Shown here: in pieces, positions 1-64,000 of the stretch
Layout of the letters: each line of letters opens with the position of its first letter
Position numbering within the stretch: position 1 is the first letter of the stretch
Assembly (NCBI GenBank): GCA_051294905.1
Contig: CM119378.1
Location: 10,230,001-10,294,000 of the forward strand
Length of the DNA stretch: 64,000 bases
Origin: Botryllus schlosseri
Lineage: Eukaryota
Direction: 5' to 3'
The notes under the pieces: model-generated
Databases searched by the model: none
Told to the model about the DNA's origin: nothing
What the model saw: the letters and a program-made list of their open reading frames with translations, nothing else
Made by a program: the position numbers and the translations under genes

Positions 1-2277
1 CATGTGGCAGTTGTTCGACGTGGACAGTTACAGGTGACAAGATTCTACTTTTCTCGAGCCGATATTGTGGGCCTCGCCTGAAACGTTTTTACGTCATGAT
101 TGAGACTCGTGAGTCAAACTAAATGTAGATCTGATATTCTGCCGCAATTACATCTCACATACATAATGGTCGACATTTTCGATTCACAAGCATGATTTCT
201 GTTACCCACCGTAATACAACGACCACCCTCCAAGAAGCGATATGTTGCCGTCATTACGTGATGTGGCCAAAGTTGTGACCGATTATGCCCAAGAACAGGT
301 AGGAGTAGTAATCATCAAGTAGCAGAATTGAAGTTCAAATCGAAAACGAATTTTTGGGATACTTTTGTTTATCAATCGCCGGTGTCAGTTTTCAATATAC
401 AAGATGTGTGAATGATCGAGGTCGATAGAAATAGATTCAATATTCGAAATTATATCGTGTTACCGACGTACCGTGATACTTATTTAATTGCAATCAGCGA
501 CTTTATTATTTTCATCCACTAAAGGCAGACAACGTACAATGCAATGCAATAAGCGTATAGGAGGATGTCAAAACGACCAAGTATATATGGTCTATCAATC
601 GAACATTCATGTTGGCCAACTGATTGTTGTTGTTTGTGGTATTCGTGGTGTTTGTCGACCACTATGGTCATTTACATTTACACCAGGCCTATTTTCTTGT
701 TTTATCAAGTAGATGCCGACTTGTAGCACGGCCCAATTCTGTGCTTCAATAAGACACGGCTTACACGGAGGAGGTTGCGAGGAGGAGCCTAGATAAACCT
801 CCAACACTTAGGTAGGAATTTTGGAGTCGATCTCGCCCTCGAGTCGACTGCATTCATGGCCACCATGAATGCCTAGTATTATCAGGCTTTCTTTCTTTTG
901 ACGCTCCCCTCGCTCTTTTCGCGGTCTTGCTTGTATTTGTCATTCGTCTGATCTCTCTCTTTGGTTCATCCTAATGATGCCGCGAGAACAGCAACGCAGG
1001 TGACAACTCGTCCAGATAAGCCTCCGACACTTCAAAAGTTGCTACTGCCGAGACTTGAATCGATGTCTGTCGAGCCGCTGGCAATGGATTAGACAACTGC
1101 GCCACAGATGCTAATTATCCGGTTGCTATGGCAATATCACTCATAAAAGTGTTACGAATGTGTCCCAAAATTACTTTGTACTCGAGAAAATTGAAATTGT
1201 TAAAAGTAAGTGGTCGAGTCCAGGCCTGTTGAAGTAGAAGTGGCAGTGGTCTAAAATTCAGTTAGGTAGTGCAAAAAGGCAAGAATTGCAGGAAAAGTTG
1301 ACTTACTTTCTTTACTGACCCCTAGGGGATTTCACAAATGACTTTTTTTGGGAGTTAGTCAACAAAACTAGATATATAATCTTTTTAAATTTCACTGGCC
1401 ACTCCATGAGATTGCTGGTTTGTCCAATAAAAAAATGGTGAACAACAAATTTGGCTCAATCCCAACCAGTACAAGCAAAGTTATTGGAGTACAAAATTTT
1501 GGATTTGGAAAAAATAGTATTTTCGGTGGCAAATTCTTTAATTATGTATTACTGGTCTACCAACCGTAAATACTATGATTTGAAATCTCAAATTTTCAAC
1601 ACCAATAACTTCGTTTGTACTGGTTTGAATTGAGTCAAATTCATTGTGCATCGATATTTTTCAGACAATCTAACAAATAGATAAATCCAAAACTTTTTCT
1701 CTTAGCAATGCCATTATAGGTTGGAATTGGTGTGCAGCGTTTTCAAGCACTACTGTCGAATCTCGCCTCGAATCTGTCCCGATAGGATTTCAAATCGAAA
1801 TGACTTTGCTTCCGTGTTTTTACCCACGAAGTGATAACATTTTACATTATACTTTCTTTTGCGCCGTTAACACCGGCCTATCCGGATGTACGCGGGACGG
1901 TTGTCCATTGTCCAACCACACGATAATTCTTGAGGCATGCTTGTTATTTTGATTAATAATTTCGCATCGAGACAATGGTAATCCAATCAGCCCTCGTAAT
2001 ATTTAAATCATTCACAGCGAAGATTGCCACCGCATCGAAAGTTCTTCGTTTGCCATAGGCTAGGCTCGAATCAATAATGCTCTTTTATTCAATCCTTGAT
2101 GGGTTATCTCAAAATATATTATTAACAATAACGAATGAAAATTAATGTCAAGTGGAATCCGTATACCTGGTAATTAATTCCTCGTTATCGCATTCACCTA
2201 TCTCTGTCTCGTAGTTTCCACGCCAGTCCTACAGCGATTGCGACTCGTTCAGATATAGGCCTATCCACTGACTAACT

Positions 2278-2593
2278 TAGCGGTGCCCAACCTTTTTCGA
2301 CTCATCGTCGCCTTTTCAAGCTTCACACCGATCATCGCCCCCAAATACTGGGAACCGAGAAATGGGCATACAAACCGTAACCACCGGCGAGTTGACTTAA
2401 AAAATATCAACTTTCCGGGCTCGACCTCGAAATTATATCATTTCTCATCATTAGGTCATTTCTCCGACTTGAATCCACTATAGCCGTTTTAACACGCCAC
2501 CGCCCCCTATCGCTCCCGTCGTTATTTTCGCTCCCCTAGGCCGCTAACTTTCCCAGTGGGAGGGGACGATATCGCCCACGTTGGGAACCACTG
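2278..2593. mobile_element. Non-autonomous hAT (Charlie/Buster-like) MITE
   Basis: Imperfect TIRs TAGCGGTGCCCAAC / GTTGGGAACCACTG. Flanked by GACTAACT (2270-2277) and AACTAACT (2594-2601), a 7/8 TSD. Confidence 0.75.
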
Positions 2594-3884
2594 AACTAAC
2601 TCGTCGAGTCAATTGAAATACAGAAAAACACATTTAATTTGCCAGGACTTTCAGAAAATCAACCAACCTCAAATTACCGTGAGTATAGAGAATATACAAT
2701 AGGCCATGCAAAACATCCAATGGAATGACAACGATCATATCACCAGTTTATAGTCGTTAACAAACTCTGGATACAACGACAAGTCGCACATTTGCCGGCA
2801 TCATCACTTCTCATTGTTGTGTAGCATTTGAGGAATATTGATGTAGGTTAGCGCTATTAAATAACGTTTGCAATATCTTCTGCAAGATCGGGAAGAACCT
2901 GGACTACAATGACCATAAAGATTGTCACAATATCTCCACAAAATATCACCGGTAATAATAATCATTATGACTGGGTTATTAAGGCTTGTAGCAACGTCAG
3001 TTCGCTCTTCTGTATCGTTCAAATTTCCCGGGCCGTTATGGTGACAACGAAAACTGTTCCTCTACTCATAACAGAGCACGTGTTGGAACAATTGTATAGC
3101 ATGTCGATAAAATGCCCGAGACACAAGACACTGATGCGTCAATCTGTAATCTCAGAATTAGTTGTTGTTTAGTATCGAAGGGATTGTATGTTTATATGAA
3201 TTTGCATCAGGACTGTTCGTTAACGGACCAGGCAGTTTGTGGGGATCCATTTAACTTTCCTTCATTCAGCCATATCTCACTTGGTTTTGATTATAATCAG
3301 TATAGTTAAGCCTGAGTCATGCTTGACACGTGTTACGATAATACATAGCAAGAAAGTAAGCGGCGGAATTCAGGTAGTAACCAAAAGTATCTACAATCGC
3401 GAGAAATATTTTGCCTCCGGACGTTGTAACAATCGTGTTATAATCAGGGCTTTGGAGCCGGAGCCGGAGCCCCGGAGCCGTGCATTTTTACCGGAGCTGG
3501 AGCCGGAGCCGGAGCTCTACATAAAATTCAGCCAGAGCCGGAGTCGGAGCTGGAGCCAGTTATTTTATGGGTAGCTCCGGCTCCGACGTATTTCATAAGA
3601 TGCTATATGCAACAACCATATCTGCTGAGTTCACATAATTCAACAGCGGGCCTTCGCGAAATTACGAATCTTTTCCTCTTTGGCGCTACCTTTTCCGACT
3701 AACCATGTTCCTGGGGATTTAACAGCAGAGCAGTCGTATGTTCAATGTTCAATTTTCATGCATTAGTGCCGAACCTCGGTATGCAAAATATGCCTGTGAA
3801 TATTGTGAGCATTCGGCATACCCGCAATTTCATCATCAGCACAACCTTGTTGGCCAATTGTATACGGTTTGAGAATAATGATCA

Positions 3885-4030
3885 CTATGTATTACGCGAA
3901 ATGGGAGAGAGGATAAAAACGTTATTTCGTTGCACATGTCGATATGACGAGCACGAGCCGAGAAATTCCATCTCATTGTTGCTATGAATCGGATGAGCAA
4001 ATAGCCTACTCGTTCTTTCGTGATAGTTCT
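3885..4030 (-). pseudogene. hAT transposase C-terminal dimerisation-domain remnant
   Basis: PIHSNNEME...RN resembles the hAT LPHSNAxxERxFS...RNxL motif. Same strand as the fragment at 36294-36680. Confidence 0.45.
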
Positions 4031-4642
4031 TTAATCGGGCTGCGAAATTGGACAGTGTTATTGAGTATGCAATTATGCATGCTAATTGGAATTCATTACT
4101 GCGCATCATCGTCGTTCACTCCAGTAAGGATTTTCGAGCGTAAATAGGGGATGGCAGAAGAGTAGCCCAAAACCCCATGGTATCTTATGTTGGAGACAAA
4201 TTACTGATTTGGAACGCGATTTCCAATTTGTATTCATCTGTTTCGTAAACTTCTAAATGTGCAATATGCATACTGCATAGTTTAATTCGTTATGGGCATG
4301 GCGCAATGTGCATGGCACAGTGTTAAATTCGATTCGTTTCAACAGGAAAATATTATATTCCGATAAACTTGATCGACACCGGATGGACTGGTAACAAGTG
4401 CACCAATATCGAACGTCAAACCATTGGCCATTTGGTACAAATCGAATTTTTATAGATCACGTCGTTATATCCGCCCATATTGCTCTCACTGCAGTTACAG
4501 TTGAATGATAATCGCACATTTAAAGATTGAATTGAGCTGTATGGCTTAATGTCAACGAGTACAGTGCCAGTGTTAAAACGCCGCAACAGAATTTTACTGC
4601 TGTACACAGCAATGGCATGGAGTAAAGTGCGTTCTAGTCAGT

Positions 4643-5194
4643 TTTAACGCAGAGCGAACGTTTGTAGTTGTATAATTGTATATCTGACTCCAGAAAGGTT
4701 GCGTTTACGATTCGCTGCGTGTTTCTTCTTCCGTTCGACGACCGGCGTAACCACGCCGTACGACCTTGTTGGCTGACGTACCACGAAGCCTGTCTCTTGC
4801 ACACGAATTCGATGGATCACACTGACGAATATATTTTGTTTCTGTCACCACGACTTGTAATTTTATTGCCAATCACGTATGGCTCAAAATGCGATCTATA
4901 TTCCCTCAATCAGCGAAATACTTATGAATGTCTATCGACTTCCGAATCATCGAAATAACCATGAATGTATATCGACTTCCGAATCAGCTAATAATCATGA
5001 ATGTATATGTACGCTGTATTACATCCGTATATATATCATAGCCACAACAGATTACGTGCACCAAACATCGTACGATTTATTTCCCTTATCTATAATTCAC
5101 ACGACAAATATACGACTCACGAAGGTCTTATCGGGTTTACCAACTCCTTATTGCATATAATTAAAATGGCGTTATACCAATATACTTCGTTAAA
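4643..5194 (-). repeat. 3' LTR of the minus-strand element
   Basis: Copy of 35524-36075 with termini TTTAACG...CGTTAAA. Preceded on the minus strand by a polypurine tract. Confidence 0.9.
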
Positions 5195-5208
5195 AGTTCC
5201 CCCTTCCT
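5195..5208 (-). promoter_or_regulatory. Polypurine tract
   Basis: Minus strand reads AGGAAGGGGGAACT immediately before the 3' LTR. Confidence 0.8.
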
Positions 5209-5811
5209 ACCAAAAGAACTTGGTGTAAAAAAAAAACGAATATATTGGTCAATATCTCATACCTAGGGTCATACGACATATGGACGGGGCTAATCATAGG
5301 GACTGAAGCTAATCCTAGGGATTGAAGTTAATCTTAGGGATTGGAGACAGGAAACGATTTTATATGCAGGGGCAAAAGTAAACTAATGAAACATACCATC
5401 CAAGCGTGGCATTCGGAAACCCTATTTTACATCACCACCTCGGAACGACTCGCAATATCATCGTTCCGTCCTACTGGCTACTGAAACTCAGAGCAACAAT
5501 AGTTAACGTTCAAACAAAACAAAGAAATAAAAGACATAATTCAACCAGCACAAAAGCGTTACAACCGTGACATTAAAGATCACTTCGCATGCAATCAACA
5601 AGTTGATGAAAATGTATAATAAAGAGCAACAAAAACTAGAAAATGCAATGCAATTCATAGACGAAACCAGTCTATATGCACTGACGAAAGTCATCAACGT
5701 GTATGCAAGGTCAACACCATAATTCCTTCAGCAATCATGCTTCAAAACCCACAGAACATGCTATTCACTGTCATTCACTTACTTCTTCTACTTTCTCATT
5801 ATTACTGTCAA

Positions 5812-7932
5812 CATAGGCGCCGACTTTTATTTTTTTACGAGGTGGCGAATGCTTGTGACGTCATAATTGTTCCGTGTCGATGACGTCATCGTCGCACTAA
5901 AACGCACTTTCCTACACGCCGCTGGTGTGACTGTGCAGTGCAGACTGCAGAGTACCAATCACTGATTGATTGATTGATCAGCGTTAACCATTTGCGTTTT
6001 ACGTTAAGTTTTAATATCGACTCTGCACTCATTATTATCAAACCATGCAGTCAAGTTATTAAGTGGAATCTTAAAACGGTACGATCATTCGTCCGACGAT
6101 GTATACGATGCATTCCATCAGGCGGAATGCATCGAACAGAAATCAGAATTTACGTCAGAATTTGAAGTTGCATCAATGTTATCAACGAGCAATGCGTCGT
6201 GTGAGTAACGAAATACACCACGCACTGGACTGGCAAGTTCGCAAGTAACACACGACAACTCTCGAATATGAGGTTTTCAAACCGACAATAATGATGATTA
6301 CAAAGTAAAATCGCGCAGCTAATCAGCAATTGTCTCGTGCGGTTTCTGGCTTCGCATTGAGAAGCTCGCATCGCGGCAATTGTTTGCAGATTAAAACAGG
6401 GATTTTGGCGGCATTGGGGCATTTCCCGATTTACGCTCGCTAAGAATTTTTGGAGTACATCCAGGCGCGAAGCCAGGGGTTTCGGGGGTCGAAAGCCCCT
6501 CCTTAAACGCGAAACCCTGCCCTTTTCAAATGAGCGCTCTGACTGTAATACTCGGTTGCAATTCAGTCGTATTATCAGTGTTACGCGCGGCCAATTAACG
6601 AAAGCCGTGTCGACAATAAGCGAGATTCGTCATTCGTCCGTACGCATTGCACTGCACAATGTAACGCGACACGGTCTCCCGCTGGGATAATTGCGGAATT
6701 AGGTCATTCACTGCCCCGCGCTCGGCAGTTGTTGGTAGCCTGATTTATCGCGTCACCTACATGCCTAATTCCACTGGCTTGAATAATCGCATCTGCAATA
6801 GGCCCGGTGCGCACGATATCATCGTTGGCTTACAAAATCGCATCTGCATTGGCTTGGTGCACACGAGATCATCACTGGCCAACACAATCGCATCTGCAAT
6901 AGGCTTAGTACGAAAGATATCGCTAGCCAAACTACCGCGTCTCGGGCCTACCATGCTTTGGCTCCTACTTTCCGATGGCGATAGCTTGGATAAAATGCCG
7001 TTAAGTGTATGCTGATTAGCGATTGTGGTTAAAGAGTGACTTCGCGAGACTGAATGACATCGAATGTCCGCAAACATGTGCGGCGCGTGCGTACATGCGT
7101 AATTGATTTCCGCTAATACTTGAACATAATCATCAGAAGCTGTCATAAGGCTTGAGTTATAAAAGAGGAAAGGTTTGAACCACCTGAAATCGGCGTCATT
7201 GTAGCACATATTCCAAATAAACTCGTACATTTTGACTTGCGCAAATCGTCGCCAACGCTACATAAGACGTAGGACGCATTGATAAGCGCGCGTATTTAAT
7301 TGTTCACGACCGATCAGGGAGTCGCTAATTAACAGCACTTGCGGACTCGTCGACAAGCTTATCATACGAGTATCATCACGATGATATCGTTCACACCAGG
7401 CAGAAGCCGCCAATGCAGATGCGATTGCGCAGACAAGCGATGATATAGTTTGAACTGGGCCTATTGCAGATGCGATTGTTCAAGCCAGCGAAATCAGGCT
7501 TGTTCGAGATGCGATAAATCAGGCTGGCGACGATTGCCACGCACACCGCAATGACTGAACTAATTTCGCGACCATCGCAGCGGGATATCATCACAGACTC
7601 TTCGCGCTGATTGAAAACTTGCCTCTCGCAAATAGGCCGCACGGAACAACGATAACACAATTACTGAATATTGGAGTTAAAATGGTCATTTCAAAATGAC
7701 GGGCTTTCGCGTTTCAAACAGGGGGATTCGAACCCCCTGGCTACGCGCATGGTACACGCGCGTATAAATAACGAAGACGTCTCTAAGGATGTCGCATCGA
7801 TTCGCCTGATTACTAATTACTGGTCACAAACAACTTGGGCGTTTGAGCATTTCGTACGAGGTGGCCGCCACCTCGTGAATATGGTGACGAGGTGGCTGCG
7901 CCACCTCGTAACCTCGTAAGTCGGCGCCTATG
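5812..7932. mobile_element. Non-autonomous hAT-type element
   Basis: Perfect 15-bp TIR CATAGGCGCCGACTT. Perfect 8-bp TSD ACTGTCAA (5804-5811, 7933-7940). Subterminal ACGAGGTGGC repeats. Confidence 0.9.
6462..7751. mobile_element. Foldback/TIR element nested in the hAT element
   Basis: CAGGCGCGAAGCCAGGGG matches the reverse complement of ...CCCCCTGGCTACGCGCATG. Long imperfect inverted arms (6680-6900 vs 7400-7590) carry AATCGCATCTGCAAT repeats. No clean TSD found. Confidence 0.6.
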
Positions 7933-8367
7933 ACTGTCAACCCGTCCAGCGGGAACAGCAACCATTCCTACCAAATCCGTGTTGTCCGTTCCGCGTCTAC
8001 GTAACAACAGAGGGCTTATGGCAATCCGATAACCATTCTACAGCGACCATCTCCAAATAAGACGCACCGTTCCGTGACCACAACCGGGCCTACACGAGAC
8101 TAACATTTTGGTACAAGTGAAGTAAAAACCGTAACGAATGACGGGATGTAATGGGAACACTGAGTGTAGGTATTGAAGTGTTGCACTATATACGTGAAAA
8201 TGTTGCACATGAATGGGAAATTAGAGGGTGCATTGAGTAGTACGACCCATATGGAACAGGTGTATTATAAGCCCTAGGAGGTTAAAACGTGGATTTGCCA
8301 TATCCAGAAATGACGACTGGAGTGGGCGCTTGCGAGCAAACCTTCAAACCTAAAAACGTAACATTTT

Positions 8368-9393
8368 GTGCAGAGGCATGCCGGCAACATTATACGCTCG
8401 GTTAAAAGAGAAATATCATACAAATACGTGTATCTTTGCCGTCTTAATATTACAGAAGCATCGGGAGTACCTCACAACGTTCTGCGCCTGGCCCAATCTG
8501 GAATTCTGCTCAACAATCGGGATTGTATCATGTTCTTGAGGAGTCAGGGATTATTGGCTCAGCAAATGGATTGTCAAAGGTGCACAGCCCCGATGGTCGA
8601 GGAAAGGACGCGTACTATGGATGACGGGTGGAGGTTTTGTTGTCGGGATAAAGACTGCCGCACGACGAGTACTATACGAAAATGGTCACTATTCAACAAC
8701 AGCAAGGTTGGACTCCCTGAATTACTTATAATATCATATTTTTGGGCACATGATAGTGTCCAGAATCACATCTCGCACGAATCCGAAATTAGCCCTCGAT
8801 CAATCGTGGTATGGTCGGGCCATTTGCGACGGGTGTGCGCAGCAGATGTACGACGCCATAAGAAGAAACTGGGAGGCTATCAAAGAACAGTGGTAGTGGA
8901 TGAATCCCATCTAGCTAAGCGCCGCCGTGGCGTGGCTGGAAGCCAGGCCGCTAGAAAGGCTATTTGGGTTGTAGGTGGCACTGACCGGACGACGGGAGAA
9001 ATGTTCGCGGAAATAACGGCAGACAGGACTGCAGAGGTCATGAAACGTATCCTAGTCGAAAATATAGCCAGAGGCTCTACCATAGTGACAGATTGTTACC
9101 CGTCCTACAATGGAATAGAACAGTGGGGCCAGGATTACCAACACAGATCCGTGGATCATTCAATTGGCTTTATTTCTCCATCCTTTATTCATTCTAATGA
9201 CCAGGAGGCACAATGGAGTAGCTTAAAATACCACTTGAGGCGCTCAAGAGGTTTGGCAAGGCATCTCCTGCAAGAGTACGTTGATGAATGGTTATATAAA
9301 CGGCGATATGGCAGGAGTAATGTATTTGCGGCTTTGTTAAAGTCCATACGTGAAGATCCGCGGTTTGACGTGCGGCAAGCTACTAGCACATAG
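8368..9393 (+). CDS. Merlin (IS1595/ISXO2-like) DDE transposase
   Basis: N-terminal CQRC...CCRDKDC zinc finger. Motifs VVVDESHL, IWVVGG, STIVTDCYPSY, HRSVDHS, HSNDQEAQWSSLK, LQEYVDEWLYKRRY. DDE triad intact. True start uncertain: GTG start, possible acceptor at 8454-8455. Confidence 0.92.
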   Translation: MQRHAGNIIRSVKREISYKYVYLCRLNITEASGVPHNVLRLAQSGILLNNRDCIMFLRSQGLLAQQMDCQRCTAPMVEERTRTMDDGWRFCCRDKDCRTTSTIRKWSLFNNSKVGLPELLIISYFWAHDSVQNHISHESEISPRSIVVWSGHLRRVCAADVRRHKKKLGGYQRTVVVDESHLAKRRRGVAGSQAARKAIWVVGGTDRTTGEMFAEITADRTAEVMKRILVENIARGSTIVTDCYPSYNGIEQWGQDYQHRSVDHSIGFISPSFIHSNDQEAQWSSLKYHLRRSRGLARHLLQEYVDEWLYKRRYGRSNVFAALLKSIREDPRFDVRQATST

Positions 9394-9679
9394 AACCGGA
9401 TATCCGGACCTTAATAGGCCAAACCTGCTTGCACAAACAAACACTGGACTGACGTATGACGTCAACTTTTCTCACTTCCCGAAAATATGTCACATATTGC
9501 CTAGTTAGAATGTTTACATCTCATGACTAAACAATTAAATTAACTGATCGATCAAGAATATCTGTAGAACCAAGATGAGACGGGTCTAACCCTGTTCCTA
9601 CTTTTACAGACTGGTAGAATTACATATATTGTCAAATTTGATAATTAATGAATTTTCCTGACGTACCTGTGCCTGCACA

Positions 9680-12070
9680 ATGGTCAGCTTTTCTTTTATT
9701 GGTCATTACGGTTGTATGCTGCTTCATACATCTGCTTTGTTACTGTCTTGGGCGGAAGGAACGACAATATCTGCAAGCAATATAACGACCACATCAAGCA
9801 CCATACCCAACTATGAGGACAGAGCTAGAACAATAACTCAAGCCCAGTTTGGAAAATTACCCAGAGAGTTTCCTAAAGATTGGGCTAAATTGGAGTCGTC
9901 ACCGTGGGAGTTTATTTCGCTAGCAAAGTGCTGGGAACTACGAAACAAAACCCACAATTTTTCAAACCCGGGGATATTTTTCTCATCGACGTTTGGTTAT
10001 GTCAAGGCTGAGAGGGTCACGTTTCAAGAATACATGTATCCAACCGGACATTATTGGGATGACATAAATGCGTTTGAAAACACATGCACATGTAGGCGTC
10101 AAAAGGCATATATCACCCCAGATTTGGACTTAAAAGCCCTGGAGTCAGAGAGAACATATATAGTGCCTACCGGAAATGACTTCCGGTTAGCATGGCGATG
10201 GAAAATCGATGACTCAACCGTAAGGGGGTGGAATCCTCGAGGGCTATTTCAAATAGCCATCATGAAGTACAAACTAAAGGCCTTAAAAATGTTTGCCACA
10301 TATTCAAGTGTTAAAATAAACTGTGTCACCGATACGGTGGCGAATGAAGAAATAATGAAGGAAAGGAATGTCTACAATGATACTTCTACAGATCTGGTAG
10401 ACTGTGTTCGCTTGCTACAAATTCTGCGTTGCACTACCTGCTCTTTTCGCGGATTGGTCATTGCCTATCGACCCCATCCTAACAAGATTATCATTCAGGA
10501 AGAAGACGAAACTAGAAATTCAAGGACGTCATTGAACATTGAAATGGATTTTACTCCGGGTATACACAACTATCACCCTTCTACGCCCGTATGGTCAAAT
10601 GCCATAGTCGGGGACAAACCAACGTTACCAGAAGAGATAGTTTGGGTTTTTCCCTCCTACCCCAACAAGTACGGAACGAACTACAGGGATTCACAGATAC
10701 CTACAAAAATTGCTGGAGGACTGCCGATATACCGGCTGTATCCTTCGTTACTAAAAGAAGATCAACGATGTGTCAGACGAGTACAAGGAAACAAGGCAAT
10801 CTGTAAAGATCCTGTGGGAAGTTTGCATATGAAACTGGCCTATTGGGACCAAGTGATATATGATTCTCAGGCCAATCTAAAAAGATACCCTGGGAAACCG
10901 CTGGTCGTATTAGGAGGTCGCAAAACTGATTTGGAAACTAAGGATCCTAATCTTCCAGGAGGAAAGGGGAGACATAAGAGACTCTTTTTTTCATTGTTTG
11001 TACTGGCTTTTTCAACTATCCTAAGCTTGGCAATCACTTCTAACCTTGAAAGCATGATAAACCGCAACATGGACGACTTGACGTATCAAATGAACGCGAG
11101 ATTTACTAAAATTGAAAGCGATCTGAAAACAGTGGCAGACGGATTGAATGACCTCTCGCTCATAGGAGTAGCTCGAGCTCAAAAGCTCAACGAATTGATT
11201 GTAACTAATCTACGTAAGGGGGCGGTAACTGAGGCAAGACTTCAAACTATCACAAATATGATTTGGAACAACCGAAATATGATAATCTCTCAGGTAGATA
11301 GCCATTTGTCCACAATACAGACCGTTCAAGAAATGTCGATTGCCGAACTTTCCCTTAATCAATTAGTCATGCAACAACTACAGAACCTAACGGCTAAACC
11401 CCTATTCGATAAAAACAAAGCTTATGCCGTACGAATAAAGTCAGGCATCCTAAGCCTACGTGAAATAGCTGAAAAAATTATCAAATTGAAGGATGAATAT
11501 GTAAATGTTTCTCAAAGCCAAGCGTTGAAACTGCAAGCCACGCGGAGAGAAATAGAAGCCATTGACAACCAGGCGGAAGTCGAAATAGAACGTTGGCAAA
11601 AAGAGGTGAACCATAGTGTTTACATCAACACTACAAATTTAGAACATGATAATGTCAGCTTTGCTCATTTGAATCGTATAATCGGGGAAGAGTTCTTTGA
11701 CGATTTCGGCGACGCAGTAAAAAGTGCCGCTAACGGGACTGGTGTAATTTTAAAGTCTTTAGCTTCTGGGGCTTCTGATATTATTTCACAAGGAATCGAG
11801 GGTATTACTGGCATCTTTGGGTCAGGATTGGGGGCCATATTCAAACCCCTCATAACACCAATTATCATCATTGCTGTAATTCTAGTCACGTTATTTCTGA
11901 TTGTTAAATTATACCCAGTTTGTTTTCCAAAAGAGAAGAGATCCAGAAATACTATAAGACAGCGTAACAACAAATCGGAAATGGAAGTTTACGTGACCTT
12001 AATGAATCCATCAAAAACTGCGCGGCGAATTGTAAAGAAACCCGATAGGTTTGGAAATCTCGGCTACTGA
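9680..12070 (+). CDS. env: Envelope-like class I fusion glycoprotein, 796 aa (env1)
   Basis: Signal peptide and Cys-containing ectodomain. Furin site RHKR (10970-10981) is followed by hydrophobic LFFSLFVLAFSTILSLAI, long heptad repeats, a Gly-rich membrane-proximal segment, TM IIIIAVILVTLFLIV and a basic tail. Several N-X-S/T sites. Confidence 0.8.
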   Translation: MVSFSFIGHYGCMLLHTSALLLSWAEGTTISASNITTTSSTIPNYEDRARTITQAQFGKLPREFPKDWAKLESSPWEFISLAKCWELRNKTHNFSNPGIFFSSTFGYVKAERVTFQEYMYPTGHYWDDINAFENTCTCRRQKAYITPDLDLKALESERTYIVPTGNDFRLAWRWKIDDSTVRGWNPRGLFQIAIMKYKLKALKMFATYSSVKINCVTDTVANEEIMKERNVYNDTSTDLVDCVRLLQILRCTTCSFRGLVIAYRPHPNKIIIQEEDETRNSRTSLNIEMDFTPGIHNYHPSTPVWSNAIVGDKPTLPEEIVWVFPSYPNKYGTNYRDSQIPTKIAGGLPIYRLYPSLLKEDQRCVRRVQGNKAICKDPVGSLHMKLAYWDQVIYDSQANLKRYPGKPLVVLGGRKTDLETKDPNLPGGKGRHKRLFFSLFVLAFSTILSLAITSNLESMINRNMDDLTYQMNARFTKIESDLKTVADGLNDLSLIGVARAQKLNELIVTNLRKGAVTEARLQTITNMIWNNRNMIISQVDSHLSTIQTVQEMSIAELSLNQLVMQQLQNLTAKPLFDKNKAYAVRIKSGILSLREIAEKIIKLKDEYVNVSQSQALKLQATRREIEAIDNQAEVEIERWQKEVNHSVYINTTNLEHDNVSFAHLNRIIGEEFFDDFGDAVKSAANGTGVILKSLASGASDIISQGIEGITGIFGSGLGAIFKPLITPIIIIAVILVTLFLIVKLYPVCFPKEKRSRNTIRQRNNKSEMEVYVTLMNPSKTARRIVKKPDRFGNLGY

Positions 12071-13183
12071 TATCGTGCCCGGCTTATACTTAAAGGTAGG
12101 GCCACGGCTAACTCTCGTATTTCAAGTGTATGTAAATTTGTATGTGTGTTTGAGATTTATGGACTGTGTGTTGTCAATAATGATCCGGCCCTGAGTAAAA
12201 GTAAAATTGTTAGTTTTAACATTTGAGTCCCAAACTAAACCTATTGGTGTTAGTCGCAACCGTGCTCGTCACTAACATATATATACACTTGCAGGGTACT
12301 GAAGCGCTAAAAAACGTCAGCCTATACAGCCAAATTGTAAATTTAAGTATATAAAATACACTTGAGGTAATCTATTCAGGTATTCCATGCAGCTGTATCA
12401 ACTAATTTAGTACTATCCCGACATACATACTTGCAGAATACTTTGCCAACGAGAAGTACGGTCCCCAAAATACAAGATTTTACTTTCCCTGGTCATTTCG
12501 ACCTAATTCACAGGTTTCCTCAATAGGATTTGAGTATGGCTGCTGCTCTAATGGATGGCTAAGGCCTGCTGAAAGGGTGGAGTACAATCAAATTTTCATG
12601 AAAATTCGGCGTTGCGTAATTGGACAACGAGATCGCTAGCTCACGTAGGATTGTTGACAATGTTGGCCTTCCGCCTACAACGCTCTAGTTTAGCCCAGTC
12701 TAGCTGGATCGCGTATCTTAGGTTCTAGCAGAACTCTACACATGTGTTCTGACTGCTGAGAGTAGATATATGTGTAAGTTAACCTACACCAACCGCGATA
12801 ACTGAACGATTTAAAATTACCAACGTTTACGGGGATTGCAAGTTTATTCTATTATTGGAATTTTTTAAATGTTTTCATATGGATAAGATGGTGTTTCCCC
12901 ATGCCCCCGTACGACCCCGGTCGTGCCGGGCGCGACCTATATCTATCATCGTTGTTACCATACTTGTTAATTCCTAAGAGTTATCGCTGGCTGGGTGCGG
13001 TCATTTTGAAGTATGAGTTTCTTGCAGACAAAATTTACCTGACCCCACATTGAGTGTCGTTGTGATTCAAATCGAACCCTTTGTAATACGAGTCTCAAAG
13101 AAGCCATAAGAGATGATGTTCATTATTTAATTAATGTACAACATTGTTTACTCGGTTGTTCAGATCTAAGATTTAAATATAGG

Positions 13184-16100
13184 ATGCCAAATTTCCTATG
13201 GGCATTGCTGCTGTGCTGTGTTGGTGTGATAAATCATGCGTATGCATCGGAACTACTCCCTTTGTCAGCTGTAAATTCGGAGCCAGTGGTGGAATTTAAT
13301 CACTCAGGATGGAATCGAGTTAGTGAGTTTGTAGGTATTAAACGAGTGCCGTTAAGTCAGATTTTCCCAAAAATTGGAATTGACTGGTCACGCGCAAATG
13401 GACGTTATCCCGTGTATGCTAATACAATAGAATTTGGTGCCGTAAAGGCCCCCTCACAAAGGTTGTTCAGAATCCTGTCTCCAAGAGCCGGCAAATATTG
13501 GCGATCTCCAAAACAATTTGAGAGGGAATGCTTATGTGTCCGAAATAATTCAAAAATATTACCAGAATTGACGCCCGGAAGCATAAAACAGAACATAACA
13601 TACCGACGTGGTACTGGTGTTGATCTAATACATGTCTGGCGATGGGTGATAGGCGAAGATGAACTCCCTATATCATTTACTACCCTACGAATACTGACGG
13701 TCTATAAGGCGTTGGTCATCCACTTTCTAAGCCAATACCTAGAGGTGAATGCCTACTGCTCAAGGCCCAGTCCAACGGGAGGAAACTCACGTTGGAAGAT
13801 TAGGGAAAACGGGTTCACTTATTGTGATAATAGGGGCAGACGAACCCGTAGAATTATTTGTACGCGTTGTAGAATCACTGGTAGTCGGGGAATTGCAAAT
13901 CTAGCTCACAGGAACTTTGTCGTTCATGAAAAAAGTAGGCAACAAACCACTCTAAGAATCCTATGGCCCGACGATATTCCTATGCCTACTCTGAATAAAC
14001 ACATAGTATGGCTACAGACGAGAGGGGTGAATTACAGGGTCGGCTCGCCGATACTGGAAAACCTGAACTTGAGAGTTTATAGATCATTTCCGGCGTTGGG
14101 AAAAAATAGCCCCTTTTGTCTGAGGAAACTTCAAAAACCGGAATGCGAATCTCCTGTTGGCAGTTTTGATACCGCGCTTGCGTTTGACTCGGTCTCTTAC
14201 GATGTGGCGGGAAATCAGCCCATATACCCAAATTTTAATGAAGCCATAATTCATCCGCTAAGAGCTGATATCCGAGTTTCATGCTCACGACCTCGGCCAG
14301 ACAGATATTTTATGATATGGTCACCGTTCAAGGATCAAATAAGCAAATCACTGCATGGACTAAGCCATGTTTTGCAAGTAACTGCCTCAAGGTATCTCGC
14401 TGAGGCCAAACTGCTACTCAGACAGATGGCAGCTCCCATGAAAATTTTAAGAAATGAACTATTACGATTACAGGACAAATATGCAACTACCAATGAAGTA
14501 AATAGGTTTCAGAACAGTGTCAATCAAACTCGACATAGGATAGGACGAAATCTTAACCGACAAGTGTTGGATTTACTGATGAGTGCGACAGCCGCAAATC
14601 TATTATTGAATGCCAAAATGGCAAACCTTACGCGTTTTGACCCCAATACAGTTTACAAAGCAGTAATTTGTCGAGGGGCCCTAATTTATTCAGTTTACGG
14701 GTATCGTAAAAATGAGAGCAATCCCCATACCTCTAGTCCACAGACAACAGATCTGGTGACCGAAATTGTCACTCACAGCCCAGCAAATACCCCTATAATC
14801 GCTACCAGATCTACAAAAATGCATGTAGAGACTTACGATGAAGCCCAGTCTACCTACGAACCTACCCTCATTGCCTCTAAAATCTCTCAGTCTCACAGTA
14901 ATGGTAATATCGCAACGACAAAGGTGACTCCGGATGGGGGCCAAATTCAGAAAAGTACCACCCGTACATCCGAGATGTCCACAATTACTAGTGGATATAA
15001 GCCCTACTCTCCTGCTATCCAGCATGAACTGATCATCTCTGACTCAAGAGCCGCGAAATATATTACTAATAGTGCTAGCGAAACACCCGATAATATTCAG
15101 TGGCTCGACTATGTAAGAAATGACACCGCCCGTGCTATAGTTACGTCTGAAAAACCCACAACTATTAATGCGAGCATGTCTAAATCTGGTTCCGTTACGC
15201 GCAGAAACGTTGGTAGAAGTAGCATAGCGTATACTCGCACAAAAAATGCGTCTGGTATTGATATCGGCTTGACTTCAAATACAAGTGAAACAGTATCATC
15301 GGTTGTGACCGACCCTACTTCTGGATTCCCGTCTTTATCAAAAACTGTTATGGACAAGACGGCTGCTGACCCTTTGACTTGGCCCACGAATACCTTTTCA
15401 CCCACGGAAATGGTGAAACTAGGTAGTCTGTCAACTCGGCACTCCGGAACAAAACCCATGACCAATATTAGGAATATACTTAATCCATAAACCACACCTA
15501 GCATTCGAACTTCTAAAGTAGACTCTACAGTCGCAACCATAAGATCTGAAAACTCCGCAGGGGAAATCCAATCGATGGTAACACCCCCTGGACGGGCAGC
15601 TGTTACTAATTCGAATAATAATACGCTGGCCACCTCAATAAGCACAAGTGTGGAAGACACTACATCGTACTTTCCAAATGAAAATAGTGACAGTGGACAT
15701 ATAGTGCAAGTAAATATATCCGCAAGAACCTTAAGTAACAACACGTTTGAGCAGGTACAGAACTTGATGCAGAAACTCTACCGAACAACTACAGCGGCGA
15801 TGTTATTATCAAGCAAATTACACTCGAACGCGTCCCCGCGAGAATCAGCTACTAGTACCCAGCCTAAATCGGCAAATAACATCACCAGCGAATCATTTGG
15901 GTATGAGACAACCGACCCTTTGGAAAAGCTGAATAGCCGAAATTTACGAACGGAGGCCGCAGGTAAGACTTTGAATATTTACAAAATACGCAACAATACC
16001 CCACCAGCATGGGTTAACAAAGTGCCTTCCGGTCTATTAAATAGGAAACAAACGAAAGATGATGAAATTATTATGCCCAGGTCAACTACAATGTCAGTGT

Positions 16101-16939
16101 CGGATATAAAGAGTAACGATTATGGTACGACCCTCGCTGAGCAAACAACTACTCCCGATTCGGTAGCTACACCTGATAACAGAGATACCTCAACAATTCT
16201 AAACCCACGGTCGCCTCTAATAGAGTCTTTAGCTTATTTCAGCCGTGACCAAAATACTACAACGGTTTCAAAATATTTACCTCTCGGCGCAAGCACCCAG
16301 TGGAACGAGGTGACTCATACGCAGGTTGGAATCACCTCTGAAGTGAATTTGTCAGGTTATTCGAGGCTACATAAAATTGAGATTCCGAAGGTTTCGCGTT
16401 TGGTAGTTAGTTCCCACGAAAAATCCCCCATATTGAGTAGTTCACCTGCCGTCCATACGACATTGCGTGATAATGCCTCGAATCTGGACCCGAGCACAAA
16501 CCTTGTTCGACCAGCTAATTCAGAAAGAACAACGATTCCTGTCGCCCTTAACAACATCACTATTACGTACGAACCCACAATAATACCTTTGGATATCATA
16601 TCTGACAAAGTTATAAATTCAAATAAAACGTTACCGCGCGAGAGTGAAATGGATAATCCTGCTAACAATAGTACGTTATATTTGATCAGGCTACGTGAAC
16701 TATATCGAATCGAAAGTGGATATGTATTAGGGACGGAATTCCGTGTTGAAAATTTGAAAAATGTAAACTTAAAACGACATTTCTATAAAATTATTGTGTC
16801 CATAGCAATAATTTTTGCCATAGCTATGGCTTTATTAACCTACCGCCTATATAAATATCGGGTTTCGGCCAACTACCTAAAAGGAGTTATTAGACGGAAC
16901 AACGCGGAAAATTGGTTGGAGGCAATAGAACACCACTAG
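13184..16939 (+). CDS. env1 paralogue with a mucin-like stalk (env2), interrupted by one in-frame TAA at 15488-15490
   Basis: ORFs 13184-15490 and 15575-16939 share a frame and the 28 codons between them are open. Matches to env1 include FERECLC/FENTCTC, WRWVI/WRWKI and CESPVGS/CKDPVGS. Long S/T-rich region, then TM IIVSIAIIFAIAMALLTY. Confidence 0.75.
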
Positions 16940-19900
16940 AATAACTCTTGAAGTAGAATGGTTCCAATTCATTACCGCAAGAATTAATGATATATGATTT
17001 GAGTGCAAAATTTACACTTACGAGATGACGTAAAATTGATCGATTGTTTCAAATAAGTGATTTAGGATAGCAACCTTTAGGAACCCCCGCAAACATCTTG
17101 TTTAAAAAAATGGAATGTAGAGTAGCTGGTACATAAGTTGCTAAAATCTATTACATATACTCGAAATCTTTTTAAATGGATTGTGCGTTGTACGTTGTGC
17201 GTTGTGTGAACATGGACGCCAATGTTCGCACGATTTGAATTAAATGACGAAATCTTTTGCACAAAATTACTGATCCTGATGTAAGTATAGCGTCGTGCCA
17301 CCTTTTAAGAGCTAATAAGACATAGTTACGGTGCAGTCAATGGGCCATAGAAAGAATTACACGTGAACGGCCCTCGTATTCTTAATGAGCGACTCGGAAA
17401 CCTTAACCTACAAAAATAGCCGATGATCAACGGCAACTTTTACGCCTGTCAACTTTGTTGGTATCTAGATTTTGCTGGAGATAAAGTGGTGATATAATCT
17501 AAATGTTGTTGGGGCAAAATTCCATAAATGAAGTACTGTCAGAAATTTTATCGCGTGTTAGAAAAAGCGGCCCCAAAGCCTTATTTGGAAGCTGCAATGG
17601 GAGGAACCTGACTTCCGGTGCAATTTTGCATGGGAACTGGCAACGATTGGGGTTTACCTGACCAATTATGGACACATAGGCGTTACGAAAGATCTATTTT
17701 TGATAAACCCGAATTTTGAGGCGTTCCTATAAACACCCAGTTGTCGCGGTCAATTGAATTTTCAGAATTGTTCTGGTGTTGCTAAAATTGGGGACACGGC
17801 GTTTTGACATCACAGAGTGTCACCTTACCGAAGGCTTTTTTTCTCTTCGGCAAAAGACGTGGCAACTAGTTAGTCGATATAATGATCGAGCTATCTACCC
17901 TCTTGTGATTCTGAAAATGACGGTTAGGTAGTACAGTGCTGAGGCTTCAAAAAGTTACTTAATGGGTTTCAGATACGCAGGTTGCAATGATTTATCTATT
18001 GTTCAAGTTATAATCAATTAGTTATCAGGAATTACAGAGCAGAATGCAGGTTGAACTCAATTAGGCTTGAGTTATATTACTAGGGTGTTGTGAGTGCTTG
18101 AGGTTCTATTAAAATCAAAATATCTTGACTTATTTTAAAAATAGGTTTGGAGTTGCGAAGTACTGAATCAAATTAGGGGATTAAAACGTAACCTATGAAT
18201 TTTAGTGGCGGCTATTGATAAAGTTACTAGGTTTTATACAGAGAACCTCGGTGCCAACGCTAGTTCAACCACATTAATAGATCATAAGTGAACAATTATT
18301 GACAGCATTGCATTATGTCCGAAAATCACATAATGCGGATAGTTTAGAACCCCAAACCTATTCAGGGTTTGGAAGACTTGCGGCAAAGGAAAATAGTATA
18401 TTGCAATTACCTGAAATAAATTTGAATTACTTACTGATAATACAAGAATTGAAGTGTAACGTGTAATTTCATGGCGTAAATGCCTGCTGCGGCGATGGTC
18501 GATAATATAAAATAAAAGCTTTGAAATAGAATGCCAGTTGCTAAATTAATTATAATTACAGTGATCTCGACTCTTTTGACATTATGCTTTTCCTCAGGTG
18601 ATTGTCACAAAATAACCAGAGGTTAAGCGTTGCCGATAGCGAATGACCGACATGTGTGCCCAATCGAGTTTTCAGTAAAACCGGTGCGTGCGAGTGTTGG
18701 GCGGATTCATCTTATGTACTGTTAGGAATAAATTGTGCTGCTTTAGAATTGATGCCTCATTCCAAAAATAGACAACTAGGCTAACAGATAAGTTTCAATA
18801 ATGCTCTTTGATGCACGGGTATATCAAATTAATATGGCTTTTTCTATAAATATGTGTCCATTGTTTCCGTGTTTTGGGTTGATATCATATTGATTCAAAA
18901 CTTGCGTCTTGGGTTGTAATTCGTATTATGCTAAAATGCGGCCTCTTAGGCCTTAAACCTTCCGTTTTATACTAAAGACTAGTCCTTTAAGGCCTATTGG
19001 CCTGAAGCAAGCGTCCTGATAAAAGGCGGTATACTGGCCTACAATCTAGCTCATAGGTCTCTTGGTCGGGGGGTACGGTTTCAAGGTAGATTGTATAGGT
19101 CGATTTCGTTTGAATCACGCTGCATCTGCTAAGCAATCGGTTCGTTCGTAGAATAGAGGTTTGGTTGGTGTAATAAACCGCTGCCCTGGACAAATTCGCG
19201 TTAATAGCCCACTATACTTCCTCCGGCATTGAGTAAGATCTCAGGGTTTCGGCGCGCCAAGAGCAAAGTAAATATGTAAAAGCGGTAACACATGAAATGA
19301 TCTAGCTATCGTGATTCCTCCTTCTAATATTGGTACCCATTATTTAATTTTATAGTCTCGGTGTACTATGACTTGATCAGCGGTCTGAGTTATACTAGAG
19401 TTAAGAATACAAGATATCAAAATGGATTATAAATACGAGACATCATATGGGTGAGTTTACTTCATGTATTCAGAGTTTAACGTTGAGTGCCTGGATTGTA
19501 AACTGTTGCTACACAATTACGATTAATTAATCTTACATTTGCTGTAAAACTTTAAATGGGGTAAATATTGATCCTATACTGAAATTGTTTAAATTTCTTG
19601 ACTGCACCCCGGCGTCAGACTCAAATAAGAGGGATTACAATACCAATTTACAAAACTTCTCGTAAAATCTAATTTGTTACAGCCAGTATGCTATGACCAA
19701 TATAACGCACTATTGTTTTGAAACTAGACAACAGCCGAAAACGTACATTATAATTAAGTATCAGTAAGGATAGGTTATGATACGAGCTTCTTGTTTTTGC
19801 ATTGTTGCCTATATGTTCTGTGCTGTCTAAGGGAATATGATTTATCAGGAAATTGCGAAATACTGTTTCGCAATCTAGCCCGTAGCTAGCACACACCTTA

Positions 19901-22900
19901 TATGACGCACAAATAAGTAAATTATCCCGCCCCGTTGGCGCAACTCAATTCCCCATTGAGGATTCGTTCGAGCTCACTAACACTCAGAGTTGTGATGGCT
20001 CGAGTCAAGAAGTATAACTCGAGACTCAGACGGCCTAAACCGATAAAGCGAAGATTGACTTATGACGCGACGCCTTGTAAATTGGTTACAACCCTGCTAC
20101 AATCTTAAATTGATCAGCTGATGGCTATTCTCCTTGAATAAATTTTGGATGACTTTTTAAATTATCACTTCTACTCATGTTTAAATAATAATTGTGTCAC
20201 TGCTTTTACCCCTACTTGAGTAACCTTGTTGACTACTTCGACCACCTCCGAGCACATACAGATATGATAAGGCGGCATTGCGGGTCAACATACCCGCACA
20301 CCGCCGTCCTGAGCCGCATTCATTTTTGACTAAAAACAATATCATATGGGTATGCCCTGGGCGAGGAAAATTTCGATTGTTTTTGCACCCTTCGCAATAT
20401 AGGATTTGGACCCGTCACTCTCGTATTTAAATCGAACTAATATAGTTTGAACGTTTAAGCAGGCATTTCAATTGCAACAAACTTTTAATTTTGAGGACTA
20501 GATAAGTCGGCCATGCATCGTGTTGAGTTAAGTTATTTCCGTTTTTTGGAGTTGTATGTTCTATGTTTTACTCAGTTAGAATAGATGTGCTGATATAGAC
20601 TAGGCAAATGCAGGTGGTCTGCCCTGGGAGCTTTGCAGTGCTGAACATGTGGCTAAGTTATACTTTGATTTCTGGCTGGTACAATTGCTTTTATAATGAT
20701 CCGCAATTTATATTAAATAACTACATAATTGATAGTTCAGACAATCTGCTGAATGTATTCATCTTGGCCATGGTTTCTGGTTTGGAAATTCATTTAGATT
20801 TGACTTATGTCACCTCCTAAAAATTTTTTTTTGGATATCTTGGCAAAACTAACGTGCCCCGTCGCTAGTACAGCGGTCCTTTAAACTGGAACACGTGAGA
20901 AACCTTGTAAAAGTAAGCAAATCGGTCCAACAAGCCTTTATGTTATAATATCCAATGTTAAGCGGTCGTTGGCCGGCGGACTCTGGACTAATACATTGTT
21001 TCGTATCGGCTAATGCGCGCCGTAATCACAAAAGTCATGTTTTGAAAAAATACTGCGTTTCGTTATCTAGTTGCGCGTGGCACAGGGTTTTGTCGACTTC
21101 ATGCATAAAATTCGTCATTGATACTTGGGATTGCAGATGTTGCTATCGAGTAGTTGTCTTTTCTTAGCACATATGGTGAGAATTATCAATGTAATTAATG
21201 AGCGTATGCCTTCGAAAATTAGTGGCGGATATTAAGGATGGTGTATCTTCGCGTGGACCAATTGTTATTGGTGTGGCGATTATTAAAGAAAAAATGGGAG
21301 ATTTTACACTAAAGGTGAACTTTTTGGTATTTAGTGGACGTATAACAAAAGCCTAATTCTGACAAAATTCTGCATTCAAGTATTTAAATTAGGCATTGCT
21401 GCGCATAGGTTGGTAATAACACACACGCTGTTTCACACCACAATATTGACTACATCGTAATTTTTTGACCGCAGCCTAACACAAATTTTATGGTGATCTC
21501 GAGAATCACACATCCGTTGAGAATCACTGTACTACGAGAAACTTATGTCCCCAAGCCGTCAAATTTCAGATTCGGAATTACGTTATGTGCGTAAGTTTGG
21601 GAAAACATAAGACCCTAAAATAGACTACAGGGTGTGGTCTAAAAAAGCGAGAGGATAGGGTCACCGCCGCTGCAATCTCTACGTAAGAAACGAAATGTTG
21701 TTTGCAAAGCAAATTTGAATTACGTACAGAATTTTGACAATTTTTTTTAACCAACGATATAATTTTTGAATCTCTCATATATATCAAAGAATGGTCGCCC
21801 TAATATTGGTCATTTCGTTGCATGCCTTGATTTCTTGGCCTCACATCGGGACTGTCGAAATGTTGGACGCGCCTAGACGTGCCATAAACGACGCTCTTTC
21901 GAGAGACGTACCCAAGCCCAAGTTGGTATTTTTTATGGATCGCCTGGTTTTCTTATACGACTAGCGTTTGTGCTGTTGGGATCAGATTACACGGCACTGC
22001 GGTATTGGAATCGTAAAATCAATTCGCATTAAATCGTGCGTGACGCAAGTGGAATTGCGCTAGATCTCGCCAAAGTTGTTTCTGTATCAGCTGCATAAAC
22101 CTTTCTGAAAACAAGCTCTCCTCTAGATTCACGGCGTCAGCTAGTGGTAATTATCGAGCCTTTGCACAATTTCGATAAGTTCGCTACCAAATAGATGTAG
22201 ACCTTCCGTAAAAGTATTGGTGGCGCACATACAACCTATGATCAAGCCAGAACATGCGCATTCATTACCCCCGAGCTAATAATCTCTGTTCCGATATATT
22301 GCCTAAAATAGTGTGCGGATGCGATACGCTTGAAAAGCGCTATAGTCCGTGACATATGTGCAAGGCGTTTAAAACGGTGATAAGTGATTTTAAACTGGTT
22401 TAAATACGCGGTTCAAAAACAACCCGTTATTCAGTATTGCTAAATTTTGCTCGGGCTAAAATGATGTTTGAGTGATCTGGCTTGCGGTGCACAGCTCTTT
22501 TTCATGGAATGTCTATTATCCACACTCCACAGTGTTTTGGTGCTCACTTGTAGCAAGCTTCGTGCATGGCTAAAATCGAATAAATAATGCTTATGCCTTT
22601 ACACTTTCGTAGGCATATAGTGTGATTTCGGAACGGTATCTGATGAAGGTGCTGTGCAATGTGCATGCGATTTTGGTGCTACGTCATATCAACTTCACAA
22701 TTTCTAATACTTCAGGCTCTGCTCTCTATATATACTAGGGCTTTTAGCAGTTTTGCGCATGCGTGATTACCCAACATTTAAATCTGTGCTCACTCGCTGT
22801 TGCGGATAACCAGGTACTCAGTCTGTATACTGATCAGCTAACATAGTGCAACGAATTATTGTGGTTGATAACGCTTTTGTAAACCCGACTCGGCATGCTC

Positions 22901-25013
22901 AGAGCCACCTACTAATTTGGCTAAGCACAAGAGTTGTCATGACTCAAGATCTATTGTCGCACAAAGATGGTGATAATTTTTGAAACCGATGTGATTCCCT
23001 ATTATTAGAAATACCCGCCAGCTTGTAACACTATTATGGTGTTCCCTCACTTTAGGGATCCTATACAAAAACACCCCATAATACTAAGTACACCCCGTAG
23101 CCAGGGTGAACAATAAACCTATATGTTGGTATATGCCTTACTTTTCGTGTTTAAATTCTGTTAATGATCCCTATTTGTAGCAACGCGATATGGCGTTAGA
23201 TACCGGAAACAACGCCGAGCTACCCTGAATAAATGTTTGAATTTATGTGACACTTCCTCTATTTGAGACGAAACATTTTCTGTCAGCGCCCGAATGAATT
23301 AACCTTTCATATCTATAAATGTGATTTAAGGCGCACATGTGATATTATTGATTGGCTAATAATGAGTTATGTACTACTCTAATTGTTTGCAGTTGGTATC
23401 GAGCATTTTGTCATCATAATACTTGTAGTGACCAGCCTATGTTTAGTCCGACTGCACACTAACCTATTTGTTCGTAGAGATGCTATTTTTACTGGATTGA
23501 GTGTAATCATAATGCCCTTTATTACCCCCACTCCCAAAGTGAGGCAGCGCACTTTGATTAACAGACGCTGTGCCTCGTCGCCATTTGAAAAATAAATTAT
23601 TTTGTTTGAGGAAAAACCATGCTCATATTCTCTACTGCCACGACACTAGGGAATAGCATGGCTTCATGGCATCCTCCGCTAATTAAAAGAAGGGGAGGGG
23701 TAACTTCGTTGTACATATTTTGTGGTATCCGTCAGAGAATGAAAATGATATAAGAAAAATGAATAAAAAAAAAATAAATTTTTCTATCATGTATTTTAAT
23801 TGAAAAAAATAATGCTTGTTTTGAGTGCAAACCTGAAGCTAGCTAACCCTAAAAATAACTACTTGTATATTATTAATCGAGAGTTATAATGCATATACCC
23901 TTAGTACTGCAAATGTACTACTTAATGCATAGCAATGGTGTAATATATGTACTGTACACGGAATGCTTGGAATTCGCTTGTTTTGTGATATATCAGTGTA
24001 CTAACAAAAATGAAATAATGATGATATGAGTCAAATATGTAGTTATGTATATATTAATTAAATCGACACGGTCTCTTTAGGATTCCGATAAGGTCCTCCC
24101 CCCCTAAAAGCTAAGAAAATAACACCATAATGTCTAGGTTATGAAGAAGGCTATAGTAACTGAAACGATTAGGGGTGATCTATGAATCACCTAGCTACCC
24201 ATATGAAGCTGCTAATACGGAAAAAGCCGTTGCGAAAGCGACAGATATGTAACCACCCTATCTTGTTTGTGTTAAATATTATAATTATAAATCTGTAACC
24301 TTACGCATAGAGACAATTCGATGAAAGTAATGTTGAATAATACTTGGTGAAGAATAATATCACAAGTAGTGCGCCATATTTGGCACGATAACTGTGTTCA
24401 TTGAGCTAAGACGGTGACATTCTTGGCACTGGAGTCGAATCTATATGCGTAATTACAGAGTATTGGGCTATATCCTCCCGCCCCTATATAAGAGTGGATG
24501 GACCCCGAAATCGAAAATCAAATATAAAAGTATATAAGTATTATGCCTAGCAGGGAATAGCTTGCCCTGGTCATAATTTAAAAAAATAATCTTAAATACC
24601 ATCAAAATTTAATGATTGGAAAAGAGTGGGCAGTTTCGGATGGTTGATTGGAATGAGCTCGCCATAACTTTGGTATATTTGCTTGACTGGATAATTTCAT
24701 TTGCGTCTTTATGTAGTGCGGCGCAGCCATTCCATCACCAGTACGGAACTGAAACGTATGTTTTGCGATACAAATGTGTCGAGTATAGAGTGATGCTTAT
24801 ATGGAATAGTCGTATGCATGCCAGTTTTACGATCATGCTGCCATTAAATGGGGCCACCATTTTTCGTGCATGCGAACTTTTGCAGTAAGTGTTGCCGTTA
24901 TTTTATATTAGTGTATGCATTTTATATCTATGTGTCATGTGGTGCCCACACGAATTGTATAGCAGCTGCTGTGAACAATTGTTACCCATGTAGGCAGCAT
25001 GGATGCCAAATTC

Positions 25014-25045
25014 AACCACCACCACCACCACCACCACCACCACCA
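25014..25045. repeat. (CCA)n microsatellite
   Basis: About ten ACC/CCA units; explains the poly-P/W/V stretches in the ORF track. Confidence 0.9.
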
Positions 25046-25560
25046 CCGAAGCAGAACATCCACAAAACATTGACGACGGCATTGAAAGAGTCTGACGTCG
25101 TTTGGGCTCATAGGGTGATGTTCGGATGTCCCCGTAAAGGCTCTCAAGCATACATTGATAGGATCGCCTGCTTGCCACAGTTGTAAGATACACAGAAATG
25201 AAGCAGTGCGAATAAATGCGTCGGTACAGGTCCATGAAGTCGATGAACTGATGGACCAAACCAGAACAGTATTCGAGATATATTGAATTTGAAATCTCGC
25301 TACTACAGAGCCCCGCACGAACCCCCGTATCCTGATGGAATTCCCTGTCCCCGAGTATGACACGAAAGAATTTGAAGAAACGACTCAACAAGAAATCAAT
25401 GCCTCAACTGAAAATGGGTATATACATATACACCTGCAATCTGCAAAGACTGTGATACTTTTATGAATGAACTGGTGATCTGCCAATTGGTTGGCTTGGA
25501 CTCTGAGTGTTGGTACTTTTGTGGGCATCTACTGGCATATCACTTGCATATTATGTATCT

Positions 25561-25960
25561 GGCAGGAAAGGCCATCACGTCTATTGTGAAAACAAACCTT
25601 GGAGAATTATTTTGATTTTAGATCGTGCATGATGATAAATAGGTTAACTTTTGGTTTTTTATCAGTATGTGTAATGTGCATAGAGAAGCCCTATTGTTAT
25701 CTGCACGACCTTATTGGAGTATTTGGTTGTATTAAGGTTATAGGCTACCGTATAAGAGTTATAATAGTCATCTGGGCCTTGAACGGTCATTGCGATAGCT
25801 GCTGCAATTACAAAGACTTCAATCAAAGATCGACTGCGCCGAAAAGAGTGGGGGTCACACAAAGACATACATCAAGTGAACTTTTGCATCCGCTGAGGTA
25901 TATGAACTCAGTGTAGGTTACTTGGAGGCCACAAAGACCTCAAGCTGCACTATAAACTAC
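25561..25960 (+). repeat. LTR-like segment (R/U5) of gag-pol copy 1; left boundary undefined
   Basis: Homologous to the reverse complement of 47868-48302 (GGCAGGAAAGGCC, AAACCTTGGAG, GAGTATTTGGTTGTATTAAG, AGCTGCACT). Ends directly before a PBS. Confidence 0.65.
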
Positions 25961-25975
25961 TGGAGGTCCCAACCG
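25961..25975 (+). promoter_or_regulatory. Primer-binding site, tRNA-Gln-like
   Basis: TGGAGGTCCCA(A)CCG compared with the complement of the tRNA-Gln(UUG) 3' end, TGGAGGTCCCACCG. Confidence 0.65.
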
Positions 25976-26039
25976 TTCCTCAGCGGCGTCAAAAGTAACT
26001 ATCTGTGCTCCACGCGCACAAGAAGGGAGCTGGAAGCTC

Positions 26040-26207
26040 ATGCGACCCGATCACGGCATTGTTCGAACTCTATCATTCATCACCTTCATCTCGGTACTGA
26101 TCACGCTGTTTGCCAGACTGAACTCTATCTACGTGCGGCTATTTGCATCTGATTTAGGGATCGGTACTACGAACAAGCGGTTCTCTAACAAGATCGCCCG
26201 TCAATAG
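26040..26207 (+). CDS. Small hydrophobic ORF upstream of gag (55 aa; not in the ORF track)
   Basis: MRPDHGIVRTLSFITFISVLITLFARLNSIYVRLFASDLG... Same position as, and similar to, 47551-47820. Confidence 0.55.
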   Translation: MRPDHGIVRTLSFITFISVLITLFARLNSIYVRLFASDLGIGTTNKRFSNKIARQ

Positions 26208-26216
26208 GGAGGCGAG

Positions 26217-29200
26217 ATGAAGAAATTCTTCCGAAAGAAAAAATCGCCGGAGGCGGTTGCTGAGCTTGAGCAGGGTATACAACTGTTCAAAGCTACGCAA
26301 AGGCGTCACGAAAACGTAAGAGACCAGGAGAAAAGACTAACTCAAAGCGTCGCTGAACAGACGAAGCTCCTGCAGGACGTCAAAGCAGTTTTGCCAGTAG
26401 CGGTAAAAGAATTGGACAAAGCCAAAAAAGAGGTTACACAGGCCCAAGCAGATTTGAAAGCAGTCAGCGATGCCACAGCTAAAGTTAGTGGTAAAGTGTC
26501 CACTGATGTACTGAATCAAGTCTTGAAGGCCGAGTTTGAGTTGGGGAGAGAACACACTAGAGCAGTCGGGGATAAGCCCCCCCGACCATCTCCCGCTCTC
26601 GCAATATTACCTGCCACGCTACCACCGTCATACGATCAACAATCTGGACGAGGCACCGATAGGGCGACGCTCCGACCTAAACTCCAGGTTACCAAAGGCC
26701 TAGATTGTCATACAGTAACGGCAGTCTATCCCACTCTACCCGGATCAAAATCTGGAGATATGGTACGTAAGACGGCCCGAATATCATCGGCTCGTCGCAC
26801 CGGAACATCACAACAGGCCGGTCCTGCACTTCGACTGACTACGACGCCCGGCCAGAGACTGTCGGACGCAATGGAACAGATGCGATCGAGGTCCCTGGAC
26901 AGGTGTGAGCGAGACAATATGCCCGCTCCTGCTCCTAAAAATGGCCCTGGATCAGACGCCGAAGTGCGATTTGATGACGATTACCTACCCAGATACACCG
27001 AACCGTCAAGGTTTTTGCAGGCGGGGGTAGCCAGGAATGGCCGGGACAATGTACGACTGACTTTCGACGCGCTAGGAAAGCGTCGGGCGCGTAGTGAACC
27101 TGATGAGACAAGGCATGTGGTTTTCGAAGAAGCTGGCCGGGTCTCCCAAGGAGGAGAGCCAAAATGTGAGGGCCCCTCTCCAAATGACTTGCCACGACAG
27201 CATGAACGCCGACCAGATGAGCTGTTTGACGCGCTTAGGGGTCCAGGTTATTTTGATGAAGATTATGCGCCTTCTCAATTCACAACAGGACCACCTAGAT
27301 TTCAATCTACCCCTGATGACATTGATGGGAGCCCCAATCGCCCACAACGACAATTCGGCGGCCCGTATGAGGAGCTTGTTGGCAACCAAGCTCATGCACA
27401 TACAGTACATGTTGCCGAAAGACCTGCCAGACTTCAGACTGAGAAAGAAATGATGCAGCTCATGATGGACCCTGATGACATGCCGCTCGTCAAATGGATG
27501 GCGAATACAATGGAGCGCATTGAGCATGGGGAGGGTGATACTAACGAGGATATCATATTGTCAAATGCGATGCAGAAAAAGCTGAAACAAGCTGGACGCC
27601 AAAAACAAGCCAGGCAATTGGGAAATTTCTTCAATACCAATTCTGGTAAACCCAGCTGGGAGTCTGTCATGCGATCTCTATCATTGTCCAACCCACAAGG
27701 ATTGGCGAACAATGAGAAAATCATAAATGAGTTTCGAAATAACTACTCCTGGGACGACGAACCACTACCACTGCTCAACAGCACGCTAAAGCAGCTTGAA
27801 ATTAATATGGGTGATTGTATCACGAAAAGTCCGGATGGACTGCGCCTCTTCAGACACTTACGACGTCAACTCCCTCAGGCCCTTAGGATCTTAATCCGTG
27901 GGTATGAATATGGCTCTTGGAGAAATGTGGCTGAGGAATTGCAGATGTTCTGGAACACGGAATTTTTGGATGATCAAGAAGAGGGAAGATTCCCCCAGAA
28001 AGACAAACATAACAATAAGCGAAAAAATACTGATGCTATATCACCCCTACCACCAGTGCATATCTATAATGTGCAACCGGCGGGGCAGATAATGCCGAGT
28101 TATCCTACTCGACCAGTGCAAGCTGGTGCTGCGCCTACCATGATAAGTTCAGCCCCACCGCCCCCTCCACCACCCATGCCTGCCGGCAGGCCTCCCCAAT
28201 CTGCGCAAGCAACTGGACGTCAGCAATACTCGGCACAAAATCGTAATCCGCTGCCGCGACGAAATCCGGGTCGTACAGCCAAAACAAACCGTTTTCCTAA
28301 TGCCGTGATGGCTGGTGGAAACCCCTATCGAAGGAGTGCTGCACCCGGGAGGCAGACGGGATCGAGGGTCCTAGGAAGGTCGGGAAGACAGCCCGACGCG
28401 AGCAGAAACAACGGCCAGCGTCCACGAAACTCTCAAAACGTACGAACGACTCCGGGAATGCCAGCATCAGACCAGAGGGGACGCGGCCTACCGCAGACTC
28501 AAGATTCGGGCGTCGGGGTGGACCATTCGCAGCTAACGCCGTCCAACAGTCAAGAGGCGAGCCAGATTTCGAACACCCAAGGTGAGAGGTATAATTTCCT
28601 TGGCAACCCTAATATATTTGCGCCATTAGGGTTGTATTTACATCCCTCGCAGGGACAGGCCTTGTCGGTCTGTTATTATTGTAAATCGCCGGGGCATCAA
28701 TCTCGCAATTGCGTGGTAAAATTCATATTGTGGCTGAATGATCAGGTACTGACTAAAGATGATGTATTGGGCTGGATTATAAGAAAACGTGTTCGACCGG
28801 TGCCCGCCCATGTCAAAGAAACAACTGAACAAAATTGGCTTCCCTTTTTGGAGTCTAACCAACTACTGACAATACCCGATTTGGACCGGTATTTTGCGTC
28901 TCAGGGCTCTCCCTCGTTCATTGAGAGAACCACCCTATGTGAGGCTTATTATGACGATAGACCCAAAAATCGTGACAAGACTCATTGGCATAATAGAGAG
29001 CAATGGGGGCCACAAGGACCACCAAATATGGGGGGTCAGCCTGCTAATAATGCTAATACTGTCGCATGGACCCAACCTCAATATACCCCACCCCAATATC
29101 ACGAACCCCATTATCACCAACAATTCCAACCCAGTAATAACCCATACTGGACTGATGAGGAATTGCACCAGGGCTTGGTGCTGGCAAAAAACGCGGCGCT

Positions 29201-29243
29201 TCTTCGATATACGCCCCAGATCGAAACAGTGCTTCACATGTAA
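26217..29243 (+). CDS. gag: Gag polyprotein; the last ~16 codons are contributed by the inserted MITE
   Basis: Polybasic N-terminus, coiled coil, PPSY and YPTL motifs, capsid-like core conserved with copy 2, and CCHC knuckle CYYCKSPGHQSRNC (28671-28712). Confidence 0.85.
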   Translation: MKKFFRKKKSPEAVAELEQGIQLFKATQRRHENVRDQEKRLTQSVAEQTKLLQDVKAVLPVAVKELDKAKKEVTQAQADLKAVSDATAKVSGKVSTDVLNQVLKAEFELGREHTRAVGDKPPRPSPALAILPATLPPSYDQQSGRGTDRATLRPKLQVTKGLDCHTVTAVYPTLPGSKSGDMVRKTARISSARRTGTSQQAGPALRLTTTPGQRLSDAMEQMRSRSLDRCERDNMPAPAPKNGPGSDAEVRFDDDYLPRYTEPSRFLQAGVARNGRDNVRLTFDALGKRRARSEPDETRHVVFEEAGRVSQGGEPKCEGPSPNDLPRQHERRPDELFDALRGPGYFDEDYAPSQFTTGPPRFQSTPDDIDGSPNRPQRQFGGPYEELVGNQAHAHTVHVAERPARLQTEKEMMQLMMDPDDMPLVKWMANTMERIEHGEGDTNEDIILSNAMQKKLKQAGRQKQARQLGNFFNTNSGKPSWESVMRSLSLSNPQGLANNEKIINEFRNNYSWDDEPLPLLNSTLKQLEINMGDCITKSPDGLRLFRHLRRQLPQALRILIRGYEYGSWRNVAEELQMFWNTEFLDDQEEGRFPQKDKHNNKRKNTDAISPLPPVHIYNVQPAGQIMPSYPTRPVQAGAAPTMISSAPPPPPPPMPAGRPPQSAQATGRQQYSAQNRNPLPRRNPGRTAKTNRFPNAVMAGGNPYRRSAAPGRQTGSRVLGRSGRQPDASRNNGQRPRNSQNVRTTPGMPASDQRGRGLPQTQDSGVGVDHSQLTPSNSQEASQISNTQGERYNFLGNPNIFAPLGLYLHPSQGQALSVCYYCKSPGHQSRNCVVKFILWLNDQVLTKDDVLGWIIRKRVRPVPAHVKETTEQNWLPFLESNQLLTIPDLDRYFASQGSPSFIERTTLCEAYYDDRPKNRDKTHWHNREQWGPQGPPNMGGQPANNANTVAWTQPQYTPPQYHEPHYHQQFQPSNNPYWTDEELHQGLVLAKNAALLRYTPQIETVLHM
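29186..29192 (+). promoter_or_regulatory. -1 ribosomal frameshift slippery site A AAA AAC
   Basis: After removing the MITE, gag reads LAKNAWGR* and pol continues in the -1 frame as KKRLGALMDPVNQ. Confidence 0.75.
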
Positions 29244-30075
29244 CCAGCAAGTGTTTCCCATGAACACGATCAAATTTTATAAACGTCAAAATAAATTGTT
29301 TTTTGCCTGTGGAGAGACGGATATTAGGGTTGGATGTGGGTTAGGCATATCAGGGTTGGGGGTAGGTGGATATTAGGGTTGTGTTAGGGTATTCCGGGGG
29401 AAGGGGGTTATTAGGGTTGGAGGTGGGTTAGGGTCAAAGTTGGTGTTAGGGTATCCCAAGATTAGGGTTGGGGATATTATGGTCGGGAGAGTGTGGAATA
29501 TCGTGTCCTGCACTCCAAACCTATTCTTGGGTTACCCTTACCCTAACACAGCTCTAGCCCCAACCCAGCTCTAACCATAACTCTAAACCCATCCCCTAAC
29601 CCTAATATCCCCCCTCCCCAACCCTAATATCCCTATTTCCTAACCCTAACACAGCTCTAACCCTAACTCTAAACCCATCCCTTAAACCTAATATCCCCCC
29701 TCCCCAACCCTAATATCCCCCTCTCCTCCAACCCTAATATCCCCATTTCCTAACCCTAACACAGCTCTAACCCTAACCCTAATTACCCCCTCTCCTCCAA
29801 CCCTAATATCCCCCTTTCCCAACCCTAATATCCATCATTCCTCGAACCCTAATATCCCCCCTCTCCAACTCTAATATCCCCCTCTACTCAACCCTAAAAT
29901 CCACCCTCCCCAGTCCTAATATCCCCCTCTCCTCCAACCATAATACCCCCCTTCCACAACAAAGACAAAAAACAATTTATTTTGACGTTTATAAATTTTA
30001 TTGTGTTCATGTGAAACATTTGTTGGTGTCATGGGGAGCACTGTTTCGATCTGGGGCGTATATCGAAGAAGCGCC
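29195..30075. mobile_element. Merlin-type MITE filled with telomere-like repeats
   Basis: Perfect 39-bp TIR GGCGCTTCTTCGATATACGCCCCAGATCGAAACAGTGCT, imperfect to ~125 bp. 8-bp TSD AAAAACGC (29187-29194, 30076-30083). Degenerate TTAGGG array in the left arm and CCCTAA array in the right arm. Confidence 0.85.
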
Positions 30076-30083
30076 AAAAACGC

Positions 30084-33000
30084 TTGGGGGCGCTGATGGA
30101 TCCGGTAAATCAGTTGCCCGATTTAGTGTTACCCCATTATACGAAAACTATACATAACTCTGAATTACCCATATTTACCTTTTTTGATTTGCCGGACAAA
30201 ATGCCGCAACCCGATTTTAGGGACTTATTTGGCGGACAATTATTGTATTTTACAGACACAAAAACAGGTACACAATTTCTTGCGGATACAGGAAGTGTTC
30301 CTAACCTGATAACCCAAGATGCCGTTAAAGCTACCTACCCAGAAAGCTGGACTGAAAGACAACCACTCGATATGAAATTACGCGGCATAGGAGGATCATC
30401 CAGTGTCGACTTTGTCGTCATCATCAAGCTGGACAACCTACCGGTTCCGTTTGCAACTGGTGAAGGAGTCCCGTTAAACATTATCGGACTGAAATGGATT
30501 GAGCAAGTTCAACGGCTACCCTCAGTAGCGACAGAATTGAAGGATCCCACTACAGTGAATTATGAACTATCATTGTCCGTGTATTCGGACACGGCAAAAA
30601 CCATAGCTGGGAGCAGTACTTGCAACGCTGCTACTGGTGATGGGTCGGTGGAAGCTGCAACGTTACATAGCGTCGAGACTGGAAGCCCAGCTGGCGCCCC
30701 TCGGGACCATAGATGTCCCTGTCTCTCGGAAGGATTTTGCGCCAAGTGTGGAGAAACCACGGATACAAAATTAAGTCGGGTGAGCGCTGTGACCCCGAAA
30801 TCCTTACGTGCTGAGCGCGGAAGCCCCACTAGCACCTCTCAGGAACGACATGTTCAAGAGATTCCTGAAAACTACGGCCACTGCATTCGCCACGATAGAA
30901 GAGTGGGAATCGTTCACGACGGCTCCATGGCCGCAGCAGTTGTGCCGCAAACCGAGAAGATAGCATTGAAAGCAGCTGTCGACATCCACACTACAAATTT
31001 TGTGGATGGAGAAGAGTCTGGAGGCCATATGCACGCCTCTCCAGAAAAAGGGCCCCCGGTGGGCGTTGAAACCGCCGGCGTGAAGTTGGATGCGGGCACG
31101 CAGCCCCTTCAGAGGCAGAAAAAATCGAGTGTGGAAGCCCCACTGATTACTGATACCCTCGCTCTCTCTCCACCGGCATCAAAACCGCGCCACGGCCTCT
31201 ATAGACATGGTCGTGGCCCGATAAAAACGTATGAACTGTATGATGGAACTGATAAGAAAGTGAAGACAGAGTTGGAACGGCTATGCAGCCAAGCGGTTGA
31301 ACTTGCCAAATCTGCATATAAACCTCCAGACCTCACATGTCCGGATAATACAATTATACCGGACCAGGTTTGGAGAGAGATTTACGAGCCGTACGCGAAC
31401 GAACTTGAAGACCTGCGAGGTCATCTCAAAGCTCCACAAGTTATGGATTATAAATGTGACATTGAACTTAAGGACCCCTCTACCAAACCATTTGTGTCAG
31501 GTCCGTATAACCTGAAGGGGAAGGACCAGGCTAAGGCATTGCAAGAAGCCGTAGAAAACTTCCTGGATTTGGGAGTCATTGAACAGGGGTTTGCCCAATG
31601 GAAACTGGCCATTTTCGTGGTACCCCAGAAAATGAATGAACGGCAAAAACAAGAGGACGGATGGAAACAAGCGTGGAGAGTTGTACAAAATCTTCAACCA
31701 TTGAACGCTGCCATCAAGTCTATAGAAGTTCCCCCTCCCCTTGTACCTGACGTAAAGCAGCACGCGCAAGGGCGAGAGGTACTTTCCCTGCTGGACTTGA
31801 AGAAGGCCTATTTCCACATGGATATGACGGAAAGGTCTAAGCAGTATGTAGGCATTGCTGTGAAGGGAATGCATATACGATGGCGCAAGATGCCGATGGG
31901 GCTCCGCATTTCGCTGGCGTTTTGGATGTCCAATATGCAGAAATGCGTGGTCACGCCTATCACAGAGAGTTACCGGAAGTGCATGAAAGAACATGGTCGT
32001 ATGGACGAAGCTACAGCGACGCCCATCGAGGCCTACATCGATGATATATTTCTAAGTACGAAGACAGTCGACGATCACCTGGTGCTATTACGACTGGTGT
32101 TTGAACAACTGGCTAACATGAAACTGACTGTAAGCATCAATAAGTGTTTCTTTGGTAAACGGCGGGTAAACCTGCTGGGTGCAACCGTAACGGGTAAGGA
32201 AATCGAAGTTCAGCCCGAACGAGTGCGAGCACTCAAAGAACTTGCGCCACCCCACAATATTTACGAACTCCGGGGGTGGATTGGTGCACTTCGATATATC
32301 TCAGAACATATACCGGAGTTGAGCCTAAAACTGGCTAAATTTGACGCTCTCACTGGAAAAGTTCCAGCGACTCAGGGCAGAATAACACCGTTACTATGGA
32401 CTAAAGAATTGCTACATGATTTCAAGACAGCGCAAGCCTTGCTAAACGATACAAGGGTGCTGTATCATCTCAACCCAGATCTTCCCTTGTATGTCGAAAC
32501 AGATGCATCTGATGTGGGTTTTGGCTCGGTGATATTTCAAACAGAAGTGGGATGTACCCCACCATTCGACAAGGTGTACACTATCGCTTTTTACAGCCAA
32601 AAATGGACTACACCCACGGCGAAAGTGTACGACCCCTGTACAAAAGAACTAAAGGCTCTGAAGGATTCTGTGGAAAAATGGCAATCGATGTTACGCGCAC
32701 TACCGTTCACGATCATCACAGACAACATGGGCGTGTTTGGGCTGTTGAAAAGAATGACAGACAATGCCAAGAACCCAAGCCCTAAACCACTGATTCAACG
32801 GTGGCTCAATCAGTTATCGGGTTTTCAAATCGAAAAGGTGATACACTTGAGTACCTCACAAGTGTTTACCTCCGACGGCCTTTCCCGCTCTTACTGGATG
32901 GAGATGGCTGCGGGAGAAGATGACCCCGGAGTATGGACGGCTCGTCCTTCAAGCGAAAACACCGAGGGACACACCATCAACAGCACACGAGATCGCGAAA

Positions 33001-33530
33001 GTGTGCAAAGATTTTTGATACGTCACTGTAGACACGAAGTATGTGATAACAGTGAAAACGGTATTCATCCCTGGGAAAACGTACAACAACTCCTGAAAGA
33101 GAAGCTGGGAAGGGATCTCCCGATGGCCACGCTAAAACGGATCATGCGGGACAGCACCAGAGCGGTAGTCTCGGATAAAGGGTTGGCGGCCGCACAGGGA
33201 CATACCGTGGGAGAACCCCCTCATTATGAACAATATTTAAATAATGACAAATTGTATCATATGACTACACGTACCAGAGCCATACAAATCATGAATAGCG
33301 AACTCAGACGTATGGGTAGGAGGTATGTACACCTCAGCATACAGGAGCCAAGCTATAAATATATTCGGGGAGCAGCTTTAGAAATGGACTCATGCGATCT
33401 CCGAAAACTGGGATTAACTCTATTGCAATCACCCAATTCGGACGTGGTTTTGTGTGAAGGCCCTATCCCAAATGCACATATACGTCTCGCGCACGAAATC
33501 GTGAGTCGAACACGGTCAAACAGCGCATAA
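30084..33530 (+). CDS. pol: Pol: aspartic protease, reverse transcriptase, Ty3/Gypsy-type RNase H and an unknown C-terminal domain; no integrase
   Basis: Protease FLADTGS and IIGLKWI. RT LLDLKKAYFHM, MPMGL, AYIDDIFL, KCFFG. RNase H TDASDVG, KELKAL, ITDN, SDGLSR. No HHCC or DDE motif downstream. Confidence 0.92.
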   Translation: MGALMDPVNQLPDLVLPHYTKTIHNSELPIFTFFDLPDKMPQPDFRDLFGGQLLYFTDTKTGTQFLADTGSVPNLITQDAVKATYPESWTERQPLDMKLRGIGGSSSVDFVVIIKLDNLPVPFATGEGVPLNIIGLKWIEQVQRLPSVATELKDPTTVNYELSLSVYSDTAKTIAGSSTCNAATGDGSVEAATLHSVETGSPAGAPRDHRCPCLSEGFCAKCGETTDTKLSRVSAVTPKSLRAERGSPTSTSQERHVQEIPENYGHCIRHDRRVGIVHDGSMAAAVVPQTEKIALKAAVDIHTTNFVDGEESGGHMHASPEKGPPVGVETAGVKLDAGTQPLQRQKKSSVEAPLITDTLALSPPASKPRHGLYRHGRGPIKTYELYDGTDKKVKTELERLCSQAVELAKSAYKPPDLTCPDNTIIPDQVWREIYEPYANELEDLRGHLKAPQVMDYKCDIELKDPSTKPFVSGPYNLKGKDQAKALQEAVENFLDLGVIEQGFAQWKLAIFVVPQKMNERQKQEDGWKQAWRVVQNLQPLNAAIKSIEVPPPLVPDVKQHAQGREVLSLLDLKKAYFHMDMTERSKQYVGIAVKGMHIRWRKMPMGLRISLAFWMSNMQKCVVTPITESYRKCMKEHGRMDEATATPIEAYIDDIFLSTKTVDDHLVLLRLVFEQLANMKLTVSINKCFFGKRRVNLLGATVTGKEIEVQPERVRALKELAPPHNIYELRGWIGALRYISEHIPELSLKLAKFDALTGKVPATQGRITPLLWTKELLHDFKTAQALLNDTRVLYHLNPDLPLYVETDASDVGFGSVIFQTEVGCTPPFDKVYTIAFYSQKWTTPTAKVYDPCTKELKALKDSVEKWQSMLRALPFTIITDNMGVFGLLKRMTDNAKNPSPKPLIQRWLNQLSGFQIEKVIHLSTSQVFTSDGLSRSYWMEMAAGEDDPGVWTARPSSENTEGHTINSTRDRESVQRFLIRHCRHEVCDNSENGIHPWENVQQLLKEKLGRDLPMATLKRIMRDSTRAVVSDKGLAAAQGHTVGEPPHYEQYLNNDKLYHMTTRTRAIQIMNSELRRMGRRYVHLSIQEPSYKYIRGAALEMDSCDLRKLGLTLLQSPNSDVVLCEGPIPNAHIRLAHEIVSRTRSNSA

Positions 33531-33995
33531 AGTCATGTACAGAAAGACACGTAAAAAATAAAATAAAAAAAAATAAAAAAAAAAAATATTTTTTTTTTGT
33601 TTAAACCTGCGTTAAATGGTTACTAATAGTACCGTGAAAAGTGGTTGTTTGTTGCATTTGATTCTATATGGAATTCATGTATTATAAGCCCTAATATGTA
33701 TACGTAATTTCGATGTTCATGGGGAAACATTTAAGATTAGATAAAAGATACATGTGAAACACTAAATAGATAGTGAATCACATGTACGAGTAAAGGACGG
33801 CGTCTGGTACAGGAGTTCCAACATTTTGATGTTAGCATTTATTACTACAACGCATACTTCAGCAATGAGCTTCGGTGACCCCACCTTACATTCTACAACG
33901 GGGAGTCACAACATGATGCAGCAATCCTGCATTTACACAGCGTATTAATGCACAAGGCACAATTTTCCATCACGCGTATCTATATTCTACGCGAT

Positions 33996-34280
33996 TTACT
34001 GCAACACATAATCATTCAAATGTCTTGGTCTAACAATTCGTCTCCCTCTGGACGTATATCTTGGACTTGACTCGTTGAGAGTTCTGCCTTCATTACATGT
34101 TTGGGTCTTAGATTTGGGTTCATGTCCATTATTATCGCGATCGACGTCAACAGGTAAGCAATCAGATACACGCTCTCGAGACGCGTCACTAACACTACTC
34201 GGACAGTCGCTATCGCTGTCATCACTACTAGCCGACACTACACACGCGTCGCCCGGAGTTACCGCGGAGTTTAGTACCAC
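33996..34280 (-). pseudogene. Integrase C-terminal tail of the minus-strand LTR element
   Basis: Low-complexity linker ending PRYTSRGRRIVRPRHLNDYVLQ*, the typical Gypsy RxxRxPxxLxDYV terminus. Confidence 0.6.
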
Positions 34281-35299
34281 TCTGTCCGCATCAACGGGCG
34301 GAAAGTAACATCAGTCTGTTTATACAGACTACTGAAATACAAAGCAACAACATTAGGCGCTCAAAAAAACATTACCATCACTTAATACCTCAAAACAACA
34401 CATACACGACATTACGGCAACATTAAAGGATACATTACATTGGGCATTCAGAAAACCGATAATATCACTCGCACACGAACTAATTAGCAAGATACTGTTA
34501 TGGGTATAAAAAAATTCGAATATTCACCTGCAATCATTTTATTCTAACTTGATATGAAACTTCCTAATTCATATCACGTAGCATTTAACATTGGTATATA
34601 GTATATACCAACAGAACGAGAGTGTGCCCTATTTATTGTATTACATGCAAAGCAATGTTTGCAAATATCATGCACTACCGCGGTGCATATTTTCTCAATG
34701 ATATACTCAACATAAGGGTATCGTCGTACGGCAGAGGCCTAATATCTCTTCATAAGGCTTGCAATATATCATTATTCATCACACATACATATCAAGCTAT
34801 TCAGCTATTGGATGCATCATGGCATCGAATAAATAGGGTAGCCTTCATGCTACGGGTTTACCCGCACACTTCTCTAATCAAAACATTATGCTATACAAGC
34901 ACCTGCGACTGTCCTGCGTCCTACCGCTGTCAACAGCGCAGGATTTGACTCGCAGGAAATGCGACCCCTACCTGGGTTTAGAAACCAATGATTGCAAGTT
35001 ACTTTACTAAACTACACTTTGTCAATATCCCAATAACAGCAACCAACTAACGTCGTAGTGCAAGAAAATAAAATCGATCTACCTTTCATTTTTCTAATCC
35101 GTGTGATGCATGATTGGAGCACCACCGTCCGCAAATCTGCTTAGCTTCTGCGATTTCCGACCGATTTCTGACACTGCATACGTTGTCTTCATTATTGTCT
35201 TCTCTCTGGCGTCTTGATCGTCCAAAAGCACAACTCCACTGCATTTCTTCTGGTTGGTCTTTCTCACCGTCGTGCAGGGCGAATCTTCGTTGTCAATTC

Positions 35300-35402
35300 T
35301 TCTTGCGAGAACGTCGCGATGACTTTTGTGAATTTCTTCGTGCGAGAACGTCGCGATGACTTTTGTTAATTTCTTCGTGCGAGAACGTCGCGATGACTTT
35401 TG
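35300..35402. repeat. 36-bp tandem repeat x3 in the LTR element leader
   Basis: TGCGAGAACGTCGCGATGACTTTTG... repeated three times. Confidence 0.85.
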
Positions 35403-35507
35403 ATGTATGTCCTCGTCACTGATTGCTGATTGATCCTTCTCACCGTCGTGCAAGGCGAATTTTTATCTTGATTGTCTTCGGTCGGCCGGTCGGTCTTGAT
35501 TAATTGA

Positions 35508-35522
35508 ACGTCGGGTTCACCA
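35508..35522 (-). promoter_or_regulatory. Primer-binding site, tRNA-Trp
   Basis: Minus strand TGGTGAACCCGACGT vs the tRNA-Trp 3' complement TGGTGACCCCGACGT (14/15). One nucleotide from the 5' LTR. Confidence 0.85.
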
Positions 35523-35523
35523 C

Positions 35524-36075
35524 TTTAACGCAGAGCGAACGTTTGTAGTTGTATAATTGTATATCTGACTCCAGAAAGGTTGCGTTTACGATTCGCTGCG
35601 TGTTTCTTCTTCCGTTCGACGACCGGCGTAACCACGCCGTACGACCTTGTTGGCTGACGTATCACGAAGCCTGTCTCTTGCACACGAATTCGATGGATCA
35701 CACTGACGAACATATTTTGTTTCTGTCTCCACGACTTGTAATTTTATTGCCAATCACGTATGGCTCAAAATGCGATCTATATTCCCTCAATCAGCGAAAT
35801 ACTTATGAATGTCTATCGACTTCCGAATCATCGAAATAACCATGAATGTATATCGACTTCCGAATCAGCTAATAATCATGAATGTATATGTACGCTGTAT
35901 TACATCCGTATATATATCATAGCCACAAGAGATTACGTGCACCAAACATCGTACGATTTATTTCCCTTATCTATAATTCACACGACAAATATACGACTCA
36001 CGAAGGTCTTATTGGGTTTACCAACTCCTTATTGAATATAATTAAAATGGCGTTATACCAATATACTTCGTTAAA
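35524..36075 (-). repeat. 5' LTR of the minus-strand element
   Basis: 552-bp copy of 4643-5194, adjacent to the PBS. Confidence 0.9.
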
Positions 36076-36293
36076 TCAGTGTTGCTAGGTTATTCCACAA
36101 CAACAAGCAAACAAATCTGATAAACAATCCCAAAACAAGCGAATTTTAAGCCGAGGCAAGCCCCAAAACAAGCAACAATTTTCATAAGGCAAAACATTGT
36201 ATTTACAATACAATTCACTCAGATATAGGCCTAACATGTGAAACGATGTCATTTTCCTGTCTATCATCCACAGTGTCCTGATACATGCTTTCA

Positions 36294-36680
36294 TTAAACC
36301 GCTCGCCAGCATGCATTTCGTAGGTTTGAAGTCGGTACAGCAAACATTTTGTACGAGGGTATCACAAACCTTGACACCAACGAGCGAAAGAATAGTAACA
36401 GATCATCCTGTATTTTTAGATGATCTCCAGATTTGGACTGAAAAAGCTTGTTGATTTTGTTGAATTGTTGCAAGATTGGTGTCAAAAACTGCAAATACAA
36501 CTTGTTAACAGGATCACCATACGTGTTTGATAAAAAATCAAATAAGCCCAAAAACAAGCAACCCGCGACTCCTGAAAATAAACCGCGAATCGCGAAAACG
36601 ACAAGCCGAAATTCGCGGGAAAACCGCGAGGTTGGCAATACTGGTTCTAGTGCAACTATGATGTTATCGACAATTGACAA
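36294..36680 (-). pseudogene. hAT transposase fragment of the outer element
   Basis: DPVNKLYLQFLTPILQQFNKINKLFQSKSGDHLKIQDDLLLFFRSLVSRFVIP resembles the hAT LYxxFL..L..FNxxNxxFQ block. Confidence 0.6.
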
Positions 36681-36821
36681 GTATTCATTATGTCGTCACA
36701 AGCTGGCACGGCGGCACCTATGTCTTCGTTGCTGCATCCGATGTTACTGGCGACTGAGAAACTGTAGATTACTTACTATAGATAACTAACATACGTCTAA
36801 ATTAGTAATCTATATATAGAC

Positions 36822-37508
36822 CAGAGGGGGCCAACCTTTTTGGCTAAAGGGCCACATGGACTTGACGAACGAGTGCGTTGCCCACTAGCCGCGCCATGAG
36901 GGAGTGTAAAATTTTCATAGGTAATATTATTATTACTTGGGTATATTGCGGGTCGACTGTATACTACCCGCTAGGCTCAGTTTACAAGGACAGGACTATT
37001 CGGCATCTGGACATATCGATATCGAAGATTTTCGCTAGTATACGACAATCATTTTGTGCCTACATTTCATCGTCGACGATCTTTCTGCGAGCGCAAACGC
37101 GAATATATACTTTCTCTCGTAATGGCTAATATAGTTAGACTCAATCGGCTAAATCAGGCGTTTTCTCATTTTTAGGTGAGGGTAGGCTATAGAGAAAGAA
37201 ATCGTGTGACAATTAAACACGCGAAGCGTGAAGAAAAATTTTACTACTTTTTTAGTTTATTGTAATGTACGACAATTTACTAAAGATGTGACTGCTCGAC
37301 CCTGGATCTGCCAATGCGTCAGAACTGATATTTTAGTCATTGCAATCCTAAGTGTCGCGGCCATACTAATTATATTTTCGGTTGGCCTTGCAAGTTCACA
37401 ATATGACCAATTCAATTTCGATAGTATAATGGGAAATTAGCTCGCGGGCTACTCAAAACCTTCTCGCGGGTCACATATGGCCCGCAGGCCGCGGGTTGCC
37501 CACCCCTG
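36822..37508. mobile_element. Charlie/Buster-like hAT MITE
   Basis: TIR CAGAGGGGGCCAACC / GGTTGCCCACCCCTG. Perfect TSD ATATAGAC (36814-36821, 37509-37516). Confidence 0.88.
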
Positions 37509-38620
37509 ATATAGACAGACAGACACCTTCGATAGTTTTCAGAGCCGGAGCTGGAGCCCGAGCAGTAGTAATAATGCGGCTCCGGAGCTGGAGCCGGAGC
37601 TAATGTATGATAGAAGAAAGCTCCGGAGCCGGAGCTGGAGCAATGTAAATTTACGGCTGCTCCAAAGCCCTGGTTATAATACTCCGTCGGCAGCTATAAA
37701 CATAGTATGTTCCGGATTCTTTTATGAGTCACGTATGCCGATTGTAATCCGATGAGCCTACGCCGATGAATAACTCGGCTTGCACCTTGCAGAAAAGTCG
37801 CGGCTTATGAGCCGCTGCAAAAAGAAATCTGTGCGAGTCGTAGCTCAGATTTTGCCATTTTTTATCTTACCAGGCATAATTGACACTTTCTTGCCGCCAA
37901 AATTTGAAAACCCAGTTTCCTGTGGACATGTCGATGGACTTAATATTTCTTGAGTTGCAAATACTATTTTCAATGCGAAGTGATCTTTCCGATCCAAAAT
38001 CCTCGTTATTTATGTTTGATGGTGTACTGCACATACTATCCATTTAGCAATCATTCTGATAGTTACAGAAACCACTCTGTGTCGATGCCACAAATTACGC
38101 AAATTTTGGGACTTGATCTTGACTGTTGAGTTATGCATGTATATATTGTATAATGTAGTTGTATATGTGTACTTGGTGTACTCACTATTCGCACGGAGGC
38201 GACAAATTCGCCGTAATATTGAAGCAGTTGAAAAAAGTATTTTAAATAGTCACAAAAATCTTCCCCTGCCTCAGGGTTACCATACTTTGGAAGTCTGAAA
38301 AGAGGAGCCTTTTTCAAAATGTTCATACTTGCAATACCTGAGGAAAATCCTGAAAAAATGGTAATTTTTTCCCATTTCGTGATCGGTTTTTTCAAATTGG
38401 ATTAGAATTTGAATGAAGATACAGTTTTTCTAATTCGATTACAATTAGAATAACTGCATTCCCAAAGACTTTGAAATAGAATTAAATTGCGAATTTAGTT
38501 TCTATCAAATCAGGAAATTAGATTAACACATTTTTTCTTTAATTAGCACAATTAGACAACTAGAATTATCTAATTGTTCGAGTATGCTGCTCACTAACCA
38601 CTCTTTTATCTGTTTTTCAG

Positions 38621-38710
38621 GAGCATGAAGGAGATTTCGAGTACATTTCGTTCTGGTTGGCAAACACGTGCAGGCTGCTCAACAACATAAAACTGTACAG
38701 CGGCGACGAG
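38621..38710 (+). CDS. myo5: Host exon: myosin V globular tail (Dilute region)
   Basis: TTTTTCAG|90 bp|GT exon encoding EHEGDFEYISFWLANTCRLLNNIKLYSGDE. Compare myosin Va (recalled) [30 protein letters not shown], also 30 aa. Confidence 0.8.
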
Positions 38711-41700
38711 GTGTGTTTTTATCGCATGCTTTATCGCAACCTTTATGTCATCATATGACAAGGCAAGTAGTATATATGATCGCTCGTGAGGTGGGTGGGG
38801 TCCTTATGGGCCCTCTGGTGATGTACCTCGAAACTCGTGTTGGTGATGGTACCCTTTAGACCCCTCCCTTCCGCTCGTGATGTGCCATTGTTTCTTATGG
38901 GATCTCTGGTGATGGTACCCTTTCTGGTATAGGCTGCGGCGATGATGTGCCGGTCTTGTGTGCTACCGTTATAGGTATAGTGATCTCTGATGAAGTGGTG
39001 TTGAATATGAAGTATTGTAAACAGCGACGCCATTAGTTAGCAAGTATATTCAAAATTATTATATATGACCGATTCGAGTTAATCCTAACGTTTACGGTGA
39101 TTGGAACTTTAATATATCGTTATTCTTATGGACGCGGCGGTGATTCGTACTTTCGGGTATAGGTTGCGTCGGCATGTCGTACTTTCAGCAACAAAGGTGT
39201 GAAATAGTTTGCTAAATCTAGGAATCAGTCGCAAGGTAATGTTTTGGTAATTAGTTTGCCACAGAGCCGGCGTAGACGGCAATTCGAATATCAACAATAA
39301 TCACGCTCACGAACTAACACTTCAAATAAGTGTGAAATATATTACAAACCCCGCGATCGCTCACAAGATAACACCCAAGACATAGCCATCTCTCGCGACT
39401 TGTCATTACATACATTCCAATCACCACAGTGTAATATGTTGATAGTTTTTTTACTATTATGTAATAAGTAACGAATAAGAGAACCGTCGCAGACGGTGAT
39501 TCGAAAACCAACAATTTGACACTTGCCCGCGACCGCTATATGTTTTCACGCCTCCGGAATAGTGGTTGACTTTAGTTGCGTGATAAGATCCATGAAAATA
39601 TTCAATCAATGTGTTAATTTGTCAACTTGAAATGAAACTCACTACACAACTCAAGTTGATTCGTATCTGAATGTTTTGATTCGGTACAACTCTAATCCTT
39701 TGAGAAATCCTTTTAACGCGATCTGTTGAATCGAACGTAACCAGAATATTACTGACGCCAACATTCAGCCGCATCGGATTATTCACACATTCCGCGCCGC
39801 TGTTTTCACACCTATAGAATCAATACCAACTATCTCTTTACCGAAAATATTCAATCATTTTGGTAATTTGTCAACTTGAAATCAAACTCTTAACAAATAC
39901 ACACATCCTATCATTTACCAACTCCAGCATCACCAAATAATCCAGCTGTCGGAATCCATTCGTCAGATGTACTACAGGTAAACTGAAATAATCAAAAATG
40001 AAATATTTTGACTTTGGCATAGTGTGAATTGAAATAGGTTTGACAAACATGACTATCAACTTTCAACCCGGCCATATTTCGAGATTATGCGCATATTGAT
40101 TTGAAACAAGTAATGAAACCTTACAACTCTATTCACGACTGAGTTTTCCGTTTGTCAAATAGAGTTTCAGTAACTAATATCACTATGGCATCGCGATATT
40201 TTAATGTGTTACTACACACAATTGAGTCAATCAATGAAATAACCCCTGTTGTTGTAAACTTTTCTAACTTGACAACCACTTGTGCATACCGCGATCGAGT
40301 TGCGACGCGATGAGTTAAATTGGAATATTTCAATCTACTTTGTCGAAACCTTGAACAAGCTATCTGGTTATGTTTTGTTGCAATTGAGTTAACGGAAATA
40401 GTATTACGTCTCGACATTTTAACACCTTACCATACTCCAAAGAGTCAACAAGGAAAAACCTTGTCAAGTAAATCCGTTTGTAACTTACCCAACCAACTCA
40501 ACAGTATCCGTGTGGAAAGTAGACAAGATTACGCGCTACAATCTAAAATCCATAGCTAGTTCGGTTGTAGTCATATAGGCTACCGCCAACTCGTCTTTTC
40601 TCTTCAACTGTAAAAGTCGTTACTATTCTGCAAGACAAAGTAATTACTACTCGATATATTTTGTAAGACAAAAGTAATTACTACTCGGTGCAGGCGACTT
40701 GAAATTAACATAATATGTTTGAGTATACGAGATTTGAAAGTCTGATCAACGTAGTTGGGAATTCATTTCTTACAATCGAACGCCGGTGTTATATTCAAAG
40801 TTATCATGCATCATAAGGATTGACACATTGGTTTGACATACGAGATTTTGTAATAGTCGACCACGACTTGGTTATTAAATTATGACGAAATTAGACCGGG
40901 GTTGTGTTAAAGGTTATTACGATACCAACAAACTTTTCAGAAACATTGTTATTAACATATCGAGTTGTAAAACTATGCGTGTCTGAAATGTTCTTGACTG
41001 GAAAATTATTCCACCTTGGTACAAATCACTCTGCGTATCGCGGATGTCAGAAAATATTTTACAAATGTAATTGTTTCCAGTAACCAAGGCTAAAGATGAA
41101 ACAACAACATCGGTATTATTACATTCGACAACCAGTACAATTGTTAAAATCTGTCGTTCGCGATAACCGATGCTAAAGATGCAATAATTCCATTATTCAT
41201 ACATTGAACACCCGATACAAAATGCTTTATTATCGCAATTCGTAACGAGTAATTGAAGCGACTACGTGCAGAGTCAGTATATCACAATGCCATGTCGTTA
41301 CTGTTTAATCCAACAATTGATACGATTTATTGTCGGGATTTGTGACAGCGCATTGAAACATACACAACTTACAGAGTGTGAAAATTTTACTTTGGGTATC
41401 GAGTACCGTTTGAAGCGTGCGATCAATACGTAATTCCGTTCGCACTCTCTAAGACATTGTGAAGTCTAGAGATTTACACTTCAAGACTTTGATCAACACA
41501 GAAGCAATTTGGAATATCGTTACTGGATGCATCCTATTCTACTAGACTTGAGTAGTACGCAAAACTCATAGCATTAACAAAATCGTAATATGCGCTACAC
41601 TGAAATCTACAAAATGTGTTTGTATTGTTGCTCAAAGTACTGATCATAAATTATCATTTGAATCTTCTAAAGTAATTGTAACCATAAAACCAAACTTGCG

Positions 41701-42382
41701 AAAGTCATTACCATAACAATAGAATATTGTAGGTTGCTTGCTAAATGTATGCCGGAAATATTTGTAGAACGCTCACGACCAAAGAAATCGGAAATTTCCC
41801 CCATTGTCATTCGTCAAAGTAAATGTCGTCACAATACTCATCCCGTAAAAGACCTTACTTGTATGTGATTGAATCACCAGCAATTAACTCGCTAAATAAA
41901 ATCTCAAGGGAATTTCACTCATCAGATTACGATATTAAACAGCGTCGCTTAATCGGCGTAGATCGTTTTTTTTTAATGCAAATCATATATGTCCAGCAGA
42001 AAACAATTTTCACTCGCTCGGTAATAAAACCAATGTGTTGGTCTCCATTCGATATTTTGTTTGTGTCTAATACTTTACAATAAACACACTGGAGTGGTTG
42101 AGCTTTACATCATCAAGCTGTCATTTGTAAATCAAGATTTCAACCAACTTGTAACTGTATCGTTTAATTAACCGACATTTAGTGATTGGTGAACATACCA
42201 AACGATACACACCCACTTCTGAAATACTGTGTTGATCTTAATTTCCATCATCGTGATAATCGAAGTACATTTGTTTCGAATTCGTAACAACTGGCTTTTC
42301 TATGACAGGATAATTTTTTGACAAGTTATGCATATCCAAGATTGGTTGCATATCGCGAAAAATAATATACCACTCATATTGA

Positions 42383-42804
42383 TACTGTTACTCCATTGAC
42401 CGGTATTTTTCCCGTTGTCGGTTTTCAACGAGTAAAAGTTATTACTTGAGTTACTCCGCTTACGATATTTAAATGTAAACTCATCCGTCTTTCAATATCA
42501 CAAAGACATCGATAAAAAGTACACAATCAAACGCGACAAGTTTTACTTTTGTAGACTGTGTATGATTATACAACGCAACTCATTTCTTACCAAAGACATA
42601 TGAAAGATATTCATGGCACACGAAAATGCTCGATATTCCCATGCTACGAACCTGTGCAATGATTGGAGGCGCTTTCAAACTGTTTCGATACCTCAAGAGC
42701 TTTATTGTATGAATGGATGCTCGTGCTCGTGCATCTTAATATTCAAATAGTTCAACACAGAACTAGTACCTACAGACACATCGGAGTTTTTACACAAAAG
42801 TTTG
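42383..42804. repeat. ~420-bp dispersed repeat, inverted copy of 55125-55540
   Basis: Near-identical reverse-complement match, e.g. GGTCAATGGAGTAACAGTA and AAAGACGGATGAGTTTACATTTAAATATCG. Confidence 0.85.
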
Positions 42805-43869
42805 TATGCGCACAGTATGTGATAACCACGTGTAAGTCCAGCATAACCGCGGTATCTATCCGAGTTAGGTTAACACAATTTATGACGCCGGCGTCGCATC
42901 ATCTTTCTTAAGACAAACCAACCAACCAACCACACCTGCGGGATATGTCCATGTCATTGCAATAAATCAGCTACTCCTACAAAACAGTACGGATGTTTTC
43001 TCGACACGACCCTTACATCTTACACACGAAACAATCTACTTTGCTAATGAGAAGTGCCGAGTCATCAAATTATTGTCCTCACAACAAAACAGATGAAGAT
43101 ATTTTCATACAAAATGCCCCTAACCCTTTGCACACCAGTGACAAATTTTGCAATGGCTATGTTTAGTGAATCGAGTTGTTGTTCAGCGTCAAGTCTCCAT
43201 GTTGAAGCGTACATTAAAACAGCACAGTCACAATCCAATTAAAACCACGAATATATTTCATTTCGTCACAAACTGTCACATACAGAAAAACAAATTTTCT
43301 TTCCCGACGTTAAAACATGCTTGTAACCAATCGCTTTCATTAAACACACAACGCCATAAAAGTATATACTTTCTACAACATAGACATTCCGATGTAGTCA
43401 AGAAATATTTTTATTAATTAAAATCATCGACTTCTATTGACGGTGTTAGTGTGTGCATATCATACCTGTGGGTCCGTATTAAAATGGACAGGGCACGACT
43501 GAATGCAAGGAGGTAGAAGTCTATCGCATCGATTTACATAGGTCTTCGCTACGGTTTCAAAAAACGAATCATGTCTTGTGCATTGATCGAGACCGAACAA
43601 ATTAGTTACATGTATTCATGGTAATGATTTTGTTTGTCATATGCGAATGATAGGGTTACTGACCCGACAAATCAAATCAACATACAACAACCTTCTTACG
43701 GTGGTAATAACATTTTCATTTTCCTCCCCTTCGTAATAGTATACTCACGACAAGTATATTGTACAACTCGACAACTACGTTTAACAAGACCAATCACACT
43801 ACCAACGTAGAACTCACGATACCTACCCAAGTAAAAATATCATTTTCGTTTGCACAACGGACAATAACC

Positions 43870-44190
43870 TGCGTAAAATTACCATTTTCACTTGGAGGTC
43901 CGCCGTTACCCGAGTAACAATAGATTTTCCTTTTGAGATCTGTCGTTTACCCAGAGTAACAATACATTTTCACTTGAAGGTCTATCGTTTCACAGAGTAA
44001 CAAAACCATTTTCGTTTGTAAATATATTTTTCCCTGAGTATCAAAACCGTTTTCGTTTCGAAATATATTTTTCCTAGAGTAACAATACCATTTTCGTTTG
44101 AAAAACTATCATTTACCTGAGTAACAATACCATTTCGCTTGGAATACTACCATTTACCTGAGCAACAATACATTTTCACTCGGAGTTCCT
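43870..44190. repeat. Degenerate ~41-bp tandem repeat
   Basis: About eight units built on GAGTAACAATACCATTTTC. Confidence 0.8.
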
Positions 44191-45790
44191 TAGATCTGCT
44201 GCCTTCATGCCAACTACCGTATTTCGTTTACTGCTTTTCTTCGTTATCGTTTTGCTCCAATGAAGGACATTATCTGCCGTGCATTGTTTTTAATCGTCAT
44301 GTGGTACAATATCTCGTTGCCTTTATATTTACAGTGCGGAGGGGGCAACCCTTTTGTATGTCCATGGGCAGCCGCCAAACCATAGTTCTAGACTATTACT
44401 CTATCGCACCTTTTCATGACGTTCTTGATTTCTTCAATTCTTATTTGCACCCCCATTTTCTTTTTTATGACGATGCAAATTCCTTCCCAGGGATGGTATC
44501 CATCTACTGAGTCATTACAAAGATCATGGCGACAATGAGACTCTTGAGTTCCGTCTTAACGCTTGGACTGGTCCCTTGTTGTGGTAACTTGGCCAACCAT
44601 TGGCCAATGTGAATCTCGTGATGAACGGGGTTTTGTTGTTGGTGGAGAGAGGGCGAGGTTCTTCGTTGTCAGCGGGGATTCCCTACCTATTCAATCTAAC
44701 CTCTGATCTCGGCGTGTGCCCACGCCTACCGTCACGCCAACGGACTCAATCGCCGTCGGGGGCCCTGTTTCTGGGGAGACATGCATCATAAAATCCCCAG
44801 ACTCCTAGTCGGTCATATCCGGATATATGTACGGTTGACCGGCAACAGCTGCTCTCCAGTTACCTTTTGGGAAAGTAGGTAAGACAGTGGCTGTCGTAAT
44901 GCTACTATGGGCCGAACAGTTACAATCGTTCGGACAAGTGCATCTACGAGATCTGTCAGGACCAATTTTCTCGTGTTGGTCCTCATTTGCGCCAGCGGGG
45001 ATTCCACACTCGACGTCTTCAAGAATAGTGCCAGCAGGGATTACTGACTCGACACTTGGAGTTTCCCATAGGTTTTGTGTGACATTAGTTGCGCTTTTCT
45101 ACTCGTCGTTCGCACCAGTGGTGATTACCATCTCGGTACTTGCGCCAGCGGCAACGGCCAGCGGCGACGGCCAGCGTCAGCGTGCCGGCTCGACGCTTAT
45201 TTGATTTGCAGCTTCCATCAACCCCATCATCGGTTACAGTGTCGCGAGGACTGCTTCCGACTTTGGTTCCGTCCCGTTGATCTCATGAGATCACATCATG
45301 TAGAGTTACTAAAGACAACTCTTCAATTGCATTAGACGGTGTTTTCAGCCCAATTACTATGCTTGGTAGTTGCTGTACTTGTTCAATCCATTTCAACCCT
45401 ATGATATTAAGTGGAACTCCTAATCCGGTCACAAATGGAACGGACAGACCATCAAAATTAATCTCTACCAAGGAATCAACTTGGGACAAGCCACCTATTC
45501 CTGCGTCAATTCCATGTCTGTTGGTTGACGTTCCTCTCAGCTTTGTGGGTATTTAGAAATAACGACCTTTTTCATTATCAAATTGGGGATGCTTCCCGTG
45601 TCAGCTACGAATTTCGAACCCGTTGTTGTATCTATCAAACACAACAATTGGCCTCCGAACAATTCCGTAAATCGGGCTGTAAAGGGTCATCCGGCGTATC
45701 AAGAAATGTAAATAAGGGTAAAGAAGAGTTATGTACAGTTTTTGTGTGTTGGGGTAATAAATTATCTGGGAGCTGATTTACCGGATCAAT
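44190..45790 (-). pseudogene. pol: pol of copy 2: protease, linker and C-terminal domain; RT and RNase H deleted
   Basis: DPVNQLPD, ADTGSIPNL and VPLNIIGLKWIEQVQ match copy 1. VKTELKSL is joined almost directly to DGYHPWE...GLAAAHGHT...LYHMT. Confidence 0.8.
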
Positions 45791-47537
45791 CAGCTCCCGC
45801 AAGCGATTTTCGAGAGTCGAATACCTTGATTCAGTTCATCATCCGTCCAATATGAAGCATCATATCGACGTGGATGATCAGGGTATTGAGGTTCCGCCCA
45901 AGCCACTTGGCTATTACCTCGGGATGAGTGTGCAGGCGGTAAAGATGGCTTTGTGTCACGCGTTTCCTTTGTTTCCTGGTTCATAGGGCGCGTCTCTTGT
46001 TCATCCAGAAACTCGGAGTTCCAAACAAGTTGTAGCTCCTCCGCAACGTCCCGCCACCTTTTTTCATCTTCCCAGCCTCGTAACATAAGTCTTAGCGCTT
46101 CGGGTAGTCGTTGTCGCAGATTTCGAAATAGACGCAATCCATCAGGATTCTTTTTAATTTTACTGTCCATGTTTATTTCCAGTTGCTTCAAGGCGCTATT
46201 GAGTAATGGTAGCGGCTCATCCTCCCAGCGATAATTTCTGCGTAAATCCCCAATGATTTTTTCATCATTCACCAAACCCTGGGGGTTTGATAAGGAAAGA
46301 GATCGCATAACCGATTCCCATTCTGCTTCCCCTGAATCGGTATTAAAAAAAATTCCCAATTGGGTAGCCTGCTCGTGTCGGCCAGCAGCCCTCAATTTTT
46401 TTTTTTTGCATAGCATTAGCCAAAATTACATCAGCATCCGTATCCCCAACACCGTGGCGTATTCGTCGCATTGAATTTTCCATCCACTTCAGAAGCGGCA
46501 TGTCCCCAGGGTCCATCATAAGCTGTAGCATCTCTTTTTCCGATTGGGGTTTATCTGTCAACCAATGCCTTGTTGTTACGGCAACTGGGTGTTGTCGGGG
46601 TTGTTGTCGCCTAGTCCTCCCCCCATGCTCTTTTGGAGTGGAGGTAGCGCGAGGTGTATCAGGAGAGCGAGGGATGTCGGAAAGTTCCTCCTCGAGAGAT
46701 TCTTCCGCGGAATCCTGATAATATGCACCGCCCCGTAGGGACTTTATATTGTCTCTTATTTCTTGGGAAATCTGTTTCAGTCTAGCATGGAAATCGATTT
46801 CAGAATTTTCTGCATCAGATTGTTCCTCGCCTGGACTATGAAAGGTCACCCGTCGGGAGGCGCCATCCTCTTCTGTCCTTGTTCCCATTGGTGTTTTAAG
46901 TAAGTTTTCATTTTTTTTGTTTGGCGCGTGCACCACCCCCCACAAGGAAACAAGACGTTGATCCTTTATAAGAGTCAGACAATGTGGTGGGCTCAGAACT
47001 CGGTAACGTGGGGTAGACGGCCGTTACAGTGTGACAATCCAAACCCTTGCGAACCGTCATCGTTGGCCCCTGTTTAATATCCCCGCTTGACTGTTCAGTG
47101 GAAGGCACGTACGCCGGAGGATCATATTCTGGTGCATCTGGAAGTACTGTTAAAGCGTGAGGTTGGGTTCGTTCCCTCGTGACCTGCGCATGCGACTTTC
47201 CTAGCTCAAACTCTAACGAGAGAATGTCGTTCAGCACATCGGTGGAGACCTTCCCGCTAACCTTTGTTGTGGCATCACAAACAGCTTTGAGGTCCGCTTG
47301 AGCTTTTCGAACCTCTTTCTTTGCCTTTTCTAAACCTTTCATGGTTTCTGGTAGAGAAGTCTTTACTTCTTTTAGTAGCTCTGTTTGTTCAGCCACATCT
47401 TTAGCAAGTTGTCTTTCTTGTCGCCGTAGATCTTCATGGCGTTTTTGTGTCGCCTTGAGCAAGGTAATGCCCTGTTTAAGTTCATTTGTCGCTTCTGACG
47501 ACTTTTTCCTTTTAAATGCTTTCAACATTCTTCGCAT
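45790..47537 (-). pseudogene. gag: gag of copy 2, with two frameshifts in T runs and the nucleocapsid region missing
   Basis: ORFs 46908-47537, 46343-46945 and 45790-46416 align to copy-1 Gag (KVSGKVSTDVLN, GLDCHTVTAVYPTLP, WESVMRSLSLSNPQGL, YWTDDEL). Confidence 0.85.
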
Positions 47538-47550
47538 AGTAGCCTACTCT

Positions 47551-47820
47551 CTATTGACTGGAGGAAGTACTGTTGACAGAAGGTAGTGGATCAGGTGAAA
47601 ATACGTTGAAATAGAATGTAGATCCTTGTGGCGTATTCGTGGGTTGAACGTAATCAGTGGATTCGCTGCTGTTAGATCCCAAAAGTACGTTCAACAGATT
47701 AGAAAACGCTCCAGGCGATACGTGCAGATAGATTGCCGCCAATGTAATCAGAAGAGATACAGACGATGATAGCAAGGCTACGACAAGTACAAGTTTTACG
47801 ATGGTCGTCTTAGAAAGCAT
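47551..47820 (-). CDS. Small hydrophobic ORF upstream of gag, copy 2 (89 aa)
   Basis: MLSKTTIVKLVLVVALLSSSVSLLITLAAIYL..., located between the PBS and gag. Confidence 0.6.
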   Translation of the reverse strand: MLSKTTIVKLVLVVALLSSSVSLLITLAAIYLHVSPGAFSNLLNVLLGSNSSESTDYVQPTNTPQGSTFYFNVFSPDPLPSVNSTSSSQ

Positions 47821-47849
47821 CGATTAGTCAACGTCTTAACACCGGAAGT

Positions 47850-47867
47850 TCCCCGTACTGGCCACCA
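47850..47867 (-). promoter_or_regulatory. Primer-binding site, tRNA-Ile
   Basis: Minus strand TGGTGGCCAGTACGGGGA, an 18-nt complement of a tRNA-Ile(AAU) 3' end. Confidence 0.85.
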
Positions 47868-47871
47868 ATTT

Positions 47872-48760
47872 TGTTTTTAGAGTGCAGCTCCGATAACGAT
47901 TGTTATGCGAGTAGTCCACACTTGTTCGGGTTACTTCCTAGTAAGGCGTTGCCTTTCGTTTGCTTTAGTATCCTGACGACGTTTGTAAATGGTGATTGGA
48001 GCAACAACAGTTGTAGGATTGTTTCTTCTCAAGTTGACAATGACTCTAGGGTCCAGAATTTTAATCTACTTTTATCTACTGATAATCTAGGATCTTAATA
48101 CAACCAAATACTCTAATCAGTTATTCGCGCAGACGGAAATGAGGTAACTCTATGCAAAGCTTGGTTAAATTGGCATACAAATCATTCATCAATTATAACA
48201 CAAGGCATGGTTTAACCTATACATCATCATACACGATTAATAAACATTTTCAATACTCCAAGGTTTATTTACGCATATAATTCATGCGACGGCCTTTCCT
48301 GCCGAAAAGCAGCTCCAAGGTTGGTTTACACATATAATTCATGTGACGGCCTTTCATGCCGAAAAGTTTATACATGACATGTCGTTTCACAATACTCAAC
48401 TACAATTGTCATGCAAAAACTAATGTCTTGAATTCAATCTGTTGTTTCACCGGGTTCTTTTAGTATTGGTGTTCTTAAGCTTTTTATTCATTCGTATGTT
48501 GACTAGCAATCGTCAAAGTCAAACACCTTGTTTTCGATGCCAAATATTTACATAACTCGAGTGGTTACGAGGGTCTTGATAATAAGTTTATCAATTATAA
48601 CTTCCTATGTACGTGCTCATTAAATGCAACACGTAATGTTGTGTTATTTTATGTCCTATTGAATAACAGTCCGCACAGGCAACCCGTCCTGATTTTGGCG
48701 TTATTTTGTCCTATTAAATAACAGTCCGCACAGGCAACCCGTCCTGATTTTGTGATCATG
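47872..48760 (-). repeat. LTR-like segment of copy 2 with two tandem duplications of ~55-58 bp
   Basis: Ends ...AAAAACA before the PBS and is homologous to 25561-25960. Duplications at ~48256-48366 and ~48639-48752. Far boundary uncertain. Confidence 0.6.
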
Positions 48761-51700
48761 AAACCTGAGTAAAATGTAGGGGTCCTACCGCTGAGTGTGG
48801 GTAGTTATAACACATAACCAAGGCCTAATCAATGCCTGAATGCGTAGTACTTGCTAATAAATTACTACAATAACAACCAATTATTCACATATTAATGATC
48901 ATTAACTCATACACATATCTAAGACATAAAATGTTAGCGCCATTTTGAAGCAACCTGATGGTAATGATCAAAGATACAGTAATACAATGCTTGATCACAA
49001 TAAGGAACATTGGCGTCACTATGCAATAATATAACATGAGAATACCCATTGTTGTGTTATGACTATCGTGTCCCGTCGTCATGCAGCAGATTGATTTATG
49101 CCATCGATACTCCAACGCATCCTTTCCGATCTCCATCATCAAATGTTCAGAACACATTTCGTAATTGTACGTTCGAGTACTCAGTCTTGTGCATCTATTT
49201 TCGGACCCGATTTCTTTGACTCCCATGATCATGAAACAATTCTTCTGCGCATCTCTTCTTGATTCCGCAGCCGTCATAATCGTCTCTTTCTCCGTACCTT
49301 TAACGTGATTTCTTACGGGCTTGGTCTGGCACGTCCCTTTCTTAGGTTCAATGTTGATTGCGCCGGATTTCCTTTTATTTTCTCTATTTCACTTTATTAA
49401 GCCCTTGAGAGGAACAATTTTTTCGGGATGTCGTTTTGCACTTTTTGAGTTGTACTCCCAAGTCGTATATTATCGCCAGCAGAGTGTCTCATTATTGCGT
49501 GGGTAAAAGTACGGCATTTCTTTCTCGGCATTTTCCAGACGGTATCACGTGGTCTTGTCATATAAGTTTTGGGTACACTCAATGCTCACAGGGATGACAT
49601 TTAAACAGACACATATCAGACCATGGCGTCATTTGTCATCATAACGACGTTATAATACAATACAGTAATTTGCATACATATACAGATCACGGTGCGATAA
49701 CTGCACCTGCCAGGCAGATCCATTTCGTGAATCGAATGTGCAGACAAGGCGGGTCTAATTCTAATGTCCCACTCAACCATCGACACATCAGTTTCAATAA
49801 ACGAATGTGTGGACAGGATCCATGGATTATTTTCCCAAGGTCTTTATGATAGCAGTACTGGCCTGAGGTATTCCTCTTTGATTCTAGTCCTAGTTCTAGT
49901 CCTAGTTCTAATTCTAGCCCTAATCATTTTGGAATATCTGTTGGTCTTCTTCAGGGTCTAGCACCAAGGTACCGGGGCCATATCCATTGTGGATAAGCAA
50001 CTTTTGGTTGCCATCTTGTTCGTCGTAACGCTTCTAATATTTTTTCCATGAATTCTCCAAGAGTAACGTTTCACACCACAACAAATCTGGCTTAGCGTTA
50101 TACGCATCATATTGTTCCATCTATACATCAATACTATCATATATTTGTACAAGTTTTTCTTCAGTTGTGTCCATTCTCGTTCATTACGGTTGCTATCGCA
50201 TAACAATAACTTTCCTGTAGTCGGCCGTCCTTTTGACTTTGCGGCGATCACTTTCTCCAGCGGCATACCTTATTTTTATAGGGCCTTGTATGGCCATGTC
50301 GTCTATCCTGAATGATGTCATCTATAAGCGTCGTAGAAACTTGCGACGTAGTCACTCCTGTCATCCGTTGGATTTGCGCCATTTGTTCTTTCGTAAGATT
50401 TTTAAATCTTGCCATCCCGTAAAGTTTGTTATGACGTTCTGCCGACCAACTAGCAAATATCAACTGATGGTCTTTCCTATATTCCAAATACTCGTGGTGC
50501 AGAAGGTGACCCATTTCGTTCAGAATAAGTCATCATATGCCATGACATGCGACTGATTTCGTACCACATATTGTCTAGCATTTTCACGGTGTATTGTCCG
50601 GTACGTTCGAGTCTTTGCAGATTTCATTCAGGATTTACTTCTCCATTATGCTCAAACCATATATCCAGTTTGCTGTATAGCGTTACTATTGCATTCTCAT
50701 TGTAACTCAAGTTCTCATTCATAATACTTTTCCTTATTCATAATACCGCATCATTAAGCGTGACATCATCCCACCATGAATCATGGTAAAGTAATCACTT
50801 CATCAGTGGACTAACAGGGGCTTTTTGTTGACGAAACTATATATAGTCTAAATTCTAAATGAGCTTTTCCCAATTTTCAATGGTAACAATAATTCTCTCC
50901 CCCCCCCTCAAAGGAATATCAATGAACACGTACAACTAGAACTGCCCCCAGGAGTTGTTCCATCATTTCGAGCGTCTTAGAGGGATCAATTAGTTGAGGC
51001 AGCTCCCGTCACCAGATTATTTAAGTACCATGCCCATAAAACATTTTTAAGTTTCTCCGTAAATATGGCAATGTTGGGACCAAGTAACTACCTTCGAGTC
51101 ACGAGTCAAGTCATGATCCTATTCTAGTAGCCCGTCGCTTTAACACCTGAGCAATGCTTTAAGCAACTCCCCGTTTTGTTTTACAATTTTATTTTCAAAC
51201 ATAAAAACGCACTTGCTAGTTATCTGGTTCCTGTTAACCTTTCTGTCGGATGCTAGTAAGTCTTCACTTGTTTACAATATAACTTCGTCTTCTGCACCTC
51301 AGCTCTATGTGAAATAAACTAAATTTTCAGGCCTCGTTCTCCAAGTTATATTCAGTTCTGAGCGGAACGACGTTGACTTTCATGCATTCCCACGCGTCAA
51401 TCAATAGGCAATATATTGCTTCCTTAATTATAGACTGACGCACATCCGGACATTAATTCATCAAGCAAATTTTGCCCCTATTACGCGTCATATGGCGTGA
51501 TTAAACCGTCAATTAAAATCAAATTTCACCGTTTTGCTGTAATTTATACTTTTATGGCTTCCTAATTTCGTTACAACATTGCAATTCCCACTGCCTTTTG
51601 CAGCATCATTTTGCAACAGTTCCGCAATCTGCTTCCAAGTCTGCATATTGTCGCATTTCACGACCCGTACTTATTTTTATTACATAAACAGCACTTGGTT

Positions 51701-54700
51701 TTGTTACGCAATCCGTAACTCCAGCAGTTACATAAATTCTTTTGTACTTGGTGTTGTTACGCAATCCGTAACTCCAGCAGTTACATAAATTCTTTTTTCT
51801 CCGATTATGCAATTCGCAATTTTACTAGTTATGTAATTTTTGTTTTTACTTATTACGCAATTCACATCTTTGCTTGTTATGTAAATTTTCATTACGGTCA
51901 GAACAATTATTCTGATGGCACTTTACAATGCAGTCATCAGGTTTAGGGCTCGAAACACCTTTTCCCCCCAAAATCCACAAATTTAGGTTACTGCCGTGCC
52001 GTGCCAGCTACCATATCCCTTGGCAATTCTATGTAGCCTTCCCGACTCGAAATTTTGAATTGTGCGGGACGTTGATTAATCAAAGAGTATAGCGGAAATG
52101 GTGAGTGGCAACGCCGATATCACAACGCAGCTTTTCAAATACACATTGTCTCCCGGGCCTACGGCGCGAAATGAACTGACGCGAACGTGGTATACGGTAA
52201 CGTAAGCTGTAATCTTCGGCCAGTTTGTGCGAATTAAATTTATTTTCCAAAACAAGTGCTAATGGAGTTTCAGAAAAAGTTAAAAAGCACGGCATTAGAC
52301 GCTTCCCATTGTGCAACTCCATTTAGTATTTTCAACACGATAGGACATATGATCAATATAATTCAATGCGCCCACCACAGGCGTAACCAGGGCCGAAATC
52401 AAAAACTTCTCCATTTTCAAAACCCGATGTTATACTTATAACAAGCACTGTTAATTCCCCAGCATCCGCAACTACTAAAACCTACTACGGTCGAAATGTG
52501 GTTTTTCTTGTATATAGTGCAATTATCATCATATGTGTATGATTTTAACTCACAAGATCGCCCTTTCACACATTATTAGTCAATCCAAGGTCTGCAAGTT
52601 AGCGGAAAACACACCTGTTTGAGGCAAGTTGTCCGCAGAACCTGTCATGAGGTTTAGTAACTTCTCAAAGGGTCGTAACGAGGTTAGAACTTGGGTCTCT
52701 TCATCCACGTTATTATCGCCAATGAAAAATGGCAAGTAACAAACTGGTGGGCTCGACAGCAGTAATCACCCACGGAATGCTAGGTGATTGAACCTTTCCT
52801 TGCTACGTAACATTTAGGTACAACATCGTTCACAAAGCCATTTCTGCCGAGCACCATAATACAATACCAATTACCAAGGCAAAATAATTCAGTAATTGTG
52901 TTGTTATTTATCTGATCCAATATTGGAAGATAAATTTATATTTAGACTTAAATAGATTTAGATGGAAATTACATTTTGCCACGGCCGCAAAACTTCAACG
53001 TGACAGAATTCACTATGCCGCGACGCAATTGCACGCCTACACTGTCTCTGTGTCCCATAATTTTGACAAGTTATGCCAAGTACAACAACCTTTTTATTCA
53101 GTTATTTCAGAATGTGCATTTTTCTCGTGCCAGGCGTAAATGTTGCTATAGTAGGCCTACATAGTACACTCATAATGTGTGTGGAATCTGCGCAGTCCAA
53201 CTTCAAAATAGGGTCGACACCACGCAGATTATTCTAGGTATTGTTATTTCAAAACCATGTACTTTTTTTTGCCTAAACTGCAACTGTTGAGAGTTTGTAT
53301 TCTACCATTTTGAGCTGTTACATTGCTATACTCTTTTATGGCCTTTTAACAGTATAACTATTCATAACCGCTACCTTCGCACAAGCGATTTCCGGTACTT
53401 TTTGCAGAAAACTGGTACCGCGCAAACCTATAAGTTACACTTTAATTCAATTATTGATTTTACGCGCAGTCGTGACTGGCGCTATGAAAATACTGTTTTG
53501 CCACTGACATATGTCAGAAATACCACTCTTATTTGTATACTCGAATGCACGATGTAGCGCGCTGTATAATGCAATTTACTTATACCAAACGAAAGTCGCG
53601 ATACGAGCAGTATTCACTTCGTGTCATTAGACAGCAGTAGTAGAAACCAAATTGACAGTGGTGTTGGAAAGTCAATTCACCCCACACAAAAACCTACCTA
53701 CTGGTTCCACAATATCCAATGCAAATGGTGATGCGGTATGCAGGCATAACCACCTGCATTCACGCAGCTTACAACACCGCTCATGATAACAATTTAAAAT
53801 CGCTGTTAATACGTTTGGGCCACAGCTATTCACTCGCTAGCAAATAGTTAGAATCCACGAGTTACTGATAAACCAGTAAGTTACCGAATGTTTGGAGGCC
53901 TGGTATGGTAGACATAGGTGGGGTTACTTCTTAGCGACTGAGGCAATTAAATTAACGAATATTACTTCAGCGGGCCTTTCAACATATTTCTATTTATTAG
54001 CATATTCGTCAAGCTAAGTCCACTACAACAAATTTATTTTCCTTGAGTATTCAGAGCTAGTGTTTTCCGTAACTTTGTGGCTTGTTACATCAAAAGTGCA
54101 CATTCAGACTGTGTGCGTTCACCTTTGACCAAAAGTGATCGTCAGACTGTGGTGTGAACACGTCTTCATGGATATGCCATTCCAATAATGTGCATATTGC
54201 GTAGCTTTGTACTGAATGATTAATATGTTGCGATGCGGCCAATGGAGGTTTCAAGGCTTCCATAGTTGAAAATAATATCGCTCAGATGGTAGACGGTACA
54301 GAAAATTAGCACCAACATTCTCCCCCGCCTTCAATAAATACAATATTAATTCATTAATTCAATTATTACGTCTTTTTTATTGACGATTTTAATTTGTCCT
54401 GCAGATCAATGGCTGTTATATACGTTTACTGGTTATCACTACGAGTAATACCCCCAATATATTTTCTAGTCCTGTTTTTGCAGTACTTCATATAGGTGAC
54501 ATATGTCAATGATGTAATGATAGACATGCTTACTACGAAAATTATGGAATAACTATTTAGCGGGTTCTTCATTCTACGTAGCCCGGTCAGCACCGGGGTA
54601 TTAAGTTGGGATGATTCAATCTTCCAGAACTGGGCGGTCCAGACGATGGAACCGCGGCCGGAACCATGATCGCTACAATAGCACCGCTTGTGGCTCGAAT

Positions 54701-55983
54701 ATTGACGTTTGGTATATTTTGTTCAGGTGTCTCATCGGAAATGCTTGTGGTGTTTATTAGTGTGACATTTGTGTAATGCCCCTGACGGGACCAAGCGCAG
54801 TACATTGTATGTCCTTCTTTGACGGCCTGCGTAGATCTGCGTAAGCAAACAGCACAAAATGTGTGGAATATTAAATCCCTACCGCCATGTGCGGGGCTAA
54901 CGTCGTTTTTCTCGACAACTCATAACTATTGATTCTCTCCTTTTTAATCCCGTACAATTTATATGACAGGGTGGTCTTTTTCACCTGTTCCACACTAGAC
55001 CTAGTGAATCTACCACCCATACTTCAAGGTCCAGGGGAAACACTAACATACCTACCACACACCCATCATTTGATGCTGCATACTTTTGCCGACAACACCT
55101 CCGAGCATGTAATTCACTAGTACCCAAACTTTTGTGTAAAAACTCCGATGTGTCTGTAGGTACTAGTTCTGTGTTGAACTATTTGAATATTAAGATGCAC
55201 GAGCATCCATGCATACAATAAAGCTCGTGAGGTATCGAAACAGTTTGAAAGCGCCACCAATCATTACACAGGTTCGTGGCATGGGAATATCGAGTATTTT
55301 CGTGTGCCATGAATATATTTTATATGTCTTTGGTAAGAAATGAGTTGCGTTGTATAATCATACGCAGTCTACAAAAGTAAAACTTGTCGCGTTTGATTGT
55401 GTACTTTTTATCGATGTCTTTGTGATATTGAAAGACGGATGAGTTTACATTTAAATATCGTAAGCGGAGTAACTCAAGTAATAACTTTTACACGTTGAAA
55501 ACCGACAACGGGAAAAATACCGGTCAATGGAGTAACAGTAGTAGTGAGGATTGAATCGTTTATGCCCCGCCAATCCCAGAAGGCCACGTCTCCCTAATTA
55601 CCACGCCTACATTACCACATCATCCGCCCATTGCCGCGCCTATAGCACGCCCATTGCCACATCATCAGCATCCATTGCCACATCATCTGCTACGTCATCA
55701 GTACCACATCATCAAGCGTCACATCTATATAACGCCCATTGCCACACCATCATGAGCTGCTTTTGAGAATATGAATTCTCGCGTAATACACTAAACGTTG
55801 AACTAGATTTCATAACGTCATCACAGAGGAATCAGTCAACTATCTTGCTCTAGGTTCTAGGTTCGATCCCTGTAGTCACCGCATTTCATACGATTCAGCG
55901 CTTTTCGTATCTTCTAACACTTTACTCAGTCTCATTGAAATAGCATTGTATAGTGTACGATTTTATTTCGAAAAAAGAGCATA

Positions 55984-56529
55984 TCAATGATATCGTTGAT
56001 CGTTATTGCGTCGATTCGCGTGCTGAAATCCTCCAGATCGGTTGATGTTTCGAGGTACACCTCTTTGCTGCCATCCGACGCTGCGATCCGAGTTCTTGCG
56101 TTCGATCTGACCGTTTTGTTTGATGTAGCGATCACTGGCTTGTAGTATATACGATACGAGCGGAAGGTCGGGATTAGGAACAACTACGCTGGGCGAATAG
56201 ATGACGAATTCGTCAGCCGGATTCAGAGGTTGATAATGCTCGATCCCATCGCGAGTATACGTAACGACCAGACCTCCTTCATGCTTCAGAGTGGCTCGAT
56301 ATTTCTGAATGGTCCCGTTTGTGGAATGTACAAAGAGTTGATCCGAGGTCAATTCTGCTCCATTCGAAGCTTCGATACGTAATTTTGTGATGTCAATAAA
56401 AAGATACAAGTCTTTTCTATAGGGCCCCTGGGCCAGAATAGTATCTCCACGGATTGCTAGACTCATTCTTTGAAAAGAAATATCAAACATAAGTACAACA
56501 GTCATCACGCAATTCCACCTCGCCATCAA
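55984..56529 (-). CDS. Hypothetical Polinton protein, possibly secreted (181 aa)
   Basis: Open frame with a hydrophobic N-terminus, divergent from the next gene. Confidence 0.5.
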   Translation of the reverse strand: MMARWNCVMTVVLMFDISFQRMSLAIRGDTILAQGPYRKDLYLFIDITKLRIEASNGAELTSDQLFVHSTNGTIQKYRATLKHEGGLVVTYTRDGIEHYQPLNPADEFVIYSPSVVVPNPDLPLVSYILQASDRYIKQNGQIERKNSDRSVGWQQRGVPRNINRSGGFQHANRRNNDQRYH

Positions 56530-56631
56530 ATTTAGTCGAGCCTCTTCTTATATTAGGTGTCGCATAACAGACATTACGAATATATTGCAACCCCTTGCGC
56601 TTTATGAGAAAAGGACACGTAGGATAAAACT

Positions 56632-57645
56632 TTGCAGACTCCAATCAATATCGGTATACCACGACTGGTGATGGGACCAAGTGAACCTAAATCTAAGCGC
56701 AGACTCGACTTCGATAAGAGCATACTACCAGTTGGTGTTCAATTTATGCCTCCACAGAGTACTGATAACTCGACAGCTGTGACCAGTGCTCAAAGCCCGC
56801 CTCACTCACCGATCATTGCCCCATGGAGAGTTTATTCGTCCCCTTTTCGCAATAAGCGACGTCGTATCGCTAATAACGTATTGGACGAGGAAAAGTTTGA
56901 TGGTCTGATTTATAATTTGGATTACCCTCTACTTACGATTGATGATGGTGTACTATTTTTCCGTTCTCTTGAGCAGAATATCGAGGAGGTGTTGTTCGTT
57001 GATCGAAAACGGAGCCCTAATTTTCTCCGTGCTGTGTTCATTATCACTCTAATGGAGGGTCATATGCATAAGAAATATTTTGCGCCTCACTTCTTTATAG
57101 AAGGCAAAAATCAAACAGGGAAAGAAGTGTTGATCGATTTGTTGCTCTCTGATGATACCGCCAACTTCCTAGATCCTTTTCATCCGAATCTAGAGGCATT
57201 CAAATTTCACAGTACCGAGAAATCTATTTCAGTGATGCGCAATTGCGGGTCTCTATTTTTCGATAACAAGATGTTGCAGGAAGCCATTATGTACGTTCAT
57301 CGCAGTCCTTTGCAGTCCGCTTACGGACAAGTAAAGCCGTCGTCGTTTTGGCTCGTATCTGAAATTCAGAATGGCAGTGATGTTATGTTACGCAATTTGG
57401 GTGGGATGTTTCAGTCTAGCACAGTCATTATTCGCTTTGGTAATCAGTGTTATCCTTGCTACTTGCCTGAGATGAATAAGCATGCTCGCCGTAAAATCAT
57501 ACATGATATATTTGCTCGTACATTCATACCGTCAGATTCCGAATTTGAGAGTGATCCCTCTTATGTTGAAAACGATGTGCATGCACGTGAATTTTATGCG
57601 AAATTCGAAGAGCTCAAACGACAGTACAATGACTGGTATATTTGA
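56632..57645 (+). CDS. Degenerate SF3-helicase-like protein with cell-cycle-type motifs
   Basis: P-loop-like FFIEGKNQTGKEVL. N-terminal KRRLDF, SP sites and RNKRRR. Confidence 0.55.
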   Translation: MQTPINIGIPRLVMGPSEPKSKRRLDFDKSILPVGVQFMPPQSTDNSTAVTSAQSPPHSPIIAPWRVYSSPFRNKRRRIANNVLDEEKFDGLIYNLDYPLLTIDDGVLFFRSLEQNIEEVLFVDRKRSPNFLRAVFIITLMEGHMHKKYFAPHFFIEGKNQTGKEVLIDLLLSDDTANFLDPFHPNLEAFKFHSTEKSISVMRNCGSLFFDNKMLQEAIMYVHRSPLQSAYGQVKPSSFWLVSEIQNGSDVMLRNLGGMFQSSTVIIRFGNQCYPCYLPEMNKHARRKIIHDIFARTFIPSDSEFESDPSYVENDVHAREFYAKFEELKRQYNDWYI

Positions 57646-58000
57646 TTTGTTTTCTCAGATTAATATGGAACCTTATAATTGTGGTAAAGATCTCAATATG
57701 TTGTTACAACAATATGGTTCGGGAGACACAAGACGTACGCGAGATGCCACGACCGCTACCTTTGAAGGTTTCGTTGACGATGATATCAAGAGAGTTGCTA
57801 CTTGGCGAAAAATGGTCTCATTGGAAGGATATGGCGAATGGCAAAAAGATTTTCTCGTTATAGCAAAAAATGTGCTTAAAGATATCGATAAATTTGCTCC
57901 CAACGCTGATGAACTGCGTAACTTAGAAAATATCAAATTCCTGTTCCTTTATGAAGCTTTCAAGTGTAAATTGCGACTGAAATACGGAATAAATTTATGA
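57482..58000 (+). CDS. Hypothetical Polinton protein (true start probably downstream)
   Basis: 172-codon frame between the helicase-like gene and pPolB. Confidence 0.45.
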   Translation: MLAVKSYMIYLLVHSYRQIPNLRVIPLMLKTMCMHVNFMRNSKSSNDSTMTGIFDLFSQINMEPYNCGKDLNMLLQQYGSGDTRRTRDATTATFEGFVDDDIKRVATWRKMVSLEGYGEWQKDFLVIAKNVLKDIDKFAPNADELRNLENIKFLFLYEAFKCKLRLKYGINL

Positions 58001-58033
58001 ATGTGTATTTTTGCAGAATATACTTAAAAATAT

Positions 58034-61000
58034 ATGGCTCGTCGAAGACGCTACGAAGAAGATGCCAGCTTCATCATTGATGAATCGCTCGGTTTTAATA
58101 ACGACGCAACAGAGCTTATGCAATCGCACTCCAACTCGATTATCGATTCCGAATGGATTAACAGCAGAAGGGTTGCAAGAGGTGCGAGAGAGAGGTGATC
58201 AATGTACGTCTGCTCGCGAGAGGTATGGATGATATTCATGCACGCATGTCATCGATATACCCGAGAAGATTGCGACAATTCAAAGTGAACTATGCATATG
58301 GCTTCCTGCTGTTTAATCGAGAGACAGAAAGACATAGCTATTTTCATCCGCAATCAACCCATGCTGTTTTGGATCTCCCGAGACCTATACTTTCACGTGG
58401 GGACTTTGATCGTTTCATCAACGAAATCGATCTATCAGCTGCTTACGAGCAAGCGAGGCAAGCGAGACCGGACACTAAGTTTTATTGCGTTGCTATATTA
58501 CATATCCAATTTTTCTTGTACGAAATGCCCCGAGTTTTATTGGGCTGCCCTACCGCATCGATATCTAAGGAACTATCAAACTGTCGTTATATAAGAACGT
58601 TTATTCGAACTAGACGTGGAGAAGCGATTAACGATTCGCTATGCCTGTTCCGTTGCTTATCCTTTTTCATCAAGAAAAAACAAGACGAGAAGCACGTAGC
58701 ACAATTGGCCTCTAAATTCCGTGAACGATACCGTATCCCTATAGATGACGGTGTACCACTCGATGAGTTGAGTAAAGTTGAGGAATGTTTTCACGTAAAG
58801 ATACTTGTTTATGAAAAACGTGATCATCAAGCATTTTTATTGCGACAATCCGAAGCGACTGGCCCAATGGTTCATATACACATGGAAAGTGCACATTCTT
58901 GCCTGATCACAAATATCGAACTTTATTCCCAGACATTTTTTTGTGAATCGTGCAAAGTTTTCTTTTCAAGCAAAAGCAATTTAACGCGTCACCTAAAACG
59001 CGAATGCAAAACGTCCCAGACTCGGAAATATGCTAGCGGCGTATATCGACCGAAACCCACCGTATTCGAGCAATTGGAATCCGAAGGAATTTTCGTCGAG
59101 GAACAAAAGAGGTTTTTCCCGTATCGTATGTGTTTTGACTTTAAATCCATGCTCGTGAAGGATGAGCTCAGAGCTAATTCTGCAAAAGTAGAATACGTTA
59201 ATAGGCACGTCCCCGTCTCCGTGTCCTTATCGAATAACGTCACGAATGAAACGAAAACTTTCATATCCGACGGTTGCCCGCAGACGTTAATCGATGAAAT
59301 GATCGGAGAAATTTATCGCGTACAGGAACTCACCTCAACCGAAATGCGAGAATCTTTCGCTAATGAAATAATCGAACTTGAGAATTTGATTGAAGAACGG
59401 AAATTGATCGATCCCTCTAATAGAAGAACCTATTTGGATAATATCTCGCTTCGACTCCATACGTGGCTCGACCAGATACCCATAATCGGTTTCAATTCTT
59501 CGCGTTATGATCTGAATTTATGCAAGAAATATCTAATCAAATCCTTGCACAAGGAAAGCGGATTCTTCGTTTTGAAAAGGAACAGCGCCTATTTGACAAT
59601 CGCAACGCACAGATTAAAATTTCTGGATATTTCGCTATTCCTGAGTCCGGGTTATAGTTTGGACGCTTACATGAAGCTATACGGGGATGGGGTAAACGCA
59701 AAATTTTATTTCCCCTACGAATATCTCGATAGCATCGAGCGTCTTGATGAAACGTCGCTACCGAGCCATGAATCGTTTTACAACGCGTTCCGCAATTCGA
59801 ATATAACGGAAGAGCAATACGCAGAATGCGTCGCTGTATGGGAACGCGAGGGTATGACCACATTCCGTGATTTTCTCCGGTATTACAACGAAGGTGACGT
59901 CATTGGCTTCTTAACCGCGCTGAATAACAATTTCGAATTTTACAAAACGCTTGGCATCGATATGTTCAAGGGTAACGTGAGCCTTCCGAATATAGCGAGT
60001 AGACTGATGTTTCGTGATTGCTACGATATCACTCTTCTGAATAAGGCCAATGCTGACCTTCACGAAACGATTCTGAACAACTTGGTAGGAGGTTTATCAC
60101 AGATTACGTCACGGTACGCTATGGCAGATGAAACGAAAATACGCAGTCTTCGCTACGGTGACAGTGCTAAAACCGTCAAGAAAGTAGTAGGATACGATGC
60201 AAATGCCTTGTATTTGGGATGCATAAATCAAAATATGCCGACGGGTTACCCTATAAGGTGGATTTATGATGAGGAAAAGCAAAAATTCCATAAACAGCGC
60301 GTTTGGCCTACTCATGCGGAGCTCGAATGGTTGGAATACGAAAGTCACGTTCGTGACATCAAAATTCAGCACGCGTGGAACGGTAGTCAAGTGAGAATCG
60401 GAAATAAACGCCTATTTGTCGACGGGAACGCCGGTAAACTCATCTTTCAGTACGATGGGTGCTATTACCACGCTTGTAGGAGCTGCTTCCCTGATAAAGA
60501 GAACACCGAGAGCCGTGAACTCACCAAACAAAACACGGAATATTTGGAAAAATTGGGATATACCGTTATCCGAATGAAGGAGTGCGTTTGGACGAATATG
60601 AAACGAGACCCTGAAATTGCGCAATTTGTCTCAAAGTTCGAGCGTAAAGTCACGAAATCTTATTATCTCACTGAGGCGCAGTTGCTCAAGCGCACGCTCG
60701 ACGGGTCATTTTTCGGTGCAATCGAGTGTGACATTCATGGTCCCGATCATTTAAAATCGAAATTCGAAGAGTTACCTCCTTTTTTCAAACATATGGAAGT
60801 AAACGAGTGCGATATCGGTGAACATATGCGTGAATACGCCAAGGAAAACAATATTAAGTTTCCAAAAAAATTTCATGGGCTCTAGTTATTTCACGAAAAA
60901 ACAGTTGTTTAATACGGATTTGCTTCAATGGTACTTGAAAAGCGGCATGATCGTGACTCGCGTATTCCAAGCTGTCGAATATGAACCAAAACAAGTTTTC

Positions 61001-61915
61001 ACACCCTTCGTTGAGCGGGTATCCTCTGAGCGTCGCAAAGGCGATGTCCTCCCAAAAGATGCGGCCCGTGAAATGGCGGCGTTGACGTGGCAGACGATTG
61101 GAAATAGTGCTTTTGGCCGCACTATTCAAAACCCCAATAAATATAGGGAACACGAATACGTTACGTTGGAAGAATTACCATCGCGCGTTGAAAAAAAATT
61201 TTTTGTCGATGCTGTTGAAATTGATAAGAGCGATGAAGGCTTGCTCGAAGTGTCTACGCGTCCGCTAAACATTTGTCACGAAAACCCAATCATTGTGGGC
61301 TTCTTTATATTCTGCTGTGCCAAGCTGAGAATGCTCCAGTTCCTATATGACTGCCTACATGTGTATTTGGACGATAGCGATTGGGCTTTCCTCGAAACAG
61401 ATACTGATTCGGCGTACATGAGCTTAAGCTCCGATACGATCTATTCTCTCATCAAGCCTTCCATGAAAAAACAATTTTTTGAAAATCACGACAAATGGTT
61501 CGTGGCTCGCACATGTGCAGAGCATAAATGTGATTTTGAACGAGATCCCGTTGGTTTTAAAACTGATAAAGCATGCTGCATTGAGGTTCGCAATTACTCG
61601 AAGCGTATACCGGGTTTATTTAAAGAAGAGTGGGTCGGAGATGGGTTTATAGGCCTAAATTCCAAGACCTATTATTGCAAAGGCGACACCGATAAGTACA
61701 GCTCGAAAGGGCTTCAAAAAACGGCCAAGAAAACTTTCAAAGATTTCAAAGGCATTCTTCAAAATAGATCGATCACGGGTGGTGTCAATAGCGGTTTTCG
61801 TTGCTATGGGAGCGATATGTTTACGTATAAGCAATATCGAAGTGCTTTGAGTTATGGTTATTATAAAAGGATTGTGCTTGATGATGGAATTCATACATTG
61901 CCTTTATCTCTGTAA
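58034..61915 (+). pseudogene. polB: Protein-primed DNA polymerase B, frameshifted
   Basis: C2H2 finger CESC...RHLKREC. Exonuclease CFDFKS, GFNSSRYD, YNEGDV. Polymerase YDANALY, GNSAFG, TDTDS. Vsr-like insert QYDGCYYH. Frameshifts at the (GA)n run ~58187-58196 and the A7 run 60864-60870. Confidence 0.93.
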
Positions 61916-61918
61916 TAA

Positions 61919-62536
61919 ATGGATCGAATACGTACATTGCATGCTCCGTTTCGGATGATCGTAGCTGGTCCGAGCAGTAGCGGGAAGAGTTATTTTACTT
62001 ATGAGTTGGTGAAGAACGCAGAGAAGATGATTAGACCGGCTCCTGAAAAAATAGTATGGCTGTATAATAATTATCAGGCGTTGTACGATAAAATGAAAGG
62101 GGTAGAATTTTCGCAAGGGCTCTCCGAGCTCAAAAAGTTACAGAAAGGAAATAGGCACGTTCTCTTGGTGATCGACGACATGATGACGGAAGCGAAAGAG
62201 GCCAGAGATCTATTCACTCGATACAGCCACCACGCAAAGATTAGTGTCGTGTTCATATGTCAAAATTTGTTCTATAGGGGTCAAGGCTTTCGGGATATGA
62301 CCTTGAGCGCGAGCTATACCGTGATATTTAAAAATCCCCGTGATGCGAGTCAAATCAGTTTTCTTTCACGTCAAATGTTCCCGGATAAAGCCGGATTCCT
62401 TACGGAGGCTTATAAAAAGGCAACTCGAAAACCGTTCTCGTACATATTGGTTGACGTGACGCAAGAGACAGACGAAAATTATCGTCTTCGCAGCAAAATA
62501 TTCCCACATCAAAAGTTGACGGTATATCAACAATAA
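61919..62536 (+). CDS. A32/FtsK-like packaging ATPase
   Basis: Walker A GPSSSGKS, Walker B LLVIDD, and LFTRYSHHAKISVVFICQNLF. Confidence 0.93.
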   Translation: MDRIRTLHAPFRMIVAGPSSSGKSYFTYELVKNAEKMIRPAPEKIVWLYNNYQALYDKMKGVEFSQGLSELKKLQKGNRHVLLVIDDMMTEAKEARDLFTRYSHHAKISVVFICQNLFYRGQGFRDMTLSASYTVIFKNPRDASQISFLSRQMFPDKAGFLTEAYKKATRKPFSYILVDVTQETDENYRLRSKIFPHQKLTVYQQ

Positions 62537-62571
62537 ATACAGCTCGCGCTGCAGATTTTAGGGCATTCAAC

Positions 62572-62979
62572 ATGTCGAAGAGGGGAAGTAACATATCTCG
62601 AAAACGATTGAGCGACTATCACGTTAAATTAAAACTTTTGAAAAACGCTAAAGGGAAACAGCGAAAAGAACTTTTATCGAACAATCAATTTTTAAGTTGC
62701 GTTTGCCAGTGCGTTCATAACTTGGCTTCAGGGACAGTACGTATCTCCCCGTCTAGAAAGTTGAGGCTTGGAAAACACAAATCCGATATCAGACAATTGC
62801 TGGCGCAAAAAACTCGCAGAGGTCAACGGAGGGTGCTACAAAAGGGTGGATTCCTCTCAGGTATAAAGATTATGATAAAATAGCAACTTTTTTCTAACTA
62901 GTCTGTTTTAGCTATATTAGGCGCTGCAATCCCCGTCATCGGGAGTCTGTTGGGTAAACTTTTCGGAAAGAATGCGTGA
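62572..62979 (+). CDS. Small basic Polinton core-like protein with a predicted 51-nt intron (62861-62911)
   Basis: K/R-rich, with a QKGG|F protease-site motif. Splicing yields the C-terminus FLSAILGAAIPVIGSLLGKLFGKNA*. Confidence 0.7.
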
Positions 62980-63310
62980 ACTACAATTCCCCGCATTTCG
63001 AAGCAAGGACGAATGGGAAAAGAAATTTGATAAACATATATCGAAAATTAAAAGCTCTCCATTGAATGCTTCCGAGAAACTTGCTCTGTATAGGCATGGT
63101 ATTGCTCAACTGAAAAACTTGAGAAAAGACGTAGACGCAGCGACCGCCCGCCCTCCCGCCGCACACACGGGGCTCGCGAGCCCCGTAGCGAAAGAAAAGC
63201 GCCCGCAAAAGAAACGCCCGCGCCGGATTCCACAACCTTCGTTTCCCTGGCTTTATAAGAGACAGCGTAAGCCTAATCACCGTATATACGGGAAAGAATG
63301 GGAGACGTAG
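62972..63310 (+). CDS. Hypothetical Polinton protein (112 aa)
   Basis: Open frame overlapping both neighbouring genes. Confidence 0.55.
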   Translation: MRELQFPAFRSKDEWEKKFDKHISKIKSSPLNASEKLALYRHGIAQLKNLRKDVDAATARPPAAHTGLASPVAKEKRPQKKRPRRIPQPSFPWLYKRQRKPNHRIYGKEWET

Positions 63311-64000
63311 ACTATTTTGATCCGAAACAGCCCAAATCGTATAGGGGCGCTTATTTGCAAAAGGAAAAAGAATGGCTTAAAGGACAAGATACTTATACTT
63401 TTCATTTTCCGTTACGTAAGAAATTTAGGCGTGAACGTGTAGTGGTCTCCGGTATCAATGCTCAGTTTCAGAGCGATTTGATGGATCTGCAATCTATTTC
63501 AAAGTACAATAGCGGTTTTCGTTTTGTGGTGGTGATTGATATTTTTAGCAAATACCTTTGGATGATAGCGATTAAAAATAAAACTGCTTCAAGTATGATT
63601 TCTGCTTTCAAACGTGTGTTTCGTGAACGCGTACCGTTAGTGTTACAAACCGATCAAGGTAGCGAATATACCAATCGCGCTTTCCAGAATTATCTAAAGG
63701 AGAACAAAGTTAGATATTTCTATACGAGGAGCGAATTAAAATCCTTTGTCGTTGAAAGGGTGATTCGTACTATGAAGGCGATTATGTATCGATTTTTCAC
63801 AAAAAATAACACGAGGAATTACGTGAACGCTCTCGATGACTTTACTTACTGCTACAACAGGACGTACCATCGTAGCATTGCCATGGCCCCAAACCAAGTG
63901 AATTCGTCTAATCAGGAATCGGTTTGGAGAAGACTTTACGGGTTTCAAGAAGCTAAACAACCCGACCTCGCTGTAGGAGTACCCGTCCGTATATCGAAAA
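63298..64000 (+). CDS. Polinton retroviral-like (rve) integrase, runs off the window (not in the ORF track)
   Basis: MGDVDYFDPKQP...FQSDLMDL...IDIFSKY...LQTDQGSEY...VERVIRTMK...YNRTYHRSI; D-D-E intact. Confidence 0.93.
   Translation, partial: MGDVDYFDPKQPKSYRGAYLQKEKEWLKGQDTYTFHFPLRKKFRRERVVVSGINAQFQSDLMDLQSISKYNSGFRFVVVIDIFSKYLWMIAIKNKTASSMISAFKRVFRERVPLVLQTDQGSEYTNRAFQNYLKENKVRYFYTRSELKSFVVERVIRTMKAIMYRFFTKNNTRNYVNALDDFTYCYNRTYHRSIAMAPNQVNSSNQESVWRRLYGFQEAKQPDLAVGVPVRISK

Follow-up and report, generated by a model that had tools for sequence, protein, structure and literature searches.

Merlin transposases produce 8-9-bp target-site duplications (TSDs), and a Merlin element is a single transposase with no retroelement module. 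Ty3/Gypsy elements (Metaviridae) encode an integrase after RNase H (RH), are bounded by two terminal long terminal repeats (LTRs), and leave a 4-6-bp TSD; the env gene of Gypsy normally lies 3' of pol. Caulimoviridae and other plant pararetroviruses have an integrase-less protease-RT-RH (PR-RT-RH) module, use tRNA priming, and rely on a circular template and a terminally redundant RNA. The terminal inverted repeats (TIRs) of Merlin range from 24 to 462 bp, there is one report of highly imperfect ones, and the available portion of that paper contains no occurrence of the term reverse transcriptase (PMC8101967). In the available text, Teratorn, a piggyBac-alloherpesvirus fusion of teleosts, counts as the first case of a DNA virus fused to a cut-and-paste transposon, and no reverse-transcribing counterpart is named there (PMC10175614). 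DIRS/YR elements, as far as the available text describes them, integrate by means of a tyrosine recombinase and leave no TSD (PMC3266345).

In the literature searched, we found no description of an element like the one reported here from a 64,000-nucleotide stretch of the Botryllus schlosseri genome (the window). It is a real mobile unit of about 26 kb, bounded by Merlin-type ends, with all modules inside. It spans 8110-33819 (GG...CC) and is flanked by the 8-bp duplication AACATTTT. We put slightly better than even chances on a new class of animal enveloped reverse-transcribing elements (14-45 kb), which would descend from an integrase-less, circular, virus-like Pol-Tpt1 lineage, would have adopted a Merlin/IS1595 transposase as integrase, and would exploit host spliced-leader (SL) trans-splicing to build the terminal redundancy for strand transfer. 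The features are as follows.

8102..8109, no strand: left TSD, AACATTTT, 8 bp, identical to 33820-33827
8110..8361, + strand: left end, 5'-GG, ~15-bp imperfect terminal inverted motif
8362..9393, + strand: Merlin/IS1595-type DDE transposase, stop-to-stop frame (PF12762, E 1.4e-10)
9680..12070, + strand: env1, class I fusion-protein anatomy
13184..16939, + strand: env2, paralogue of the N-terminal half of env1 with an S/T-rich mucin-like stalk and a transmembrane segment (TM)
16940..23684, + strand: ORF-poor region, where other subfamilies have strings of same-strand accessory ORFs
23685..23700, + strand: polypurine-tract (PPT) candidate, weak, kept in 4/4 deleted copies
23701..25712, + strand: candidate U3, placed from the PPT candidate and R, kept in 4/4 deleted copies
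25713..25736, + strand: host SL 24-mer, candidate R, with SL-mRNA 5' ends at its start
25737..25960, + strand: candidate U5, placed between R and the primer-binding site (PBS)
25961..25971, + strand: PBS candidate, matching 11 nt of the 18-nt site found in a distant relative
26040..26207, + strand: small ORF, 55 aa, one hydrophobic helix
26217..29243, + strand: gag-like ORF, N-terminal coiled coil, conserved helical core, one CCHC knuckle
29195..30075, no strand: foldback MITE, 881 bp, high-copy, unrelated, inserted at the gag-pol junction
30015..33530, + strand: pol, with aspartic-protease motif, RT, RNase H and Tpt1/KptA
~31665-32189, + strand: RT, in pol
~32397-32825, + strand: RNase H, in pol
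~33072-33371, + strand: Tpt1/KptA domain, pol C terminus (PF01885, E 5.6e-7)
33531..33819, + strand: right end, CC-3', imperfect inverted motif preceded by a subterminal region and an A-rich tract
33820..33827, no strand: right TSD, AACATTTT, 8 bp
44186..55124, - strand: degenerate second copy, from a different subfamily, with its left end at 55124 and an SL 24-mer at 48117

A preliminary description had bounded the block at 5233-33550 and proposed GTAAAAAA as its 8-bp TSD. The letters of that duplication are present, but they do not flank element ends. These bounds are wrong because 5233 lies inside the surrounding LTR-type element, another copy of which matches 4643-5807 without a break, and 33551 lies in the A-rich 3' tract of the element itself. 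That the block is nested in one LTR-type element was correct (552-bp repeats at 4643-5194 and 35524-36075, 98.9% identical). A secreted ORF had also been assigned to the block; the + strand ORFs at 6361-7015 have no hydrophobic peak and belong to a distinct high-copy repeat of 2.1 kb (5812-7932) outside the element. Nested repeats abound in the window.

At the corrected ends, the 8-bp TSDs anticipated for other copies were found. Of 34 end-paired copies in the genome, 30 have a perfect TSD: 11/11 in the window subfamily, whose ends are the equivalents of 8110 and 33819, 15/18 in other transposase-first subfamilies, and 4/5 among copies with the order pol-transposase-env, the fifth matching at 7/8 positions. 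Units range from 14 to 45 kb and terminate in 5'-GG...CC-3', with AG at the left end of one copy. A subterminal region within 8110..8361 is common to every copy of the window subfamily, and the right end lies 270-495 nt past the pol stop in genomic copies. When the complete unit (14-45 kb) integrates, it leaves Merlin-type GG...CC ends and 8-bp TSDs. The terminal inverted motif is imperfect and only ~15 bp long, compared with the 24-462 bp reported for Merlin TIRs. We saw no terminal direct repeats or bounding LTRs in the window element or in the other copies examined.

The + strand order transposase, env1, env2, ORF-poor region, small ORF, gag, pol was borne out in the window. The transposase frame has a splice-acceptor-like AG at 8454-8455 (such a site is present in 9 of the 10 copies listed) and its first ATG at 8530. 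Its DDE_Tnp_IS1595 domain with an intact D-D-E triad (21/21 aligned transposases), the 5'-GG termini and the 8-bp TSD resemble Merlin and the IS1016 group of IS1595. The element differs from Merlin in its 14-45 kb length, gag, PR-RT-RH-Tpt1, two env-like genes and internal LTR-like unit. Many copies carry a second transposase, to which the circle model set out below gives no role.

Env1 has the features of a class I viral fusion protein: a signal-like N terminus, a furin-like site (RHKR at 431), a hydrophobic candidate fusion peptide, long heptad-type helices, and a C-terminal TM. In the Atlas, the clusters closest to it are spike, F and HA (0.88-0.89, a lead only), and it has weak matches to a HERV-K chain (E 0.0098) and coronavirus spike (E 0.027 and 0.0035). 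Comparison with the HIV gp41 structure gave Z 10.2 (rmsd 6.5, 129 aligned), a score that unrelated helices equal. Env2, broken in the window copy by an in-frame stop at 15488-15490, is a candidate attachment glycoprotein. Between env2 and the small ORF lies ~9 kb of ORF-poor DNA; the accessory ORFs at the equivalent of 16940..23684 in other subfamilies include IAP, E2 and LRR.

The product of 26217..29243 appears gag-like by its CCHC knuckle, coiled coil and helical core; its last codons extend into the MITE, which is missing from the copy on C2. As previously stated, pol has no integrase (no rve match) and no 3' LTR follows it; a Tpt1 domain occupies the integrase position. Domain searches of the window ORFs found neither a movement-protein nor a tyrosine recombinase domain. 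The catalytic residues of RT, RNase H and Tpt1 are invariant in 21/21 genomic copies. The Tpt1 domain keeps the Arg-His-Arg-Arg tetrad (the last two Arg aligned to solved Tpt1, the first two placed via the RH motif) and the GH, H-x-T and VHLS motifs. It thus resembles Tpt1/KptA/TRPT1 RNA 2'-phosphotransferases, as described in the available text (PMC6333775), and differs from them in its fusion to a retroelement Pol; its enzymatic role is putative.

With its gag-CCHC, PR-RT-RH with an RT_RNaseH-type domain, PBS and env-like ORFs, the element resembles Ty3/Gypsy and the env-bearing errantiviruses. It differs in lacking an integrase and a terminal LTR pair, in its 8-bp TSD and C-terminal Tpt1, and in having two env genes that usually precede gag. 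The label "Gypsy-like" holds for the gag-CCHC, PR-RT-RH order and PBS, and the RT tree places the element neither inside nor outside the Ty3/Gypsy clade. RT forms its own long-stem clade (support 1.0), whose deep placement is not fixed by a tree with few outgroups. The best solved-structure match of the RT profile is 8r0s (E 1.5e-34), which we take to be a caulimovirus RT, with Ty3 at 2e-27. Outside this genome, integrase-less RT-RH-Tpt1 proteins form three clusters (1, 31 and 215 members).

The modules co-occur genome-wide: 59/66 pol matches have a Merlin transposase on the same strand no more than 50 kb away, and 55/56 env1 matches have one within 5 kb. A second copy, 95% identical, has the same order along its full length. 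Gene order is circularly permuted between subfamilies, each order with its own ends and TSDs. The un-permuted order that had been proposed exists, in relatives arranged gag-pol-transposase-env-env, and no copy examined has pol followed by an integrase and 3' LTR. RT and transposase phylogenies both place the pol-transposase-env order in two separate clades, with support of only 86 for the grouping of the window copy with C1:8.88M (RT, quick tree); exchange of modules by recombination could give the appearance of a second origin of the permuted order. Modules do recombine between copies; for example, RT dS is 0.15 and transposase dS 0.52 in one copy pair, and the env1 and RT trees disagree. Median pairwise dN/dS was 0.10 for RT (57 pairs), 0.11 for transposase (67) and 0.21 for env1 (15), from non-independent pairs after removal of 4 broken ORFs; these values indicate purifying selection on all three. 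In the window, the degenerate - strand copy stops near the end of pol at ~44186, as had been noted; it has a PBS-like site and gag/pol remnants, and we did not find its right end there.

Two further kinds of locus are informative. About a dozen internally deleted copies have common precise ends and breakpoints, with TSDs, on many chromosomes. In 4/4 of those examined, the transposase, env and RT core are gone, and the ends, PPT candidate, SL and PBS are kept, including ~4.7 kb around SL/PBS/PPT. A distant relative at C3:28.65-28.70M has pol-Tpt1, env1, SL, PBS and gag in wrap-around order within a scrambled array and no transposase match within 50 kb; the locus may be misassembled (its inverted duplications are 100% identical).

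The earlier proposal of a single internal LTR-like segment with a PBS-like site is supported by an SL 24-mer and a TGG-initiated site ahead of gag. The SL, of chordate type, lies inside 19/20 copies examined; it is identical in 9 representatives of the main subfamilies, whose 24-nt flanks are only 28-32% alike. All 19 SL-bearing copies have the PBS-like site 3' of the SL (background, 0.025 per 60 nt), at a spacing of 191-243 nt in 17/19 (typically ~230 nt), the exceptions being a close copy with a 448-nt insertion (672 nt) and the distant relative (393 nt). At least four different sequences occupy the site, depending on the copy. One of them, checked against tRNA-Gln genes, is complementary to a tRNA-Gln(TTG) 3' end (4/5 loci), as is the 18-nt site of the distant relative, which the window copy matches over only 11 nt. 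The other patterns presumably correspond to Thr/Ile-like tRNAs; for 3/4 patterns, no tRNA was found in viral contigs. Outside the window subfamily, conservation of the PPT candidate is not clear.

A strong 3'-type RNA peak at 25340-26006 covers the distal part of the candidate U3. Poly(A) is added at the terminal AG of the SL (194 reads with poly(A) directly after 25736), and no genomic A-run follows this AG in 19/19 copies. The reads derive from other copies (G>A at 25579 in 6054/6058), probably the deleted ones. Ciona operons have poly(A) immediately behind the AG of the trans-splice acceptor, in most cases with no AATAAA, in the available account (PMC1488885). Reads starting at the SL are host mRNAs and so do not demonstrate a start of the element's own RNA there. 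In each of the two raw RNA runs, depth was zero at 26007-28007 (gag) and 31343-32009 (RT core). We saw no end-to-end junction, circle or full-length RNA in the one read mapping, which could not take in both element ends, and the matches listed include no loose read end at 33819.

One internal LTR-like unit around the spliced leader suggests an undescribed copying route via a DNA circle. We consider it fairly probable that the transposase excises a circle, SL trans-splicing yields terminally redundant RNA, RT rebuilds the circle, and the transposase reinserts it. The element would thus be an enveloped reverse-transcribing element in which a Merlin (IS1595-family) DDE transposase replaces the integrase. 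An integrated copy would be released with its right and left ends joined, restoring the order LTR-PBS-gag-pol-transposase-env-env-LTR. The R of the single internal LTR would be the host SL, whose AG may act like an ascidian operon boundary: the first pass would give a 5' SL (by trans-splicing or initiation at the SL) and the second a poly(A) 3' end, so that a circle would yield SL...SL RNA. Of these features, poly(A) at the SL AG was seen, and the full-length SL...SL RNA is a proposal. A genomic RNA of 25-45 kb is very large for a retroelement. Reverse transcription primed by tRNA in Gag particles, with strand transfer via the SL, would rebuild the circle; Env1 (fusion-type) and Env2 (attachment-type) may permit cell-to-cell spread; and the transposase would cut the end-to-end junction to insert the copy. 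Rare relocation of this junction on the circle may account for the two permuted gene orders. Speculatively, Tpt1 might remove a 2'-phosphate or trans-splicing branch remnant, or cap 5'-phosphate ends. The earlier idea that a Merlin transposase integrated an opened circle with one LTR stands up well as to the single unit, Merlin-type ends, 8-bp TSDs, module co-occurrence, un-permuted relatives and internal LTR-like unit; the circle itself was not observed. One IS1595-family insertion sequence forms a circle that inverse PCR can detect, according to the available text (PMC12561309).

This cycle has parallels in two groups. With DIRS/YR elements, in the available text, the element shares Gag-RT-RH without a DDE integrase and an additional enzymatic domain with which Pol ends, and would share a circular intermediate integrated by a borrowed enzyme; it differs in its DDE transposase, 8-bp TSDs, PBS, env genes, and Tpt1 instead of a methyltransferase (PMC3266345). 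With Caulimoviridae it shares integrase-less PR-RT-RH and tRNA priming, and would share the circular template and terminally redundant RNA, with which poly(A) at the candidate R and the permuted orders fit. It differs in its animal host, envelope-type genes, lack of a movement-protein domain, active integration with TSDs, a genome 2-5 times larger, and redundancy apparently drawn from the spliced leader.

We weighed this cycle against other readings. A giant cut-and-paste Merlin transposon moving only as DNA is unlikely in our judgment. Its gag-pol-env would be retained cargo, for example for particles carrying excised DNA between cells, its SL a mere 5' leader or 3'-end signal, and its gene orders the result of block translocation. 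The ends, TSD and DDE triad are all Merlin-like, terminal LTRs are absent, no circle or genomic RNA was seen, and the size fits DNA transposition, by which Teratorn, in the available text, moves 180 kb (PMC5601938). Yet such a transposon would not need the ~4.7 kb around SL/PBS/PPT that deleted copies keep, and it is at odds with purifying selection on RT and RNase H with intact catalytic sites, with PBS-like sites that alternate among tRNA-type sequences at a fixed position, and with an SL that is identical between unrelated flanks.

We find it quite improbable that the source is an exogenous or episomal pararetrovirus-like animal virus whose circle is replicated by reverse transcription and never needs excision, the transposase only depositing latent or dead-end germ-line copies that record repeated reinfection. 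Purifying selection on env1, the better RT match to 8r0s (1.5e-34) than to Ty3 (2e-27), the integrase-less RT-RH-Tpt1 relatives elsewhere, and the transposase-free, wrap-around locus on C3 would agree with such a virus. That locus, however, is a single, possibly misassembled case, and the dozen or so deleted copies with common ends, breakpoints and TSDs on many chromosomes require remobilization from the genome or helper-dependent cycling. Unrelated neighbors, or a pair of related elements lying in tandem or one inside the other, might be suspected where nested repeats fill the window; this reading, to which we assign almost no probability, is refuted by shared ends, with one TSD pair enclosing all modules here and in 30/34 end-paired copies and a second, 95% identical copy in the same order end to end.

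Like Teratorn, the element is a virus-like genome mobilized by a cut-and-paste transposase with terminal inverted sequences and TSDs, and excision to a circle has likewise been proposed there (PMC5601938, PMC10175614); on the available text, what differs is the partner, here a tRNA-primed element that is reverse-transcribed, and the enzyme, here a Merlin transposase. Class I and class II transposition meet in one unit, with retrovirus-like genes and primer site, and DNA-transposon ends and TSD. LTR finders miss such a unit since it has no terminal LTRs, and TIR finders since its TIR is all but absent; as a result, other genomes probably contain relatives that have been overlooked. If our reading is true, Gag-RT elements would have a way to integrate besides retroviral integrase and tyrosine recombinase, and a reverse-transcribed genome would have a host snRNA exon as its R region. 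If the circle model holds, the element would be the animal equivalent of a pararetrovirus to which an unrelated DDE family has restored active integration. It would then bear on how often integrase is lost and replaced in reverse-transcribing viruses and on the size limit of their genomes. The SL as R would link trans-splicing to retroelement replication and give the Tpt1 domain a testable role.

We searched the 495-Mb assembly with pieces of the window (G000:C8:10,230,001-10,294,000). Homology to other copies begins at ~8105, and a host LTR-type element picks up again at 33820. The element itself (8110-33819) starts with GG, ends with CC and is flanked on both sides by AACATTTT; its terminal inverted motif is only ~15 bp long and imperfect. 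GG termini and target-site duplications (TSDs) of 8-9 bp are hallmarks of Merlin transposons, as excerpts of PMC8101967 state. The preliminary description had placed the bounds at 5233 and 33550 and had taken GTAAAAAA for the duplication. Position 5233 falls within the host LTR element and 33551 within the element's own A-rich tract; GTAAAAAA is a coincidence, and the real TSD is the one at the 8110/33819 ends. A 'secreted ORF' counted as part of the element sits in a separate 2.1-kb repeat. The features of the window are as follows.

4643-36075, minus strand: host LTR-type element, small and non-coding, with many genomic copies; repeats 4643-5194 and 35524-36075 (98.9% identical), unusual ends TTTAACG...CGTTAAA, 5-bp TSD TCAGT, and sites resembling a primer-binding site (PBS) and a polypurine tract (PPT) on the minus strand
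5812-7932: non-coding repeat of 2.1 kb, present in high copy number, with inverted segments of 177 bp inside it and tandem units of 50 bp
8110-33819, + strand: the studied element
15488-15490, + strand: in-frame stop splitting env2 in this copy
23685-23700: purine tract, a weak PPT candidate
25713-25736, + strand: spliced-leader (SL) 24-mer
29195-30075: very high-copy MITE of foldback type, long-armed, its core a CCCTAA-like minisatellite; it breaks the gag-pol junction of this copy
42383-42804 and 55125-55540: 420-bp inverted arms, 96% identical, enclosing a second copy (minus strand) whose left end directly adjoins one arm
43830-44180: 41-bp tandem array replacing the right end of the second copy
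56623-64000: degenerate Polinton/Maverick-like element with a polymerase-like ORF, an A32 ATPase (PF04665) and an rve integrase (PF00665)

The 552-bp repeats were considered as the element's own LTRs and rejected: they belong to a distinct small family, which has a 5-bp TSD of its own and is also found without this insert. Since the repeats of the LTR-type element that was entered differ so little, the insertion is young.

On the + strand, the order is transposase, two long glycoprotein-like ORFs (env1 and env2), ~9 kb of ORF-poor DNA, a 55-aa sORF, gag and pol. The first gene is a Merlin/IS1595 transposase (PF12762, E 1.4e-10). Gag has one CCHC knuckle, and a gag-core profile gave no capsid match. 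Pol comprises reverse transcriptase (RT) and RNase H (RH), with a Tpt1/KptA match at its C terminus (PF01885, E 5.6e-7); a domain search found no integrase match in it. The env1 product, which has 41 outside homologues, carries a furin-like RHKR, a hydrophobic peptide, a ~100-residue helix, a second long helix and a TM segment. Among language-model clusters, those of spike, F and HA proteins lie nearest to it, at a score below the reliable level, and fold searches with env1 and its N-terminal domain (pLDDT 86.7) returned no clear match (best Z 3.3). Env2 consists of a repeat of the env1 N-terminal domain, a mucin-like stalk and a TM segment. On this domain layout, the simplest reading is that the two would form a fusion-plus-attachment pair. 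The in-frame stop lies within the mucin-like stalk in several subfamilies (the window copy; loci L093 and L100 of the same genome) and is absent from others; it may reflect decay or a switch between soluble and membrane isoforms.

Protein searches of the genome returned at least 66 pol, 56 env1 and 135 transposase-like matches, and the 101 longest transposase matches were mapped. The modules co-occur, a point that the preliminary description had proposed to check: a same-strand transposase lies within 50 kb of 59 of the 66 pol matches, and such a transposase lies within 5 kb of 55 of the 56 env1 matches. The 8-bp TSDs that it proposed to look for at other copies are likewise present. All 11 end-paired copies of the window copy's subfamily have a perfect duplication, different in each, as do 15 of 18 end pairs in diverged transposase-first subfamilies (RT 54-78% identical); in the other three of these 18 pairs no TSD was found. 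End-defined copies span 14 to ~45 kb. The larger ones contain strings of same-strand accessory ORFs, operon-like in arrangement (L091, G000:C10:14432001-14441500; L084; L169), which include a three-BIR IAP with RING, a ubiquitin-conjugating E2, an LRR-TM protein and ORFs with a PWWP3-like C-terminal domain. Frequent in larger copies is a second transposase with an intact triad. In many copies (L049, L085, L091) a second Merlin transposase clade stands upstream of gag, its triad intact; its relative is the transposase that comes first in the most diverged subfamilies. Roughly a dozen deleted copies of 12 kb have the same ends as the window copy. The four examined have all lost the transposase, env and the RT core but retain the ends, the stretch 21089-25793 and both the SL and the PBS. 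In the C2 copy, a non-LTR retrotransposon with a 1506-aa ORF has inserted into the non-coding region (L168, G000:C2:26498000-26506000).

At seven loci the order is gag-pol-transposase-env1, with conserved transposase sequence beginning ~190 nt after the RT-region match. These pol-first loci are complete units in their own right. They measure 38-44 kb and run from a left end that precedes the non-coding region to a right end ~500 nt past env2. Of the five for which both ends were retrieved, four are flanked by perfect 8-bp TSDs; the fifth matches at 7 of 8 positions. The left end of the copy at C1:8.88M was not found in the stretches examined there. A pol-transposase fusion in this order is unsupported at the DNA level, as pol has its own stop. 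Judged by gene order and ends, the two arrangements are circular permutations that differ in the position of the end pair. The RT (quick tree) and transposase (FastTree) phylogenies, which the preliminary description had suggested, each put pol-first copies in two places. One such copy is sister to the window copy (support 86 for RT, 0.99 for transposase), and the rest group with transposase-first copies. Modules clearly recombine, as the differing env1 tree shows; the trees suggest two separate switches of gene order, which such recombination keeps from being proof. Close to their right ends, both types of gene order share a 56-bp segment with a near-palindrome (L016:3790-3845, L054:5051-5105), in unrelated flanks.

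We mapped public sequencing runs on window positions 14001-34000. In bulk RNA, 1941 reads begin at 25713, behind the template-switch adaptor; past ~25743 they no longer follow the window and continue in many sequences unrelated to one another. Apart from the first G, which it lacks, the 24-mer at 25713-25736 is the 'Chordata 1' spliced-leader consensus (Table 1 of PMC3795323), and these reads are host trans-spliced mRNAs. Of 20 copies examined, 19 have the SL upstream of gag, with 0-2 mismatches; the exception, compact copy C13:16.46M, is missing the whole SL/PBS region. Nine representatives of the main subfamilies have an identical SL between 24-nt flanks that are 28-32% alike. We rejected the reading of this 24-mer as an SL-RNA gene, given its unrelated flanks and the presence of GT behind it in just 7 of 19 copies. 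Directly after the SL, its last 4-11 nt are micro-duplicated (L049, L085, L059), differently in close copies, which may be the footprint of a step joining SL to U5. An SL-like 24-mer also stands directly ahead of ORF1/ORF2 of a LINE inserted in one copy (L178:102, G000:C16:20610102).

A single-cell run has a large + strand peak at 25340-26006 (mean depth 1627) and 194 reads in which poly(A) starts right after 25736. A genomic A-run is absent at this point from all 19 copies, and the reads derive from copies other than that in the window. They probably continue into upstream parts of the element and are not leader-plus-tail artefacts, because no matching loose end at 25713 is among the rows listed for that run. 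Ciona operons, in the portion of PMC1488885 that describes them, have poly(A) right behind the trans-splice acceptor AG, mostly without AATAAA; the same placement is observed here. Neither raw RNA run has gag or RT-core reads, no end-to-end junction reads are among the rows listed for 14001-34000, and no run recorded as RNA contained the stretch.

A TGG-initiated PBS-like site follows the SL by 191-243 nt in 17 of 19 copies and lies farther away in two. Its sequence switches between at least four types. The most distant relative has an 18-nt version, complementary to the 3' end of tRNA-Gln(TTG) genes (so called by ARAGORN at four of five matching loci), and the window candidate shares its first 11 nt. 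The other types presumably resemble Thr and Ile sites. When tRNA patterns derived from the PBS were run against viral contigs, three of the four stayed without a match; the element loci scanned with ARAGORN yielded no tRNA.

The rival to a replicating retroelement is a Merlin DNA transposon that moves solely as DNA, its retro module riding along. Pairwise NG86 comparisons (intact ORFs only, dS 0.02-1.0, four broken ORFs left out, pairs non-independent) gave a median dN/dS of 0.10 for RT-RH-Tpt1 (57 pairs, max 0.22), 0.11 for the transposase (67 pairs, max 0.19) and 0.21 for env1 (15 pairs, max 0.29). Every one of 21 copies keeps YxDD, the RNase H carboxylates and the Tpt1 Arg-His-Arg-Arg positions unchanged; the last of these were located by alignment to solved Tpt1, with the tetrad as defined in excerpts of PMC6333775. 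Low dN/dS and invariant catalytic residues therefore indicate that the retro module is not decaying cargo, and we regard DNA-only movement as unlikely.

Our preferred reading is a cycle through a circle, of the one-LTR kind that the preliminary description had envisaged. Reverse transcription needs the two termini of an LTR on its template, but the integrated form has a single internal copy. Only when the right end is joined to the left does the order U3-SL-U5-PBS-gag-pol-transposase-env-env-U3-SL arise. A circle made by the transposase would supply this order; a bacterial member of the same transposase family forms such circles, according to excerpts of PMC12561309. At the first SL, trans-splicing or initiation would set the 5' end; at the second, operon-type processing would set the 3' end, and the RNA would be terminally redundant. 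The host leader would be re-copied in each round, accounting for exact SL conservation, as selection alone could also do. Insertion by the transposase is evidenced by the TSDs, and poly(A) occurs at the candidate R; circle formation, full-length RNA, particles and a role for Tpt1 we infer. The mechanism as a whole is probable. Against it stand the absence of a junction among the rows listed and the silence of gag and the RT core in both raw runs; the circle model also implies a very long RNA and leaves the second transposase unexplained.

Outside this genome, RT-RH-Tpt1 proteins without integrase form three clusters (38-46% identical; 1, 31 and 215 members), and a profile scan found close relatives, among 60 loci, on two metagenome contigs, which are under 5 kb and not long enough to reveal a transposase. 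Scanning metagenome and viral contigs with single proteins gave no match. The outside proteins and the genomic copies form one clade (support 1.0), and the best solved match of the RT profile is 8r0s, with Ty3 next. Matches to the transposase (79%) and env1 (51%) each list a 7067-nt contig, which suggests that both stand on one contig. A distant genomic relative has the order pol-env-ORFs-SL-PBS-gag in a scrambled array (L166, L167, L095-L097; G000:C3:28648001-28698000), with no transposase match in 50 kb. It encodes a G-patch protease and env1, has an additional ORF of 235 aa behind pol, and carries an SL and the 18-nt tRNA-Gln PBS; its array contains inverted duplications that are 100% identical. 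This relative may represent an ancestor-type form that lacks a transposase and entered the genome accidentally, or an artefact of assembly.

Unlike Ty3/Gypsy elements, the studied element has neither integrase nor terminal LTRs, and it lacks defining features of caulimoviruses, DIRS elements and ordinary Merlin transposons, while working partly like each of these four. For a fusion of transposase and virus, the nearest precedent in the excerpts available is Teratorn. The full-text literature searched holds no description of such an element; Repbase Reports, subscription journals and supplements, which lie outside that literature, could hold one. The element is real, and its architecture is categorically new.

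Follow-up and report, generated by a model that had tools for sequence, protein, structure and literature searches.

The Merlin transposase gene in the analysed stretch of Botryllus schlosseri DNA (64,000 nucleotides, hereafter the window) is the leftmost gene of a retrovirus-like element of 25.7 kb, which lies between two copies of the 8-bp target-site duplication (TSD) AACATTTT. The GG (8110) and CC (33819) ends of this element enclose Merlin, two env-like genes, gag, and a pol with the order PR-RT-RH-Tpt1 and no integrase. The model that best fits these data, and that we consider likely, is that the ORF encodes the enzyme by which a family of enveloped, reverse-transcribing elements of 5–80 kb integrates. 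Their integrated form would be a circular genome opened at the transposase attachment site, and in their cycle they would be excised as circles, transcribed, reverse-transcribed and integrated by Merlin. The features of the window copy are as follows.

8102–8109: left TSD AACATTTT, 8 bp, directly before the GG end
8110–8133, plus strand: left end, GG-starting imperfect terminal inverted repeat (TIR), 13/24 against the right end
8362–9393, plus strand: Merlin/IS1595-type DDE transposase frame, with an N-terminal C4 zinc finger and a clade-specific VDH
ending at 8455, plus strand: phase-1 splice acceptor in the Merlin frame
9680–12070, plus strand: env1, class I fusogen-like by anatomy
13043–16939, plus strand: env2-like glycoprotein, with a Ser/Thr-rich stalk and a C-terminal membrane span
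23685–23700, plus strand: purine run, candidate plus-strand primer
25713–25736, plus strand: DNA copy of the (chordate) spliced leader, marker of the RNA 5' end and start of the R-like region
25961–25975, plus strand: primer-binding site, 246 nt past the leader motif
26217–29243, plus strand: gag, with a capsid-like middle and a CCHC zinc knuckle
GT at 28582, plus strand: conserved phase-1 splice donor of gag, AAG/GTGAG
29195–30075: GG..CC foldback insertion of 881 bp with its own 8-bp TSD AAAAACGC, splitting the gag-pol junction
30015–33530, plus strand: pol frame, with a protease-like motif, RT, RNase H and Tpt1/KptA, no integrase
33796–33819, minus strand: right end, imperfect TIR closing with CC
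33820–33827: right TSD AACATTTT, 8 bp, directly after the CC end

The window copy is thus broken at the gag-pol junction, by a foldback whose arms resemble those of ordinary long-arm Merlins, and its env2-like gene carries an in-frame stop (15488–15490). The protease-like motif of pol was spotted by eye and has no Pfam match. About 140 bp inward of the left end the terminal motif occurs once more.

The open frame at 8362–9393 (343 codons from stop to stop) matches PF12762 (DDE_Tnp_IS1595) with an E-value of 1.4e-10. Its triad D180/D244/E282 and the zinc-finger residues Cys71/74/94/99 (frame numbering) are invariant in all 29 full frames found among the 30 best genomic relatives, in agreement with the preliminary description of an intact transposase. 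The replacement of the canonical VNH by VDH (9151–9159), which had also been reported, is no defect of this copy: VDH occurs in the same 29 full frames and in 4/5 database relatives, whereas VNH is found in 8/8 ordinary long-arm Merlins and in 3/3 internal 'second' Merlins. The Merlins of the elements form one clade, apart from the ordinary Merlins of the genome (support 97/95). The Merlin ORF is a real, intact gene on which purifying selection acts (dN/dS ~0.1): across copies, the median dN/dS is 0.096, with 95/406 pairs in range and none reaching 1. Its neighbourhood is non-random. The frame ends 286 bp before the env ATG at 9680, as previously noted, and comparison of the flanks of homologous transposases revealed, by eye, an env match directly 3' of Merlin in 28 of the 30 best Merlin matches (scoring covered 57 of the 147 env candidates). 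At 24/30 loci Merlin lies ~260–320 bp inside the conserved left end, and at the remaining six directly after pol.

The preliminary description had found no GG-starting TIR or TSD and had regarded the ORF as a gene within a cassette rather than a stand-alone Merlin. For the ORF alone the first statement holds, since no TIR pair with an 8- or 9-bp TSD brackets only the transposase (left end searched in 7401–8420, right end in 9391–13100). It fails for the element as a whole, whose 8110/33819 ends sit within an 8-bp TSD, and these TIRs and TSD enclose the entire 25.7-kb unit, as expected of a cassette gene. The ends were invisible locally because the TIR is imperfect (13/24), and they were overlooked since their partner lies 24.4 kb past the ORF. 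The TIRs of 19 other copies are alike at 16–18/24, the Merlin superfamily having TIRs of at least 24 bp. Exact 8-bp TSDs abut the GG..CC termini in 32/34 copies with both ends tested; none was found for L029/L117, nor for one of two distant copies, and L010 and L013, which have flanks in common, may represent a single insertion. The empty site of L192 was recovered in reads with a single copy of the 8-mer, the joint skipping 8045 (8037 + 8), and a permuted copy likewise has a TSD. Gene order is circularly permuted between subfamilies, Merlin-env...gag-pol in some versus gag-pol-Merlin-env in others; left ends were found in 1/6 of the latter, colinear copies. Of 92 left-end matches, 40 lack a partner inside 90 kb, where the control expects 18 matches. 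Copies reach 40–80 kb, with nested insertions.

There are no LTRs at the element ends of the window, the longest word common to both end regions being 16 nt (positions 8261 and 33678). Every autonomous-type copy checked instead has a single internal LTR-like region composed of a U3-like stretch, a spliced-leader-headed R/U5 and a primer site, in place of two terminal LTRs. Direct repeats of 552 bp (4643–5194 and 35524–36075, 5-bp TSD TCAGT) were considered as LTRs of the element and discarded for three reasons: their primer site and purine tract lie on the other strand, the sequence of sister copies runs straight from 8108 to ~33820, and they are absent from the C2 sister of the Merlin element. 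These repeats are part of a different, non-autonomous LTR element into which the Merlin element inserted.

RT-RH is the most constrained gene of the element, with a median dN/dS of 0.066 (12/45 pairs in range, none reaching 1). No rve integrase domain was detected in the window pol nor in any of 12 close relatives, about half of which are fragments unable to show it, whereas rve was present in 5/5 distant controls. The RT shares at most 33% identity with matches outside its own clade, which was recovered in a midpoint-rooted tree of 58 rows lacking labelled outgroups (11 rows, support 94; 10 rows, support 100). Its best match among solved structures is PDB 8r0s ('Enzymatic polyprotein'), which we take to be the cauliflower mosaic virus RT, with 58.5 bits versus 54.2 for the next, a gap by which the RT cannot be placed. 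Integrase-less RT-RH-Tpt1 relatives with 41–53% identity, among them one cluster of 31 members on long contigs, suggest that the element type may extend beyond the Botryllus host. Scans of metagenomes, viral contigs left out, with the window RT and P0007 returned no relatives.

Env1 has a signal peptide, a basic cleavage site (RHKR), a hydrophobic peptide, a long helical region and a C-terminal membrane span, an anatomy that suggests a class I fusogen-like protein. An R-x-K/R-R site is present in 25/27 long env frames. Profile matches of env to PDB are weak (best E 0.095 and 0.32), Atlas scores are all below 0.9, none of 20 members matches a Pfam family beyond E 0.01, and two database relatives were found. 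The median dN/dS of env is 0.16 (30/253 pairs in range, none reaching 1).

Several observations point to an RNA phase. In all cases the leader, as tabulated in PMC3795323 (Table 1) for the host spliced leader, occurs 5' of gag in all subfamilies examined, and in 262 single-cell RNA reads the template-switch oligo is placed exactly at its first base. These reads were mapped at 85% likeness on a sister copy (at least 99% for 52/3917) and come from ~3% of one run; sense reads accumulate at the leader and also immediately 5' of it. Two readings of the motif TGGAGTATTTGGTTGTATTAAG, a primer site and a marker for copies that are non-autonomous, were rejected: it is the spliced leader, with 492 matches in the genome, and lies 5' of the ORFs of unrelated elements at the 20 loci inspected. 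As in Metaviridae, a tRNA primer-binding site is present 5' of gag, 246–289 nt past the leader at 9/10 loci. Depending on the subfamily, it is the exact complement of host tRNA-Ile(AAT), Thr(AGT) or Thr(CGT), and that of some subfamily probably matches tRNA-Gln. The window site is imperfect: it pairs perfectly over 11 nt with the 3' end of a 48-gene host tRNA-like family, presumably Gln, followed by one extra base, and the closest sister of the window copy has an insertion ahead of its primer site. In copies that are ~90% alike, 6/15 primer-site positions differ, each version fitting a different tRNA (p ~0.002; one switch event). A conserved polypurine tract was not found, purine runs being present at 6/10 loci at variable distance.

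The splice sites connect gag with the transposase. A phase-1 acceptor precedes Merlin at the identical place in 30/30 loci; the 36 codons past it are constrained (pN/pS 0.32) and contain no Met at 18/30 loci. The gag donor is the sole phase-1 donor kept in gag or pol of 9/9 copies and, among 346 invariant gag columns, the sole place where three in a row are codon-identical. It is missing in 2/2 distant copies, where Merlin has its own Met. A conserved donor in gag and an acceptor before a start-less Merlin thus predict a Gag-Merlin fusion, and in the Merlin-first layout of the window the predicted splice would require joined ends. None of the four database Merlin proteins (P0001–P0004) has a Gag-like N-terminus.

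We propose that a Merlin transposase first excises the element, or copies it out, joining the right end to the left. The circle would then be transcribed from the leader position, the observed 5' end, through gag, pol, the joined ends, Merlin and env to R. Splicing between the conserved gag donor and Merlin acceptor would yield a Gag-Merlin fusion, packaged the way integrase is. From the observed primer sites, host-tRNA-primed RT would produce new circular or end-joined DNA, whose ends Merlin would cut to insert the unit with the 8-bp duplication seen at the copies. Env, judging by its anatomy, may carry particles from cell to cell. A circular dsDNA made from a terminally redundant RNA is implied by the single internal leader/primer region together with the permutation of gene order, and sequence evidence argues strongly that Merlin stands in functionally for integrase, a recruitment that the preliminary description had already put forward. 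More tentatively, at slightly under even chances, these elements could represent enveloped animal viruses of a new kind, at the rank of an order, that replicate by reverse transcription and follow a temperate, prophage-like cycle, with a Merlin-ended germline provirus that excises as a circle. Full-length RNA and the spliced Gag-transposase would then form only after circle excision, so that end joining would act as the replication switch.

Could the element instead be a giant cut-and-paste Merlin moving as DNA only, with a captured retroviral cassette as cargo and an RT that is incidental or used for sub-genomic copying only? We consider this unlikely. The insertion hallmarks are indeed all Merlin's, and copies of 40–80 kb with nested insertions are long for an RNA genome. 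The right-end/left-end junction of a circle gave no match in the assembly (one pattern, exact matches only) and was not among the 15 of 234 joints listed for the reads. One copy of 4.7 kb, complete at both ends and flanked by an exact TSD, is devoid of leader and primer site, so that it may have moved as DNA only. However, no left/right end pair below 4.7 kb, and hence none of MITE size, exists among 52 pairs, and the one 12-kb defective copy mapped has lost its genes while keeping leader and primer site. Purifying selection strongest on RT-RH, exact-complement primer sites that change between host tRNAs and a host spliced leader fixed in the DNA at mapped RNA 5' ends also speak against DNA-only movement.

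Reverse transcription without an excised circle, in which template switching would connect two co-packaged transcripts, one running from the leader to the right end and the other from the left end to R, before Merlin trims the ends, would account equally well for leader, primer sites and selection, and the accumulation of sense reads both at the leader and immediately 5' of it fits two such transcripts. The 16-nt word shared by the end regions of the window could serve the same scheme, but it is not conserved, the best words of seven other copies being 8–12 nt at unrelated positions. This route further requires read-through transcription of both terminal TIRs and offers no explanation, for the Merlin-first layout, of the way in which gag donor and Merlin acceptor are brought together; we rate it quite improbable. 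Chance nesting of an ordinary Merlin transposon beside a decayed LTR retrotransposon would suit a locus in which insertions are nested (host LTR element, foldbacks), yet it is refuted by the recurrence of the arrangement, with common ends and TSDs, in dozens of dispersed copies, by the separate clade of the element Merlins and by the lack of any TIR or TSD around the ORF alone, and we give it almost no weight. The cycle with an excised circle is preferred.

Comparison with described systems sets the element apart from each. According to PMC8101967, Merlin/IS1595 DNA transposons have a DDE_Tnp_IS1595 transposase, 5'-GG ends, an 8-bp TSD and ~24-bp TIRs, strongly imperfect in one Symbiodinium family, and 'reverse transcriptase' has no mention in the main text of that paper. 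The window element shares this transposase, with intact DDE, the GG..CC termini and the TSD, but its family's unit of 5–80 kb also carries gag, RT-RNase H, env, a tRNA primer site and a spliced-leader copy. Teratorn (PMC10175614) similarly places a virus-like genome inside the TIRs and TSD of its own DDE transposase, and circle excision is proposed for both; it is, however, a piggyBac-alloherpesvirus DNA virus, whereas the present element is retrovirus-like, with an RNA phase and Merlin. Errantiviruses (env-bearing Ty3/gypsy, Metaviridae; PMC13524379) have in common with it a zinc-knuckle gag, PR-RT-RH, a tRNA primer site and a fusion-protein-like env. Unlike them, it lacks rve integrase and terminal LTRs, has a permuted gene order and ends in GG..CC with an 8-bp TSD instead of TG..CA with 4–6 bp. 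According to PMC12440569 and PMC11673190, DIRS elements combine an LTR-type RT with a tyrosine recombinase in place of integrase, a place apparently taken here by Merlin; Troyka has LTRs, CG..CG ends and 3-bp TSDs, all of which differ here; and complete Kuafuorterviruses possess two LTRs, the present element none at its ends. No description of such an element was found in the literature searched; an entry may exist in Repbase or in supplements, outside that search. A retroelement apparently integrated by Merlin and devoid of terminal LTRs blurs the division between class I and class II, and elements of this kind would escape LTR-based annotation tools. Its RNA phase is directly testable through the internal spliced leader and the switching primer sites. 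If the circle model is true, the family would also be a natural system in which a cargo of 5–80 kb is precisely inserted together with captured host genes (IAP, LRR).

To our knowledge, LTR-type retroelements integrate via rve integrase or, in DIRS, a tyrosine recombinase, or, in pararetroviruses, do not integrate at all; this family seems to rely on a third enzyme, one derived from a cut-and-paste DNA transposon, and to have abandoned terminal LTRs. Caulimoviridae, the plant pararetroviruses, have a PR-RT-RH pol without integrase and a circular dsDNA genome made from terminally redundant RNA. The element resembles them in its integrase-less pol and in the circular DNA and terminally redundant RNA proposed for it. 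It differs in having an animal host, a chordate spliced leader and env genes, where they have a plant host and a movement protein, as well as in its dedicated DDE integration enzyme, precise ends and TSDs. Should the circle model prove true, it would be an animal counterpart of the plant pararetroviruses, equipped with a dedicated integrase.

The open frame at 8362-9393 matches DDE_Tnp_IS1595 (E 1.4e-10), and 29/29 full frames among its 30 best genomic relatives share all three catalytic residues and the four cysteines of the zinc finger, in agreement with the preliminary description, which had considered the DDE triad and the zinc finger intact. The Merlins of these elements form a single clade, distinct from the ordinary Merlins that the genome also contains, and VDH characterizes this clade, VNH being found in 8/8 ordinary long-arm Merlins. 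The stop of the frame is followed after 286 bp by an env-like ATG. The same description had seen neither TIRs nor a TSD around the ORF and had proposed a gene inside a cassette rather than a stand-alone insertion. TIRs and a TSD bracketing the transposase alone were searched for and none was found, nor does any GG..CC pair with a TSD enclose only the ORF; however, GG..CC ends and an 8-bp TSD bracket the whole unit, which corrects the first statement and supports the second. The window is organized as follows:

8110-33819: the element, starting with GG and ending with CC, with AACATTTT flanking each side
4644-5194 and 35525-36075, minus strand: non-autonomous LTR element with TTTAACG...CGTTAAA ends, not TG..CA, and the 5-bp TSD TCAGT
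6677-7585: foldback element that has inserted into the host LTR element, 5' of the left end, and has arms of 177 bp
44186-49995 and 54775-55124, minus strand: a further member of the element's family, now decayed, with gag, pol, a leader near 48087-48120 and the left-end motif at 55124
56623-63310: Polinton-like gene block, with a Pox_A32 packaging ATPase and an ORF resembling DNA polymerase B that, judged by eye, is split over two frames

A sister copy on C2, 92-96% identical, aligns to window positions 8105-33828 and is embedded in unrelated satellite, its flanks being GAAATCTT. The 552-bp repeats around the element were considered as its own and rejected, as they belong to the separate small LTR element that served as insertion target. 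The latter has a primer-like site at 35508-35522, which we take to be that of tRNA-Trp, and at least 40 related LTRs occur in the genome, several paired about 2 kb apart. The decayed second member sits between 422-bp inverted repeats (42383-42804 and 55125-55540).

The element contains Merlin, env1 and an env2-like gene, a 9-kb stretch in which no long ORF occurs, gag, whose product has a CCHC knuckle, and pol, which encodes RT, RNase H and a Tpt1 domain and lacks an integrase. In the window copy a Merlin-type foldback of 881 bp interrupts the gag-pol junction, and env2 carries a stop. The Tpt1/KptA RNA 2'-phosphotransferase domain (33072-33371) ends pol where the integrase would be, as it also does in six database relatives. 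Gag and pol overlap, with pol in the -1 frame and a slippery A AAA AAC heptamer in 4/4 copies shown (L091, L097, L087, L192). The RT-RH of the element shares 36-67% identity with about 15 database proteins and at most 33% with the rest; the former, its relatives, group as a single clade in a quick tree that included 58 of 62 rows and no labelled outgroups. RT/RH is followed by Tpt1 in six of them and RH by a dUTPase in one; rve was absent from the 12/12 relatives scanned, about half of which are fragments, and was recovered in 5/5 distant controls. One cluster of relatives has 31 members, many on long contigs.

The genome search returned at least 124 matches for Merlin, 99 for env and 92 for RT. 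Exact 8-bp TSDs adjoin GG..CC in 32 of the 34 copies tested at both ends (by batch 2/2, 19/20, 1/1, 8/8 and 2/3), two of which have common flanks and may represent one event. In 19 copies the TIRs agree at 16-18 of 24 positions. For one copy, whose flank is itself a repeat, reads and contigs also contain the unoccupied site, where the 8-mer occurs once. These features match the Merlin hallmarks described in the part of PMC8101967 compared. Purifying selection acts on Merlin, env and RT-RH (medians 0.096, 0.16 and 0.066; 0.11, 0.11 and 0.10 between window and sister). Merlin is almost certainly the integration enzyme of the whole unit. TSDs of 29 copies indicate a target preference of approximately R-A-W-W-T-T-T-N, with T at position 7 in 27/29. 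Ordinary Merlin transposons served as controls (L131-L138), 4/8 loci having long (up to >1 kb), repeat-filled inverted arms.

The 52 left/right end pairs, matched by proximity only, delimit elements of 4.7 to 81 kb. Cargo genes lie inside large copies (L096:323-1372, L096:4337-5851 and L122:2495-3631) and encode LRR proteins and an IAP that has a RING finger and three BIR domains; a second Merlin, which has VNH and a start of its own, is also present. An 8.0-kb derivative (L192) retains both ends, leader, primer site, gag, pol and an exact TSD and has neither Merlin nor env, so that transposase was either supplied in trans or lost by later deletion.

The element very probably has an RNA phase. 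A 24-nt word upstream of gag is kept in all subfamilies examined, with diverging flanks, and is the chordate spliced leader as listed in Table 1 of PMC3795323. The primer site lies 246-289 nt downstream of the leader in 9/10 loci, and primer sites are exact complements of host tRNA-Ile(AAT), tRNA-Thr(AGT) or tRNA-Thr(CGT); that of the window has an 11-nt match to a 48-gene tRNA-like end, presumably Gln. Leader and primer site thus define a single internal U3-R-U5-PBS-like region, without terminal repeat. Among copies about 90% alike, 6/15 primer positions differ, each version fitting another tRNA, the footprint expected if RT copies its primer. In 262 single-cell RNA reads, which come from family members at 85% likeness and for which the library type is assumed, a loose end that we take to be the template-switch oligo joins exactly at the first base of the leader; the 90-nt reads, less the 29-nt loose part, would run about 60 nt along the element and so continue beyond the leader. 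A second pile on the same strand, just upstream of the leader, is expected if RNAs also end near it. No conserved polypurine tract was found, which counts against this reading.

Spliced-leader copies also occur elsewhere. L184 and L188 are small elements with two LTRs of 409 bp (99-100% identical), each LTR bearing the leader at about +237, a U3-leader-R layout like that of the element in a conventional setting. At L185, L186 and L187 the leader is followed by GTAAGCATCG, some beside or inside foldback repeats, and these are probably SL RNA genes or pseudogenes. At L170, L173, L174, L175 and L180 it lies directly 5' of ORFs of other, LINE-like retroelements.

An RNA with its 5' end at the leader reaches the right end once past pol; Merlin and env would be included only if the ends were joined. 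The gene order is circularly permuted, Merlin being at the left end in 24 of the 30 best Merlins and directly after pol, with the right end after env2, in 6/30; a TSD was confirmed for one permuted copy. A phase-1 acceptor occupies the same place in Merlin in 30/30 loci, and the 36 codons downstream are constrained and lack a Met in 18/30, which implies an upstream exon. Of the phase-1 donors in gag and pol, only AAG|GTGAG at 28582, upstream of the zinc knuckle, is conserved across the 9 copies. Its three codons are identical throughout, which holds for no other run of three among the 346 invariant gag columns, and of the fourfold-type columns just 7/203 are identical. The gag donor is absent from two distant copies in which Merlin has a Met of its own. 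The simplest reading would be a spliced Gag-Merlin fusion that loads transposase into particles, which in the window's layout would be possible only across joined ends. We thus consider it likely that the element excises as a circle, which is transcribed, reverse transcribed and integrated by Merlin; the role of env is suggested by anatomy. The splice was not observed, and no right-end/left-end junction was found in the assembly or among the 15 of 234 joints displayed from reads. Against the circle also count the largest copies, long for an RNA genome, and a 4.7-kb copy that retains both ends and a TSD, lacks leader and primer site, and may have arisen by later deletion or by a jump as DNA only.

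Literature searches, with comparison of texts that include PMC12859917, PMC9587614 and PMC13524379, turned up no description of such an element. It inserts as Merlin does but does not qualify as a simple DNA transposon; its priming resembles that of Ty3/gypsy, from which it differs in integrase and LTRs. It is neither Troyka nor Kuafuortervirus, as far as the portions of PMC11673190 and PMC12440569 compared describe them; the nearest concepts are Teratorn (PMC10175614, in the part compared), DIRS and pararetroviruses.

Follow-up and report, generated by a model that had tools for sequence, protein, structure and literature searches.

Why would a retroelement that has an intact fusogen gene also carry a second, homologous envelope gene from which the marks of a fusogen are missing, and why is that second gene interrupted by a stop codon? 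The two genes, env1 and env2, lie inside a 31.4-kb LTR element (4643-36075) of the window, that is, the whole stretch of 64,000 nucleotides of Botryllus schlosseri DNA analyzed here. The two LTRs of the element differ at 6 of 552 positions (98.9% identity). We propose, with a probability of roughly 0.55, that env2 is an old paralogue of env1 that may have become a non-fusogenic, membrane-anchored (type I) accessory glycoprotein, and that the stop codon in this copy is damage.

Env2 compared with its neighbor env1

Env1 has the signal peptide, basic cleavage site, fusion peptide, long helix, and TM anchor that characterize class I viral fusogens in sequence. Env2 (13184..16939, plus strand) runs for 768 aa from an ATG at 13184 to a TAA at 15488-15490, and past this stop the frame remains open for another 482 codons, up to a TAG at 16937-16939. 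The chance of 482 open codons is about 2e-12, and the full frame comprises 1251 codons with one stop and no frameshift. A first, sequence-only reading of this DNA had described a single TAA that divides a 768-aa form from one of about 1250 aa, and the reading frames (768 and 482 codons) bear this out; that the shorter form would be secreted and the longer one anchored is a prediction from hydropathy. The features of the two genes are as follows.

9680..12070, plus strand: env1, an intact 796-aa class I-type fusogen with signal peptide, RHKR, fusion peptide, long helix, hairpin, helix, and TM segment
10970..10981, plus strand: env1 RHKR (residues 431-434)
10982..11044, plus strand: env1 fusion peptide (residues 435-455)
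11849..11908, plus strand: env1 TM helix (residues 724-743)
13184..13246, plus strand: env2 predicted signal peptide, about residues 1-21 (hydrophobic N-terminus, hydropathy 1.6; putative cleavage point)
13247..14296, plus strand: env2 surface (head) domain, homologous to the env1 surface subunit
14294..14353, plus strand: env2 degenerate junction, RPDR and a short hydrophobic remnant in place of furin site and fusion peptide
14327..14701, plus strand: env2 helix and beta-hairpin, putatively retained from the N-terminal part of the fusion subunit
14726..16663, plus strand: env2 Ser/Thr-rich, Cys-free, mucin-like stalk, residues 515-1160
15488..15490, plus strand: single in-frame TAA, inside the env2 stalk
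16781..16849, plus strand: env2 transmembrane helix, residues 1200-1222 (hydropathy 2.5 over 19 residues)
16850..16939, plus strand: env2 basic cytoplasmic tail and stop codon

Aligned with BLASTP, env2 and env1 match significantly (E value of 2e-18, 24% identity over 493 columns). Compared with env1 and with two relatives of env1, the surface domain of env2 (residues 20-374) outscores all of 500 shuffles (z of 34 to 35), and each of its 8 cysteines in the interval 116-321 has an env1 cysteine as its counterpart in the alignment. Hence, the homology of the first ~370 aa to the env1 surface domain, suggested by the sequence-only reading, holds, but its proposed end at residue 370 does not, as weak homology continues to about residue 505. 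Relatives of env1 are found at 38 to 53% identity and env2 at 24%; therefore, either the duplication is old or env2 is evolving fast.

The two proteins part at the junction of the subunits, where env1 has RHKR followed by a hydrophobic 20-mer (hydropathy 2.12) and env2 has RPDR (residues 371-374) followed by a 20-mer with a mean hydropathy of -0.07. In a survey of 52 sequences, 17 of which were anchored by a motif across the junction, [RK]-x-[KR]-R was present at this point in 15; it was absent only from env2 and from a protein called P0016, discussed below. The 20-mers after the site in the 15 family members that have it range in hydropathy from 0.51 to 2.94. What survives at the env2 junction is the minimal R-x-x-R and five hydrophobic residues, and the loss of furin site and fusion peptide noticed from the sequence is thus confirmed. 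Two canonical R-x-R-R motifs lie within the env2 head (RGRR at 217 and RTRR at 220, residues 217-223), so that some cleavage elsewhere is possible.

Beyond the junction the likeness is faint. Against a fusion-subunit profile built from 22 family members, residues 375-530 of env2 score 6.3 bits and residues 390-530 of P0016 score 12.9 bits; in neither case did any of 200 shuffles score as high, and no match to this profile was found beyond env2 residue 530. A profile-profile alignment of env2 with the env1 family reaches the hairpin motif. In pairwise comparison the helix region of env2 gives a weak z of 2.5 against env1, and on its own it did not exceed shuffles against the family members P0001 and P0002. 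The model of env1 (pLDDT of 71) has a long helix, a beta-hairpin at about residues 582-595, and then another helix, and the likeness of env2 to env1 ceases directly after the hairpin. These alignments give a weak indication that env2 retains the helix and beta-hairpin of the fusion subunit without its C-terminal helix.

In env2 the C-terminal helix before the TM segment is replaced by a Ser/Thr stalk of 645 aa, without cysteines or internal repeats and with 6 to 7% Pro. Ser and Thr make up 28% of the stalk compared with 17% expected from base composition (31% upstream of the stop and 27% downstream), and this enrichment is restricted to the env2 frame, the other two plus-strand frames having 12% and 12% and many stops. 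The stalk is hence long, Ser/Thr(Pro)-rich, Cys-free, and presumably extracellular, as mucin-like domains are, with an enrichment that is moderate rather than extreme. It is followed by the TM helix at residues 1200-1222, and both features had been recognized correctly in the sequence-only reading.

Lacking cleavage site, fusion peptide, and C-terminal helix, env2 is very probably a fusion-dead paralogue of env1. The protein keeps a disulfide-bonded head and, having lost the cleavage site and the fusion peptide, continues past residue 505 with stalk, TM helix, and tail. Without a membrane-inserting peptide and a fold-back helix it should be non-fusogenic, as it would be unable to insert into a target membrane or to refold into a post-fusion bundle.

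What kind of envelope protein did env2 arise from? The env1 family has no Pfam match. It has no significant match in the PDB, and fold searches with whole models returned nothing, although the head of the family is modeled confidently. Pfam and fold searches gave no match of env1 to F or gB; the ESM Atlas gave 0.85 to Fusion_F0, which is a lead only. Weak signals, with a structural match below significance, point to hemagglutinin/HEF rather than to paramyxovirus F. The family may be a further kind of retroelement envelope. Several of its members (among P0001 to P0050) have long N-terminal extensions and some have extra TM segments; P0006 has an EGF-like match (E value of 0.031).

P0016 and the possible role of env2

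When 1.84 billion representatives were searched with a profile, 49 matches were obtained, and only one further protein of the env2 design was among them. This protein, P0016 (722 aa, on a contig of 5305 nt), is about 25% identical to env2 and has in one open frame a signal-like N-terminus, head, helix and hairpin, Ser/Thr stretch, TM helix, and tail. The basic site is absent and so is the internal stop. Its stalk is short (88 aa, 32% Ser+Thr). Because P0016 is intact, the fusion-dead, anchored design occurs elsewhere, and the length of the stalk varies. The recurrence supports the idea, raised from the sequence of env2, of a non-fusion paralogue with a mucin-like stalk.

Do the two proteins share this design by descent? 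The match of P0016 to env2 reaches 111 bits, compared with 77 for its match to env1. Their regions after the junction align with a z of 8.7, a score that none of 1000 shuffles reached, and the score of 74 between their helix regions is the best of 24 comparisons (the others being at most 56); the helix region of P0016 scores 69 with P0020, which is close to this value. Env2 and P0016 join, both on long branches, in a 17-row tree that includes the region after the junction (SH-aLRT of 90), whereas the join is absent from a tree of the surface domain only, where it occurs in 4% of bootstrap trees. The alternative tree that joins env2 with env1 is not rejected (p-AU of 0.25), and neither the stalks nor the C-termini of env2 and P0016 align significantly (z of -0.1 and 1.5). 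Taken together, common descent of the env2 design with P0016 is probable.

The long branches, the poorly resolved tree, the internal stop, and the stalks that do not align would also fit a spare env in decay, without any role, whose stalk drifted into low complexity and which P0016 resembles through separate, convergent decay. We consider this very improbable. At 24% identity to env1, the frame still has 1251 codons with one stop and no frameshift, all 8 cysteines are kept, the Ser/Thr enrichment is found in the reading frame alone (28% versus 12% and 12%), and P0016 has the same break point. A head kept at ~25% identity after the loss of fusion points to a function that depends on the head.

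We hypothesize that this function is attachment. The heads carry net charges of +21 in env2 (pI of 10.1; residues 80-365), +15 in P0016, and +9 in env1. The putatively O-glycosylated stalk of env2 may hold its basic head off the surface of the particle or the cell, so that the head could tether particles to glycans or receptors on cells while env1 would perform fusion. There is about an even chance that the role of env2 is of this kind rather than shielding or interference. In the latter case the glycans of the stalk would mask env1, or the head would occupy the receptor of the producer cell and block reinfection. The anatomy is the same for both roles, and a stalk of 645 aa would be long enough to cover an ectodomain of 700 aa, but we regard shielding or interference as rather unlikely.

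One variant of interference is that a truncated env2 copy might be retained by the host as a soluble blocker. According to the accessible part of PMC9245640, truncated, secreted Env proteins of endogenous retroviruses such as Refrex-1 block infection in mammals by competing for the receptor. As in env2, early termination yields a surface domain that is soluble; however, the mammalian examples in that text are damaged copies of fusogenic env genes (PMC9245640), whereas env2 would already be non-fusogenic by design, and its stop lies 250 residues into the stalk. Two findings speak against a retained blocker: the intact relative P0016 is anchored, and the element is recent (6 of 552 LTR differences), which leaves little time for co-option of this copy by the host.

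For attachment, the closest working analogy is nidovirus HE, which is not known to have a mucin stalk. As far as the accessible text of PMC3266934 goes, HE derives from an orthomyxovirus HEF-like protein and serves attachment beside a separate fusion protein; it was acquired by horizontal transfer and adjoins an unrelated spike, whereas env2 is a paralogue of its neighbor. In the literature covered, which is thin for subscription journals and Repbase, we found no description of a fusion-dead, mucin-stalked env paralogue.

The in-frame TAA

Is the stop in env2 damage or a switch? The sequence-only reading had raised two ideas, a designed pair of soluble and membrane forms made by readthrough and a plain nonsense mutation. 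The second is favored. Under neutral drift, the divergence of the LTRs predicts 0.7 to 0.9 stops in env2, and the probability of at least one stop is 50 to 59% (22 to 86% across the range of uncertainty). For the remaining four ORFs, which are free of stops, the same model predicts 2.1 to 2.4 (P of 0.09 to 0.13 for none), so that its fit is only moderate. The 120 nt from the stop onward fold no better than shuffles (z of 0.04; 104 of 200 shuffles as good), there is no Rfam match around the stop, and the stop lies in the middle of the stalk, at no domain border and with equal composition on both sides. Because a readthrough structure was not found, the position is within the stalk, and the LTRs predict 0.7 to 0.9 stops, we interpret the TAA as most likely a nonsense mutation of this particular copy, or else an error in base calling, and not as a regulated switch. 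An 881-nt insertion at the gag-pol junction shows that the element is damaged elsewhere too. This copy of env2 is predicted to yield only an unanchored product of 768 aa. A search for a second copy of the env2 stalk found none.

A conserved, leaky TAA would instead provide an abundant soluble decoy of 768 aa and a minor anchored form of 1251 aa. The soluble product would include the entire head, the frame downstream of the stop is preserved over 482 codons up to and including TM helix and tail, and the other four ORFs are free of the 2.1 to 2.4 stops expected. Programmed readthrough is nevertheless improbable, given the lack of a stable RNA structure after the stop and the open frame of P0016. 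The stop context is AAT CCA TAA ACC, and to our knowledge the contexts that favor leaky termination do not include UAA followed by A. Other routes to alternative forms fare no better, as a simple pattern scan downstream of the stop gave no acceptor-like site for an in-frame splice and the 240 nt upstream contain no slippery run. Readthrough, the most eye-catching part of the sequence-only reading, is thus probably not real.

The same reading had likened env1 and env2 to the division of labor in F/G viruses. Pneumoviruses also split fusogen and mucin-like surface protein, and they have soluble and anchored forms; their G, however, has type II topology and is not related to F, and soluble G is made from a second start codon, whereas env2 is of type I, comes from the fusogen family itself, and is homologous to env1, which had no F match in Pfam or fold searches. 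The analogy is therefore loose. In Ebolavirus, one gene encodes both a soluble head (sGP) and an anchored protein of greater length that includes a mucin-like domain (GP). There, however, GP acts as the fusogen, and the two forms arise when the polymerase stutters and shifts the frame; env2, by contrast, is interrupted by an in-frame stop without a long A run nearby and lacks a fusion peptide. Both analogies appear to fit less well than nidovirus HE.

The LTR element and its surroundings

The layout of the element that contains env1 and env2 is possibly more unusual than env2 itself. It is flanked by a 5-bp target duplication (TCAGT at 4638-4642 and 36076-36080), and its other features are as follows.

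4643..5194, minus strand: LTR, 552 nt (3' LTR by the orientation of the priming site)
~5195-5211, minus strand: polypurine tract
8362..9393, plus strand: intact ISXO2/IS1595-like (Merlin-type) transposase ORF (Pfam PF12762, E value of 1.4e-10)
26217..29243, plus strand: gag-like ORF with CCHC zinc knuckle; the inserted element supplies its last codons
29195..30075: inverted-repeat element with 8-bp target duplication (AAAAACGC) at the gag-pol junction
30076..33530, plus strand: pol, with protease-like, RT, and RNase H domains, then a Tpt1/KptA RNA 2'-phosphotransferase domain
33996..34310, minus strand: short ORF ending in an integrase-tail-like motif, no Pfam match
35508..35522, minus strand: primer-binding-site-like sequence, TGG...
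35524..36075, minus strand: LTR (5' LTR)

Paired LTRs, target duplication, primer-binding site, and polypurine tract are those of an errantivirus-like Ty3/gypsy element, but no integrase-containing gag-pol that runs in the same sense as the primer-binding site was found. All five long ORFs (transposase, env1, env2, gag, and pol) are on the plus strand, and the primer-binding-site-like sequence, which we take to correspond to tRNA-Trp, and the polypurine tract are on the minus strand. The LTR ends are TTTAACG...CGTTAAA, not TG...CA. The pol domains were assigned with Pfam (RVT_1, RT_RNaseH, and PTS_2-RNA, the last with an E value of 5.6e-7). No integrase was detected in pol or by a six-frame Pfam scan of three intergenic stretches, and our literature search found no example of a retroelement with a Tpt1/KptA domain. 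The motif that closes the short minus-strand ORF presumably resembles the C-terminal tail of LTR-retrotransposon integrases.

Env-carrying Ty3/gypsy elements (errantiviruses) share with this one the LTRs, the primer-binding site, gag, an RT-RNase H that is Ty3/gypsy-like by its Pfam domains, and an env with signal peptide, furin site, fusion peptide, and TM segment. The present element departs from them in its pol, which lacks an integrase and ends in Tpt1, in the antisense direction of its ORFs relative to primer-binding site and polypurine tract, and in env1, for which Pfam and fold searches returned neither F nor gB. The accessible part of the survey by Chary and Hayashi (PMC13524379) portrays errantivirus-type elements with only one env each, which is of F or gB type and either follows or precedes pol, whereas the present element has two, both located upstream of gag.

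With one copy at hand, the plus-strand genes may be cargo in a deleted element or part of an unusual native layout, and env1 and env2 may or may not belong to the gag-pol unit 9 kb downstream. No boundaries of a nested plus-strand element were found, and the 9 kb between env2 and gag (16940-26200) gave no Pfam match above the cutoff in six frames. The transposase ORF, which ends 290 nt upstream of env1 and has no detectable terminal inverted repeats around it, could be captured cargo.

Several further repeats and genes were observed. Upstream of the transposase, the element contains a large imperfect inverted repeat (6461-7752, 67 to 77%), and near each LTR there is a copy of a 125-nt direct repeat (5456-5578 and 34306-34428, 65%), which suggests an old duplication or recombination of two related elements. 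The insertion at the gag-pol junction has internal CCCTAA-rich tandem repeats. Elsewhere in the window, 422-nt inverted repeats (96%) lie about 13 kb apart (42383-55540), with TA outside a slightly shorter boundary, and enclose, on the minus strand, a relative of the gag-pol described above that is frameshifted and has its RT deleted; a second, decayed pol copy near 44265-44537 (minus strand) has the same Tpt1/KptA domain. Polinton/Maverick-like genes, including an A32-like ATPase and an rve integrase, occupy 56623-64000 (plus strand), along with split ORFs that by eye resemble a protein-primed polymerase and have no Pfam match.

These features could belong to an undescribed, retrovirus-like lineage of invertebrates with an HEF-related fusogen, a paralogous mucin-stalked attachment protein, an antisense 31-kb LTR element, and a Tpt1-ended pol, which we put forward as a speculative and, for now, unlikely reading. 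If it is true, the step from HEF to HE would have been repeated inside one genome, the gag, pol, and env genes would all be antisense to the reverse-transcribed strand, and a 2'-phosphotransferase would replace the integrase. The pair of env1 and env2 contrasts with the single F- or gB-type env per element in the accessible part of the env survey (PMC13524379). If a second, fusion-dead env is conserved, a two-component entry machinery could be built by duplication of an element's own fusogen, and this would offer a model, open to testing, for the origin of attachment proteins from fusion proteins.

What the first reader, a model, noticed from the sequence alone, without database searches (positions are those of the whole stretch)
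32890..33530. Unknown ~210-aa domain occupies the integrase position of Pol
After RNase H the frame continues with HPWE...GLAAAxGHTxGxPPH...LYHMT...AxQIM. This is conserved in copy 2 (~44200-44505) even though that copy lost RT. There is no HHCC or DDE motif. A faint macro-domain-like pattern is only a guess.
Basis: partly seen in the sequence, partly recalled or inferred. Interest (0 to 1): 0.72.

Follow-up and report, generated by a model that had tools for sequence, protein, structure and literature searches.

The report
Tpt1 enzyme in transposase-integrated retroelement
The mystery tail of this reverse-transcriptase protein is a well-preserved copy of Tpt1, an NAD-using enzyme that acts on phosphate groups of RNA and DNA, and it belongs to a 26-kb retrovirus-like element that has no integrase or long terminal repeats and inserts like a cut-and-paste DNA transposon.

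Summary
The stretch is real but not unknown. Window 33009-33494 is a Tpt1/KptA NAD+-dependent RNA 2'-phosphotransferase domain, not a macro domain or linker. The Arg-His-Arg-Arg active site is kept in 23 of 24 intact copies, with dN/dS 0.13-0.21. No integrase follows. The Pol is the last gene of a 25,710-bp element (8110-33819) with GGTAC...GTTCC ends, an 8-bp target duplication, its own Merlin/IS1595 transposase, two envelope-like genes, an internal primer site and gag, but no LTR pair. Passage through RNA is supported by primer sites that swap between three host tRNAs and by copies lacking an exact GT-AG intron. Inferred: a circular cDNA is inserted by the transposase, and Tpt1 is an accessory end-processing enzyme, not an integrase substitute; its substrate is unproven. 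No circle junction appeared in shallow reads. This scan reported the Tpt1 fusion and the Merlin-ended element before, on other DNA of this genome; ten literature searches found neither.

The parts
8102..8109 (.). Left copy of the 8-bp target-site duplication (aacatttt)
8110..8119 (+). Left end of the element, GGTACAAGTG (imperfect short inverted repeat)
8362..9393 (+). Merlin/IS1595-type DDE transposase gene, D-D-E kept
   Evidence: Pfam PF12762 E 1.4e-10; alignment of 6 element transposases; linkage
9662..12070 (+). Envelope-like gene 1: hydrophobic N-terminus, basic cleavage-like site followed by a hydrophobic segment, late hydrophobic segment; fusion role inferred
   Evidence: alignment of 8 copies; only weak leads to viral fusion proteins; no Pfam match
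13043..16939 (+). Envelope-like gene 2, distant paralogue of gene 1; in-frame stop at 15488-15490 in this copy
23685..23700 (+). Candidate polypurine tract 2.3 kb upstream of the primer site (weak: seen at this place only in this subfamily)
25961..25971 (+). Internal primer-binding-site-like sequence, tRNA-Gln-like and imperfect in this copy
26208..29243 (+). gag-like gene with CCHC zinc knuckle
28582..30255 (+). Cryptic GT-AG intron, exactly missing from a group of genomic derivative copies
29195..30075 (.). 881-bp inserted miniature element with GG...CC inverted ends and 8-bp duplication, at the gag/pol overlap; absent from the 95%-identical C2 copy
30015..33530 (+). pol frame: protease (DTG), spacer, RT (about 31665-32189), RNase H (about 32397-32900), linker, Tpt1
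33009..33494 (+). Tpt1/KptA RNA 2'-phosphotransferase domain; Arg 33030, His 33033, Arg 33159, His-x-Thr 33258-33266, Arg 33318
33810..33819 (+). Right end of the element, ending GTTCC
33820..33827 (.). Right copy of the 8-bp target-site duplication
44128..55124 (-). Copy 2: deleted, non-autonomous relative; left end at 55124, 18-nt tRNA-Ile primer site at 47867-47850, broken gag/protease, no RT-RNase H, broken Tpt1 remnant 44537-44128, right end not found

Best explanation
SHOWN: the domain is a Tpt1/KptA-family NAD+-dependent phosphotransferase/ADP-ribosyltransferase with a full active site, fused to Pol and under purifying selection. SHOWN: the Pol is the last gene of a 15-52 kb element family with GG...CC ends, 8-bp target duplications and its own Merlin/IS1595 transposase, and with no integrase or LTR pair. 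SUPPORTED: the DNA copies pass through tRNA-primed reverse transcription. INFERRED (about 0.6): because the primer site lies in the middle of the integrated copy, the copied RNA is permuted relative to it; the element is excised or made as a circle, transcribed across the joined ends, reverse-transcribed in a Gag particle into a nicked circle, and inserted by the transposase at the joined ends. INFERRED (about 0.4 among the options): Tpt1 travels with RT and uses NAD+ to cap 5'-phosphate ends left by RNase H and primer removal with ADP-ribose, shielding the unfinished cDNA, which has no bound integrase, until it is closed and inserted. It is an accessory enzyme, not the integrase.
For: Identity; 11 of 11 PDB matches of the family profile are Tpt1, best E 4.6e-14. 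Active site: R16/H17/R64/R119 (PMC6097658, passages) and His-x-Thr (PMC8464070, passage) map through; kept in 24, 24, 24, 23 and 24 of 24 distinct intact copies and in 7 of 8 outside relatives. dN/dS 0.13-0.21 in 9 of 9 unsaturated pairs; RT 0.02-0.04. Ends: window; 12 of 12 pairs; 13 of 14 pairs. Linkage: 51 of 51 close transposase matches have a same-strand Tpt1 match within 80 kb, 0 of 12 distant Merlins do, background about 3%. RNA passage: 18-19-nt perfect matches to host tRNA-Ile(AAT), Thr(AGT) and Thr(CGT) at the same site, differing even between copies 92% identical; exact intron loss in 9 genomic copies, 7 of them checked with both ends and a duplication. Permuted gene order with proper ends in the C1 copy. 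The region after RNase H also carries dUTPase or an exonuclease III-like domain in relatives. 5'-phosphate capping of DNA and RNA is a documented side activity of some Tpt1 enzymes (PMC6182162, abstract and Discussion).
Against: No enzyme activity was measured, and only a subset of Tpt1 enzymes cap 5' ends (human and Runella do not). The usual Arg-x-x-Gln-Gly-His-Ser and His-Gly-Thr motifs are altered (Ala-Ala-x-Gly-His-Thr, His-Met-Thr). A sister lineage does without Tpt1 (L153), so it is not needed for this way of life in general. The intron loss is one ancestral event (acceptor AG only in this subfamily; shared deletion) and could come from cDNA conversion of a resident copy followed by ordinary transposition. 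Left ends of the other permuted copies were not found. The polypurine tract is not conserved in place. Transposase linkage outside this genome is untested: 0 of 80 metagenome loci hold the transposase, but only one short contig holds Tpt1. The Atlas feature search did not return Tpt1 (scores up to 0.81).
Confidence: 0.62

Rival explanations
1. Same element and same enzyme, but Tpt1 heals RNA: it removes 2'- or 3'-phosphates from the tRNA primer or the genomic RNA (for example after attack by host nucleases), restoring a primer 3'-OH or a readable template.
For: Internal 2'-phosphate removal is shared by all Tpt1 enzymes tested; the Arg equivalent to R64, needed selectively for the second, phosphate-removing step, is kept in 24 of 24 copies; some Tpt1 enzymes remove terminal 2'/3' phosphates (PMC6573784, abstract); the family depends on host tRNA primers.
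Against: No source of 2'-phosphorylated RNA is known for this host from my calls; the host has its own TRPT1-like genes. R64 also binds the phosphate, so keeping it does not separate the two uses.
Confidence: 0.3
2. The element is a giant Merlin DNA transposon that moves by cut-and-paste and carries an enveloped retroelement's genes as cargo (Teratorn-like fusion); reverse transcription copies only the gag-pol part, and intron loss and primer swaps enter by gene conversion.
For: Ends and duplications are those of Merlin (PMC8101967, passages); a 4.7-kb copy without gag, pol or primer site has proper ends; no junction seen in reads; 25-50 kb is long for reverse transcription (PMC6431247, passages).
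Against: RT dN/dS of 0.02-0.04 across subfamilies with no LTR pair for a separate cycle; repeated perfect primer-site swaps; most non-autonomous copies examined keep the primer site; permuted gene order.
Confidence: 0.25
3. The domain has become a non-catalytic nucleic-acid- or NAD-binding module, or acts on metabolites such as NADP(H) to blunt host defence.
For: Altered motifs and long branch away from cellular Tpt1 (19-28% identity); one outside relative lacks the catalytic His (P0007); a paper title lists NADP(H) as a Tpt1 substrate (PMC10622864, search listing only); the elements carry IAP and LRR genes.
Against: All four catalytic residues are kept across copies as little as 33-40% identical.
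Confidence: 0.12
4. One reading: a macro domain, or a linker ahead of an integrase.
For: None found.
Against: Only PF01885 matches; the frame ends about 290 bp before the element's right end; no integrase inside mapped elements.
Confidence: 0.01

Closest known systems
Tpt1/KptA/TRPT1 RNA 2'-phosphotransferases (Pfam PF01885; Runella Tpt1, PDB 7kw8)
   Same: Profile match over both lobes, Arg-His-Arg-Arg tetrad, His-x-Thr motif.
   Different: Fused to the C-terminus of a retroelement Pol; own branch apart from host and prokaryote-like enzymes (FastTree 0.999); extra Cys/His-rich N-lobe motif; altered Gly in His-Gly-Thr.
Merlin superfamily / IS1595 DNA transposons (PMC8101967, passages)
   Same: DDE_Tnp_IS1595 transposase, GG ends, 8-bp duplications, imperfect inverted repeats.
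   Different: 15-52 kb; carries primer site, gag, pol and envelope-like genes, often a second transposase; shows marks of reverse transcription.
Ty3/Gypsy LTR retrotransposons, including envelope-bearing and giant ones (Burro; PMC6431247, passages)
   Same: Gag, protease-RT-RNase H order, tRNA primer site, probable -1 slip site, nearest RT relatives, IAP cargo.
   Different: No integrase, no LTR pair, 8-bp duplications, internal primer site; RT-RNase H forms a separate deep clade (SH-aLRT 99, quick tree).
Teratorn (piggyBac-herpesvirus fusion; PMC6431247, passages)
   Same: Virus-like gene set inserted by a DNA-transposon transposase with inverted ends.
   Different: Teratorn is a DNA virus; here the partner is a reverse-transcribing element and the transposase is Merlin-type.
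Caulimoviruses and DIRS elements (recalled, not read here)
   Same: Reverse transcription without DDE integrase and with a circular DNA stage; DIRS uses a separately encoded recombinase and ends Pol with a modifying-enzyme domain.
   Different: Caulimoviruses encode no insertion enzyme and have no envelope; DIRS uses a tyrosine recombinase and lacks protease. Neither was included in my tree.

Membership tests
Tpt1/KptA (PF01885) | Profile score above the curated cut-off | tested here: met
   34.5 bits vs 26; family profile vs PDB E 4.6e-14
Tpt1/KptA (PF01885) | Arg-His-Arg-Arg catalytic tetrad | tested here: met
   mapped to Runella R16/H17/R64/R119; 23 of 24 intact copies keep all four
Tpt1/KptA (PF01885) | His-x-Thr NAD-binding motif | tested here: met
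   24 of 24; motif defined in PMC8464070 passage
Tpt1/KptA (PF01885) | Two-lobed fold | not tested
Tpt1/KptA (PF01885) | NAD+-dependent 2'-phosphate transfer | not testable with these tools
   needs an assay
Macro domain | Match to macro-domain profiles or structures | tested here: not met
   no such match at E<=0.1 in Pfam or E<=1 in PDB
Merlin/IS1595 transposon | DDE_Tnp_IS1595 transposase with D-D-E | tested here: met
   6 of 6 aligned
Merlin/IS1595 transposon | 5'-GG ends and 8-9-bp target duplication | tested here: met
Merlin/IS1595 transposon | Terminal inverted repeats | tested here: inconclusive
   only about 10 bp and imperfect; very imperfect repeats occur in Merlin
Merlin/IS1595 transposon | Moves through DNA only | tested here: inconclusive
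   primer swaps and intron loss argue against; a short copy without primer site argues that DNA-only moves may also occur
Ty3/Gypsy LTR retrotransposon | Gag and protease-RT-RNase H | tested here: met
Ty3/Gypsy LTR retrotransposon | Integrase after RNase H | tested here: not met
Ty3/Gypsy LTR retrotransposon | Pair of LTRs, 4-6-bp duplication (recalled) | tested here: not met
   no direct repeat over 1.5 kb apart inside the window element; duplications are 8 bp
Ty3/Gypsy LTR retrotransposon | tRNA primer site next to the 5' end | tested here: not met
   primer site present but 17.9 kb inside the left end
Pararetrovirus-like circular cycle | Circular DNA and terminally redundant RNA | tested here: inconclusive
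   no junction among the joints listed; RNA depth 0-4; permuted order in one fully mapped copy

The most novel reading that the evidence does not exclude
A separate order of enveloped reverse-transcribing elements of marine invertebrates: genomes of 15-50 kb are copied from a circular template across the joined transposon ends, as in pararetroviruses, and inserted by a Merlin/IS1595 transposase, with a particle-borne Tpt1 that ADP-ribosylates or heals nucleic-acid ends. This would be a fourth way for an RT element to integrate and the first natural role for Tpt1 outside tRNA splicing.
Probability: 0.45. Interest if true: 0.93.

Novelty: categorically new. Interest (0 to 1): 0.8.

Why it matters
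Orders of retroelements are told apart by how they integrate (integrase with LTRs, tyrosine recombinase, GIY-YIG or LINE endonucleases; recalled). A Gypsy-like RT engine joined to a Merlin transposase and its ends fits none. Separately, why Tpt1 is kept in organisms without fungal-type tRNA splicing is an open question (PMC6182162, Discussion); a selfish element that keeps the enzyme intact gives a defined place to look for its natural substrate, and the isolated 160-aa domain is easy to assay. The class 'categorically new' refers to the element; the domain itself is a new member of a known enzyme family.

Tried and rejected
Macro domain and pre-integrase linker: rejected. The 552-bp direct repeat 4643-5194/35524-36075 as LTRs: rejected, it lies outside the ends defined by the C2 copy and the duplication. 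Copy 2 as proof of selection: rejected. Splicing as a conserved way to make Pol: rejected, the acceptor AG is present only in the window subfamily. The RT-RNase H deletions of the derivatives are not GT-AG. Word-based protein searches: none with Pol region 1000-1165, none among longer proteins, four stand-alone Tpt1. Viral contigs: nothing. Genome-wide rve search scored only 150 of 1389 candidates, so it was not used as a test. Atlas: no Tpt1 cluster returned; envelope hits under 0.9 are leads only. Sequencing runs: no RNA holder listed; three raw RNA runs (3-6% of each read) and one DNA contig set laid on a 4.7-kb copy with both ends gave depth 0-4 inside the element and no right-to-left joint among 15 listed joints, 89 not shown: no verdict; Pol and Tpt1 were not on that stretch. 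Left ends: 1 of 10 groups resolved (a second match, C12 33 kb, rejected because it is not at the homology end), 3 of 14 scans, 0 of 8. No structure model could be made, so the folds of Tpt1 and envelope proteins are untested. The careful RT tree did not finish; the quick tree is quoted, 2 of 59 rows dropped as too short. Literature searches showed no paper on Tpt1 in a retroelement or on a Merlin-ended retroelement; Repbase and subscription journals are not covered, and no supplements were read.
Full report
OBSERVATION. Copy 2 matches residues 46-136 of that tail at 44% identity. So the feature is real.

WHAT THE DOMAIN IS. Pfam gives one family for the tail, PF01885 Tpt1/KptA (E 2.8e-8, 34.5 bits, cut-off 26). 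The best solved-structure match is Runella Tpt1 (7kw8, E 2.3e-4), and a profile of 13 element copies finds 11 PDB sequences, all Tpt1 (best E 4.6e-14). The alignment places the four essential Runella residues R16, H17, R64 and R119 (PMC6097658, passages) on window codons 33030, 33033, 33159 and 33318, and the His-x-Thr motif (PMC8464070, one passage) on 33258-33266. Among 24 distinct stop-free copies taken from my loci, the counts are 24, 24, 24 and 23 of 24 for the tetrad and 24 of 24 for His-x-Thr; seven loci with stops were left out. dN/dS is 0.13-0.21 in 9 of 9 unsaturated pairs, which are not independent; RT gives 0.02-0.04 and the protease-RT spacer 0.5-0.95. Departures from cellular enzymes: Gly of His-Gly-Thr is replaced, and the Arg before Gln-Gly-His is lost. 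The element enzymes form their own branch, 19-22% identical to two host TRPT1-like frames and 24-28% to four stand-alone Tpt1 proteins, so this is not a recent capture of the host gene; the donor is undetermined. No fold could be predicted.

HOW WIDESPREAD. The domain has 138 matches in the window's genome. A search with RT-RNase H-Tpt1 found outside relatives: eight reach into the Tpt1 part and seven keep the tetrad; five of these eight pass Pfam at E<=1e-5, P0005, P0007 and P0112 do not. One is annotated as a probable RNA 2'-phosphotransferase of Styela clava (XP_039263204.1); the rest are unnamed. One relative adds an exonuclease III-like domain after Tpt1 (P0153), another has dUTPase between RNase H and the start of Tpt1 (P0016). 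In a quick tree of 57 RT-RNase H rows the family and these relatives form one clade (SH-aLRT 99) apart from integrase-bearing Gypsy-type proteins. Its deepest member (P0011; locus L153) ends at RNase H, has neither integrase nor Tpt1, and is followed by an envelope-like gene related to gene 1 (E 7e-11). With a midpoint root only, this suggests integrase was lost before Tpt1 was gained.

WHAT THE ELEMENT IS. A 95%-identical copy on C2 shares window 8108-33828. At those limits the window reads aacatttt|GGTAC...GTTCC|aacatttt: a 25,710-bp element with an 8-bp duplication. Order: Merlin/IS1595 transposase, two envelope-like genes, 9 kb without long frames, primer site, gag, pol-Tpt1. Twelve of 12 further transposase/Tpt1 pairs have the same ends and 8-bp duplications, 14.7-51.6 kb apart; there are 10 different duplications, and two C7 copies share flanks and count as one insertion. 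Using 97 of the 138 Tpt1 matches and 101 of the 129 transposase matches (short fragments dropped), 51 of 51 close and 36 of 38 middle-distance transposases have a same-strand Tpt1 within 80 kb, against 0 of 12 distant Merlins and about 3% by chance; 48 of 52 long Pol-Tpt1 frames have a linked transposase. D-D-E is kept in 6 of 6 aligned. GG ends and 8-9-bp duplications define Merlin (PMC8101967, passages). Larger copies add a second transposase, an LRR membrane protein and an IAP. No integrase lies inside mapped elements, and the window element has no internal direct repeat over 1.5 kb apart. A second arrangement puts transposase and envelope genes after pol; in the C1 copy it is bounded by proper ends and a duplication 36,200 bp apart, a circular permutation of the gene order. 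Six of 6 similar copies end in GTTCC but their left ends were not found.

DOES IT GO THROUGH RNA? Three lines say yes. (1) After a shared motif about 250-300 nt upstream of gag, subfamilies carry 18-19-nt perfect complements of different host tRNA 3' ends: Ile(AAT), Thr(AGT) and Thr(CGT), each matched to a tRNA gene of this genome. Two copies 92% identical over 7 kb use different ones. Copying of the primer explains this most simply. The window's own site is Gln-like and imperfect. (2) Derivative copies lack exactly window 28582-30255, bounded by AAG|GTGAGA and TTTTACAG|, an in-phase GT-AG intron. The junction occurs 9 times in the genome, control 0; of 14 left/right pairs tested 13 have 8-bp duplications and 7 of these show the junction. 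It is one ancestral event at a cryptic acceptor, so it shows passage through spliced RNA once. (3) RT is under strong purifying selection although there is no LTR unit for it to serve. Against: a 4.7-kb copy without primer site has proper ends, and reads gave no verdict on a circle junction.

COPY 2. It is an 11-kb deleted relative with its left end at 55124 and a tRNA-Ile site. It shares its RT-RNase H deletion with at least five other copies. Its Tpt1 remnant has a stop and a frameshift. The window copy is also damaged: an 881-bp insertion sits at the gag/pol overlap and envelope gene 2 has a stop.

HOW IT MOST LIKELY WORKS. Inferred: since the primer site is internal, an RNA that copies the whole element must cross the joined ends, which needs a circular template as in caulimoviruses (recalled). 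Gag and Gag-Pol (a slip-site-like AAAAAAC lies at the overlap in 7 of 8 copies) package it, RT makes a nicked circle, and the transposase inserts it at the joined ends, giving 8-bp duplications. I put this at about 0.6. Tpt1 rides on Pol and so acts in the particle. All tested Tpt1 enzymes remove internal 2'-phosphates; some cap 5'-phosphate DNA or RNA with ADP-ribose (PMC6182162, abstract and Discussion) or remove terminal phosphates (PMC6573784, abstract). I favour capping of unfinished cDNA ends (about 0.4) over healing of primer or template RNA (0.3), because the cDNA ends have no integrase on them and neighbours in this slot are DNA-maintenance enzymes; this step is a reasoned guess.

NOVELTY. 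The domain is a new member of a known family in a setting for which ten searches found no paper (listings only unless stated). The element fails the LTR/Gypsy test and carries retroviral machinery that Merlin lacks; Teratorn is the nearest analogy (PMC6431247, passages). After I had recorded my reading, the scan's notes showed that other agents had reported the Tpt1 fusion and the Merlin-ended element on other pieces of this genome; these are not independent support. The primer swaps, the intron-less copies and the Tpt1-less sister lineage did not appear in the excerpts I saw.

VERDICT. Observation real, label wrong, larger story strong. Interest 0.80.

Noticed in passing
window 55984-63924: Polinton/Maverick-like gene block: split polymerase-like frames 58162-61915, A32-type packaging ATPase 61919-62536, integrase-like piece 63502-63924.
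   Followed up: no
window 4643-5194 and 35524-36075: 552-bp direct repeat, 98.9% identical, on either side of the element but outside its ends; origin unexplained.
   Followed up: partly
window 42383-42804 and 55125-55540: 420-bp inverted repeat, 96% identical; one arm abuts the left end of copy 2 exactly.
   Followed up: partly
window 29195-30075: Miniature element with GG...CC inverted ends, 8-bp duplication and a telomere-like CCCTAA-rich interior; looks like a Merlin-type MITE.
   Followed up: partly
window about 30580-31215 and equivalents: The protease-RT spacer has much lower synonymous divergence than RT in close pairs (pS 0.04-0.26 vs 0.14-0.69) and is kept in most RT-less derivatives: possible RNA signal or exchange between copies.
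   Followed up: partly
G000:C3:19.31-19.43 Mb (L091, L093) and C14:5.157 Mb: Cluster of host TRPT1-like frames and fragments, an apparent local expansion.
   Followed up: partly
L047/L048 (G000:C3:28.67 Mb): Divergent family member with a G-patch in Pol, followed by an unknown frame and an envelope-like frame; no transposase match within 80 kb.
   Followed up: partly
L056, L057, L067, L045: Accessory genes in large copies: LRR membrane protein, IAP with three BIR and RING, several PWP3A-C-terminal-like frames, further unknown frames.
   Followed up: partly
L153 (13.9 kb metagenome contig): Enveloped gag-pol-env element whose Pol ends at RNase H, with no integrase, Tpt1 or transposase on the contig.
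   Followed up: partly
window 32889-32945: Linker motif W-M-E-M-A-x-x-x-D-D-P-G-V-W is conserved in outside relatives, and two database proteins start at its Met; possible cleavage site or internal start that frees Tpt1.
   Followed up: no
window 1429-1661, 6677-7585, 43824-44177: Two further inverted repeats and a 41-bp tandem array that interrupts the end of copy 2.
   Followed up: no
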